The notes under the pieces were generated by a model. The model saw only the letters and a list, made by a program, of their open reading frames with translations, ran no database searches and was not told the DNA's origin. A stretch of 62,131 nucleotides of DNA, filler included, from Sluysia triapertura (taxonomy: Eukaryota), in the NCBI GenBank assembly GCA_046118255.1. It is 5 parts of 5 records of this genome, joined end to end, with 100 filler letters (N's around TTAATTAATTAA, not from the genome) between each part and the next. Parts side by side here need not be neighbours in the genome. Positions count along the whole stretch, not along the records: positions 1 to 12,266 come from JBJNIA010124412.1; positions 12,367 to 25,142 come from JBJNIA010082699.1; positions 25,243 to 37,566 come from JBJNIA010119306.1; 2 more parts are not named here. One strand, written 5' to 3'. Of the stretch, positions 1 through 62,131 are shown piece by piece. The position numbers and the translations under genes were made by a program. Position 1 is the first letter of the stretch; each line of letters opens with the position of its first letter.

Positions 1-2
1 GA

Positions 3-122
3 TCTCATATAACACCCTATCTCAAAGAATTACATTGGTTGCCAATAAAAGCAAGAATAGAATTTAAAATTATGACAGTAATTTACAAATGCTTACAATA
101 TGAAGTCCTGAATAACTCCTAG
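3..122 (+). mobile_element. L2/CR1-group non-LTR retrotransposon ORF2 C-terminal fragment
   Basis: Frame 3 reads SHITPYLKELHWLPIKARIEFKIMTVIYKCL, matching the HITP.L..LHWLP...RI.FK motif at the end of L2/CR1-type RT ORFs. Confidence 0.85.
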
Positions 123-298
123 AAATAATAAAAACATTGGAAAGCAAGATGAATATTTCATTGAGACAATAATAATTTATATAGGTATTTTAAGGCTTCA
201 TTATTTCAAGGCAAGATGGATTGAAACATGTATCTCGCTAATAAAGCAGTTAAATAATCTAACTTTTATTAAAATTGTGACAAATATCAATTGCTAAC

Positions 299-451
299 TT
301 TCATTATAACATTGACGGCGGTGTCACTACCGAGTGATACTTGAATTCCAGGAACATTGTTCGATATTGTTGCTGGTATCAACACTATAGGTATATTAAA
401 TGATTTGAAAGCATTTTTAGATTGTTGAAATTCAATGCAAGACATAAATGC
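299..451 (-). CDS. pfk: ATP-dependent 6-phosphofructokinase, internal exon (C-terminal half)
   Basis: 153-nt phase-0 exon bounded by ttcag| and |gttagc. It encodes AFMSCIEFQQSKNAFKSFNIPIVLIPATISNNVPGIQVSLGSDTAVNVIMK, containing the eukaryotic PFK PATISNNVPG..SLGxDTA.N motif. Confidence 0.93.
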
Positions 452-959
452 CTGAATTGTAATTCAATAAAACTTGAAATTGGTATAATTATGTAAAATA
501 AAATAAATTCCAAAAACAATAAGTCGATAATTTTATCATATTAATTATTTTTTCGATATTACTATAAAATTTTCATCAAAAATTAATTTTAATGCTTCCT
601 TAAGCAATATTTAGTAAATATAGATTCTTCGATAAGCTATTTAAATTGAAAACAATTAAACATTTGAACAAACAAAAAAATTCAATTTTTAAACTCAGCA
701 AAGTTGACTTATTTCAAAAAGTAATTAAAATCTGAAATAACAATGAAATTGATTTTTAAAAAATTCAACTTTTAAATTAAAAACTGTGATAATAATGATT
801 TTCATTTGAATTATAATTCTTATTCGCGATAGTTGTGCATGATATGGTTTTTTAAAATTAAAATGAAAGTGGTCAATAAACTATTGAAATTTAATATAAA
901 CACAAAGTGCATCTCCAATCTTGCTATGATAAAAACACTGAATATTAACTATCTTCAAT

Positions 960-1783
960 ACAGAATTATAAGATCCATCATGTTTGAATTACATGAATTT
1001 TAGTTATTTTGATTGAACCAAGATAACATTCTCAGATGAGAAGAAATTTAATTTGGATGGTCCTGATGGTTATACATACTATTGGCATCATCTAAAGGAT
1101 TCAAAAGAAATGTTTTTTTGAGGATCAGTTATAGTACGGTATTCCATAATTTATAAAATATAAATTTACGCACGGTTCCATCAACTCTTAATGGTGATGA
1201 GTACTATGATTTGATAAAAGAAGTATTTCCGCATGTCAATCTTCCAGAAAATATCAATGTCACCTTTCATCAGGATACCGCTCCATGTCATCGATCTAAA
1301 ACTACACTTAATAAGTTGAGTGAAGATGGATTAAGTGTTAGAGTGGCCAGCAAGATCCCCTGACTTCACTCCAATAGAAAATTTATAGTCTCAATTATTC
1401 TTTAAGATGTACAGAATATCAGTATATCAGTACATCTGAGTTAAAAGATGCAATATTGAATGCTTTGGAAAAGATTGAAATAAAAAGTGTAAATACATTG
1501 ATTAATTCGATGACATTGAAAAACTCAGGAGCACCAATAAAATACTAATTTTGTACAATACACGTTGTATGGTCTCTTAAATAAAGAGTTTGAATAATGT
1601 GTCCTCCTATTATACTTTTAAAACTAAATGCAATATAGTGTAATTAAAAGTGTACTAAAATTGGAAACTATAAATAAGTAATACTTTATTTGTGTTTTAT
1701 TTATTAATTTGTTATAATATAAATTGTGTTTGTACATACATCAAAAAATAGGGGTGTCCTAAACTTTTGGAACAGGATGTGTA
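960..1783 (+). mobile_element. Decayed Tc3/Tc1-like (DD34E) transposon inside the PFK intron
   Basis: ITFSDEKKFNLDGPDGYTYYWH at ~1023-1090, then FHQDTAPCH and EWPARSPDFTPIENL across a frameshift. A Tc1-type terminus (...ggggtgtcctaaacttttggaacaggatgtg|ta) ends at 1781-1783. Confidence 0.88.
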
Positions 1784-2261
1784 TTGTTATCTTATATGAG
1801 GTGTTATGGAATATTTGTACAAGTATCAAAGTAAATTATACATTATTTAATAATAAATGGTTATTTATTGCTTTGTGTTTGGTAATAACTCTTACTCATT
1901 TTAAAATTATTCGTAAACTTTAATTATACACATAACTTTTACTTTGATATTTCTCATAATTATTCAAACTTTCCCCAATATTTTATCTATCGAATTAAAA
2001 ATCTGAAAAATTATAATTCTAACTCATCTCTGATATAAGAAATGGAAGGGTAAATAGAATTTAAAATCTTTTTCAAAGATTCAAAAACCAAAAGATTCTA
2101 GTTGCTGAAACTTCATTAAAATCACAATGATATAAAATCTATAAATGGTAAGGGTAAACGTTCTAAAGATTTATAAAAGAGAATTTCACTTAGACCTCAT
2201 TTGAAAGAAATATATTAACTTTTAGATAGAATACTTACATAAAATAAAGTAGTTCGATCTA

Positions 2262-2791
2262 CAGTGGTGGCCAAATTATTAGGTAAAATTCAACATTTTT
2301 CAAGGATCCTAAGAAACTATTAATCAAAAGTGTATAAATGCACGTTCATAAAACTTTGTCACGGAAAATGTAAAAAACTACTTAATCCAAAAAATTCTGG
2401 TGAAAGTAAAATAATGGATAAAAATACTGAGATCCAAAACATACAGAAATTTTATTCATATAGAATGTTATAAGACAATTTACTCAAATCAAATATGTAC
2501 AAAATGTTGTATCAGTAGTACTTTGTTTGCCCTCCTTTGTTATCCAATAATTTCCTGATCTTTAAAGGAATGCCACGGACGAGCTTGGGTCACAAGTATT
2601 TGATCTTGTCATCATGATGCCATACTTTTATTAGGGTTTCAATAAGTTCTGTCCTGGTGGTGGTTGACAATCTTCCACAGATTTTATATCTGATTCATGT
2701 CTGGAGATTTTCCAGACCACGGTAGCAAATATTAAGAAAACCAAAGAAAAACGTATTTTTCCTGTTTTGTCTAATAATTCGGCCACCCCTG
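2262..2791 (-). mobile_element. Internally deleted Tc1-like element with TIRs and TA target-site duplication
   Basis: Left end ta|cagtggtggccaaattattagg matches right end tctaataattcggccacccctg|ta as an inverted repeat. The minus strand retains LPWSGKSPDMNQI*NLWKIV and ...DNKGGQTKY. Confidence 0.88.
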
Positions 2792-3571
2792 TAAATGCTT
2801 CCAATAGTTTATTGAAATTACAAAGGAGCTAAAAATTACACTCTAATTTTCGTTTCCTTCTTGCATCTCTGTGTATTATGATGGAAAAGCCTCTTCTTAT
2901 ATAATGCTTTTCATAAGCACCATATTGTAGCCAAAAAATTATTTACTTATCTTCTAAAACAATTTCCCCAAATTCGATATCTTCCTATTATCAATTCCGT
3001 TATTTAATCTATGTTGCTTTATAATAAAATACACTTTTAAAATCGTAATATATATTACCAACTTTCTTTATATAACAGCTAATCACGTTCTATAATATTT
3101 TACTGGCTATTGATATTTTTCTGTAGTAAATTTCTATAGTTTTGTTTATAATTACACATGCAACTAATAAATTTGTGTTTTACGTATGATTGTACATATA
3201 TACGTTTGCCTAATATTTATTTATAGTTTTATTTCGATAAATTAGAATTCAATTGGCCAATGACTACAAATTCAATTCACATCTGATTTGTAAAATTATT
3301 ATTATTAAATTTTAATTTTAGATTAGATACAATTACAATAATTAATGGATATTTCAATACCAAGTTCGAAAATAATTTTCAAAAACATAAATAATGATTT
3401 TCAATGTAAATAGTGATAATTATCGACATTTTTTCCGAAATAATTTTTGGATTTAATTATTTATTTTCATGTACATTTACATCTGAAATATTTAGTTGGC
3501 GATTATCTTTAATTTTCGATTCCAATAGTATGGAGAGAATATTTTAATGCAGTAATAGTAATAGTAATAAC

Positions 3572-3662
3572 CTCAAATCCACCAATAATAACCATTCCTG
3601 CGAAGTTATAACTCTCAAAAGCTTCAGCAACTTTGTGAATGCCTAATTTACTGGGAGTTGCT
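3572..3662 (-). CDS. pfk: 6-phosphofructokinase, preceding internal exon
   Basis: 91-nt exon (tttag| ... GAG|gttatt) encoding ATPSKLGIHKVAEAFESYNFAGMVIIGGFE. It splices in frame to exon 299-451 to give the conserved IIGGFEA(F/Y). The intron is 452-3571. Confidence 0.92.
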
Positions 3663-4310
3663 CTAAATATAGAAAATTCTATGTAAAAAGTTACAAAATT
3701 GAAGCTTAATTTTGGTTGTTATCTGCTTTCAAAACTTAACTACGAAAAATGGCAATTATATTGATAAATAATTACTGGAATAATCTTATAAAACAGTGGA
3801 AAAATGAGTATATTTCCGGAACATGCAATTTATTACATGTACTACAGTTTTTTAAAATGTATTATTTAATTATTTAATTATTAGTATTCTGATGCCAACC
3901 TGACAGAAGTATCATTATCAAATAGAAAATCTGTCTTTTAGATCTAACATAACACAAAAAATAAATAAATAAAATAAAACATCGTAATGAAGCTTTAAAT
4001 TTAATGTATCATTATTAATAGTCAATGATATTTTTAGCTATTGTAAAAGTTCAATCTTCTTACACAAATAATAACGATTACGATGATGTTTCATTTTTTG
4101 AGGATTAAATTTGTTAAAAACAATTTTTAAATTAGAATTTACTGTTCACTTAAGGCCTGCAAAATAACAAAAATAACAAATTTGTTTCTGGGAAATTATT
4201 TTTGTCAGGTTTTATTAATTATTCGGTGTTTCCACAAAGAAATGACTTGCCAATTAACTTTGTCAATTAATCTCACTGTTACACAATCTGAAACATTGTT
4301 ATACTATCAT

Positions 4311-4844
4311 CAACGCCAGATAAGGGGTGACTGTCCGGGACGCCAGATTTTGAGGGGCACTGATATAAAAATAAAATATTTTTTAGATTTTATAAATTAA
4401 AATCAATCATTTCTCACGAGACATCGGTTTTTTTAGCAACCAATAAATTTTTTCTTTAATAATACCAAATAAAGGTCACAACACGCCAATTATTTTACAA
4501 ACTGATTTTCAAAAAAAATTAATTTAATTAACTATTTTATTGCATTTTTGACAAATAGCATTACAAAAAATCTTATATGCCACACGTATGAAACAAGAAT
4601 AGCATAACTTAGTTTTCAAAGTTCTCGCTCCTTCGTCGCTCAAACTTCAAATGTGCTCGTTATATTATTCCACATGTTGTATTGCTTGTAAATAAATAAC
4701 TGTTGTATTATTTTTTACACAGTTCTTTATTGTGGAATTTTGATTTTAAACCTTTTTTTACTATTTTTTTCAATTTGCAGTAAATTTATACATGTTCTTG
4801 TAAGAAAGGGCGCCGGGAACTTTCGAAACCCTAGATCTGGCCTG
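4311..4844. mobile_element. hAT-like non-autonomous element (MITE)
   Basis: Degenerate TIRs caacgccagataaggg / ccctagatctggcctg with GC-rich subterminal motifs. Flanked by an 8-bp near-identical TSD: actatcat (4303-4310) and actatcac (4845-4852). Confidence 0.7.
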
Positions 4845-5157
4845 ACTATCACAATTAATTGTTTTATTTTCACGACTAATAGCATAATAAATAAAGATAA
4901 ATTAATGGTCTTCTTGTAATCATCGCTATACGAGCTGGAACTTTTATCCATTTTAGTAGGCACCTTGGGTAATTTTAATGTTACGTTACTATCTTGTTTT
5001 GGGGATTCTTCCGCGCAGATTTTCAATGTAAATAAAGCATTTGCAAAGATTTATAACATTCATCAAAATCATATTTTAACATTGTACACATATTTTAACA
5101 TATTTTAACATTTTATTAAACACCATCATGAAAAGGTGCACCGTCTTCCGCAGAATG

Positions 5158-5400
5158 TACAGGGTGAGTCAGAAGTAACCGGGCAGTCAAAAGGGCACAA
5201 GTTATAAAAATCCAATTTATTATTACATATTAAAATTATGTACATAATCTAACGGAGTAAATGCTCAAAATGTTGGCTGCCTTCTTGAATGCATTTTGCA
5301 GTCCTTCTAACGAAAGAATTTCTCTGCAAGAATTCATTATCATTGCCATTTGATTCTGCCGTTATCAAGGTTTTGTTAAATGATGAAATGATCGACTACA
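5158..5400 (-). mobile_element. 3' end of a mariner/maT-like transposon
   Basis: Terminus ta|cagggtgagtcagaagtaacc. The minus strand encodes NSFVRRTAKCIQEGSQHFEHLLR*, the typical C...G.HFEHLL C-terminus. The terminus resembles the one at ~44075-44101. Confidence 0.75.
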
Positions 5401-5695
5401 AACTTTGGCATTCAGATTACTTAAATGGACTTTTTGTAAGATGTGTTTACATGACCTTAGTGAGTGTACATCAAGAAATCAACCGACTGATCGATGTAAA
5501 CGCCTTTCTGTACACTTAGATCACGAATATCATGACAGCCCTATACATCATACTGAAATTTCATTGGCTCATCATTTTTCTTAAACATAATATATTTTAT
5601 AAACGTTACTATACAATATAGTATTTATTACACATATTGTATAATGACTCCTATTGTATAACGTTTTATAATGGCTCATCATGGTGAAAGTATGC

Positions 5696-5887
5696 AATAA
5701 GGAGGCCAATTTAATTAATTAAAATAATAATTATTTTATAATAATCTTTTAATTATTATAAAATATGAATGTAGAAGATATGTATGAAATTTGTAAATAT
5801 AATTTGAATGTTATCATTTAGTAAAAAAATAATTTAATAAAACATTTTGTTATGCGACGTTTAATTAATTAAATTGACCTCCTTATT
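5696..5887. mobile_element. Short MITE-like element with ~28-bp inverted termini
   Basis: aataaggaggccaatttaattaattaaa and tttaattaattaaattgacctccttatt are inverted copies with 1 mismatch, around an AT-rich non-coding core. Confidence 0.65.
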
Positions 5888-6521
5888 TTAAACATGAACA
5901 GTAATTATGTTATTGTACTTGATTAAAAGTGAGATGAGTCGTCGTTGGATTCTTTAGTTGTTTATCTATTATTTATGACAAACAATTGCGATCTCTTCGA
6001 GATTTAAATAAAAAATATTGTTGGAATGGACAAGTTTGTCAGAATCAAAAATTCATTCTAATCATAAACGAATATATAGAAAGTTTGGACCAGTCAATTT
6101 GAAAATGGATGTATACTGAAACTGGAAGAAGAAATAAAAAATCCCTTAAATGTGACATCACAATAAATGAATCAAATTTCCAAGTCCTTGAAACTGCCAT
6201 GTCGCTAATCATTGGTTTTTTTGTTAATGTACTTGGTACAATAATTATTATCACATTGTTTTTAGTTTATTGGCCTTAATTCTTTGCACATTAGTTTCTG
6301 TTTTACTAGCCTGAGTCTACTCTATAATATTAAATAAAGTCAGATTTCATATAGATATTTCTATATAATTTAAAATTAATAATTTGTTTTTTTTAATTTA
6401 AATAAAACTATTTAGTGCTAAATGTCGTAGTACAATGCATTTAACTTTTCTGTACTATGTAAAGCATTTAAGTATAATTAATATGAATTTATGTTACTTT
6501 ATATTAGTTTTATTTTAGTTT

Positions 6522-6774
6522 TGAAGTCTAACATTTACGAAGTCTAACATTTAGTGAGTCCACATATCGAATACCTTTCTGATGTTGAAATTAATGATTT
6601 ATAAGATGTTTGAGGACAAACATAATTCAATTGGGTGAGATATGTTGCGATAAAAGGCCTAAAGTGTCACAAAGGTAATATTGACTATGATAAAATAAAA
6701 TTGTTAGGCACGGCTGATAGCTCAATGGTAGAGCATCGAACTGCGCAGCGAGAGTTCGATCCCCGGTTAGTCAA
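6522..6774 (+). repeat. Dispersed repeat ending in a tRNA-like sequence (copy 1)
   Basis: About 200 nt are clearly homologous to 49339-49535 (tgaagtctaacatt..gtgag.ccacat.tcgaat...ttgggtgagatatgttg...ggcctaaagt...ttgactat...ttgttag). Confidence 0.8.
6711..6774 (+). pseudogene. tRNA pseudogene / tRNA-derived Pol III head
   Basis: A box TAGCTCAATGGTAGAGC, B box GTTCGATCCC, pairable acceptor ends (ggctga/ttagtc) and a T4 run at 6775-6778. It is ~10 nt short, with the 3' side of the anticodon arm missing, so it is not a functional tRNA. Confidence 0.7.
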
Positions 6775-7249
6775 TTTTAAAGCAGATGTTATGAAAATTT
6801 AAAAAACATAAAGAAATTTCAAAATATGAAAAATTCATTAAACAGATACTGTCATCAATTGTTTGAAAATTAGTTTGACCCTATTAGTAAAAGTTCTAAT
6901 ATTTGATATTCTCTTTAATTGATCTTTATACTTATATATTTTTGTTCTGACTTTTACTCTGCTAATCATAAAATAAATTTAAATTTGGGTTCATCCTAAG
7001 ATAGAGACTTGTGTTTTATATCCAGCTCTCCTATAGGATTTGTTTTATTACTTTTTTCTTTTTCTATAACTAATAGGATGACTAAATCTTTTATCTTCTG
7101 CGATGGTCTTCTTATACACATCTTTTTAAAAGATTGTTGTGTAACTAAGAATTCAAATAACACAATTTTATTGATGGTTTAATCAGTCGCAGAAATTTCA
7201 TAATTTTAAAATAAATATATTAAATATTTATTAAATGTTATATTAGAAT

Positions 7250-8000
7250 TACCCTAAAAAGCGCGGCTTATCTAAGCAAAAAGTTGTTCTTTTTAAAAAT
7301 CTCTACTAAAATTATAAAAAATAAATTTTTTTAAAAGAAAATTTAAATAATAATTTATTCAAAACCACTAGAATGTTTGGGTAACTCTTCTAAACTTTCT
7401 TCACCTTCTCGACATAAAATATGTGATCTATAAAATCCACACTTAATACGATTCATCGTTATATCATTCCATGAATCTTTTATTAAATTAATTAAACCAT
7501 AAGAGCCTCTTTACAAGCTCCTCCCGAAGTAAAAGTATGTGGTCCTTTAGCTATCCAATCAGTCCATTTTTCCCGCAGCTTACTCTTGAATTATCTATTA
7601 AGTGAAATATCCAATGGTTGAGATATCCAGGTTTCACTACTAATCTGGAACGAGATTTGAATTTTATTTATGACGTCATCGATTAAATGGGACTTTTCTT
7701 AATCAGCTATAAACATTGATGACGGATTAAAAAATGAATGGGGTCTTCTTTTCCAACAACTATTCCTCTCGGGAAACCATCTTTCTTTGGAAATGCTTTT
7801 ATTTTAAAGATAATTAATGGTGGTAATTTTTTGCCATCAGTAGGAACACGTAACACAACAGAGAAGTGAGTATTTTCATGGTCTGTTGTTCCAATTCTGA
7901 CTGATTTCGCACCTTTTGGTTCGACAGTGTAATTGGTTGGCATATCAAAACATACAGGAACTTCATCCATGTTTCCAAGATGTTTTGGCTCCACTCCTTT
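7250..8000 (-). mobile_element. Decayed pogo/Tigger-family (DDE_1) transposon
   Basis: ORF 7707-7994 contains GNMDEVPVCFDMP...KGAKSV..TTDHE..F.VVL...DGKKLPPLIIFK. Downstream frame-broken QPLDISLNR*FKSKLREKWTDWI..G.HTFTSGG. Confidence 0.9.
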
Positions 8001-8259
8001 TATAATTTCCGAACAAAATGCTCTAAATGTTGTGGTTTGATATTATTTAAAGGCTTTAATTTGAAAATTAATTTTATAAAGAAATTTGGTTCATACTTGT
8101 TAAAAAAATATATTAATTTCATCAAATTCTTAATTTTTAAATTTTTACAGTATCTAAAACTTTGACAGATATAACTAATAATAAAGAAGCTAAAATTACG
8201 CAAAAATCTATTTAAAACATTTTTAATATTTATTATTTTAGTGCCGTAGATACCACTTA

Positions 8260-9369
8260 CTAAATTCGTGTTTCGCTCTCTAAATAAAAATAAAAGATTA
8301 TAATATCATTGATAAAAAGATAAAAATCATTTACTTCACGTTCATCCATACATAAAATGTTGTGGAACAAATTTCGAATTGGTAATCCAAGACTTCCGAG
8401 GATATTTTCAAGGATAGAGCAGTGATCGGAATAGGGCGTAACTTCGGTATTAAGAGTTGTTAATTGGTTGACCGTGTGTGCATATTGGCAATAGATGCCA
8501 GACTTGATACAAATGCCCTTTTGATCACTGTTGAATGGGTAGAATGCCTTTTTGATAAGTTGACTCGAATTTGGTGAGCTTAAAGCGTTTGCACATTTTT
8601 CTGACTGTATGGTGGTGTCTTGGAAATTATTATGATGTGAACTCCTCTCATTATTCTTGCCAATCACTTGCGTAGCTTAGTGATTTATATTCTACAGTAT
8701 AATCGTTTATATTCATCATAATATTAACTAAAACTGGGAATTGCATTTGTATGTTTTGAGAAAAAATGTCATCACCATCACTAATTATAATAGATTCCAT
8801 ATTCATTGATTCATCATCGACATTAAGAACTTCAAACGAATCAATAACGGTGTTGTTAGAATCTAAGTTAGCTAATTTTAATGCATCTGAATTAAACCAC
8901 ATATTTACTAAAGGTGATACTGAATATCGCTTAAAATGTAAATCTTCGATCGACTTTAACAATGCGCAAAATATTTCAACCATTTCAAGATCTCTTGGAA
9001 ATAAACTCTTAGGATAAAAACGATTCAAAAAATCGTATTATATTTTACTGATTCAATATAACGATTTAAAGTTAATTCATGGATAATGTGCCGAAACCAA
9101 ATTCTCACGTAATCAATATTTGTAACGGGATTACTAACATCGTACAGGTATTCAAAAAATTCTTTCGAAATTATGTCTTTTATAACTCTCCAAAATTCAT
9201 AATCAAAAACCAGCTTGGGCATATTAAACTTTAGGAATATAATAGATGTACAACTAATTTGATGATGGAGTATTGCTTCAACGACAGAACAGCAATTAAC
9301 TTCTTTCTACGTTAATTTAACTTGTTTAAATCTTTTCTAGTATTCTATAATTGACTTCTTTTTATTCAT
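8260..9369 (-). pseudogene. PLEKHM1-type RUN domain + CCCH zinc-finger chimeric gene (two TAG stops, two frameshifts)
   Basis: ATG at 9369 is in frame with ORF 9025-9222 through two TAG codons. RUN motifs: CSVVEAILHHQI, FWRVIK, VRIWFR, LNRFY....PRDLE...F..LLKSIEDLHF, followed by SPLVNMW...ALKLANL (PLEKHM1-like). C-terminal F(Y)PF..DQKGICIKSGIYCQYAHTVNQL is CCCH-like with the first Cys changed to Tyr. Confidence 0.75.
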
Positions 9370-9519
9370 TTAATTTAACTTTAATAAATTATCAATAAAA
9401 ATGATGAAACTGCCATTTTTATTTACGAATAATTAAATTGATTTTTATTCTCGTGTTACTAGCACTAAAAATAATGAAATATTGAGTCAACAAAAATTGG
9501 ATTATGTACATGTGTCTGG

Positions 9520-9674
9520 ACTGGCTGTCCAACCAGAGATATAAAAATAATGCAGAGATTCACTCTGGTTGGACAACCAGTAATAATATGAATTACTTTT
9601 ATGTTGTAAAATCACCAACTATCAACGGTGACAGGAATTAATAGATGGCAACATACAATGTCACCATTCATAGT
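9520..9674 (-). promoter_or_regulatory. Double stem-loop upstream element, copy A
   Basis: IR 9520-9538/9563-9581 (18/19 match, 24-nt spacer, ccaaccag core) and IR 9618-9633/9659-9674 (14/16, 25-nt spacer), ~150 nt upstream of the ATG at 9369. Promoter function is inferred. Confidence 0.6.
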
Positions 9675-9724
9675 GGCTATCATTGATTGAAAAATCAAAT
9701 TTAATTTAACATTGATAAAAATAA

Positions 9725-9790
<66 letters not shown>
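9725..9790. repeat. (AAT)n microsatellite
   Basis: Direct trinucleotide repeat. Similar tracts at ~22789-22850, 25070-25131, 44413-44456, 45303-45363, 49839-49909, 56941-56986 and 62064-62131. Confidence 0.95.
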
Positions 9791-9791
<1 letters not shown>

Positions 9792-12266
9792 TAATTCGAT
9801 AAAACAGAAATACAAATTAATTCTTAAATCCATTAAAATTAATAACTTTTTTATAAAAATTTCTTACATTAAAAATATATTTAAATTTAACAATATAATT
9901 ATGTTTTAATTAATTAATTATTTTAATTTTTATTTACGTTTAAGTAAATTGTTTTTTTTTAAATATTTTTTTTTAAAAAATAATACTCTTGAGAGTAATA
10001 CAGTGAGAGTTATTCATTTGTTTAGCAAACTAAATTTTCTAGTAAATTAATTAATTTAATTAAATTTAATTTGAAGAAAAATTATTATTATTTTTGTTTA
10101 ACTTACTTATAAACTTAAGTAACATAAATAAAGATTGTTTTTTTGTTAAATTTAATCTATAAAGAAAAAAAAACAAAAATAAATTTTAATGATTAATATT
10201 TAATAATCCAGACGTTGTACTGTATCATTTTGTGAAATATATTTTTTTTATCACGTAAACATGGATATAATTTTTTTGTCTTTCATCATTAATTAATTAA
10301 CTAAAAGAAAATTTGAAAAAGACAAACCTAAATATATGTATATTTATTTATTTATTTATTAAAATTTTTATTTACTTACAATAGTTAGTAATTAAAAATT
10401 TACAAAATTTTCTTAAATAATCCCATTTTTAATAGAATGTATTTAATCAATGAATATTTTATACTTATATTTGAATAATTCAAAATTATTTTTGATTAAT
10501 GTAAATAACAGTTTTGTAGAATCTCTTCAAGATAAGTTGTTCGTATGTTATGCTTGAATGATAATTTAATAAAGGTTTTTAGTTGTTGGCTACCAACCAA
10601 AAGTTATCTTGTTAGTAGACATGTAAACTGAAATTCGAATTTAAAATTATCGAACAAATTCGATTCTAAAGTATGTCATGGAAATGTCAACGTATTGCAA
10701 GAAAGTACGTGGAGAATAAAGCTTAAGATAAATAGATAGTGAGTTCACCAATGTGTTGGGCTTACTAACTGAATGGCCAACCGTTGGATTTTTTAACTTA
10801 AAAATGGAGGTTGAAAAGGCTATTCCTAGACTAGTCAATTTAATATTCTATTCAATAATCAATAATTAAACAATTATAAAGTTAAACTGATTCAAAAGGG
10901 TATTAATGTTCTGCTCTAAATATTTAATAATTTAACAATTAATATTTTAGGGGACAATTGATTTTATTATTGATTTTAAACGATTTAAAAAAATATAGCA
11001 ATGAAGATTTTGCTCTGGTTTGAATATACAAACCTTATGAATATTGATTTTACTTAGGTTCGGTATAAATGAATTTTATGAGAGTTTACTTAGGTTCTCT
11101 CAGGAACCTGATCAATTAATTTAAGATGAATGAACAAAATTAAATCGAAAATTTTATTACTACAATTTAACTTGAATAAATAAAAATTATATGTTACAAT
11201 GGGATAATAATAAAATGATATATAATTTGAAAAAGATTATTATTTTAATAATCTTAATAGAAATTTTAATAAAGATTTTACTCAGCTATCTATAAACGAT
11301 AGCTCTAATGATTAAAAATAAATTTTAAGTGTATTTTAGAAAATCAAGTTTAAAACTTGCAAGAACTTATAATATAGAAAACTAACGATACGAAGTAAGT
11401 GGTTCTGCAATTAATTGTTCTCAATAGAATGGATTATGTTTGATCGGAGTAATCTCTCGAAGCTTGAAGGTTGCGAACTGCTGTTAACAAAATGCTTGAT
11501 AAGTTGATTGAAAATGGTATTTGTTTTGCAAGTTATGAAAAGTTATGAGAATGTCAAAGAAAAGTCAAGCTATTTATACTTATTTGAAGGTTAAGTTTAT
11601 AAGATTAAAACAAAGTAATTTTAATAACAATAATTTTAATAATAATATTAATAATTTTAGTAATAATTTTAATAATAATTTTAATAATATAAATAATTTT
11701 AACATATAATAAAAATACAATGTTAATAATAAAACTTAGTAATAATTTTAATAATAATAATAATTTTAACAAATAATAAAATATAACAAACCTGGAAGAT
11801 GAACATTAATTTTATCATTAAATTTTTCCAATACTTAAAATTTAAAATAAATATTTAAATGACTAATTTTATAATTTTAATTGTTAATATAATATTTTAG
11901 TGATTATACTGAACTTTAATACTTTATAGAGATTTAGACTTTATATTTAATAGAGACATAGTTTACATTTAATATTAGTTTACATTTAATAGAGACTAGA
12001 AACTTAGACTTTACAAATAATAAAATCGTAATAATGATAAGGAATTTAGATCTAATAAGGGTCTAGCTTTAGTAAACTCTACCCTGTGATAATTATATTA
12101 TAATTGGTCTTACGCACCAACTAAAGTTTTTGATTTTAGATTTTAAAATGAATTTTATAAATCAGTCTTAATGACCAACCTTTAAAAAAATGATAGTTTA
12201 GGTATTATTTTATGACTTTTTGAAAGTTTAAAATCTTATTTACCAAGCTTACTAATTAATTTGTTG

Positions 12267-12366
12267 NNNNNNNNNNNNNNNNNNNNNNNNNNNNNNNNNN
12301 NNNNNNNNNNTTAATTAATTAANNNNNNNNNNNNNNNNNNNNNNNNNNNNNNNNNNNNNNNNNNNN
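12267..12366. other. Artificial contig linker N44-TTAATTAATTAA-N44
   Basis: Identical 100-nt spacer containing stops in all frames; recurs at 25143, 37567 and 49910. Confidence 0.97.
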
Positions 12367-13968
12367 TTAAGTTTAATATAAAGTGATAATATTAATTGAG
12401 AAGTTCAGAATATTTATAAATTCTATAAAGAGATTTGAATTAAAATAAAGGACAAGAGTTTTTTTAAGTATAAAACAGTATTCAGACATTTAAATTTGAT
12501 AAAGGTTTGATAAGATAAAATTAAAGAGATAACAATATTTTTAAGATTTGGAAGAGACCAAAATAAATTTTACATTATACTATACTTACACAATTTATTA
12601 CATTATTAATAGATATTACAGTATTTTGTTATTAAAGGGCATGATAGTATAATAAAGTATTCGAATCAGTAAAAACCCTATAATAATAGCAGGTTATATA
12701 TGGGGCAGTAAATCATTACCAGAACTGAAATTCTACTGAACAAAACAGAAAGGAAAACAAATATAGTTTAAAACAAATGAAAATGATTTATTAGACGAAT
12801 ACTTAGCGTATCTTTATTGGTGAAATAGTGAATGAAAATAAGAATTCAAACAAGTGATTATGAAATCATGAAGTATTTTATGAAGTACTTGATTTAATTA
12901 TTTTTAACTAAGGGAAAATATCAATTCTGATCTTAGATTTCTTATAATAGTCAGAAAATGTAAAGTTTTGACTCCACTATATTTTAATAATAACTTTAGT
13001 AATTTCGTGTAATCCTACTTATTATTTATGCTCAAATAAACTTATACTGTCTTATTTTATGCGTCAACTTTTGGGATAAATCCTTTCGAATTTCTTTTTA
13101 ATTTCTAATTCAAATTGTAGTAAGTTAAAATTAAATAACCTGAACACACTAAGGTTTTATGGGCAATTATAAATATTATTACACAGCGTTTTATCTCTAG
13201 TGATAATGATAATTTTATTTTAAAAATGAAATTATCACTTGCCTAAACCAGCGTAGAATTAAGAGATTTTAAGTAATTACGTTATTCCTCACGTAAATGA
13301 GGTTTAAAACTTATTAATCAAAAACTTATGTTTAATTGAAAAATATCTAATATGCCGGGAGCATGAATATTAAATAATTATTTGAAGCACTGAGATACCG
13401 AATGTGTGTAACTGTCTGCGAATAAAGTTATGTACAATTAATCTTAAATAAATTCCACAAAAAATTACTCCACGAAGTCGTTTTATGACATGCAATTATT
13501 AACTTTTCTTTACGAATATGAACTTTTTATACTAAGCTAGTTATAATATTCCATTACAAAATAATTAAAGATACATTAGTGAAAAACAAATATTTCAATT
13601 TAGAAACGTTAATTTCTTAGAATATTTCAATTCTTAGTCTATTAATTGATATTTAATTGATATATACATTAAAAATTGTACAATATCCATTAGTTAAATG
13701 GATTTTTTATTTATTACAATTATTACTTTTTATTATTTACAGATTAATTTTAATGTTTATTATATAAACGTAAAGGTACAATCTAACAAATGATTCCAAC
13801 AGTCTATTTTGTTTTACTTAGATAAATACACTTCGCGATAATTTTTAAGCTATTTTTTGAATCCCCACTGATGTTAATTTTATTTTGGCTTTGTCTAAAT
13901 TATTTTACGTAAATTATAAAAGGTGTTTTAATTTTATTTTAATTTATTTCGTTACATTATTATTATTA

Positions 13969-13999
<31 letters not shown>

Positions 14000-14005
14000 A
14001 TTTAG

Positions 14006-14329
14006 AATAGAGTTTTACATCGTCAGTTGGTGCTTTTCAACAAGGCTACAATTTCGTATTACAATGGTGATTTAAATAGTCCCGAGAAGTCTGACACTGA
14101 AAAATTATTGTTAAGTTTGACACTTTCCATGAAAAATGCGAATTTTAATCCTCCAACTTGGCTGGAGCAATATGCAATCAATGACACATTAAATCAAGAA
14201 TATGAAAATACTACTCATACGAATCGAAGTCATTCATTCAGTAATACACGTGACCTTAACAATTATAATGGTAATTATGTTTCAAAACAATCACCAGATC
14301 GAACAGTGCCACATTACTCACCACATTAA
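14006..14329 (+). CDS. Arfaptin-family protein, terminal exon
   Basis: Acceptor tttag| then NRVLHRQLVLFNKATISYYNG...PPTWLEQ..., matching the arfaptin C-terminus (KVMHKQLLLFHNA.SAYFAG...PSWLEEQ). Ends in TAA. Confidence 0.8.
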   Translation, partial: NRVLHRQLVLFNKATISYYNGDLNSPEKSDTEKLLLSLTLSMKNANFNPPTWLEQYAINDTLNQEYENTTHTNRSHSFSNTRDLNNYNGNYVSKQSPDRTVPHYSPH

Positions 14330-16617
14330 ATTAATCCAGAGCACTAATACAGTGTGTTATTTCTATTACTTGGTAATATTGATACTTTTGTTTGGTGTTT
14401 GGGATCATATTATGTTTGTGTTTCAAAATTTCTATATCTGTTTATGTAAAAGCTCAATCACATAAAATACTATAATTTTATATATTTCATTAATTAATAT
14501 TTTATAGATAAACAAACTTTTTTTGATTTGTGAAATCTTGTATATAATGTGTCTTAGATATTAATAGGAAATCTGCTGGGTGCAACTGAATTGGTTTTTC
14601 TACATAATTATATGCATTTAGCTTTATAAAATGTGATCATTCATATTTGAAATATTGTTAAGTGCTACAGGGCTTGTCAGTGTTGGATTTTTTTCATATT
14701 AATTCAAAACTATTATTCAACCTAGTTTAGTTATAAAGCAGACAAAATCCTATCATAATTGATTGTATGGTTTATCAGGCGCTAGTATGCACAATCATTC
14801 ATACTTTCTCTAGGTTTTTTGAGACACAATATATATAAGACTTGTTAACGTGCTGCAGAATATAATAACTTACAATATATTTTACAACGTTAAATTCAAA
14901 ATCGAAATCGTGAAAGATTACATATTAAAGTTATAAATTATAAAAAAGAATATAATTTATTCTTTACCATTTATAATTTAACTAATTACCTAAAAAATTT
15001 TGTTAATAAATACGATTTGTAGAAAAATATCGTATGACAGTCTTAAAAAGCAATATTTTTATAAAAAGTAATAAAATAGAAATTCGCGAATCTTAAAAAC
15101 AAACATTATTTGTAATGAATTAAATAACAGAATAATTTAAATAAGCTAACTGATTTGTAATATTTAAATTTGTGGAATATTATTTTCATATGATATTTTG
15201 ACACAAAATTTTTCGATCTTGGAAACTTGAAGCTACTAAGAAGTTGGAATTTATTTTAGTTTTTAATTCCTTGTTATTTACTATCATAATCTGTTTTTCA
15301 ACTTGTGTTTCAAGGAGAAAAATTAACATTAACATGGTTTTTATATGATTTAATGTAACAAACTTTTGTCAACTATCAATTTTTTTCTTTAATGGCATTG
15401 TTCATTTAGTTTGTAATTATTTTTGAATAATTCTTATGATTTTAATTTTAATCTTTGTATTATAATAATTTATGTACTCTTAAATTAATATAATTATTAA
15501 TGCCCTAATTGAAATTTTTTTTTTTAAAAAATCAAGAGCATTAGTGTCAAAATATGCACATGTTAACAAGAATGTTTTGCATTGTATATATGTATATATA
15601 TGTATGTATAGGGTACATTTACATTTTGTTTTTAATCATTTCACTATAATTAATAATGAATAAGATTATCGTAGTAATTGCAGTAATTGTTTGTAAAGAA
15701 AATTTAAGCGTGACAATAGAGCTTGATTTGTAATAATTTAAACACAATTGTTTAACAATATTTGAGAAAAATATATTTAATTTTTTTTCTAATATATTAA
15801 TATAAATAAAGTTCGTTTTTCTTTAATATATTTTTATGAATATTTTAATATGTTTTCTCAAATATGTCATAATTGATTCAAACTTTTCTGGTTGAGAACG
15901 TTTTGTAAATTTAATTAGATGTGCTGAAAATAAAGGAAAGTAACAATGATATTCAAATAATTGGAAACTCTTAATGTAGTAAATAGATTCTTTAACATCC
16001 AATAACTATGAAAATGTCGCATCGAGAAAGAAGGTTAGAATGAGACTAAAAATAATTTGTAAAATGATCATCAAGTGCTAAATCTTGTGTTAGAAAAGAA
16101 TTAAATTTGCCATAAACATTGTTGAAATTTACTTTACATGAGCTATGCTATTACAAATATTTTTGGTATCGATCGCAATTTCAATTTGGGTTGCTTTTGA
16201 GAAATAGCTTACGTTTCGTAGAGTTTATAAATGACAAGAAGTCACTTAAGTACCAAAAAGCTATAGAAAACTGTTTAATTCAAAATGTGCAAGATTCAGG
16301 TTAATTAGAAATTTATTAATTTACCAAAGGATAGTCGCTCTCTCACGCATCAAAAAGTTCAAAGAAATATCTAGAAAACAAATTACGTAAAATATTACCG
16401 CGACCGGCTAATTTCCAGACTTATATCCAATATAAAATATCAGAAAAATTATAGCTAAATAGATGATTTGTAGAAATACTCAATATTATTTATAGAAACC
16501 GCTTTAGTGATGGTGTTTATCAATCAATAAATTGTAAAGAAAAACATAGTTATTTTATTTTGTTTATAATGAAGTAATATATTATTGTTTAATAAATTTA
16601 ATAATGTATTAAAATGA

Positions 16618-17343
16618 AATAAAGAAGTAAATTCATACCATCCTTTGCAAACCGCTGCCAGGTTAATAGCGACTTTGGGACCACCGGAAGCTCCATCTCA
16701 ACCAACTATTTCGTTCCATGTACGTTTTACAAAACACAGAAAATTAATAGTTCTATTGTCATGGAAACCAGCGGAATACGATCATATTGATGATTTAATA
16801 TACAGAATAGATATACGTAGTAGTGAGTTTGTTTATAGTGCCTGGAAAATTTGTGGATACACAGTAGATAATAGGTTTATTTTGGATCAAGACGCATTTG
16901 TTGAGTCAGATTTAAAGTCGATTTTGTCCGGATATTGTATTGCTCGAGTAATAGCGACAAATAAATACGGATGCAGTACTTACAGTGTCGCGTCCGGTAT
17001 TTTTCATGTAAACACATTTAATCATGATCGGAAATCAGAATTATCAAGTCAATATCTAGATCAATTAAAACCAATTATACCAGACTTGGCATGGACTGTA
17101 GCTAAATATAATCCTCGTCAAGCTCTATCAGAACGAGAACTACTTCAAGATCAATTAGATATTTCCAATTATGGATTATTTGAACAGGAAAATTTCGAAA
17201 GTAAAGTAAATACATTAACTGGTAAATTTAATATTGAAAATTCAATTAATCAATCCATAGAGAACTTTATAGAAAAACATTATTCACTAGAACATGCTTT
17301 TTTTCTCAACATCTAATTTGAAGTTGCTAAAGGAAAAAGCTGA
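16618..17343 (+). pseudogene. Ig-tail/FN3/kinase-start fragment of an obscurin/UNC-89/SPEG/Trio-type protein
   Basis: 223-aa ORF with FN3 hallmarks: PPEAPSQPTI, LSWKP, YRIDIR...WK, YCIARVIATNKYGCSTYS. The upstream NSYHPLQTAARL resembles the end of an Ig I-set domain. FIEKHYSL and a frameshifted FEVAKGK resemble the start of a kinase domain. No clear splice sites. Confidence 0.65.
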
Positions 17344-17511
17344 AAAGTCAACTAAATTCTCCTCTTTTCTTGTAGTAGCATCACCTAGTAATTTTTTATT
17401 AATAATAATTACTTACTTAACTTTTACCATTTTTTTTGCTACAATGAAAACTTCGTTATAATTTCCTATTGATTATCTAATTAATTACTTAATAATTATT
17501 TACTCTGATCT

Positions 17512-19390
17512 TCATTTTGGATATATTGTTTGGAAACATAAATTTTTCTGAAAGACATAATAATGTAAAATATTCTGTACATACATAATTTTTCTGAAAA
17601 ATAAATGATAATAATAAAAATAAAAATTACTTATGTTTGATGTAATTAAAAAATAATTTAATGTTACTGTAGTGCATCTTAGTGCATAACACACCATTTG
17701 CTTTATTGATTTTAATCCATATTTATACCAATTACTTAGGCAACACTTCATAGAAATGTTAGTGATTTTAGCAATATTGCTTTGTATCTTTGCATATATG
17801 GTTTGTCGTAATGCTTTAAAGGTAATTTGTGGTCTTAATATTATCATTGATTCTGCGCTAACTATACTTTGTCATGCATATACATGCTAACATTACAGAC
17901 TGTAGGCTTGTCATTTGCCAACCACCATACATTATTGATGATTTATTACCTGTTGTGTATTCGTAGACAAGGGGTTGTGCTATTGGAAATACTGGTGGTG
18001 GCTCAAGATTATTTCTGTGTGGAATAGTATGTCGATCATCATCGTCATTATTTGGAGGTAAGCATGGATATCTACACCTATTTGACACAAACATAATGAT
18101 TACCAATACAACTATATTGCAGCTAAAATTAATATTAACAATGCTGGATCATTTCTCAACATTTTCTGATAATGATAAATATTTTCGAGTTCCTTTTAGT
18201 GCAAAATGTAATTGTTCTAATTTCGCTGGTGCTACATATATTGCAATAATATGTCGCTCTTCGTTAGCTAAGAAATCGGTACATATGGCAATGGGATTAG
18301 CCAAATTAATATAATATTCCTTTATGTTCCAAGAACTAAAGTTAAGTCTAGCTGGTTTTAAACTCATAAATATCATTCTGTAGTACTTTAACTCTTACTT
18401 CAGTATCATAATTTCGAAATTCAAGATATTCGGTCATATGTGTTACATAGAATCATGGTAATTATCGAAACTAGCATTAGAGATATCGATTTTTTATTGA
18501 TTGCTACTATTCCTATTTTCTTACTAAAAATCCCTATCATGATCCAAAGTGCATATATTACTATAAGAATTACTGAAATAGGGATTAGTTTATATGTTAA
18601 TGTGACAATGTTAGGCAGTGTGTCTTTCATTCTCAATTTTAGATGTACAGTTATTCTCATATTTATTCATTGAAATATTCTGCACTAAATTTTTCACCTT
18701 TCTCGTGTTTCGTTTTTCATCCAATGCGAATGATATTATCATTGGTCTATATGCGAATTGTAAACAACGCGGAATATTATCTATATGATGTGGTTTACCT
18801 ATTAACAATGGTTCTAAATAAATGCAGTAAATGTCAAATTTATGTCTTAAAAACATTTTCTTCGAAGTACATTTTATTTCCCAATACTCATTATAGATGT
18901 TTGTAATTAATATCTTTTGTTATTTCCCATTATTAATGGCAGCATATAAATTTCTATATTCCTCGTCATCTTCAATATCTATAGCTTTAGCAAAATCAAT
19001 TAGAAATAAGAAAATAACTATAATTATTAATAATATTGTCCACCGTGATTTCTTGTGATTACTTGTCTTGGTAAATGTAAGTATTAATTGTGGAAGTATT
19101 AATTGTGCACCTTGAGGAAATTTTATAAGAAATTTTTTAATGTATGACTGTGTCATCTAATTTATCGAGTATGTCTAAGCCTATTATTAAGTCAAAAGGT
19201 GATTATTTCCAAACATAGATATATTCATTTATTTGTTTGTCTAATATGTCCAAATGTGCGTGTATTTGCTCCGTCTATATTTATCGGTATCCGCTGTACA
19301 TTATAAGATATTGTTAGCGGTGGATCCAAGAATACAATTTCCCATGTGGTCAAAAAATTAATGTATTACCGATACAAATTCAGTTTTGAA
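17512..19390 (-). mobile_element. Decayed retroelement-like polyprotein: retropepsin-like segment followed by a signal/TM helix and a Cys-containing env-like region
   Basis: ~19160-19300 reads ...NEYIYVWK*SPFDLIIGLDILDKL, similar to the retropepsin C-terminal D.ILG.D.L motif. It is followed by KKSRWTILLIIIVIFLFLIDFAKA|ID and ~1.4 kb of frame-broken coding-like ORFs. Confidence 0.45.
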
Positions 19391-22300
19391 TTTAATTTTT
19401 GAAAATTTGCAAAAACATTTAACAAATTAAGTATATTTTTTGAAAAATGCTAATGTAAAATATTTTATTTTATATATTATTATTTTGTTTTTTGGAATAT
19501 TTCAAAATTAGTTTTGTGGGTGACACCCTCCCAATTTAATTTTTAAAACATTTTGAATTAATTATTTGATTTTTAGGGTTTATAAGTTAACTTTGTGGGA
19601 GACACTCCACCCAATTTATTTTTAAAAAATTTAATCATTAGTATTTTAAACTTTCTGGGTATTGATAATTTTAGCATTTGCTGCGTCACTCCTGGTTTCT
19701 TTAGATAGATTGTTATATCCTTGATACTTTTATAATATTATTGTTAATTTCGTCATTTTAGTCATTTTTAGTATTGTTTAGTGGAGATTTATAAAAATAA
19801 TAATAATAATTTGTATTTGATTTTTGTTTAACCAATAAATTGTTGTGTTATTGATTTGATTTTCAAAAACTTGATTTTGGATTGAATAATTATTATCAAA
19901 GTAAGAGAACTACTGAAAATTTAAACTTCATTTAGTGAGCACATAAATTGAGATTATTTTTATGCTAATTACATTGTTATTGATTTATCATGGCTAATAA
20001 TTTCTAAAGACGCAACAAATACGACTTATTCAAAAAATTCACCGCTGGGTCCATTACAATACATTTTCCTGGACTAAAAATCCAGCTTTTCAATAATTGA
20101 ACATTGTTATTGACTAAATTAATACTTGTAGTTGGTTTAGTTGTTAAAAACGCAGTAGTCATAAGTATATTACATTGAAATAAACACAATATGGCGGTTA
20201 AAACTGTGTTGGTAAAAGATTTGTAAAACAAAATGACGACTAAATAACTTGTGATGCTTTATAATTAATTATGGCTACTTATATAAACCAACAGCCAATC
20301 ATAAGTGAGTAGAATTCTAGATTGCTCCAGAACATTATGTAAGTGTCTTTATCAAAAAACTTAATCTACTTACAAAATATCTAAGGTTTCGGTCTGCCTA
20401 ATAGACACTGTTGGAGCTTTTTATTAGGATTTTAATTACTTTTAAACTTATAGGTCAACTACGCTTTATAATGTGTATATCTGAATTAGTTGCTTACTGG
20501 AAATTATTTAATTAGGTTAAATTTCACAACAGAAATGAATTTGTATTTGCGCAACCATTCTTAACGTGTTGCTTTAAAAAATGTAAAATTAAGATTAAAA
20601 ATTAATTTAATAAATTTTTAAATCCCTCTAGTATATGAAGACAAATTAATTCACTTAAGGTATATTATTTATAATTAAGAATACTTAGAAAGTTTAATGG
20701 GTATAAAAAATTATAATAATGATAAAAATTTTATGAACAAGCTCAACCTAGGATGGCTGTTATTTAAGTTTAGTAATAACATTCGCAACCCTTCTTAAGG
20801 TCTTGCATAAAACAATTTACATTTCCTGTATTTTTATTATTCCCTTACGGTGAATAAATTCTATGTAACAAAAATTACTTGTGCATGGGGAACCAAAAAT
20901 GAATCGAATTAAATATTCTAAAAATTTCTGAGAAAACTCTTAATTTCTAAAAATATATTTTTTAGTTGAAATTAAATTTATATTATGATTCTCCATTTTG
21001 TTAATAATTAGTTAAAACAAAAAAATTAAAAATAAATTTTATTAAACTTTTTATTAAATTTATTAATATTTAATATATTTTTTATTTTACAAATTCTATT
21101 TTAATTTATTTAATATTTACACAAATAAAATATTTAGAATAAGAATACAAAATGAACTCTGACAATTCTAGAAACTTTCTATTTTTAGAAAATAAGATTA
21201 ATGTTATAAGTTGTTTTTTAGTATTAAAGGGTTGCGATGACAACCTGACACAAGTTAAAAATAGATGTGTGGGACCATGTAGGTACAAAAATCACAATTA
21301 CTTTATATGTTAAGTACAGTTTATTAAAGGCGATTGAATTCCGTATTCTGATTTTATTGAATAAATTCTTACAATGGAGATTGATGTCACATTTACTCAA
21401 TAATGGATTAAAAACTGCTTCAATTTTATTATAATAATAATTCTTCAGCAGTTTGTAAGGTATTAGAATTTCTCGTGTGTGTACATGAATAAAAGTGGAA
21501 TTACTTATTATGTTCAGTTACAATCCATATATTAAAACGGTAAGCGAGCCTGTAGCTGTGGGAACGATTGCTCAACGTATATGCTAATATCTATGACATA
21601 TGTTTTAACGTGTGCACTGACGCTAATTATCTTATAGTTAATATAATTTTTAAGAGGGTTTCGATATTATCTCAATTTCATTTTATAAAATCAAATTTAT
21701 TCACGAAAAATAAAAATAAAAGCAGATTAATTTTGTGTCTCGCTCAACACATTTTAAATTAAATCGAGCGAAAGATTTTTACTCGATATATTTCGAGTAT
21801 GATTTTAAAATTTCACCATTTCAAATTGAATCTTACAATTTAATGAATTTTGAATAAAATTTAAACAAATAAAAAATGAAATTTTGTCACTGAAATATCG
21901 TCGATCAGTATTTATATTGGTATTTATCAAATAGCATTTGCTCAACAAGAAGAATATTCATTCTCTCGATATTTTTATTTCTTCAGTTATCGTTATTCTG
22001 TTCGAAAAAACTGTTTTGTGTAGTGTTTTTGTCAGTACTTCGATATTATATTGTGGTCAATTAATGTTTTATTTTCATTCTTCATGAGTTAGTATTCATT
22101 TATACCATTGTTTTTTGCGCTCTCTTCGTAATTAGTATATCAGATTTCGAACTTGTGTTCCTTATTGATTACTAAACTATTTTCGAATTTTTTGAATATG
22201 TTTTTCGATCGAATTGATTGAGTTTATTTTGATTGCAATAATTTTATTTTAATTAATTAGTTATTATTATTATTAATTATATAACATTTTCCGGGCATTT

Positions 22301-22472
22301 TCTATATTTTCTTCATATTCTCTGTTTCATCAATGTTTTATGTATTCTAAGATCTTTATTCAAGCCTTATGAAACACGTTGTATTCAAGATGCGATAAAT
22401 TTAAAAAGTGTCTTGTTTTATTTTGCAATAAATGAAAATTATCTATGTTATATAAAATTATATAATATTTAG

Positions 22473-22743
22473 GTATCTGGGATGTGAAGGTCAAATAACG
22501 CCTTTGATGTTGTCTGTACTGTTAGTCATGTGTTCTATTTTATTTTGGAAGCGACTGTTTCATCAACTGATTCCCGATTTGAATGCCCAGTACCTTTTGT
22601 TGTCACATGGAATCGGATTGGGTTTAACTTTGGTCTGGTCTGCATTTCTAATCGACGATGCTATGATGAGAAAGAAATATCCCGGTATTTTCTACGTCCC
22701 TGAACCATGGGCCGTATATTCAGCTCGATTTGGTATCGTTTAA
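22473..22743 (+). CDS. CLN6: CLN6 (ceroid-lipofuscinosis neuronal protein 6) homolog, terminal exon
   Basis: Acceptor tttag|G TAT CTG. Encodes YLGCEGQI...PDLNAQYL...DDAMMRKKYPGIFYVPEPWAVYS, versus CLN6 YLVTEGQI...LDSNGLFL...[23 protein letters not shown]. TAA stop. Confidence 0.93.
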
Positions 22744-22812
22744 ATCGCAGGTCGCAAGAAATCTATTATTACTACTACTAATAATAATAATAAAAATAAT
22801 AATAATAATAAT

Positions 22813-22852
<40 letters not shown>

Positions 22853-22869
22853 TTGTAGTGAATAGAATT

Positions 22870-23010
22870 TGAATGTTTTTTCTAGATGTGCACAATGATC
22901 AAATGTCTTCGAGATTTTCAAAAACGTTAATAATGTTATCTTCCAGCTTCTACTCAATATAGCAAGTCGATGGTATCTAAATTCTGTGTATTGCGTTCTT
23001 AATATCACTT
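22870..23010 (-). mobile_element. Non-LTR retrotransposon RT fragment
   Basis: ILRTQYTEFR...TFLKISKTFDHCAH resembles the RT motifs QYGFR and FLD.SKAFD.V.H. It abuts an (AAT)n tract. Confidence 0.5.
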
Positions 23011-24249
23011 ATTTAATAAGTACCACTAACGGGAACACATTGCTAAGTTTCGACAAGGAAACTGTTTTTGGAAAAGCAGTGATGAAATAGATAGACCAAC
23101 AAAGTGAATAAATTCCCAGTGGTAACAAGTGGTGCGATTTTGCAAAATTTAAACTTAAGCTCACAAATAAATAGTTTAAAGATGGTGAGTCCGCTACAAC
23201 ACTTGTCTTATGCACTTAAGGGCTAATTCGTAGGATTTTTAAATAAATATTAGCAGAAGGTGGTAGCTTACTCTATTATTCGATTGGATTTTTTATATTG
23301 GAAAACAAATTATATATCTGAGGCTTATCTAATTATTGGAGTTAATGTTGTATGGGTTTCAATTTATTTAGGGTTGCAATTTGTCGGTTTTGATTTTGTC
23401 AAACAATGAAGTTATTAATTTACGGATCCGTATTAAAAGGAAATAATTTACTACCGAACAAAAATCGGTTGAGAAATTTATGTTAAATTTACCTATTCGA
23501 ATTAAAAGATCCTACAAAGTAAATTCTTGTTCTTACTAATTATCTATTGATAGTTTCATTAGCAGTTAATTCAACTTCTTTCTTATAAATCCTAATTGTA
23601 ACGTCGCTCAGACTTAAATCGTTTAAATTAGGCGAGCTTTTCTGTAAGTGTAAGTGTAAGATTTCATAAGTAAAATACTTGCATTCTTATTATTTACGAC
23701 ATTATTATTATTATCGTTATCCAATATCCTACTGTCAGACACAAGAAACTACCTCGAATTTAGATTGCGTAACTTACTGAAAACACCTATTAATTGTAAT
23801 TTATGTAGAAATTTATTTGAAGGATTATTTAACATTCATAACAATACAAATTTAAAATCAACATAAACTCTACTTAAAATCTTTAATATTTTTGTAAATT
23901 TTTATACCGTATAAAATACTTTCTAAATTTCAACACTCAAATATTAATTAATAAATTAATATTTTTTAATAATTTAAATATCCTTATTCATAACTTCATA
24001 AATTGAATTAACATTATTTATTGAATAATATTACAAAATACATACTACTTATCACAATAACAAATTTGCTTAGTTACGCCCTAAGGATTTAATACACTCT
24101 TTTATCTACAAAGTTTTCGGTGTATAGTTGTTCATTTTAGTTTAGTGTATTTATAAACATTATATACTTTGTCTATTGAATTATTATTTTGTATATTTAC
24201 TTCTTATAAATTACTTTAATAAATTTTTGTGTTGATAGTTTATTACTTC

Positions 24250-25060
24250 AATACAATTCCGTAGAACTGTATTTGGCTGAAATGTCAATACGTAGCAGAC
24301 AGCATCAAATTGGTTCTTGAGATAACTTTGACCTCACAAATGAGGCATGCGGTTGTCTAGAATCAAAAGTTAATTAAGACAAAATAAAGGTCACCATTTA
24401 GTCCGGCTAATCTCAGATTGCTTATGAATTAGAGTTGAAGTTTCGTGTTAGCAAACAAAAAAAATTAACTGATTTAACTCAAATCAGTAAAGTAAAAATG
24501 TTGGATACGAGAGTTCAACATTAACTGAATAAAAAACGCAAACAAAAGCGTTTGGAAGCTTTCTTGATGGTGCTTTCATCAAAAAAGCTAATGATTAGTG
24601 TTTGGTCATGTAGCGTAAGTGTTACCCATTATGATTTCATGAAATCTGACTCATAACAAAAATATAGAGCAACAAACTGGACAAGATGATGCAAAAATTT
24701 AAAGAAAAACAACCTATATTGGTAAACAAATAGACTCTTTTGTTAATGCACAAACGACTGACAAATCTAAAGGAATTGGAATTGTAACTTCATCATTCTC
24801 TATACTCACCAAACCTATCCCCAGTGACACCTACCAATTATTCCACAAGAGAAAAACAATTTAATTCCCAGAATGCTGTAAAACTGGCCTTCCAGGAATT
24901 CATTGACTCTTGTCTGTAAGGGCTTTTTATACCACTGGCCTAGACAAACTGCCACTTAAATGGCAAGTGTACAGATAATATGGGTGCACAATTTGATGAA
25001 TGAAACAAAACCTTCTATTTATAAGATATCCATCAACTTTGCTTTTTTTATACAAATTTC
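24250..25060 (+). mobile_element. Decayed mariner (DD34D) transposon
   Basis: Frame-broken VW....V.HYDFMKS, HHSLYSPNLSPSD.Y.LF, AFQEFIDS, FYTTGLDKLPLKWQ.C...MGAQFDE. Confidence 0.8.
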
Positions 25061-25067
25061 ATCCTTG

Positions 25068-25132
<65 letters not shown>

Positions 25133-25142
25133 TATTAATTTA

Positions 25143-25242
25143 NNNNNNNNNNNNNNNNNNNNNNNNNNNNNNNNNNNNNNNNNNNNTTAATTAATTAANN
25201 NNNNNNNNNNNNNNNNNNNNNNNNNNNNNNNNNNNNNNNNNN
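25143..25242. other. Artificial contig linker
   Basis: N44-TTAATTAATTAA-N44. Confidence 0.97.
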
Positions 25243-25332
25243 TTATTATTATTATTATTGGTTTTATTAGTATTTTGTTATAATTATTTTACCACTAATT
25301 TTGTCATAAAATCATCATTGTCAATTGTATCT

Positions 25333-25498
25333 GTCACTAGTTGATGGATTTAAATGAGAAAACTACAATTCACCACTACGAGTGTCAACTAGTGGCCGTT
25401 TCTGTGCGCAGATGTTCAATAAGAATTATTGTCAGTTAAGTGGACATCCAATCAGTTCTGTCATACAAATTACTTCTGTTCTCCTGATTGGATGCCCA
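25333..25498 (+). promoter_or_regulatory. Double stem-loop upstream element, copy B
   Basis: IR cactagttga/tcaactagtg (25335-25344/25385-25394) and IR tggacatccaatcag/ctgattggatgccca (25441-25455/25484-25498, 14/15), ~168 nt before the ATG at 25666. Confidence 0.6.
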
Positions 25499-25665
25499 AT
25501 GGTTGTAATTCACTGTGGCTGTTACTAAAAGTAAACACTAAAGAGAACAAAAACTTAATCAACACAAAAAATTGTTACTAATACAGAATCAGAAACAAGA
25601 ATTTTTAATTTTTATAAAACAAATTATAAAATTTCAATTTAGTTCTTGATATCTATATTATTATA

Positions 25666-26528
25666 ATGACTGATAATTTCTGGCGATCTTTTATTTATTT
25701 AGAATGGTTATTAGATAAACATAATATCTTGAACAATCGTCAGAGCGATAATGATGAATTAAGTAATAAAGATAAATGTCAAGAAATAAGTATTTCTTTC
25801 AATGACGATAATTTCGTATTTGGTGAACGATTTAGTTTTCTACAACAAATTATATCTGAAGCGAAGACTTATTTTACAAATTCTCAAGCATTGTGTTTGA
25901 TATGGTGCAATGATCCATGGATATTAGTATTTGCAACATTAATCTTGGTATCTAAAATTAATGAATCTAACTTAATTCCCCAAAAGATAATTAGACAAAC
26001 TTGTAAAAATGTTGAAAGTCAAGTTGAATATCTTCATATACAAGACTTCGATCAATCCATGTCAAGTAAAAGATCCACTATTATCGATGACAAATCTAAT
26101 TTAAACATAATCGGAAATCCTTTAAAAAATGATCAAATTATTAATGAAGAAACTACTGAATACACGTAATGCTGAGGACAAAACTACCTTTTTCATTAAT
26201 TCTACAATTTGTCTTAAAATATTTAGAACTGAGTTATGTTTTAGAAGATTATCGTTTAGCTTTGCTGATGAAAACAATTGAATTTGGAAAAATCATTATA
26301 AATTTTCCTCAAATAAAGATTCCCCATCATATTGTCGAACATCATATAGATATGATCAATATTGCAGAAAATCTATACAATGCCCCTTCCAGGCCGAAAA
26401 GTCAGGGAATTGTATCAAATTCGGATTGTCATGTAAATATTTTCATTCAATTAGTCATGTTAGCAATAATATATCTGTATTACAAGAACATGTCCAACGC
26501 ATTTAAAATCTGGTACAACCCATCCTGA
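25666..26528 (+). pseudogene. Diverged cyclin C copy (frameshift at ~26169)
   Basis: MTDNFWRSFIYLEWLLDKHNIL..RQSD...LS aligns by eye to cyclin C MAGNFWQSSHYLQWILDKQDLL..RQKD...LS. GERFSFLQQIISEAKTYF matches GEHLKLRQQVIATATVYF; DPWILVFATLILVSKINE matches DPVLMAPTCVFLASKVEE; LPFSLILQFV matches HPYRPLLQYV. Confidence 0.82.
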
Positions 26529-27269
26529 ACTTCGGAAAAATCAGTTTTCAAAAATAACAGAGCACTCCAAGGAACATGAAAGCAATACTCAGTTATCTCT
26601 GTGTTATACAACAATAAAAATAAAGTAATCATAATTTTCAATAATCAATTAATACTTAATATTTGTTTTTTGTGTAATTTCAGGAACCTGCAACCAATGA
26701 AATTGACAATGTGTCCTTGGATAGATTTACCGGACAATAATAGCAACCACCATTTAATCCATAACTGTTTCAATTTTATAAGTGATTGTATTAAATATAT
26801 TACAATATCTATGTATTTTTATTTTGTAATTTTAAATTCAAATACTAAAATTAAACTAATAAAGTTTTTAATACCAACTCTGAAATTTACTATTCATAAC
26901 GATGATGTAAAATCTTATACTATTAATACTACAAATTTAACCAAATCATATTGCCCCTTACAGTATAAATAAGCAGAAATAAAACAGCTACAACTTCTAT
27001 CATTAACCTACTACGATTCGAGCATAACCATCGATCAATTTGATAAATCAAAGAACGTTTATTAGCTGTGAAACATATGTGGACTAGCTGGTTATTGAAA
27101 CATTTTATCAATCATAAATTAATTGTGTAAAACAATTACGTATTTTGTAGTTTCTGTCCGAACATAAAATAAATTTACTTAAATTTATTATAATTAATTG
27201 TAATGTTATTAATTCATTGTATAAATTAGTTTTATGAATAAATTTTGATATATTATATTAATTATTAAA

Positions 27270-27870
27270 GGACTTGGGATCAAAATTAGAGTAACCAGAG
27301 AAAGAGATGTAAACAAATTAAAGACTTTCTTTTTACTCTTTTACGACAGATCAAGTAGCTGATAGTTAAAAGTGGATAACTATTTATAATTGTGATTCAT
27401 TTGAAATTTTAAAATACATAAAAGGAAATTCTATTTCGAATAACTGAGACGAATATTCGAGTTCACACTTCCAAATATGGCAAATATAATAGACAAAGTA
27501 TAGATATTTCTTAGCCAGTTAATAAAAGAAAATTTATATTAATAAAAGATGGTAACTCTTATCAAATTCGAGTAGTAATATAAAGTGAGAATATTATTAG
27601 AAAAGTTAAATTGTAAAGATATTTAGACTATTACCAAAGACTAAGAGTTCATATTAGTGAAAGTTAAGAGTTTATTGAAAGGATTTCTAAAAGATTATAC
27701 TTCTAGTTAAATTTAATACAAGATTAATAATAGAGAAATTTAGAACATAATTAAAGAGTAAGAATCAATAAAGAAATTTAGATTATTAATAAAGAATAAG
27801 AGTTCATTCCAAGAATACACAAAGTCTATAAAATATAAACAGCATTCAAAGATAATCAGTTTTATCAAGA
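27270..27870 (+). repeat. Degenerate LTR-retrotransposon pol-like repeat (homologous segment at ~60150-60265)
   Basis: gtaatataaagtgagaatattattagaaa...tttagactattaccaaagactaagagttcat recurs nearly verbatim at 60200-60262. The pol assignment is weak. Confidence 0.45.
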
Positions 27871-28885
27871 AAAACAAAAAATTAATTTTTTAAATTTTTA
27901 CAATAATATAATGATAATAGTAATAATAATGATAATAATAATAGTAACAATAATAATGATAATAGCAATTTAATCCTTTTGTCATATAACTTAATCTTTT
28001 TAGAAATTAATTAGAATATTGTAATCAATAAAATAAAAAAACTCCATAATAAGCGAACATTCATACTTTTTAATAAATTTACAATAAAAATATATATTTA
28101 AAAGGGCTCATTGTCAATTTCTCTGATATTCGCGCATAAATCTAAAATATGAGTTACTCATATCCAAACTTGATTGTACTATTTTCAATATTAATTGATC
28201 TTCTGTATGACAATACTTCTTCAATTGGATTGTAAGTTGTGGAGAATGCGATGGAATAAATTTTATCTCATGATTATTCTTGACACATATCAGATGCAAG
28301 ATGTGATTTATGTATAGGTGTATTATCCATAAATTATTTTCCTCCAGATTAATAATAAGACTCAGCAAAAAAATTTATACTCATCACTATTATAATTGCT
28401 ACACCATCTTCATATCCTTTTATCATTTCTAGTCTAATTTCATTCACTATTTTTATTCGGCATTTTTTTGTTAAAAAAGATTCAATAAATTTATTAATTG
28501 TTTTAATATAATGCTTAAATTATATGACAAAATGATTAAATTATTTGACAAAATATATTAAATTATTCGAAAAACACAATAATGATAATAATAGTGATAG
28601 TGATATAGTGATAATAATAATGATAATGGTGATAATAATAATAATGATAATAATAATAATACTTTTATTTCTCTGTGCTTTACGTAAATATCTTCAGAAT
28701 TTTGATCTATTTTATACTTTGTATATAAATAAATTTTTAAGTTTAGATTTAATAATAATAGTTAATAAATATTATTATAGTTTAACAATTTTGAAAGAGG
28801 ACTGAATGCTGAAATAAAGTAGACCGAATGCTGACTCAAAGTCAGTTCAAGAAATAATCATCCAATCATTTCATTATAAACTAAC

Positions 28886-29136
28886 ATCAAGACACTGATT
28901 AGCCAATTGAGTTTCATTGAACATTCTGGCTTGTGACAGCAACATAAATGCATTATCGGGAGATAAATGTAATCTCAGGAATTCAACACAAGCCTTCTCC
29001 AAAGTGGGAACAGCGTACTTCTTGGCAGTGTACAGTGTGGTCATAACTATATCAGGTCCCAGATGTATTTGATCGGTGTAGATGAATTTCAAAAGACATA
29101 AGAACGAAATAGGATCAACATCAGTTATTGAAATTT
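28886..29136 (-). CDS. BTB/POZ-BACK protein BTBD1/BTBD2-like, internal exon
   Basis: 251-nt exon (atttag| ... GAT|gttagt) encoding [97 protein letters not shown] and DNAFMLL.QAR are characteristic of BTBD1/2. Confidence 0.92.
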
Positions 29137-29814
29137 CTAAATAAAATTATTATCAAATATTTCTTATAAACTATAAATACGAAAGAACACTGAACGACGC
29201 ATGACAAACCCACTTAGCAAAGTAGAAAATAGAGCCACGGATAGATGGCCATAGTGAAAGATATTAACAATTTATGAGCAGCAATGTCATTATGATACAT
29301 GGAGGAGGGGTTCACAAAGGACCGGGGAAAGGAAACACTGGAAATAAATGGATAATTTTTAAATTATCTCCATTAAATAAATTTTAAATTTTCTATAGAT
29401 AAAAGATAAAATGAAGTAATTACATTTTAAAATAAAATCATTTAAGCACACAACTTTTATAAGTGCATTATTTAACACAGTTGTAACTAAAGAAATTGAA
29501 CTAACTCCATCTTCAATAATCTCTTTATAGTATTTATTGAACAAATTTGAATTTTATTATTTTATTATATTATAATATTATAATAATGATCATATTATTA
29601 CAGTAAAAATGAATTAGAAAGAGAAAATGTTCTCTTTTCCTAGTATAAATAAATACTAGTTTCTCATAATTTTTCACAAAATTAGATTATTAATTTTAAA
29701 TACTTAAAATTTAGTACCAATTCATATATCTTCATATATCCAATACAACTAAAAATATTCCAATTAAAAGTGTGTTCATTACCATTATTATTATTATTTA
29801 AATATTTGAATTTC

Positions 29815-30650
29815 AACCCAAAAATTCGTTCCCGGATCTATGGAGGCGTGTGATGACTTCCCGGCTACGCACAAAAATACGTCGATGTGGATTCGAAAGC
29901 TTCCTCCATACGCCAGTTTCCCTGAGAAAAGTATGGAGTGAAGTTTTCCTGCTCAAAACGACTTTTTCTAAAAGTGGTATGGTTTCATGTTCCTCGTTCT
30001 CCTCCCAATCGTTCCTGGTATCGTTTTCTGCCATGGTATCCTCTTCGTCCAAGACTATTGTTCTAACCAACTCTGTTCTTTGGATCCTGGCTTCTCCTCT
30101 GTCTCTCACCTCTGCTCTGCTGTTGCCGAGCTTCACGCACGGGGTCTGTATCCAGCTAGACCATTGCTTCGTATGTATCCTGCATACCGTGCTCGAGAAG
30201 TGAATGCAGATAACCTGGCTGTTCCTGGACGGGGTTTTACTTGCGTGGTCGATTCTTATCAATTGCTGGTGCTACAAGACCACAAGCTCTCCGCACCTGC
30301 TCGCCAGTGTTTCGCATGGGGTCCTGTTCCTGCATCCTTTCATGAGTATGAAGATTTCCGTGCTCAAGATGTGCTCGCTGTTGACCTTGGTGTTCCAGCT
30401 TATTTATTTTATTTATTTAAAATCTTTGGGCATCCAAGTTCCCCTAAAACCAAATTGGTACCACGGCGCTCATCGAACCTTAAACAGATTCCACAATGGC
30501 GTTCCCTCCGACCAACCAACGGCGTCTCAATGGTCGTTGGCGTACTCCCACATAAACCTGCTCGGACTATCACTATCATTGATAAACCTAAACCTTTAAA
30601 CTTTTTCATCAGCGTCCCCAATGACCTCCTGACTAATCCTGTCCCTTCCA
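29815..30650. other. GC-rich island with long ORFs on both strands, product unknown
   Basis: Visibly much more GC-rich than the flanks. Contains a 261-aa + ORF (29987-30772) and an in-register - ORF (29813-30262). Confidence 0.5.
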
Positions 30651-31082
30651 ACTTTCCTCAACTTACATTTCTTTATACTCTTGATTTTTATTCTGAAATT
30701 TTTATAATTAAATGTTTTGTTGTAAATAATAAATTATTCGATAAAGTAAAGGTCCTTAAGACCCATTTTTAAGACCCATTTAATCCTTAAGACCCTAACC
30801 CTAACAATTGAGTAATTTTGTAATAAAATTACTAAAAAATTTTATTTCATTAACTTGTAAACAAATTTATATGCATAAACATTGTTTTAACTTTAATAAA
30901 AAAAATACCTTTTAACACAACTATTTCAACTTTATACATTAAACTTTAAAACTTAATTTTGCTAATAATAGTCCTCTAGAATAATTAAAGAACCAAATTA
31001 ACGTTTCCAGAAAATATCGCTGATTCTGTACCTTAATACGTCAAATCTTCCAATCACAATTCTTACACAGAGAACGACTTAG

Positions 31083-31467
31083 TGTAACGACACGAAATTC
31101 TGAATTAATCTTACTATTTCATATAAAAAATCGATTCTACGATTCGGTAGTAAACTTAATTTTTCACAAGATCCTTAAAATATTAATATATAAACTCGCT
31201 TAGTATAAGCGGAAAACTAATTCTTAAATAGCATTATCAATTAGATTGACATATTATGTTCCTTGGAATTCAAGCATAATTATAGATACTATAATTAACA
31301 GTTATTAATTCTCTACATTCTCTAACTATTGACAAATAAGAGAAAGAATTATCTTTATTTAATTCTTTTCAAATTGTAAAACCTACATTGACTTACTTAA
31401 ACTTTTCTTCAAATCATACGATCTAGCCCTTCAGTGTATAAGCCTAGGATCGAAGGTGGACTCACAC
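31083..31467 (+). mobile_element. Solo-LTR-like repeat
   Basis: Starts tgtaacga and ends tacgatctagcccttcagtgtataagcctaggatcgaaggtggactcacac. The same terminal motif is at 40500-40550 and a related one (minus strand) at ~51415-51455, just upstream of the gypsy PBS. Confidence 0.55.
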
Positions 31468-31969
31468 TATATTTTTATTTATAGCTTATTTATAACAGTT
31501 TGAAAGGGTTTTGTAGTTATACGCTAAGAGTATGTAAAATGAGTATGTTCTACAGGTGTGTGTGGGTATTTGTACAAACGATAACCTTTTAAATACTTTA
31601 ACTAGAATAATTCAAATAACTTTTGTAAAACATTAACTACTTTTGAAATAATTTCAAACTTCATTTTAACCGACTTTATTTATCTCATTAAGCCATTTTA
31701 TTAAAATTCAAGTTAAAGTTCTTTTTTTAAGTATTATTTTATTGTTTTGTTTATTTTTAATTGATAAGTTTTTGTTGTGCCTAGCAAGAAAAAATGATAT
31801 TTCGCTAGTTAATTTCATCAAGGCTCGATGAGAGAAAATTTTGAGGTATCATTTGATGTTACGCGCTTGTTTATTCATCATTTTATAATTATTATAATTA
31901 TTATAATAATTACGATTATAATTATAATTATTATTATATTCTAATAATAATAGAATCATATTCTAAATA

Positions 31970-32645
31970 ATGATTCTATTGGCAGATTTACGCTGTATGT
32001 TTTCTTTGTTCTTTGAATTTGGTAAATCGAATCTCAAGGTTTATACAAAAACAAAAGAATAAGCATTATACTGTTGCTTAGACAATCAGTGACACAACAC
32101 TTCGTCAGTTAAGCATGAGACGCGAATCATTTTCCATAATGAACTTTTTGAATACCAGTTATTTCATATTAAATTAACTCTGAAATTGTTAGATAATTTT
32201 CTAAACATGATTACATTCGATTGAAAGTAAACCCTTTATTCAATGTTCCATTAATTAGCTATACCGTCAGAAAGACCAGCAACAAGATTGAAGAATTGGG
32301 TGGTATGTAATTTTTGTTTCATCCAGCTGTAGTACAATCCTTGTTCTATCTGACCGGGGTCTCCTTACAGACGATCACCGACTTGAATCATTCGATGAAG
32401 TTGAAGCCTGTCAAGAATTTTTCAATTAAAAGTTGGAGTGATATTTCGACCAAATTCGAAAGCATCCAGAAAGTGGTCGACGATGATGGTCTTTATTTTG
32501 AAGTAATCGATAAAAGAATAATCAAAAACGAGTCTACCTACGATCCTAGTCCACAGAATAGAAATGTTAAAAGTCGATTTACTCAGGTTACCAATTAAGG
32601 AACGGTCACTTAACAAAGGTTGAAGTATATTCCAACAGGGGTGTG
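31970..32645 (+). mobile_element. Possible Ty3/gypsy integrase C-terminus/chromodomain remnant
   Basis: FHPAVVQSLFYLTG and DDDGLYFEVIDKRI resemble integrase C-terminal and chromodomain-start motifs; purine-rich aacagggg|tg follows. Weak. Confidence 0.35.
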
Positions 32646-34232
32646 TCGAATCTCTTTCCTCTTTTTAGTGAATTTAATGAGATTTTAAAACTGTGTATGT
32701 GCTTGTTAATATTCCGCTTTTCCGCGAGATTATTAGTTTGATTTTATTGAGGTTCCATATAAATAGAACCTATGAGGAGTAATTTATCGAACTTAGTATT
32801 TTGAGTGACTCTGTATTAGTAAAGATTTTAGGTATAAATTAATTCGATATAATTTAATATAATTTACTTTTGATCCAATTATATGAAATTTTACTTAAAA
32901 TTCATAAATATTACATAAAATTCAACAAATATTAAGTATTATAATTTAGAAAATCAGTATTAATTTTACCTTATAGCAATAATGATCACGAATAATAACA
33001 TTAATAATGAGTTTACTAAGATTATTAACTGAAATGTAATAATCTTGTTAATGAAAATTTAGTCAAGATTTTTTAATTAACCAAATTAAATAATTCAAAA
33101 ATTTTACAGAAGTTTTTTTAGTCAATTTTAAAGTTGTCGTAGACCTATATACAAAAACTAACAAAACTTCAAATTCCAAAATGAATCAATTGAAAAGACC
33201 TGTCTAGGTATGACAGATTAATTTAAAGATTTTCACAATCGGTGGAATGACATAGGTTCGAAGATCAATAGTTGAAGATATACTATTCAAAATCAATGTT
33301 TGAAAAACAATTAAATTATTAGTTATTATTTATACACTAGTTTTACGATAATATGATGCACTTTGTGTAGTGGCCAACACTCATAATTTAAAATCTATCA
33401 AAATACACCAACACAAACACTATAAGCAACACTCCATATATATAACATTCCATCAACTTACACATTAACAATTCAACTAACGCTTTTAACCATCCATACT
33501 ACAACAAACTCCGACATTTAATCTCGAATAAGATATTTTTACAAACAAACCACAATCACGATATAAAATACACAAACCATAAACATAATAACACCATTCA
33601 ATAACGTTAAGAAGCACCTCAGAAATATAAATCGTTTACATTAAACTCTGTAACCAACTCCAGCAAGCTAAATCTACTTCATATACACATATTCATCATC
33701 AACAATCACTCCTATTAACATAATATATTAAGATTTATTTTGTAATTGTCTGTTAAAACTAAAATAACTTTTACCTTTCATTAAACATCTCAAACCATTA
33801 TGTTCAATGCATAAATCATGTTTTCAATTATAAATCTTCAAGAAATTTCAAGAAATTATTCTAACATTCTTCATTCCACTTACAACTTAAACCATTACTT
33901 CTTTCAAAACAAATAAGATAACTTTAAAGATTTCATTATCATACTGTGAAGCAACAACTACAAATGATACATTATATACTTAGTTACTGTTGTTCCTTCA
34001 CAGTATAACATTTGTTTTGATCCTTTTATTTCATTTATAAGTTAGAACGTTTAAGAATTATAAAGAAAAAAGATCTTGTGTTCAGTACAATTAAAAGATT
34101 TATGCGGTTTTAATTTTTAACAGTAATAATAATAACAGTAACTTTATTGTTCTTATTATTATTACTGTATTATTGTTGTACTTTTCAATCATTTAATTGT
34201 TAATCATTTTTGGCTAAATTAATTACTGTTAC

Positions 34233-34378
34233 CATCAGTACTGATCACATTATTTAAAAACGTCATTAGAATGTCATTACTGATGACGGTTGTCAATCTA
34301 TAATGCACAAATAATAATCACTCACAACCCAATCAGAGTACATATTTCTTACCATTCTCTCAAATACTCTGATTGGGT
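34233..34378 (+). promoter_or_regulatory. Double stem-loop upstream element, copy C
   Basis: IR catcagtactga/tcattactgatg (34233-34244/34274-34285, 11/12) and perfect 14-bp IR acccaatcagagta/tactctgattgggt (34327-34340/34365-34378, 24-nt spacer), ~123 nt before the ATG at 34502. Confidence 0.6.
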
Positions 34379-34501
34379 ATACTAAAAATAGTGTGAAGCT
34401 GAAAACAAAAATAATAAAATTCACTATTTTTCAAAAATTTTTACCAGTGTCATTTTTGTTGGTGTGAATAACAAAATTGCTAAATCGGATAACTTAAAAA
34501 G

Positions 34502-36142
34502 ATGTATTCAAATAATTACTATCATTGTTCAATTGATGTTGATGGAATTAAGGATTTACATTTATTTGATAAAGTATGTTTTGATTTAGGCGATGTTTTA
34601 GAAAAAGATTATTTTCGTTCACGGATTTCAAAAAACGGTAAGGAATTAAATTGGTTAATAAATTTTAAACTTGTTTTGAAACAAACAAAAAACATGAAAA
34701 CGAATCCATCTAAATTTGTAATAAAACATTATCATCAAAATTCAACGATTGATTTAATGAATAATAATCCAGATGAATCAATTTATGTCTTACAGATTGT
34801 AATGTTTAACCCAGATATAAGTCTAGAAGCAAATGAAAAGTTTAAGTTAAATATAGATGCTCTAAGAAAATATGTTACTGTCTACAGAACATACATGAAT
34901 CTCTTTCATAAAATAGAATATGATGATTTAGTTAAAGCTTTCACAAAATAGACTGGTCTAGTTAATAAAAATGTATTACCAGTACTAGATAACTACTCAC
35001 GATTAGCTAACTGGTTAAAAGATAAAATGAAGATTCTACGATCAACAAACTGCAATGGGTTTGTCAATGAAGATCCCTTCAGGATTAACAAAATGCATCT
35101 TATGTCTATTGACCTAAAATTATTAAAAATCACGACATCACGAGAAAGCAATCATGACGAAATTCATGAAAGTACAAGAAGTTCAGTGTTTATTGGCGAA
35201 AGGATAAAAACCTTCATGAATTATAAAAGCGATAAAGAAAAGTCAACTACATTTTGTAGCCATCACGATGATCAAATACTCTCTACAAACCATGATTGTC
35301 AATGCAAATTGCTATACCATGGGTCATTTCTGATTAATCCTGCTATGTTAGGTGATTTTTGTGACTTAATGTTATTAAGTAAAATTATAACTTCAATCAT
35401 TGAATTTGCCGACGTATTTTACATTATACTTGATTTTGTTAGTTTTAAGTTTATATTTTTATATGATTGTCATTTAGATAATAAGCAATTCAATCGGATC
35501 CCGGAAATGCAACAAGAAGAACAAGGGAAAAGCGAGATCAGAAGTCAACAAATAAAGAATATGATTAAGATGTTTTTTAGAATTTAATTTAGTATACAAA
35601 ATTTTAGTTATTTAATAAAATATCGCAATTATTGTTTTGTATTTGTAATTTATTTTTTCCAGAATAAGTTATTGAATTCATCTCAAAATAAAATATATAA
35701 GTTTGAGCCAAGTTTTACTATACTTACGAAAGCATTTTACGATAACAACGAAATTAACAAACTTTATAAAACTTTTAAAATAAATAAGCTTAAGCAATTA
35801 ACGAAACTCGATAGAGTACTGACAATCTTTTATTTAATCTTACATATGACCATAAGTGTGCTGCACAGACATTCACTTATTGATGAAACTCAAATCTATC
35901 TAACAAGTTTATTAATTAAAATTACATCTTCAAAATTAAGTATAAAATTAAAATCAAACGTTAGTAACAAGCCCTTAATGCAAACCAAGATTTTAAATTT
36001 TTATATTGAATTGTCTAAATTACCTTCAAAACATTTCATTAAATATTATCTAACATCATATGCCATACCACCCTCCATAGTAAATACAAATTTATTGTTT
36101 ATTTTAAGTTATATCAATGATTTTATTTTTCGAATATCTTAA
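34502..36142 (+). pseudogene. Highly diverged retinoblastoma-family (p107/p130-like) gene
   Basis: 34502-35587 is one frame with a single TAG at 34949-34951; a probable short intron ends at ttccag| 35662. By-eye matches to the RbN region: FDKVCFDL ~ FEELCSRL; GKELNWL ~ GNDLHWL; VTVYRTYMNLFHKI ~ AVIFKKYEPIFQDI; LLYHGSFLINPAMLGDFCDLMLLSKIITSIIEF ~ IFHFCWVLFIYAKGNF...DDLVNSYHLLLCALDL. Confidence 0.5.
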
Positions 36143-37566
36143 GATTACTCAAATGCATAGAAAGTTCTCAAAGATTCCTAAAGGTTAGTAAAGTTTCAGA
36201 TGATCTCAATGTTCATAAGTTCAAAACATTTTAGAGACAATCTCAAGCCTGCGCAATGTCTCAACAACTTATGTAGGTCTTTCGAACTCCAATTGTTTCC
36301 ATCTTCATGATTTACTCCAACAATGTTCATAATGTTTAATCAACCACTCTGCATCAATTTTTCATATGAATCAGTTATCAGTTCTATACATTCACTACTT
36401 ATATCTTGTTCAACAGCAGGGCAACCCCAACATTGATAACAACCTGACGTTGTCACATTTTACTTAATTAATTAAAATCTTTCATTCTTTTAATATTTTA
36501 ATCAAACTTAAATTTTATAATGTACCAAATTATTTGTAATCATATTATTTGAAGCACATTAATATTAGTCTTAAACACTTTTATTTTTATTTAACTATGT
36601 TGTATTTTAGTTTAAATTAATAACAATAACACAATACATGATTAAATTAGTCTGAAATCATGACATTAGCGAATAGATAATGACAGTGTACATTATTTAT
36701 GATAATTGATTGTTTTGTATTTATCGATTCATTATACGTTGTCTTATAAATTGTTTTAAATCATTGACTATTTTTGTGGATTTTTATTTTATTAAAAGAT
36801 TTAAAATGTACGTTTTATTTTGAATATTATTTTTTAATTTTTTATAAATATTATTAATATTAATTTTGCTTTTTAACATTAAATATTAATTTTTAAACCA
36901 AAAATCTGGTCAAGGTCAAAGAAAAACTTATACAAATAGCTAACAAATTTCACCACATAATATATTAACATTTCTTTGACGAGAAAACTTTTAAAAAATC
37001 GCGACAGTAAATTTTTGATCGACACCAAATTCATAGCGGTTCTACTGTTAGATATGGAAAACCTTTTGACCAGATTTTCATTCAATTTTTATATAATAAC
37101 CATTAGTTTATTTATGATAAGATCAGATATTCTAGTGATATCTACGTAAAAATATATTCAAACTATTTAATATTCACTTTAAATCTTTTATTAGATCTAC
37201 GAAAAATCTTTTGTTAAAATATTATTGAAATTCGAATTACTTTTAGTAATTCTATTGTAAATTATATTATTATATTACATTTTTATTTATATTCTGTAAC
37301 AATTTATTCTATTCATTTTTTAATAAAAATTTTCGGTAACGTTTATTAATCTTTATTAAATAGTTTCAAATATAAAATAAATACTACGAAAAGGCAAAGT
37401 ATTTATCAACGATCCTTTTCATAGGATCTAGGTAAAATATTAATTAAAGTATTTTTTACAAACATCCAGAATTACTGAAAAACTTTCACAAGTAGGACCA
37501 ACTAAAGAAGTTTCCTTTTTAAATAACGTTACAATTCTTTTTACTCTTATCTACAAAATCCAACGG

Positions 37567-37666
37567 NNNNNNNNNNNNNNNNNNNNNNNNNNNNNNNNNN
37601 NNNNNNNNNNTTAATTAATTAANNNNNNNNNNNNNNNNNNNNNNNNNNNNNNNNNNNNNNNNNNNN
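37567..37666. other. Artificial contig linker
   Basis: N44-TTAATTAATTAA-N44. Confidence 0.97.
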
Positions 37667-40319
37667 AATTTTATTCTTGATGATTGTTCTACATCAAGAA
37701 TGTAAATTATGGAATTACTTGAATTGGTAAAAAACAACAAAAATATTCAAATACAAAACAAAGCTTCGTTTGTAAAATCTAACAATTTTAAAATTTTTAG
37801 CGCCCCATCCGGTGCTCGCTCCCTAGTTTGAAATAATGAATTTTATGTCAGTGATACATGCCCAATATTCAAGGTTTAAGGTGACTAAACCATACGCACA
37901 TGCTACTACTACTATTATTGTTGTTATTAATATTATTATTGTTACTACTATTATTGTTGTTATTAATATTATTAAAATATCAATTACTATCTCAATAATT
38001 GATAACGAACCATTGGTTGAATATTTCAGATACCGGTGGTAATGATAGTCAATTTAGTGTGATAAAGCATGAAGTTAATGTGTGAAATGATTATCAACAA
38101 TGATGTTTTGATTGGATAATACAAATTATTTTGGTATTTCAAAATTATTCCATAAGTACATCGTACTATTAACACATTACACACATTATTGATTTATGTA
38201 AACAGTGTAATTCGTTGAAAAATGTAACTTTGTGTTTTTAATATCGAATACTATTTTCTTGTTTTATTTAAAAGTAGTATTTATAAAAAATGTAATAATA
38301 TATAAATATTGTAATAATTTACGTCTAGTCAATTTCATTTTCAAAAAAAAGATAAAACACAACAATGAAGTACTTTTTAATTAATAAAATTATATTAGAA
38401 AAAGCGTTTCAATTGAGATTGAATTAGAAAGAAACTTGCTCATTTCGCATCCGGTTGTATTTTATTTTTCTTTATATTTTATATTTATTTACATTTTGTC
38501 ATTATTATATTTATTGTTCCATAAAACTACAGAACCCGATCAAAATAAAGGTGGATCAGGAGAAGCATTAAAAGAAAAATTTGGAAACCTTGTTGAAGTT
38601 TTATTATAATTTATATATTAATATTTGTGCTTTATATAAATATTTTTATATATAATAAAGTATTGAAAACAGATGGAGAATTTATTTATTTAACATCACT
38701 GTCTTACGAAATGTATTTCTCACGAAGTTTAACGGTTATCACTTAAAAGTTTTAGTATTCGACACAATATTAAATAAAATTATTTAAAAATAAAAATGTA
38801 TTAGTTTAAAAATATACATTTTGTTGTTGGTTATATATTCATTCGTTGTGGTTATATTGCATTTGTTGAATATATTGCTACGTTGACTGAAAATATTATG
38901 TTAAGTTGTAAATATTTGTGTTTTATAATATTTGTTAATTTATTTCTTGTTTAATATTCTTTAATCTATTATATATTTTATACTTTAATTGCTGTTTGTT
39001 ATCATTTCACAGACAGAATTCGGAGGAAGAACTGGAACATGGGCTGAAGCAGGGTCATTCTATAAGACATTTTAAACATTCCAATAGAAATGTCAACTAA
39101 CAATTTGTTTATTAACGATTTATTGAATTTGAAAGTCTCGATTTTATCAAACAGTGCTTTAGCATCAATAAGAAAGTAGTAATCATTGTACGAAAAGAGT
39201 AAGTCAGGCCGTTGACGTTTGATGTGATCAGGATAGAAAAGAGGGAGTACTGAGCATCACACTTAACATCAATGTCATTGTCTCTGAAAAGAGAAGCGAC
39301 AAGTCCAAGTGCTAGGTTGTGGCGCAAGGAGGTAGGGCTGGAGTTGAACAATTATAAAATCCAGTACATTGTAGTAAATAACTACAGCAATGTAAGAATA
39401 TTGAAGAAACCTTTAAGTTCAAACGACGGATATACATAACTATGTTATTGATTAACTTTACTATTCATTTTAACATACAATTAGTTTTACTTATAATCAT
39501 TCGAACGTGCAGTTACTTTACATTTCGCATGCCTACTACACGGATCTGTGATTACCCACATCAACACACAAACTCGTATTTAATTGGTAATAAAAAGGCA
39601 CATTACTACCGGAAACAAAAAAATTTTTTCTTTTTTTTAAAAAATCATTTAAACATCTACTGTGCGATAAAATTACATCAATTTCTGGCTGATGAATTAT
39701 TGGATATAGAAGACTTTATATCGAGAAAACAGAACAATAACTGAAATTTTATTACTTTTTTACGGATAAATTAAAGTGATAGTTAATTTGATATAGCGTT
39801 AAGTTTGCTTCCATTTTACAACTGTATTAAAATACAGGTAAACTTTCTAAAGATGTTCAGTCTTTTAAAACGATTGAGTTGTAAATACAGCTTTAAAATT
39901 GTACAAAGTAGAAATCATCAATTTGAGTTGATAATTTAACAAAATCATTATTAAAATTACAATAATTTTAAATTATCATTTAATATAATTTCAATAAATA
40001 ATTTTATATAATTCGTTATATAATTTTATATCCATAATTATTCTTATCTTAATTGTTATAACATTTTATAATAACCATAACGATTTTCATTCCAATTTAG
40101 TGCACATTTAGTTGCAATTTGGTGTAGTTCTTTACTTGCAGTTTAATATATTTATTAATTAGTTTATTAATTATTAGAATAAATTGACATTCCTTTCGTC
40201 AGACTTAGTTTTCATAATTTAAATCTATAAATTAAATTATAAACACCGAGTATATTAACAAATAGTAACTTTTATTTTTTATGATCTCTAATTTGACATC
40301 TCATATAAACTCAATTTAT

Positions 40320-40550
40320 ATAATCTCGCTTGAAAGTAAGCAGAAAATAAATATTTTTAAAACCTTTAACCATTCGCATTATAAATCTTTTCCTTAACTC
40401 AAACCTTGACATTTCCTTATTAATTATTGAGAAATTATTTAATTATATAGTTCATCTAATTCAATCTAATTTCCGTGTTACTTGTTTTTATATGCGTCCT
40501 ACGAACTAGCCCTTAAGTGCGTACGCCTAGGATCGCAGGGGACTCACACA
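40320..40550 (+). repeat. LTR-like repeat remnant related to 31083-31467
   Basis: Terminal tacgaactagcccttaagtgcgtacgcctaggatcgcaggggactcacaca matches the end of the 31083-31467 element. Left boundary is approximate. Confidence 0.5.
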
Positions 40551-43500
40551 TTACTCTTATTATTATAAACACTTTCATTCATTAGCGTCTCTTCTTCATT
40601 TTAAAAATTATGTTTAATTACAAAATCTGGTCAGAAAAGAATATAAATAGCGGTAAGTAAAAAACTCTAAATTATTATTAAAAAATTAGAAGACAGTTTT
40701 AAATCGGTAGCGAAGATTTCGATACCGACATTTCCAAACGCTAGTGCGATTGATAAAAAACAAAAGGATTTTCTATTTTCACAGAGATTATATACACTTG
40801 ATAAGTGTTAGCTTTGTTTTCGCAAGGTTTTTTAACGGTTTAAAAATCTATAAAATCTACAAAACTTAAAATCTATATCAATAATAGTCAAATGACCTCT
40901 TTTGAAATAGATTCTTTTAAAATCCGTACGGACTAGCAATTCTTGTAAGACTGGGATCAGAGGCGAACTCGTAACATAAAGCTCATTTATTGATCAGGTT
41001 AAGTTTAAGTATTAATAAGAAAAAACCCGACAATTGCAAAGTTAGAAATAAATACATTAAATGATCTGTCAATGCACCGCGTGGTTCAATAACAATGAAG
41101 TTGATTTAATTGATTAATTAAATAAATAAATAATAATGTAATTTTTTAAATTAATATTTAATTAATTAAATACCGTAAAAGCTGAAAAAAAAGTCACATG
41201 GAAATTATAAAAAATAAAATGAAAAATAAATAATACGTCCCATCTGAATATACAGTTTCTTTTTTTAATAATGTAACATTAGTATAAACGAATTATTTTC
41301 TATTTTTACGGTTAACACCACAGTTGATAATATGCTATATATCAATGATTACTTTATCAGTTTCTTTGTAGCAAATGAAAAAATGAAAGAAAAAAACGTT
41401 TCAGTAATTATTTTTTATGAGTTTTATTTTTTTTTATAATTATTTATTATTTTTTTATTTAAAAATTGTACAAAATATTAAATTAATGTTAGATGTGTTT
41501 TTTACAACGTTTGTTTGTTATGTTTATGAAGATGATACTGTTAAAAAATTGTAGCACAATTCTTACAAGGTTGGAGCATAAATGTGGGGATATCTTCAAT
41601 GAAAATATAATAGAATAATATCAATTACAATTCGAATACCAATCACATCCAGTCGATATCTATAATTGCAATCATCATTCGTCATGGATGTGATCAATAA
41701 TAATTGAAAAATAAAAAAATCCAATCAAAGCCTTCTAATTTAACCTATTATTCCACACAATTCAAAACTTAAAGTAAGTGTACAGTAATAATCAAACTAA
41801 CCAATTAGAACTATTTTTGACAATAGTTATTGTTCTTAATTGTTTCGTATAGTTATGAAACCTTTTTTGGTTTTAATGCTTCAGAATTTTAATGTCAATT
41901 CTACGAAAAAGAATTCTATATGGTTGATTGTTCAAATCTCGTACGATTAATACTATAAATGTCTCGATAAAACCTCTAATATTTTATCTATAAATGAATT
42001 AACTCGTTAACAATTTTGTTAAAAAACTAATTATAAAGTTTAGTAAAATGATAATAAAAATATTAAGTTAAAAATTAAGACTGCCCTTAATTTGAACGAT
42101 AATTTTAAATTTTAAAAAATTATTAAATTTTGAGTGTAAAAATAATTTTTCAAAAATAAACAATAAACAAAAATAAAAGTCTGAAGGTTTGTAAGTAATA
42201 ATTGATGTCTATTGGAATATTCAATCAGCAATCGATAAACCGCGATAGTCTTGTTAACATCAACTTGTGTGTGTGTGTGTGTGTCATTTGTTTAGTGTTA
42301 CTTGTTTTATACACTTCCGTGTAGAAGTAATTGTAGTATTTTTTCACATAATAAAATGTATAATATTTTTCACATTAAAATAAAATTATTAAAAATTTTT
42401 TGAGTACAATTTTTTAAACTAAAGTATTTTTACATTTACATTTACAAATATTATTCATTTAATTTTACAAATAACAAAAATTATTCTTCTAAAAATTACA
42501 AATTATCCTATAAAAATTATTCAAGCTATTCTTATTTATTTATTCATTTAAGTTGCAGTTATTAAAAGTTCTAGATTGTCATAACAACCCTATTAAGATT
42601 CCAAAAACAATATAAAGCACTAATCTAACTTCATTTTTCAATATCTTAATTTCTATAAAAGAAAATTCCTTACTAAAAATAGAAAAGAACACTCTATCGA
42701 CTAGTATATAAACTAGCATCAATTGCACTATTTGCTTTATTTTCAATACTTGTGCCATTTGCTTGTTTGTATCAACTTCTTTATGGTGCCAGTGTTAGTT
42801 ATCTTGCTCAATTATTTTCACCAATCAACATTCAATAACGCTTCAAAACAAATTCACATTTTTATAAGGAATTTTTTTATTTTCTCAGAGAAGATAAAAA
42901 TTATAAACTATTACGTATAACTAAGTTTGTAAATTAGTTTTCCGCCCCGATCTATTGAGAGAAAATTTTCTGTAACTAAAATCAAATAGAAAAATTAAAT
43001 ATTGAACAGAATTTTAATTTCAGGTATCGGATTTTTATTATTTTAAATAAAATTTTGTGTCTTTTAATCATTATTTTTGAAAGACATATTGATTTAATTA
43101 AGTTTTAAGTGCGAATAGTTATAGAGACCTCTTTTACTATAACCGAACATTGCTTAATTTTTATTTTTCCGTAGTTTTTAAGTTTAAGAAAACAATAGCA
43201 AAAGAAAAGAATTTTAAAACATAACCTACAAATGGACACTAGAAGATAAATGGGGTAAAGAAAATTTAAATTTAAAATGTATTTTGCCAATAAATTATTT
43301 ATTAACAATCTTAAAAGCAATTTCAAATGTCGTATTTTAAATAATAATATTTTATTACATTATTATTAAATCACTTTAATAATAATATTTCGAGTATTAA
43401 AGAAAATAACATTGAAAACATTTTGAAATCATTGAAGAATTTTAAATATTTATAACTTTAAGACAACAATTGAAGTATTTTGAATACCTTTAAGAATCTC

Positions 43501-43559
43501 AAGAATGTTTGTAAATATTAACAACATTTTAAATAGTTAAAATAATAAAAATAATTATC

Positions 43560-44101
43560 GCAAATAAGTTGAGAATCCATATCGTATTATTGAAAGGGAA
43601 GTCAATGTCCTGGAGTAACACTATGGCCTAGTTGGCCCATTTTTAATGGTGAACGTTATCTTGATATGCTGAAGACTAAAGTGTTTCATATTGTTAGTGA
43701 GTTCCCCCATTTCGGTTACCTTCATTTTTAACAAGATGAAACACCTGCGCAATAGGCCTTTTGGCTCGATGAAACATTTCCTGGACGTTGAATTGGACGC
43801 CGAGGACCAATCGAATGTTCTACCAGATCTCAGGATCTGACACCGTCTGATTTCTTCTATAGACACTTCTAAAGAACATGGTTTAAGCTAAAAAGCCGAG
43901 GATAATTGATCAAATTAAAAAGAATTCAACACGAATAGAACAGAATTTCTGAGGAAACTTGCCAGAAAGTATATCGCACTTGTATTGAAGTTCAAGATGG
44001 ACATTTTGATCATTTGTAAATATATACCTATTAAATTTGTCGTTTTTGATATCTAATTTTTATTTAAGTTTGCCGTTCGGTTACTTTTAGGACATCCTGT
44101 A
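43560..44101 (+). mobile_element. Decayed mariner/maT-like (DD37D-type) transposon, 3' half
   Basis: NGERYLDML, F*QDETPA, WLDETFPGR*IGRRGPIECSTRSQDLTPSDFF and CIEVQDGHFDHL*. Terminus ...ggttacttttaggacatcctg|ta. Confidence 0.85.
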
Positions 44102-44409
44102 TATAATAACCGAAAAATATTTTGTCACCCAATTTAAAAATTGAGAGATATTTACTGTTTTGTTTATATGAATAGGATTTTATTATGTAATCATGTAAAA
44201 TGCATTGAAAACTATTTCATATTCAGTTTAGTTTCTAAAATTAACTATTGGATAATACTTTTGACTATTGTTATAATAATAGTTAGACTAATTTTGTATG
44301 AAAAAAGATTTGGACGCGACACATATTAGTACTTTATTATTTTAGTAAGCAGATTATATGTGCATTATTAAATTTTGATGATTGTGGTTCTTTTTTGTTT
44401 TGAAAATTA

Positions 44410-44457
<48 letters not shown>

Positions 44458-45302
44458 GTAATAATAATACTAAAGGTAATAGTAATAATAATAGTAATAA
44501 TAATGTAAATTACAAAAATACCATTTTTAAAACTCACATGCATCATTTTATACATATCAAGCAATTAGTTGATAGTCACATGTCTTTTAATGACTACTAT
44601 CTTGTTATGATTGGTCAATTTTTTTATTTTGTTGAATAATAATCAGTTACTTTGCAAGTCACAAAGTCTCTAGATTGGCCCTGGACTATTTCTTCGAGGT
44701 CATATTAACAATTATTTACAACCTTATCTGATTTGACGTATTACAACCAATGAAAATGATCAGTTGTTTTCTTGTATGTTTTGAAGATAAAGGGTATCTT
44801 CAGTTACTCATTTTAATCAAATATAATTGTAATAATGGGTATAAAAGTCATTAAAAATTTATTACAAGTAGTCACTGAAGAAAGATGTCTCAAAGTAAAA
44901 TATTTCTAAGTTAAATGTTATTAGTAATATTGATGTATTTGTAACCCATTCATATAAATTGCATTGTTTTCTTCATTGTTATGTCTTCATTAAATGTCAG
45001 TAGTAAATGTTGCAAACGTAGTGATAATAAATAATAAATTTATTGTACTTTCAAAGTTTTTGACGAAACTAATGAATTTATTGTATAAGTTATTACTTTC
45101 CACGGTTTTAAACCTCGGATTACCAAGAAAAAGAAATTGCGTAGATTTTTGCTTTTCTTTGTGGGTGACAGAATATTTATTCTCCTCGAAACATTGTTGA
45201 TGATATGTTTAAATTTTTTCCCTCGAAACACCATCAGTTTGTCCAATCCTACAATGTTTCTTCTTTCTACTTGAAGTTTGACTAATGCAAATTAAAATGA
45301 AA

Positions 45303-45366
<64 letters not shown>

Positions 45367-45423
45367 TCACGTTTTAAATTGTACAAGATATTTATAAAAT
45401 TTCAATAAAAAAAGTTTCAATAA

Positions 45424-45713
45424 TTAATCCTTTGCCGTCCTCTGTCGAGACAGCCCCAACACTAATTTAACATAAACATTGAAACATTTATGTCGAAGAT
45501 GGTCCGATAAGAACGACCAAATAGAAAGCCTCGTTTTATTTTTGAAATGAATGAAGTAAATCCAAAGACTGCGCTGTTTGTGGTGATCGAAAAATAAAAT
45601 GAGGTAGACAAAAAGAAACAGTATATTATTGCTATACGTGCACGCGAAAGCCTGGGATCCATCCTGGGAAATGTTTTAAAAGATATCACACCCTAAAGTA
45701 TTACCAAAGGAAT
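45424..45713. mobile_element. Possible piggyBac-type MITE
   Basis: Begins ttaa|tcctttgccgtcc and ends ...accaaagg, resembling TTAA|CCCTTT termini. GC-richer core. Confidence 0.35.
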
Positions 45714-48700
45714 TCGATATTTTATAAACCAATGTAATATATTGTACTGCTTTTTTTATATTATATAAATATTTCATAAATAAATAAATACAACATAAAC
45801 GTAATTAAATTAATAAATAAATAATTTAATTCGATTTGATTATGTTTTTTGAGTGAAAACTATGTGTTTTCGCTGGAATTAAATAGGACCTGTAGAGTAT
45901 TCAATGGAAATAAAGTTAGAACCACAAAAGGTTAAGTTCAGTATGGTAATTAATTATAAAAAAATAAAATAGCAGAGTTAAACATAAAATTTGCAATTTA
46001 TTACAGAATAATAGTGAATGGAGACAAAATAAAATGATATAAGTATTTAAAGTTAGAAATTATCAATTATTTATACACCTAAGTATTGTTTTTATTGAAT
46101 TTCGAATTAACCTTCATAACATCAATTTAAACAAAATAAAAGTGGGACAATTGATTTTAATCTTTACTCATAAATCCATTAAATCGCGATCTAACTTTAA
46201 TAAAATTAAAATTCTAATAATCAATCCTAATAATAAATAAATCAAAACAAATATTATTTATTGTTATTTTATAAAAGAAAATATTTTATCTTTAGAAAGT
46301 ATTATTAAAAAATGTTTGCAGTTAATGTCTTATTGAAATTATTCAAAATTCGTCTTTCTTGGTAAAGATGTAAAATCAAAACTCGATCTACTAAGTTGCA
46401 TTCCAAATTTTGACGTTAAAAAATTATCAAAAGTTTAATTAATTAAGGTTTAATTTAAATTATTGTATTTATTAGGTCCCAAAATGTCTTGGTTCAAAAT
46501 CCTTTGTTGATTCCTATTTTTGCTGTCGTAATTGGCAATCATCTTTAATCTTGCAACGAATTCTTTCTAAATAACCTCTAGTAAATTTTGATGATTGCTC
46601 AATAAATAGTGTAAACAGATTTTAATTGTTTATCATATTTAAAAGATAGGATGTGAATGCAAAATAGATTAATGGATTTTGATCGTAATTTTATTTAAAA
46701 GACGTTTTTGCCACTATCATTACATTGAGACTGGCACAACCAATAACAAATTGAGCATTTTGTTGAATTTCTTTCGTAGAAGTGTAAAGCGTTAGAAGGA
46801 TCAGAACGTTTTTGAGGTATTGAAGTGTCCTTGAACAATTTGAGATTTTTGGATCTTTAAGATCTTCAGAGGTATTTGAAATCTTTAAAATATTCAAGTT
46901 ATAAAAGTATTGTTAAAATTATTTTACCACCTAATACATGTACAGAACCAGTGGTCTCATGTGATGAGGTATTGCCTCTTGACAATGAGGTATTAATATT
47001 CCTATTTATTAAAACAAGCACTATAATTATTTATGGCTTTTACTAAATTTCATTTTGTGACAACTTTTATTTTCTTTTCTTGTCTAACTGAAATTGAGAT
47101 GTCTTTTTCAATAAAATGTATGCTTCAGTATGTATGATGTGTAGCCACTTCGCATTTCATTGGTTGATTGACGTATTACGTCATAACAACTGTAGTATAT
47201 CAAAATATTTATTATTTATTTGATTCTTTATATAAATGAAATGTATTTGATGTGAGAGTATAAGATGTGAAATAGAAATATTTGATGAGGTAATGTTATG
47301 AGTTAATTGAGTGTTACGGCGTGTGGTATAAGCTGTATAAAGCATTATTTGATGATCTTTGATCTTATCACTATGACTAAGATTACAGGGTGACTTTGTT
47401 TCATTAATGACTCTTCTTGTATTCTTGAAATTTAGATATCCTATTTGTATCTGTTTATTAATTTGGTGCATATATTGCAAGCAGTAATTTGGTTTTCTTT
47501 TCTGATTTATTAAAACTTGTGGATACGAAGTGAATTTCATGAATTATTTTGTAAAAAATGAGTTTTTAGATGATCTGTAGAATGATTTTTTCTACTGGAA
47601 CGTTATAATTGAATGATTTAAAATTAAAACGTTTTTAATTGGCTGATTGTATCAAGAACTGTTAAATTATCTTGGAATACGTGATTTGGATTGGGAATTT
47701 TGTTAGATATGATGTTATTAGTTATTTATTAATTCTGCAATAAAATTAGATGTCATTGATTAAGCCACTTCATTGGAAATATGTGAATATACCGTACAGT
47801 TTTCTAAGTAACTATCTTTGATGACTCTTATGAATGCTTCGATATATTGAGCTTTTAATCATTTGAGACAGTAGATAATTTTAAAATGTTATAAACTTTA
47901 ATAGTAACTTTCTGTTTGACTTATAAGCGCTAGATTGCAACTTGAGTTTAAGATAATTATTTTCTAACACTTATAATAATCTATGGAGGTTGCTGTTCAC
48001 TCGTCTCTGGTGTAAGAGATGGGAGTACAATGTTAAAAGTGAAGTTATTCTCCTCAAAATCAAATAATAAAGACTAAACTGACTAAAAATTTATTTATCA
48101 AATGTAAGCAACAAATCTATGAAATGGATTATATGAAATATAATTATAATTATAATAATAATATATTATTATAATTATAATTATTATATTATATTATAAT
48201 TATATTTTGAATGTTCGTAAATTTCTTTTAAATTTAACACTTAAATTATTTTAAATGTTATTCTGATAAATATTCAAAGTTAAATGTTGATGTCATTTAT
48301 TCAAATAACAATTAGATACCAAATACCAAATATCTTCAATGAATAACTTGAACAATAATCGAATATCAAATGCCTTCAATAAATAACTTGACTGATTCCA
48401 TAGAATACTTCTATTTCTATTCGATTTTTCCATAGTAATGACATTTTCTAATTATTGTAATAAAGTAATATATAGTGAAATTACTTTTTTGATATTATTT
48501 CATTTACACTATAGTTTATTATTTGATAGTATATATGTTATTATTTTTCTCTGTTAATTTTAATTCTTATTTTATTCACTTATTGTTTATTATTATGTTA
48601 TTATTTTTTGTCTTAAATTTTAATTCATATTATATTTTTCTATATAAATTTAACAGTAATTTTATTATTTTAATATAGAATTATATCACTTTTTGTTTTT

Positions 48701-49230
48701 ATAAATATATTTTAATTATTTTCATAATTAATTTTTATTTTTGATTAATTTCTCATAAATAATCTTTACATTAGTATAAAAATATAATAATTACAGCAGA
48801 ATTATTATTATTTTTATTATCAGTATTGTTTCTTACATCATCATTATGACTGCACATAAACCAATGAAGTTTGAATTGATTACTATAGTTGCCAAATGAA
48901 ATTTTATTGATTACACACAAATTAATCACAAATTACAATTATTTATTTTTCAGTTATGATTTTCCACTTGTATTTCATATTAACTTCGTATATTACTGTG
49001 ATATTTCATACAATACACTTGGTCCTTACTTCTAGACACAGTATACACATTCTGTCATAGGAGTAATATCTACTGCAATAATATCAGTACTCAAAACCGT
49101 TAAAAGAAATCATTTATTAAAATATTTTTAAGACAGCTATAATATTAATAATGTTATTACTATAATGATAGTAATAGAATAATAATAATACTAATGGTAG
49201 TAATACTAATAGTACTAATAATAATAATTA

Positions 49231-49535
49231 ATAGAATAATGATAGTGTAATTGACTATAATAAAGGAAAAGTGTTAGATGGGGATGTTAGCTCATAGCCT
49301 CGAAGTGAGCAGCAAGGGAGCCAGATCAGTCCATTTAATGAAGTCTAACATTCGGTGAGCCCACATGTCGAATGCCCTTATAATGTTGAATTAAATGATT
49401 TACAAGAATTTTGAGGTCGCATATAATTGAATTGGGTGAGATATGTTGGGATACAGGCCTAAAGTCCGATAGAATAATGATAGTATAATTGACTATAATA
49501 AAACAAAATTGTTAGACGAGGCTGACAGCTCAGTA
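49231..49535 (+). repeat. Dispersed tRNA-head-containing repeat (copy 2, with terminal redundancy)
   Basis: Homologous to 6522-6730. The leader atagaataatgatagt.taattgactataataaa...gttaga..gg..g..agctca occurs twice (~49231 and ~49469). Confidence 0.75.
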
Positions 49536-49838
49536 GACACTTGGCTTCCACAGGACCGAAATCAAGACCCTGGTACGACTAGCTGTGGAGTCATCAAATA
49601 ACGCATGTCCTACGATGTACCTGAAAAAAGAAAGACAAAGAGAAAGAAGAAACTGAAAATATTATATTAATACATATTCCTTTATATCTTGAAATATTAT
49701 TAGTTAGTAAATTGGGTACTTACTAAGCAAGAAGAAATGGTATTTGGAAATATAATAATAACTATAGATAACAATGAATTATCTGGATTTTGATTAGAAC
49801 ATATTATATAAGTTAGAGTTATATAACAATAAAATAGC

Positions 49839-49909
<71 letters not shown>

Positions 49910-50009
49910 NNNNNNNNNNNNNNNNNNNNNNNNNNNNNNNNNNNNNNNNNNNNTTAATTAATTAANNNNNNNNNNNNNNNNNNNNNNNNNNNNNNNNNNN
50001 NNNNNNNNN
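49910..50009. other. Artificial contig linker
   Basis: N44-TTAATTAATTAA-N44. Confidence 0.97.
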
Positions 50010-50607
50010 GTATTGCATGGAATCGAAAAGTACAATTTTCAAAAATTTTAAAATCTTGATAAAAATTGTTCCGTTAAATTTTATTTTTTTTCTGTCTTTC
50101 GTTCTAAAAAATTTTTTATAATTTATATTCTTTTTTCTTAAATATGTCTTCCAACAATTAATTAAATAATAATAATTTATCTTAATGAAGTTATTTTAAA
50201 TAATTTACTTACTTTAAACAATAATTTATATTTTAAACAAAAATTTTGATTTAAATAAATGTTTTAATTTTATAATTTTTTACTTTAATTTTAAATAAAT
50301 TTTATTTTTAAAATTTTTGATTTTATTTATTTAATTTTCTTTTTTTAAATAATAATAATTTTTTATTTCTCGGATTCCATGTTATTGTAATATTTAATAA
50401 TTAATTTATATTCTAAAATAATTACACTCTGACAATAATTATTCATATTTCTTCTTAATTTTGGACTTTTATCTCCTTTTTCTTCATTGTCACTTGTATA
50501 ATCAAAATTATTCTCATTCTTTTTATACTTATAGGAACGTTCTATAGGTCTTAATTTCTTAATTACTTCTTTAAAAGGTTTTCCTTCTATTAAGGTAACA
50601 TAAGTTA

Positions 50608-51060
50608 TTAATCCTGGTCGTAATCCAATGCTATTACTTTTTTATCTTCAGAGATTTTGGCTCTAGGAACAAGGCTTTTAAGAGCGCAAGCATATTCATA
50701 TACAGATTCATTTGGTTTTTGCATTCTAGTATTTAACATTTTAGCATAATATTTACCCATGTCATCCAGTGCTACCTCTTCTGTGAATGCATTAACAAAT
50801 TCATTCCATGTTTGCTTATTATTATTACTTATTTCTTTATAAGTCTGGATAGCCACTCCAGTTAAATAATTTTGGATCCGTTTTATTTCCACGGCTTTAT
50901 TCCAGCCGTTTGCTTTAGCGATGCTTTCATATTTAAATAGGAAATCGCAGAGATCTTCCTCTGCTCCGTCAAATTTTTTCATTTCAGGTAATGTCATTGT
51001 TAGACGCATTTCTCTGGCTAATTGTGCCATATATTCCTTAAAATCATTAGGTAAAGCCAT
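50608..51060 (-). mobile_element. gag: Ty3/gypsy Gag (capsid) ORF
   Basis: FDGAEEDLCDFLFKYESIAKANGW...YLTGVA..TY...W.EF..AF...RMQKPNESVYEYA..L..L is a Retrotrans_gag pattern with an MHR-like Q..NESV.EY. Confidence 0.88.
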
Positions 51061-51346
51061 ATAATTTCTTGATTTTGATCTATAATCTTTGTTAAGTACA
51101 AGTTACTTATCTATTTTTCTTAAAACTTACTTAATCTATTAGTAATCAACTTAGGAAGTAATAATTTTGCTTAAATTTAATTTATTCTAAATAAAATCGA
51201 AATAAAATTATTCTGAAACTTCTTAAATGCTTAAATGCTTAATTCTTTATATTAATTCTCAAATTCTTCTTTAATTCAATATTAATCCTTGAATTCTTCT
51301 TAAATACTTAATCTTTATGTTTATTTCTATATAAAGTCAATACTGG

Positions 51347-51364
51347 TCCTCACTATGGACACCA
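51347..51364 (-). promoter_or_regulatory. Primer-binding site of the gypsy element
   Basis: TGGTGTCCATAGTGAGGA, ~290 nt upstream of the gag ATG, resembles the common tRNA-Leu PBS TGGTGTCAGAAGTGGGA. Confidence 0.6.
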
Positions 51365-54300
51365 GTTTATTCTATGTTTGAATAATTTAAAGTAGAATAA
51401 AGCAAAAGTTTAACGTCAGTCCACCAACGTACTGGGCTTACCAGTTAGGGCCAGCATTGGATTTTGTAGATAAAAGTAAAAGGTAAAGAGAATTGTAGCG
51501 TTAGTTAAAAATCTTCTTTATTTGATTTTATTATTATTATTATTGTTGTGTTGTTTTTTCGAATCTTTTAGAACGTCTGGAGGTGTATAAAAGTATAAAA
51601 TAATTTAAAAGATATTTTACGGAGTTAGAATTAAAATCTATCTAGGGAAATCGTTCGTAGTAGCGATTTTATATTTAAGACTATTTAATTTAATAATGAA
51701 AACAATAGTTTTATGGAAATTTTTATTAAAGTTTTTATAAAAATGAAATAACTTTTACAAATTTAAATAATAATAATAATGATAAAATTTATAAAGGAAT
51801 TATTCTGCATAATTCTTATCTCAACAATATCTTATCAAGAATATTCACGCAGATCTATTATAAGATCCAAAATAATTATTAAATAATTTAAGTCGATTTT
51901 GCGGCAATATTTCTAGTATATCTAAACTTATTAAAAATAAACTAACACAAAAATTGTTATAAAAATTATTGTGCTAAAAGTTATTGTGTCAAAAATTGAA
52001 CTATCAATTTGTGTGATGAAAATTGTGGTTATTTATAATTGTTTTAGTCTGACCTTGGCCAGACTGAAACAAATTATTTTATTTAATACATTCAAACAAA
52101 TTAATTAAAAATTATTTCATTAAAATTAAAATTATTTATATTTAATCAATAATATAAGAATTAAATATAGTCAATAAGGCTACGTAAAGGGTTCTCAAGT
52201 ACTTGATGCAAATAACAAGCTTTCTCTAAATTTTAATTACGTCTCTTAAATAAAAAATCTATTCCTTAATTGTTATAACGTTTAATTTATAACTAAATAA
52301 CAAATCTATACCTTAATTTTAATTTATATTTATTGTATTTTAATTCTACACAACGAATTAATATCTAACTTGTATTATTTTTAATTAGGTTAGTATTTCA
52401 AATCGACAAAGAAAAATCCTTTAAAACGAACAAATTTATTATAAACAAAATTAGAAAGTTTATACAGAAATGATAATGTATATATAAATAATAAAGCGAT
52501 TGATTTTAATAATGATTTTAACTCAGGCGAATGTTTGAGTGAAGTAATAATTAGTTTAAGTAGATTTTAATACAAAGATTATCAATGTATAGCCTAACAA
52601 AAATTAGCTTCAGTATTTTTCATTTAATTTTTCTAAAAAATGAGAAATATAGAAATTATGATCCGCTCGATGAAAATCCACTTATTGTTGATACGTTGTC
52701 TAAGTATTTCCACGAAATAAATTGATTACCAACGTCTTCTATTAAAAATCCTAATCTCTTCAAAATTAATTTATAATATTTTTGTGCGTCTCTTACACTA
52801 GATTTATTCCTTTTTATAGTTTTCGTAGTGCTTTTAAATAGGTTAATATTTTCTTACGAAATAAACAATTAATCAAAATGTTTTCGATAAACGATTAATT
52901 AATTTACGATGTTTTCTCATGAAACAGAATGATTGACATTAATAATATAAATAAATTAATATGAATTGAACACAGATACGAATTGAAAATAATGTAAATA
53001 TTTATCGTATTAGTAATATAAATTAATTTTCACATTAATAATATAAATTAATGTTTATTCTAAACGATAATTGATTAAACTTTTAAAATTTATTATGCTC
53101 TTTAAAATATTTTTTTATTTAAAATTAATTAATTTTCTATTTTCAATTTTCAAATTTTCTATTAATAATATTTTCATACAATATATTTAACAATTTTTTT
53201 ACATTATTTACAAACTAGACGAGTATGGTATAGTTTTAAAAATGGTTTAAGCTTGCCGAGTGTGGTCTAGAGTTTCAGATAAAAATAATTTAATGAATTT
53301 AGACGTTAAACTAGCCTTCTTAAAGTCCAGCAAACTGGTTAAGAATTTATAAGCATAAAACTAAAAAAATTAATTAATTAAATGTAATAAATAAACGCAA
53401 AAAAAGAATTATAATAAAAATAAGATTTTTGTTAATATTTTTTAGGACTATAATATTTTAATTTTACAACTTAAGCTAGCCACATTAAGGTCTAGCGTGA
53501 TACTGTAATTAGTTTAAGTAATAATTTAGTTCTTAATTATAATAAGAACAGAACTTGACAAAACAAGCTTATTGTTTCATAACATGAATTTTCTTTTGTC
53601 CGTTGGATGATAGTATTTTTCTTATGGTTTTTTGATGTAAAATTCCACTTATTTATATATAAAATTTCTCAGCAAATAACCATATTGAATTGATTTGAAT
53701 AAACAAAAATTGTTAACATTTAACTTAATATTTAATTTTTATTTAATTAATATTTAATGTTTAAAAATTAAAATTGTTTTTTAACATTTAATTTAATATT
53801 TAATGTTTTAAAATTATTTATTAATAAAAAACATTAAAAAATACAACAAATTAGGAATAATAAATACGTAACTCCAAACTCCAACATTATTATTAATTAA
53901 AAGAAGTATCTAGCTATACCTTCCTCTTAGTATGCTTGTTTAAAATATTATTTTTATTTTTACTTTATTAATGTTTGCATTACCACCCAATCACAAACTC
54001 GGTTTAAAGAGTCGTTAAATCCAAAGGATTATTTTTAAAAATTATCAAACAATAAAATGCATAAAGTCTAATTTTATTTTTTTGAAGTCATTTTTAGTCA
54101 AAATCTCCGTTTATCGAAGTCTTATTTCAAATTGAAACGAAACATCAAGATAAGCATTATTTTTACAATTAATATCAACATATATTTAGTTATTATAAAT
54201 AACCCATTATAAAAGTTATATAAGTTAAGCCGTTATTATTAAAACATTGAATATTTTCTAAACTACTGATTACTACATTTAAGACAATTTTAAGTAAGCC

Positions 54301-55217
54301 AAAAATACTTCTTTATGCGATTATTACTTTATAAAATCCGGTTGACAATTCATTTTGTAAGCCTCGATCACAAGCGAACTCAACAATTTACGTTCGTAGG
54401 TTTCTTAATTTAATATAATTTTAAAGAACTTATTCATGGTAATTATAGAATGAGTACTAGTTTCTGTTATACTTAATCGTAATAAAAAAGATGAAATTAA
54501 TAACCACAAAAACGTGTATTTATGTATTAAAGAATTTTTTGATTTTTGTATTTTATTCCTTTCACAACTGATAGCTGGAAAGTCCCAACACAAAGATACA
54601 ACACCATCATTACAACATTGCTATTACTGTAATTTGTTTACAGCACAAATGATACTCGTTTCTTAAAGTATCTCATCGCTAAATGTTGTGTTCACAAATC
54701 CAAGAACTATAATTTTATTCCCATCACCTTTGCATTTACATGATGTCCAAAATGGAGATCGATAATAAAAATTATTTTAAGAAACAATAAAAAAGATAAT
54801 AATCATAGTAATAATAATAGATGATCACACTTTACCAAACATCTAATATGTTTTACGATTATATATATAAACTTTAAAATAACCAAATAAACCTAATCCG
54901 TAATATTATTATATTATAAAATATGAAAATAAATATCATATAAATAAAAATAAATTTTGTTTAAATAAACTGATTTTTAAATCATATCCAATCCAAATTA
55001 ATTAAATAAGTTACTAATAAAAGAATAGAATTAATTAAATAGGACAAACTAGATATCAGATTTAGAACAATTTTTCAGTTAATTTAGAAAATGTCTATTT
55101 ATAAAAAAAAGTATTAAAAAACCAAAAAAAATAAAATAACTGTACTTTTAATAATAAATTAGTAGGAAAATAAAACTAAAAATAGAATGTTATAGTAGAA
55201 ATATTACTATTTTTATA

Positions 55218-55319
55218 TTACATTTTGAATGAATTTCTCATCATTAAGTCGAAATAGCTATCTGTATCAATTGAAGCGCTTATTGAACTATAGTAATCCA
55301 AAAATTCATCCCAAGTGAC
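55218..55319 (-). CDS. CAPSL: Calcyphosin-like EF-hand protein, terminal exon
   Basis: ttttag|[33 protein letters not shown] matches CAPS/CAPSL VT.EEF.NYY.GVSASIDTD.YF..MMR.AWKL. Confidence 0.9.
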
Positions 55320-55419
55320 CTAAAAAATTATTAAAATATTAATTAAATAATTTCGAATATAATTATTATTTTATACATTGTTACTCTATTAAAACAAATT
55401 CATTGTTAAAATTATATCA

Positions 55420-56063
55420 GAATTTAATTAAAATGTTTAACAAAGTAGAAATATGAATTATGAATCTATCTGAACATAATTTGACTAGTTTCAATGAATT
55501 TATGAACCACATTTGACATTGACTTTGAGTTTAATAAAACACAATAAATTATACAAACTTTTTTCTGCATTTTGGATCTTTTCTGTCTTTACAAGATACG
55601 AAATTCGGCAAATATTTCATTTATGAACTTCAAGAAAGAACCAATTAGAAACGTTTTCAAAAAAGTTTGGCAGCCGAAGAGAAATACTGAGAGGAAGACC
55701 AACTTCTGAAAGTCATTTTAGATTGGCTTTACCGAAAACTCTCAAAAAGTTTGTATTGTATGAAGTGAAAGTAAAAAGGAAAAAGAAGACTAGATATATG
55801 TGTAATGATCGTAATGTTGGGTTATGTTTTCCCGACTGAATCTATATATATACCATACGAATAAAAATTGAATTTTGGACACTTTTTAGACACTTTCAAA
55901 AAATTGATTTTTAGGAAAAGCCCGTCCCAAAACAGTGAACTATGGAGCTTTCCACTCTTAATTAGTCAGATGAAGAACTATAGATTGAATACTAAAGTGC
56001 AAATAATACAAATTAACAAAGTAAATGTAAATATGGCCATAGTAATATAGCCATAGGAATTAA
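55420..56063 (+). mobile_element. Decayed piggyBac transposase C-terminus (in the CAPSL intron)
   Basis: K.YKLFLHF, FMNFKKE, and Cys-rich tail KTRYMCNDRNVGLCFPD*IYIYHT. Ends at ...ggaa|ttaa. Confidence 0.7.
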
Positions 56064-56936
56064 CTATTATAGAATGTATAATATGTAATAATATTGTAAG
56101 TATATATTTAATTTTAGAGTAAATTTGGTCATGCATTGAAATTATCTATTGAGATAAATTGATTGTAGAGAAACTATTATTCAATAATTTTGAAAACGGT
56201 ATTGGCCAAAGTCTAATGTAAATAAATTACTATAAAAAAGATCGTTTTCACTGTAAAATCACACAGAAATTAACACAATTTTTCTTCACATTTTATTGGA
56301 GTTTCGGTAAATTTCGTTATTAATTGGAATACATTATTGAAGATTTTGTCATTAATTACGAATAATTTCGAAGATTCGAAATATAATTTATAATTTAATA
56401 TAAATAAATTATAAGGATTATTTTATGTAGCCTTGTTAAACAGTTGTTAATTTTTATATTTGTTTTGCCTGAGATGTTTTTAATTAAACGATTTGAGGAA
56501 TTTTAATTCGTAACTTTAAAAAATTCGCACTTCCATTTCTAATGACAGATATGAGTTAAATTCATAACTTTAGGTATAACAATAATTTATATTGAGAACT
56601 TAAAGTAATTCGATATTATTTCAGTTTTATAAAAGTTTAGATTTTCATAAAGTTTAGGAGTAATTTTTAAATTTTATAAAAACCACTAATTATTGACAAA
56701 CACTGCTTATTTTAAAATAATAAAATAAAATTTATTACAAAAGGTTTATAAAAAACTGCTAACAATGCGTATTAATAAATAAAGAGATAAATATAAAATG
56801 TTTTATTACTTATGTTAGAAAACAAACACCGTCATAGAAATTACTTCTTATTTTTTTGTATGGAATATTGTATATTGTAATTGAGACGAATAACAATATG
56901 TATACAATAGTAATAGTAATAGTAATAAATTGTTTA

Positions 56937-57164
<228 letters not shown>

Positions 57165-60100
57165 TTATTTTTAATTATCGCAATTTTATACTTTAATTAA
57201 TTTTGCTTCATAAAATGCAGAATGTATATGAATATAAATATTGATTTATTATTTAATAATTTTAATTCACTATGAATTATTAATTCCAAAGTAATCTATT
57301 GTTTACCTTGACCTATTTCAAATACATTTTGCATCTTATAACTCTAGTTAACTTTTTAAATATAAGAATATAATTAGTTAAACAATATAAGAGTATGTTT
57401 AACAAAAATAAAGCATTTGCGCTTTAAAGTACAAGAAATACCTCCAAGTGATAGCATAAAGTAACATCCTTTGATGAAATTATAATATTTACAAATCAAT
57501 ACTTTCACTTAATAATCAAAATAGAATAAACCGAAAATGACCCTACAACGCAATACAAAGTAAAATAATTTTATCAGTATAAAAGTACAAAATAGTACAA
57601 ATATTGAATGAATAACATTTTATTTATGTAATCTAAATAACTTTTAATAAATATCACATGAAAAATTCAATATTAGTAAATACGGGTTTGTATTGTTTAC
57701 GTATATTTTTCGAAATAATTTTTAGATAAGTTTAGATTGAAATACATTTTTCAAACAACCTGAGTGTGCGTAAAAGTAAAGTAAATTAACGTAAAATAAA
57801 TGAAGTTTTCTTTATGGGAGGATAACGTTTGCGAAGTCAATATAATATTAGTAATAATAATAATAATAATGCACAATATGATCAATATTGATTAATCAAA
57901 AAATTCAGGTATTATATGGAACTATTTACACGATGTGCTGTAAATTATGAAACATTTGAATTTTGAATGAAAAACTGAAATTAAGAATTAAAAACTTAAT
58001 TTTTGTCATTTTATTTTATTTTTAAAGTTTGTTAAATTAAATAATACATTTTTATTTTAATTAATACCATTCTAACTATTATAATTATTATTATAATTTT
58101 ATTGTTTATTAATATTATGCATATCATTACTATAATTCGTATTATTAATTATTATTATGATTACTACTGTTGTAGCAGCTGCCGAGTTTTTTAAACTCTT
58201 GAGACTTAAAATCAAAATAAATCATTTAAAACATTAATTATAATTACTCTCATTATTAATTAAATATTATTATACATATTAATAGTAAAATTATTATTAA
58301 AATTATAATTTGACAACAATTTTAAACACATTATCATTGATTATTAAATTATTATTATTATTTGATTTTAAAAGTATTTTTTCAAGAAATTTACGTTCCT
58401 TATTGTCCAAATTAGAGTGATCTCATTATTCAAAAGAGCTAAACAAATTTAAATCTTCAAACGTTTTAAAATATATCTTTTTTTCCTTTGAGACACTAAA
58501 TGTTGTTACTGTATTAAATTTGTCAATAACATTGTTCCTATTTTTGTGTTATCACTTCTATTATTAGCATATTATTTTATTATTATACCGAACTTAATCG
58601 AATTCATTATTTATGAAAATACTTCTTACATAAATTAAATAATCTAAGTTTAGTCATATTTTTCGGACAAAAAGCAAAAAATAAATCTTATTATATTATT
58701 GTAATAATACTCATTTTAACTTTAAATTAAATTTTCGAATTCCTATTAATTTTAGTCAAAATTTCATTTTTAGATTTCTACTTTTAAATTCATTTTTAAT
58801 TTTCATAAATTTAAAGTTATTTATTTTCAAAATAAAATTAAAATTATTATTACTGAGACTGTAATATTTTTAAAATGAGATTACATAGAATTAATATAAA
58901 TTTAAAATTTAGTACCAGAAAACAATCAATTTTAAATTGAAATTGTATAGAAAAACATTTTAGAGTGAGATACAATAAAGACAATATGTAATTAAAAATT
59001 ATAAACATCAAACCTTATTATTATATTCAATAAATTATTTTAAAATAAGAAGTAATAACAATAATATGAAATCAAACTTTAAGAGCATAAAATCTTAAAA
59101 CATGATTCAAAATATGATACATAAGATAAAATCATATTAAATTGAGATTAAATAGAATCAGATGCAATCAAAAATTAATAACATTTTATTCGATCAAAAT
59201 TAACTTAAAATAAAGATTTTTTGGAACAAAAAATTGTAGTTATGTAAAAAATTATATTATAAATTAATATTGTATAATTTAATAATATGGTTGTAGATAA
59301 GATAAGCGTTAATAGCTAAAATAGTTATACAAAAATTATAAACTAACGAATTACTACAATATAAATTAACTACTATAATATATTATTAATTGTACATATT
59401 ACAAATTAATTATTATTGTATATTATTAATTACAAACTAAAATTTTACTATTATAAATAAAAAATTAATTACAATTGCACATATTAAAATTTAATAGTAA
59501 CAAAATTTTGTAAATATTACTGTCATTTGACAAAAAGGACACAAAAACGTGGTTTTACAAAATTTATTTAAAGTTTTAAAAGGTTGATCCATTATTGATA
59601 ATTGAATATTACATAAGTTGATCTGTTACTGATAATCAAATTTTTTATTTTTACACAGGATTTTAAATTAGTAAGTGACTTTTTGTCGCAACATAAAAAT
59701 TAATAAAATAAATTTTCAATTAAATTTTGTTAATATTAAATAAAAATTAAAATTACATATTATTATTGCATTCTTATAAGTAAAACTGTTGTAAATTATT
59801 GTTTTTTAAAATAGATTTTGTGTTTTATTTTTCTAAGGGATTGAAAATAGAGTTGTTAATGAGATTAGAATTAGATAAATATTATAAAAGAAAACGTTTT
59901 AAAGGTTTTCAGAAAGCGTATTGAAGAGTTTAAAGTTGAATTAAAGTTTTTATAAAGCACCTTGAACGAATTTAGTTTTGTAAAATAAAATAAAGTTTCT
60001 TTGAATAATATTAAATAAATAAACTTTAAAGAATTAAAACTTTTGTTAAGCACTCCTACCTCGAATAACTGAGCCGAGTATTAGAATTCATACTTCCAGA

Positions 60101-61113
60101 TAAGATAAATATAATAGACAAAAGATAGATATTATTTTCAGAATTAGTTAATAGAGGAAATTTACAATAATAAAAGATTGTATCTTCATATAAGTTTAAG
60201 TAATAATATAAAGTGAAAATATTATTAAAAATTTAGATTATTACCAGAGACTAAGAGTTCATTTCATCTCAAAATTTTTACTAACCTTAAAGTTCAGTTT
60301 TACGATTTATTTTTTTATTTGAAATAGAGATTAAATTAGTCTGAAAATAAAATACAACCTGATTTTCAATTATCCTGATTCGAAAATATCCTTATTAGAT
60401 GATATGCAGATTCTAAACATTTAGTTCTCCAAAAAATTATTTCAAAGAACAAATTCAAGTAGAACTCGAATACGATCAATAAATATTAAAATTATAAAAA
60501 TACAAATAAGATGTGAACTAATTAAATAATAATTATTCAACTATATAACACAAGTTTCAGCCACTCTATATCCTATTGTTCTGTTATAAAGTCTATAATT
60601 TTATGTGGACCTTCATATCACATGTTACGATTTATTAAACCAATACAAAATCACCGATTTTGAAATTTCTAAGTGTTTATAGGATTTCGATGGTTTTAAT
60701 GCATTTTCCCATCTTTCTTTATTATTAAAAATATTAAAATTATCAAAATCTATATTTAGAAACTTGAGACCTATCTTTAATTTATTCCGGAAATATATTC
60801 CAAGAGTATAGTCAGGTTTTATTTTTTTTGAATACAATTTCTAAATCTCATTTATCCAATGATTTCACAACAGCTAAACTTAATGATCAATTTAAATTTA
60901 AATAGGATATTAAAATGATTAAATGAGCAACCAAAATTTCCGGGTTAAAAATCAATTTTGTTTCGTAATTATTAAAGTTACGAATTAAAATTCAATTATT
61001 GTTTCAAATAAATAATTTAATTCTTCCTCTGTACATCGATATTTAAGATTTCTCTTCTTGGTGGATAGTCTTTTTGTGGTGAGTCAAAACCAAAAATTAC
61101 CAATTCACACACT

Positions 61114-61220
61114 GTTAATCATTCTCACAACATCAACAATTCATAGTTAATCATTCTCACAACATCAACAATTCATAGTTAATCATTCTCACAACATCAA
61201 CAATTCATAGTTAATCATTC
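61114..61220. repeat. 32-bp perfect tandem minisatellite (3.3 copies)
   Basis: gttaatcattctcacaacatcaacaattcata x3 plus 11 nt, with no spacers. Confidence 0.95.
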
Positions 61221-62062
61221 GTCATTTTATTTTCATAAATCAATCTAAAATAAAATATAAACTTAATTAAAGAATAAATACTTTTACAATTACTTTATTA
61301 TTAATATCATTATTGTTTTTGTTTTGTCATCGTTATTATCATTTTTTATTATTTTTTTGTAACTTTTTTACTAATGTTTTTTATGATTATGCAAACTATA
61401 CATTAAGAAACATTTTTAGTGTTATTCTATATATTAATTAGTAATATAAAAATATTATTTTTCAGTTCAGGGAACATTGATTTTTCATTGAGTTTTAAAA
61501 CAAAAGATTTCATATGTTTTGAATACTATTATAACTTATGTAGTATTATGTACATAAATTATGAAATCAATCTTAAAATATTTATAAATGATTTGTTTTG
61601 CTTCTATAATTAAACTGATAATGAACTAAAAATAATTTATTTTGAATTTTTTTTAAACTGTATAATACATTTTATCTTAACTTTATATTTTTATTCTATT
61701 AAGATTTTTAAAATTAGATTATTTTATCACTTTTTAATATCATACTTTTGTTAAATATGAACTCATGTTAATCCTTTTGAGTGTTAATATTATTTAGTGG
61801 AAGTATGATTGACGATTTATCAAAGCTTTGTTTGAATAATCAAATGATATTGAATCGTGATACTAATATGAAAAATGTTAATAAAAATAATTTAAGTTTA
61901 AGGTGTATATTAATGTGCAAGAATTTCGAATTCCAAAAGCTCGTTTACAAAACTTATAACAATTGGTATTACCTCTTTATCAAACTATTGTTTTGATCAG
62001 ATCGCAGAAATTCAAAGACAATTTCAATTTGAATTGTAAAGTTAGCTTATATTAATTATTAC

Positions 62063-62131
<69 letters not shown>

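What the first reader, a model, noticed from the sequence alone, without database searches (positions are those of the whole stretch)
8260..36142. Candidate gene-capturing element family: one double-stem-loop/CCAAT promoter drives three unrelated diverged host regulators
Seen in sequence: three loci (A 9369-9790 minus, B 25243-25666 plus, C ~34150-34502 plus) share one layout. It runs (TTA)n-rich tract, IR1 (10-16-bp arms, 25-40-nt loop), 36/44/41 nt, IR2 (14-19-bp arms centred on CCAA(T/C)CAG...CTG(A/G)TTGG, 24-28-nt loop), 123-168 nt, then ATG. Family knowledge: the cargoes are unrelated host proteins (PLEKHM1-like RUN + CCCH finger, cyclin C, probable Rb/p107-p130), each diverged along its whole length and with few or no introns. 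B and C flank a BTBD1/2 exon on the opposite strand, and A lies 5' of internal PFK exons, so all three probably sit inside host introns. Inference: three hits in ~62 kb of arbitrary contigs implies a high-copy family of mobile modules that capture and re-express cell-cycle/trafficking regulators. They could be accessory-gene modules of a giant retroelement (I recall planarian giant gypsy 'Burro' elements being reported to carry captured host genes; unverified) or of an endogenous virus.
Basis: partly seen in the sequence, partly recalled or inferred. Interest (0 to 1): 0.88.

Follow-up and report, generated by a model that had tools for sequence, protein, structure and literature searches.

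The report
Mobile cassettes capturing host gene pieces
An AT-rich animal genome holds repeated short cassettes in which one shared hairpin-bearing end is joined to different pieces of host regulatory genes, likely an undescribed gene-capturing mobile element, although the three copies seen here are broken and whether any copy is expressed is untested.

Summary
The layout is real. Three loci in five joined ~12-kb contigs share a (TTA)n tract, a weak palindrome (IR1), a strong palindrome (IR2, core CCAAYCAG…CTGRTTGG; 3 matches, 0 in 100 shuffles) and an ATG 125-174 nt later. Cargo calls change. B is the N-terminal cyclin box of cyclin C (E 1e-12). C starts with a FERM/Band 4.1-like lobe (E 0.005-0.018); Rb is unconfirmed. 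A's RUN domain is unconfirmed. Contigs of the one run holding this DNA show B and C are multi-copy (depth about 15-150 times that of unique flanks) and include diverged second copies. C's IR2 loop is far deeper still. All three cargo frames carry stops or frameshifts, and no RNA run was listed. No LTR, TIR or Helitron end was found, and B's 3' flank is unique DNA, so a giant-retroelement or virus setting is not supported here. Best reading: a non-autonomous, cargo-swapping mobile family, most likely moved by a TAA-tailed LINE through RNA antisense to the cargo.

The parts
9727..9789 (-). A: (TTA)21 tract on the cargo strand (reads (TAA)n on the other strand)
9614..9677 (-). A: IR1, imperfect palindrome, 25-nt loop, right arm starts TGTCA at 9633
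9520..9581 (-). A: IR2, 19-bp arms, core CCAACCAG/CTGGTTGG
8654..9369 (-). A: cargo from ATG 9369, broken by stops and two frameshifts; RUN-like (PLEKHM1/SNX29 type) by recalled resemblance only
   Evidence: translation; no Pfam, PDB, fold or Atlas support
8467..8532 (-). A: Unkempt-type CCCH finger (first cysteine replaced), in the same frame as ATG 9369
   Evidence: Pfam zf-CCCH_UNK E 1.9e-6 to 5.2e-6, below the gathering score; frame
8280..8334 (-). A: candidate 55-nt GT-AG intron 3' of the finger; AATAAA at 8234
   Evidence: by sequence only
25243..25257 (+). B: (TTA)5 at the contig start (tract cut by the assembly break)
25333..25396 (+). B: IR1, 10 perfect pairs plus G-T pairs, right arm starts TGTCA at 25383
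25441..25498 (+). B: IR2, 15-bp arms, core CCAATCAG/CTGATTGG
25666..26169 (+). B: cargo ORF; residues 1-131 align without a break to cyclin C residues 1-131, then unrelated sequence
   Evidence: PDB cyclin C E 1.4e-12, 12 of 12 hits cyclin C
26369..26452 (+). B: Unkempt-type CCCH finger, out of frame with the cyclin ORF and behind a stop
   Evidence: Pfam zf-CCCH_UNK E 8.8e-5; 37% over 27 aa to A's finger, E 0.005; A+B profile's best PDB hit is Unkempt 5elh, E 0.003
26625..26683 (+). B: candidate 59-nt GT-AG intron 3' of the finger; AATAAA at 26858; unique DNA from about 26800-26900 on
28874..29146 (-). host BTB-domain internal exon (BTBD1/2-like by recall), near single-copy depth; serves as control
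   Evidence: Pfam BTB E 3.4e-11; bin depth 29
33400..34135 (+). separate very high-copy repeat ending in a hairpin (33941-34006) and (TAA)4, tail to tail with C; LINE-like 3' end by inference
   Evidence: depth up to 141,653; 9 of 15 listed differences silent in one + frame against 1-4 in the other five; hairpin; no Pfam hit
34153..34164 (+). C: (TTA)4 within an AT-rich tract
34232..34289 (+). C: IR1, imperfect, right arm starts TGTCA at 34272
   Evidence: not above shuffles
34327..34378 (+). C: IR2, 14 perfect pairs; depth about 7,100 in the loop against about 480 just upstream
   Evidence: table 4
34502..35587 (+). C: cargo frame with one internal stop; residues 5-82 resemble the FERM N-lobe of Band 4.1/FARP1; the rest is unassigned
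   Evidence: top six PDB hits all FERM, E 0.005-0.018; two searches gave nothing significant
35592..35662 (+). C: candidate 71-nt GT-AG intron (a second candidate at 35414-35477)
   Evidence: another copy starts to align exactly at 35663 (record 7)
35663..36142 (+). C: last ORF (159 aa), the only open frame there; differences between copies are silent; Rb pocket-A-like or LINE ORF2-end-like by recall, unresolved
   Evidence: 5 of 5 listed differences synonymous, chance about 0.002; no hit

Best explanation
These loci are broken copies of a repeated cassette family, likely a non-autonomous mobile element whose chassis (TTA tract, IR1, IR2, a cargo slot, an Unkempt-type CCCH finger and a small 3' intron) took up 5' pieces of different host mRNAs and was likely copied by a TAA-tailed LINE through an RNA running opposite to the cargo. 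Shown: the shared 5' end in three copies, the shared finger in two, cyclin C cargo in B, and many further copies of B and C in the same run. Inferred step 1, capture: a host mRNA 5' part (intron-free, start codon kept, 3' end lost) replaced the front of a chassis ORF by template switching, giving a host-domain/RNA-binding-finger fusion. Inferred step 2, spread: read on the other strand each unit ends IR2-IR1-(TAA)n, like a stringent LINE/SINE 3' end, so a LINE reverse transcriptase would copy it in trans, and introns on the cargo strand would survive. Inferred step 3, use: the inverted CCAAT boxes of IR2 would drive the cargo strand, and the truncated host domains would act as decoys while source copies were intact. 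Daughter copies such as these three then decay.
For: IR2 is beyond chance. It stays palindromic while its letters change: 4 pairs swapped on both sides, 45 of 57 cells paired; 3 of 3 copies extend the palindrome outward against 8 of 120 background core matches. TTA tract has the same polarity and spacing in 3 of 3. Shared Unkempt-type finger behind different cargos. Cyclin C residues 1-131 lie in one uninterrupted ORF. Multi-copy: B bins 279-456 and C bins 236-2,639 against 11-19 for exact unique contigs; differences carried by 7-20 distinct contigs; an 86-89% copy covers B's IRs plus the start of the cyclin ORF (25272-25789) and an 87% copy covers 35663-36060. C's IR2 loop is about 15 times deeper than its flanks, so that end is shared by more loci than the cargo is. 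No LTR, TIR, direct repeat or Helitron hairpin-CTRR at the ends. A very high-copy repeat ending in hairpin plus (TAA)n exists in this genome. Stem-loop 3' ends and TAA/TGTAA tails of stringent LINEs: PMC3747384, passages.
Against: No target-site duplication, empty site or partner element was found. The cassette ends share no sequence with the neighbouring LINE-like end. Neither hairpin folds consistently better on one strand, and all swapped pairs are Watson-Crick, which fits a DNA palindrome as well as an RNA stem. Covariation on three sequences is not significant (50 and 90 of 500 shuffles reach it). Depth does not fall smoothly away from the TTA end: IR1 of C is low, and depth rises again near 35900. 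(TAA)n tracts are common here (29 tracts). No finger was detected in C. The introns are predicted by eye in AT-rich DNA. Depth is summed over contigs at 80% likeness from one run that is probably the source sample, and the tool warns that it is not a copy number. All three cargos are broken, and 0 of 5 listed differences in C's first frame are silent.
Confidence: 0.4

Rival explanations
1. Same cassette family, but moved as DNA by a rolling-circle (Helentron/HINE- or Helitron-type) transposase; IR1 and IR2 would be subterminal single-strand hairpins and the TTA tract an internal microsatellite or target.
For: Palindromes without strand bias; no target-site duplication; introns would be kept. 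DINE-1/HINE elements have 12-15-bp subTIRs, a nearby short IR, a microsatellite and T-rich targets, and subTIRs can stay nearly identical between families under 70% alike (PMC4067079, passages). Bat Helitrons spread captured promoters (PMC4778049, passages).
Against: The defining partner subTIR at the far end and the 3' hairpin were not found in any of 3 copies; no hairpin-CTRR end. No Rep/helicase among the ORFs scanned.
Confidence: 0.22
2. A host multigene family, not a transposon: an Unkempt-finger gene with a CCAAT promoter repeatedly fused with retrocopied host exons and expanded by ordinary duplication, with most paralogues now pseudogenes.
For: Gene-like anatomy (ATG, candidate small introns, AATAAA); purifying selection on C's last ORF (5 of 5 silent); no transposon ends found.
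Against: Copies sit singly, apparently inside introns of unrelated genes, with unique flanks; three appear in 62 kb; a long self-complementary arm and a polar TTA tract are not needed for a promoter.
Confidence: 0.15
3. Cassettes are accessory units or deletion products of a larger LTR element or endogenous virus.
For: LTR template switching yields 3'-truncated, sometimes chimeric retrocopies that can be copied again (PMC5131818, passages); Burro elements carry extra host-like domains and accessory ORFs (PMC6431247, passages). A gag fragment lies in another contig of the window.
Against: No flanking repeat pair; B and C are separated by a near-single-copy host exon; no relatives in IMG/VR. Burro's extra domains are described mostly inside the gag-pol polyprotein.
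Confidence: 0.13
4. IR2 is a small independent foldback repeat (MITE-like) that happens to lie upstream of unrelated processed-pseudogene families.
For: IR2 is much deeper than its flanks; the same CCAATCAG core sits at the centre of long MITE-like palindromes in other organisms (L121, L125).
Against: 3 of 3 IR2s are followed by an ATG and a long frame at 125-174 nt; two end in the same finger; another copy carries IRs and cyclin ORF together (record 1).
Confidence: 0.1

Closest known systems
Stringent-type SINE/LINE pairs with 3' stem-loop and TAA/TGTAA tails (I, L2 clades; PMC3747384, passages)
   Same: Stem-loops next to a short tandem-repeat tract at one end; no terminal repeats; high copy number.
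   Different: Carries a 1-2 kb protein-coding cassette facing the other way; loops are 24-40 nt; no sequence shared with a LINE end was found; no tRNA-derived head was looked for.
Helentron non-autonomous elements (DINE-1/HINE; PMC4067079) and promoter-carrying bat Helitrons (HelibatN3; PMC4778049)
   Same: Short conserved palindromic signals in otherwise unalignable families, a microsatellite, gene capture, no TSD seen.
   Different: No partner subTIR or 3' hairpin/CTRR found; the cargo looks mRNA-derived and sits in a fixed slot before a shared finger.
LTR-mediated retrocopies, maize Bs1 type (PMC5131818)
   Same: Partial, 3'-truncated, intron-free host sequence joined to element sequence and amplified again.
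   Different: No LTR pair or LTR-element sequence flanks the cargo.
Pack-MULEs / Pack-TIRs (PMC8277862)
   Same: Non-autonomous multicopy units carrying host gene pieces.
   Different: No TIRs enclosing the cargo; animal Pack-TIRs are mostly single-copy with small (median 224 bp) genomic inserts.
Planarian Burro giant gypsy elements (PMC6431247)
   Same: Host-like regulatory domains in a repeat family of an AT-rich animal.
   Different: Units here are about 1.6-2.5 kb, dispersed, with no gag/pol/env or LTR beside them; the organism here is unknown.
Unkempt (UNK) CCCH zinc fingers
   Same: The finger of A and B matches Pfam zf-CCCH_UNK and PDB 5elh residues 96-125.
   Different: One finger rather than six, below the Pfam gathering score, placed behind unrelated domains; A lacks the first cysteine.

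Membership tests
LINE-mobilised retroposon (stringent SINE-like) | short tandem-repeat tail at the 3' end of the RNA strand | tested here: met
   (TAA)n on the anti-cargo strand next to IR1 in 3 of 3; such tracts are common in this DNA
LINE-mobilised retroposon (stringent SINE-like) | 3' stem-loop formed on the RNA strand | tested here: inconclusive
   hairpins present, no consistent strand preference
LINE-mobilised retroposon (stringent SINE-like) | 3' end shared with a partner LINE | tested here: inconclusive
   no similarity to the one LINE-like end in the window; the genome is not held
LINE-mobilised retroposon (stringent SINE-like) | target-site duplication and variable 5' truncation | tested here: inconclusive
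   no direct repeat of 9 nt or more with 3 or more G/C; AT-only or decayed TSDs would be missed; depth profile mixed
Helentron/HINE | 12-15-bp subTIR near each end, enclosing the element | tested here: not met
   longest inverted match between the two ends 10 nt (A), 11 nt (B), none (C), none involving IR2; old copies may have lost it
Helentron/HINE | short 3' palindrome; T-rich target; no TSD | tested here: inconclusive
   boundaries not defined; no empty sites available
Canonical Helitron | hairpin about 11 nt before a terminal CTRR | tested here: not met
   none at either end of 3 copies
LTR retroelement / Burro accessory unit | flanking long terminal repeats | tested here: not met
   no direct repeats around any cargo
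LTR retroelement / Burro accessory unit | gag/pol in the same element | tested here: inconclusive
   none among the pieces scanned beside these copies; other copies cannot be read
Pack-MULE / Pack-TIR | TIRs enclosing the captured DNA, with TSD | tested here: not met
Penelope-like / Terminon | hammerhead ribozyme at the 3' end | tested here: not met
   no Rfam match at E <= 1 in the window
Cyclin C (cargo B) | N-terminal cyclin box homology | tested here: met
   E 1.4e-12 over 131 residues; second cyclin box absent
FERM/Band 4.1 (cargo C) | FERM N-lobe homology | tested here: inconclusive
   top six PDB hits all FERM, E 0.005-0.018; no Pfam FERM hit; likely but weak
Rb/p107/p130 (cargo C) | RbN or pocket A homology | tested here: inconclusive
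   no hit by Pfam, PDB, fold or Atlas; models were low confidence (pLDDT 45); resemblance by recall only
RUN domain, PLEKHM1/SNX29 type (cargo A) | RUN domain homology | tested here: inconclusive
   domain split by a frameshift; no hit; Atlas gave weak ankyrin-like/unnamed rows; resemblance by recall only
Unkempt-type CCCH finger | C-x9-C-x6-C-x3-H spacing and similarity to UNK | tested here: met
   B has all four ligands, A three; Pfam E 1.9e-6 and 8.8e-5, PDB 5elh E 0.003
Active promoter cassette | capped transcripts starting after IR2 | not testable with these tools
   no RNA holder listed

The most novel reading that the evidence does not exclude
A categorically new kind of animal mobile element that works as a natural expression vector: one chassis with a palindromic CCAAT promoter and a C-terminal Unkempt RNA-binding finger has swapped in dozens to hundreds of different host regulatory domains (cyclin C, FERM, possibly Rb and RUN), each subfamily amplified tens of times, the fusions serving as decoys or RNA-tethered effectors that relieve host repression of the element (CycC/CDK8 and Rb repress telomeric retrotransposons in Drosophila; PMC11698117, abstract only).
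Probability: 0.22. Interest if true: 0.92.

Novelty: new variant of a known kind. Interest (0 to 1): 0.68.

Why it matters
Gene capture by animal transposons is known but described as rare, mostly single-copy and fragmentary. Here three of three copies met at random carry different host-derived coding pieces in the same slot, two of them before the same RNA-binding finger, and the two tested cargos are each amplified. If that holds genome-wide, this lineage has run systematic domain shuffling through one mobile chassis. It would be a source of truncated cell-cycle and cytoskeletal regulators or of antisense/small RNAs against their host genes, and a direct test case for whether elements keep captured regulators to escape host control. 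It would also mislead gene annotation of this genome with many false paralogues.

Tried and rejected
No RNA holder listed; this says nothing about expression. JGI metagenome scan with TTA+IR2 pattern: 6 stretches, none with this layout; L121/L125 are long MITE-like palindromes with the same core. HMMER against 1.84 billion representatives with the A+B finger profile gave 1 hit, a fish coiled-coil repeat protein, rejected as spurious. Six window ORFs are not in the protein collection by exact match. Rfam: nothing at E <= 1, so no hammerhead, snRNA or known miRNA family. Single-sequence AlphaFold models of A's first piece and C's last ORF had pLDDT 45; fold searches gave nothing usable. ESM Atlas: no usable hit for C's last ORF, weak ankyrin-like rows for A; C's first ORF did not complete. 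A degenerate finger in C near 35240-35320 was suspected by eye but not detected. A fourth CCAATCAG at 7555 lies in a transposase-like fragment and is not palindromic. The bacterial promoter scan is irrelevant to an animal. A whole-contig six-frame Pfam scan was not run (exceeded the print limit), so 'no transposase or RT nearby' rests on 17 ORFs, 18 repeat frames and a crude motif scan. Earlier findings of this scan: nothing in 6 look-ups. Literature: 9 searches listed no paper describing this layout; subscription journals are mostly not covered and no supplements were read.

Full report
Setting. The window is five contigs of about 12 kb joined by N-spacers, about 24% GC with many (TAA)n tracts. 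A conserved BTB exon and PFK-like exons with long introns point to an AT-rich animal; which one is unknown. No whole genome is held. One public run, X1, holds the DNA (77% of sampled words) and is probably the source sample, so it is not independent, but it shows the rest of the genome in pieces.

The observation. IR2 is real and far beyond chance. The pattern CCAAYCAG N24-36 CTGRTTGG occurs 3 times in the window and never in 100 shuffles. In an unbiased scan for inverted repeats with 18-48-nt loops, 4 score 22 or more: the three IR2s and one hairpin in a neighbouring repeat; 6 of 6 shuffles gave none. Across the three copies four arm positions change on both sides and stay paired. With three sequences that is not significant by the tool's shuffle (50 of 500), but among 120 background matches to the core only 8 keep a paired core and two more outer pairs, against 3 of 3 here. 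IR1 is weaker: above my cut-off only in B, not clearly above shuffles in folding, but its right arm begins TGTCA 57-65 nt before the IR2 core in all three. The TTA tract is on the cargo strand 154-190 nt before the core in all three, a placement that about 1% of positions have; B's tract is also a contig end. ATGs follow at 159, 174 and 125 nt. Outside these signals the three upstream regions do not align.

The cargo. B's ORF aligns without a break to cyclin C residues 1-131 (E 1.4e-12) and then loses similarity; the second cyclin box is missing. That ordinary animal cyclin C genes have introns in this stretch is recalled, so an mRNA origin is inferred. C's first 82 residues match the FERM N-lobe of Band 4.1 and FARP1 (top six PDB hits, E 0.005-0.018). 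No Rb protein was hit by any piece of C; by eye the middle of C and its last ORF recall Rb N-domain and pocket-A motifs, and the last ORF recalls the end of a LINE ORF2 about as well, so this stays open. A looks RUN-like by recall, but the domain is split by a frameshift and no tool confirmed it. New here: A and B both end in the same kind of CCCH finger (37% over 27 residues), which matches Pfam zf-CCCH_UNK (E 1.9e-6 and 8.8e-5) and, as a two-sequence profile, Unkempt in the PDB (5elh, E 0.003, best of 4 hits). In A the finger is in the frame of the start codon. No finger was detected in C. Each copy has a candidate 55-71-nt GT-AG intron 3' of the main frame, and A and B have an AATAAA soon after; these are predictions in AT-rich DNA. 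All three cargo frames hold stops or frameshifts.

Copy number. I laid X1's contigs on contig 3 at 80% likeness (A could not be tested). Five exact, unique contigs have depth 11-19 and the quietest bins 21-29. The four bins over B have 279-456 and the four over C's cargo 236-2,639. Single differences inside the cassettes are carried by 6-20 distinct contigs. One 504-nt contig is a second copy of B covering both IRs and the start of the cyclin ORF (54 other letters, 18 gaps); a 511-nt contig is a second copy of C's last ORF (53 other letters) and starts to align exactly at the predicted splice acceptor. Depth in C's IR2 loop is about 7,100 against about 480 just upstream. The tool warns that summed depth is no copy number, so I read this only as: B and C each have roughly tens of relatives, and IR2-like ends are commoner than either cargo. 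B's 3' flank is unique from about 26,800-26,900. Of 1,017 difference rows only the 40 best supported were shown. Among them, 5 of 5 in C's last ORF are silent (chance about 0.002), 0 of 5 in C's first frame are, and 9 of 15 in the repeat upstream of C are silent in one frame. So C's last ORF was under purifying selection between copies; whether it is an exon of the cassette or a separate LINE fragment is not settled.

What surrounds the copies. B and C lie on either side of a near-single-copy BTB exon on the other strand, so they are separate insertions and not parts of one giant element. Just upstream of C is a different, very high-copy repeat (depth up to 141,653) that ends in a hairpin and (TAA)4, tail to tail with C; it looks like a LINE 3' end (inference; no Pfam hit). 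Tc1-like and pogo-like fragments lie beyond B and A (the pogo label is recalled). No LTR pair, TIR pair, GC-bearing direct repeat or hairpin-CTRR end was found around any copy, and no Rfam family matches.

How it most likely works. The shared 5' signals and the shared 3' finger around different host domains are best explained by one chassis with a cargo slot. Capture was likely from mRNA, by template switching: start codon kept, no introns, 3' end replaced by chassis sequence. For spread I favour a LINE acting in trans on an RNA antisense to the cargo (0.4): that strand ends IR2-IR1-(TAA)n like stringent LINE and SINE ends (PMC3747384, passages), it would explain why cargo-strand introns survive, and the genome has an abundant hairpin-plus-TAA-tailed repeat. 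Against this, the hairpins show no strand preference, no partner or TSD was found, and depth does not fall evenly from the TTA end. A rolling-circle DNA element is the main rival (0.22): DINE-1/HINE elements have short palindromic signals, microsatellites and no TSD (PMC4067079, passages), but their far-end subTIR and 3' hairpin were not found. An expanded host gene family (0.15), an LTR or giant-element origin (0.13; PMC5131818 and PMC6431247, passages) and an independent MITE (0.10) are less likely. That IR2 is a promoter rests on its CCAAT boxes resembling NF-Y sites (recalled) and on its position; A's copy reads CCAAC. Expression is untested. A decoy role for the truncated domains is a hypothesis; CycC/CDK8 and Rbf1 restrain telomeric retrotransposons in Drosophila (PMC11698117, abstract and outline only).

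Comparison and novelty. It works like Pack-MULE/Pack-TIR, Helitron and LTR-mediated gene capture (PMC8277862, PMC4778049, PMC5131818, passages) but fails the terminal-structure test of each. Nine literature searches listed no description of this layout, and no relative of the finger module or of the layout was found in the protein, viral or metagenome collections; several of those searches are insensitive. I file it as a new variant of gene-capturing non-autonomous elements, with about a one-in-five chance that it is a new kind: a cargo-swapping vector with many captured regulators fused to an RNA-binding finger.

Verdict. Observation largely confirmed, cargo names partly corrected, family status supported by further copies in the same run, mechanism inferred and expression untested. 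Interest 0.68.

Noticed in passing
window 33400-34135 (+): Very high-copy repeat (depth up to about 140,000, thousands of times unique DNA) with silent-site bias in one frame, a 3' hairpin and a (TAA)n end; probably the 3' end of a dominant LINE family and a candidate mobilising partner.
   Followed up: partly
window 35663-36142 (+): 159-aa ORF with no database hit whose listed differences between copies are all silent; Rb pocket-A-like or LINE-end-like.
   Followed up: partly
window 36140-36470: Another high-copy repeat (depth about 12,000 at 36188) with a long nearly open frame on the minus strand; unidentified.
   Followed up: partly
window 23185-23235, 31414-31479, 40497-40561: A short GC-rich repeat family in three different contigs (80-82% alike); no Rfam match.
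   Followed up: no
window 6532-6760 and 49231-49570: Repeat family 78% alike with a tRNA-like or Penelope-end-like tail; partly duplicated in tandem at 49231 and 49469.
   Followed up: no
window 27436-27652 and 60061-60262: Shared repeat (75% alike; depth about 8,000 at 27609).
   Followed up: no
window 28150-28500 (-) and 7450-8040 (-): Decayed Tc1-like (Pfam DDE_3, E 0.007) and pogo-like (recalled) transposase fragments 3' of B and A.
   Followed up: partly
window 29813-30772: Unusually GC-rich, near-single-copy stretch in the presumed BTB-gene intron with overlapping open frames on both strands (266 aa on +, 152 aa on -) and no family hit.
   Followed up: partly
window 50608-51102 (-): Retrotransposon gag fragment (Pfam E 5e-6) in contig 5, with no cassette nearby.
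   Followed up: no
window 16618-17316 (+): Intact 232-aa single-exon-looking ORF without Pfam hit.
   Followed up: no
L121:1470-1665 and L125: Long MITE-like palindromes from another organism whose centre carries the same CCAATCAG/CTGATTGG core with a 28-nt loop.
   Followed up: partly
L007, L035: AT-rich large-virus contigs with the same core inside a 17-22-bp palindrome, apparently within coding DNA; no TTA tract or cargo layout.
   Followed up: no
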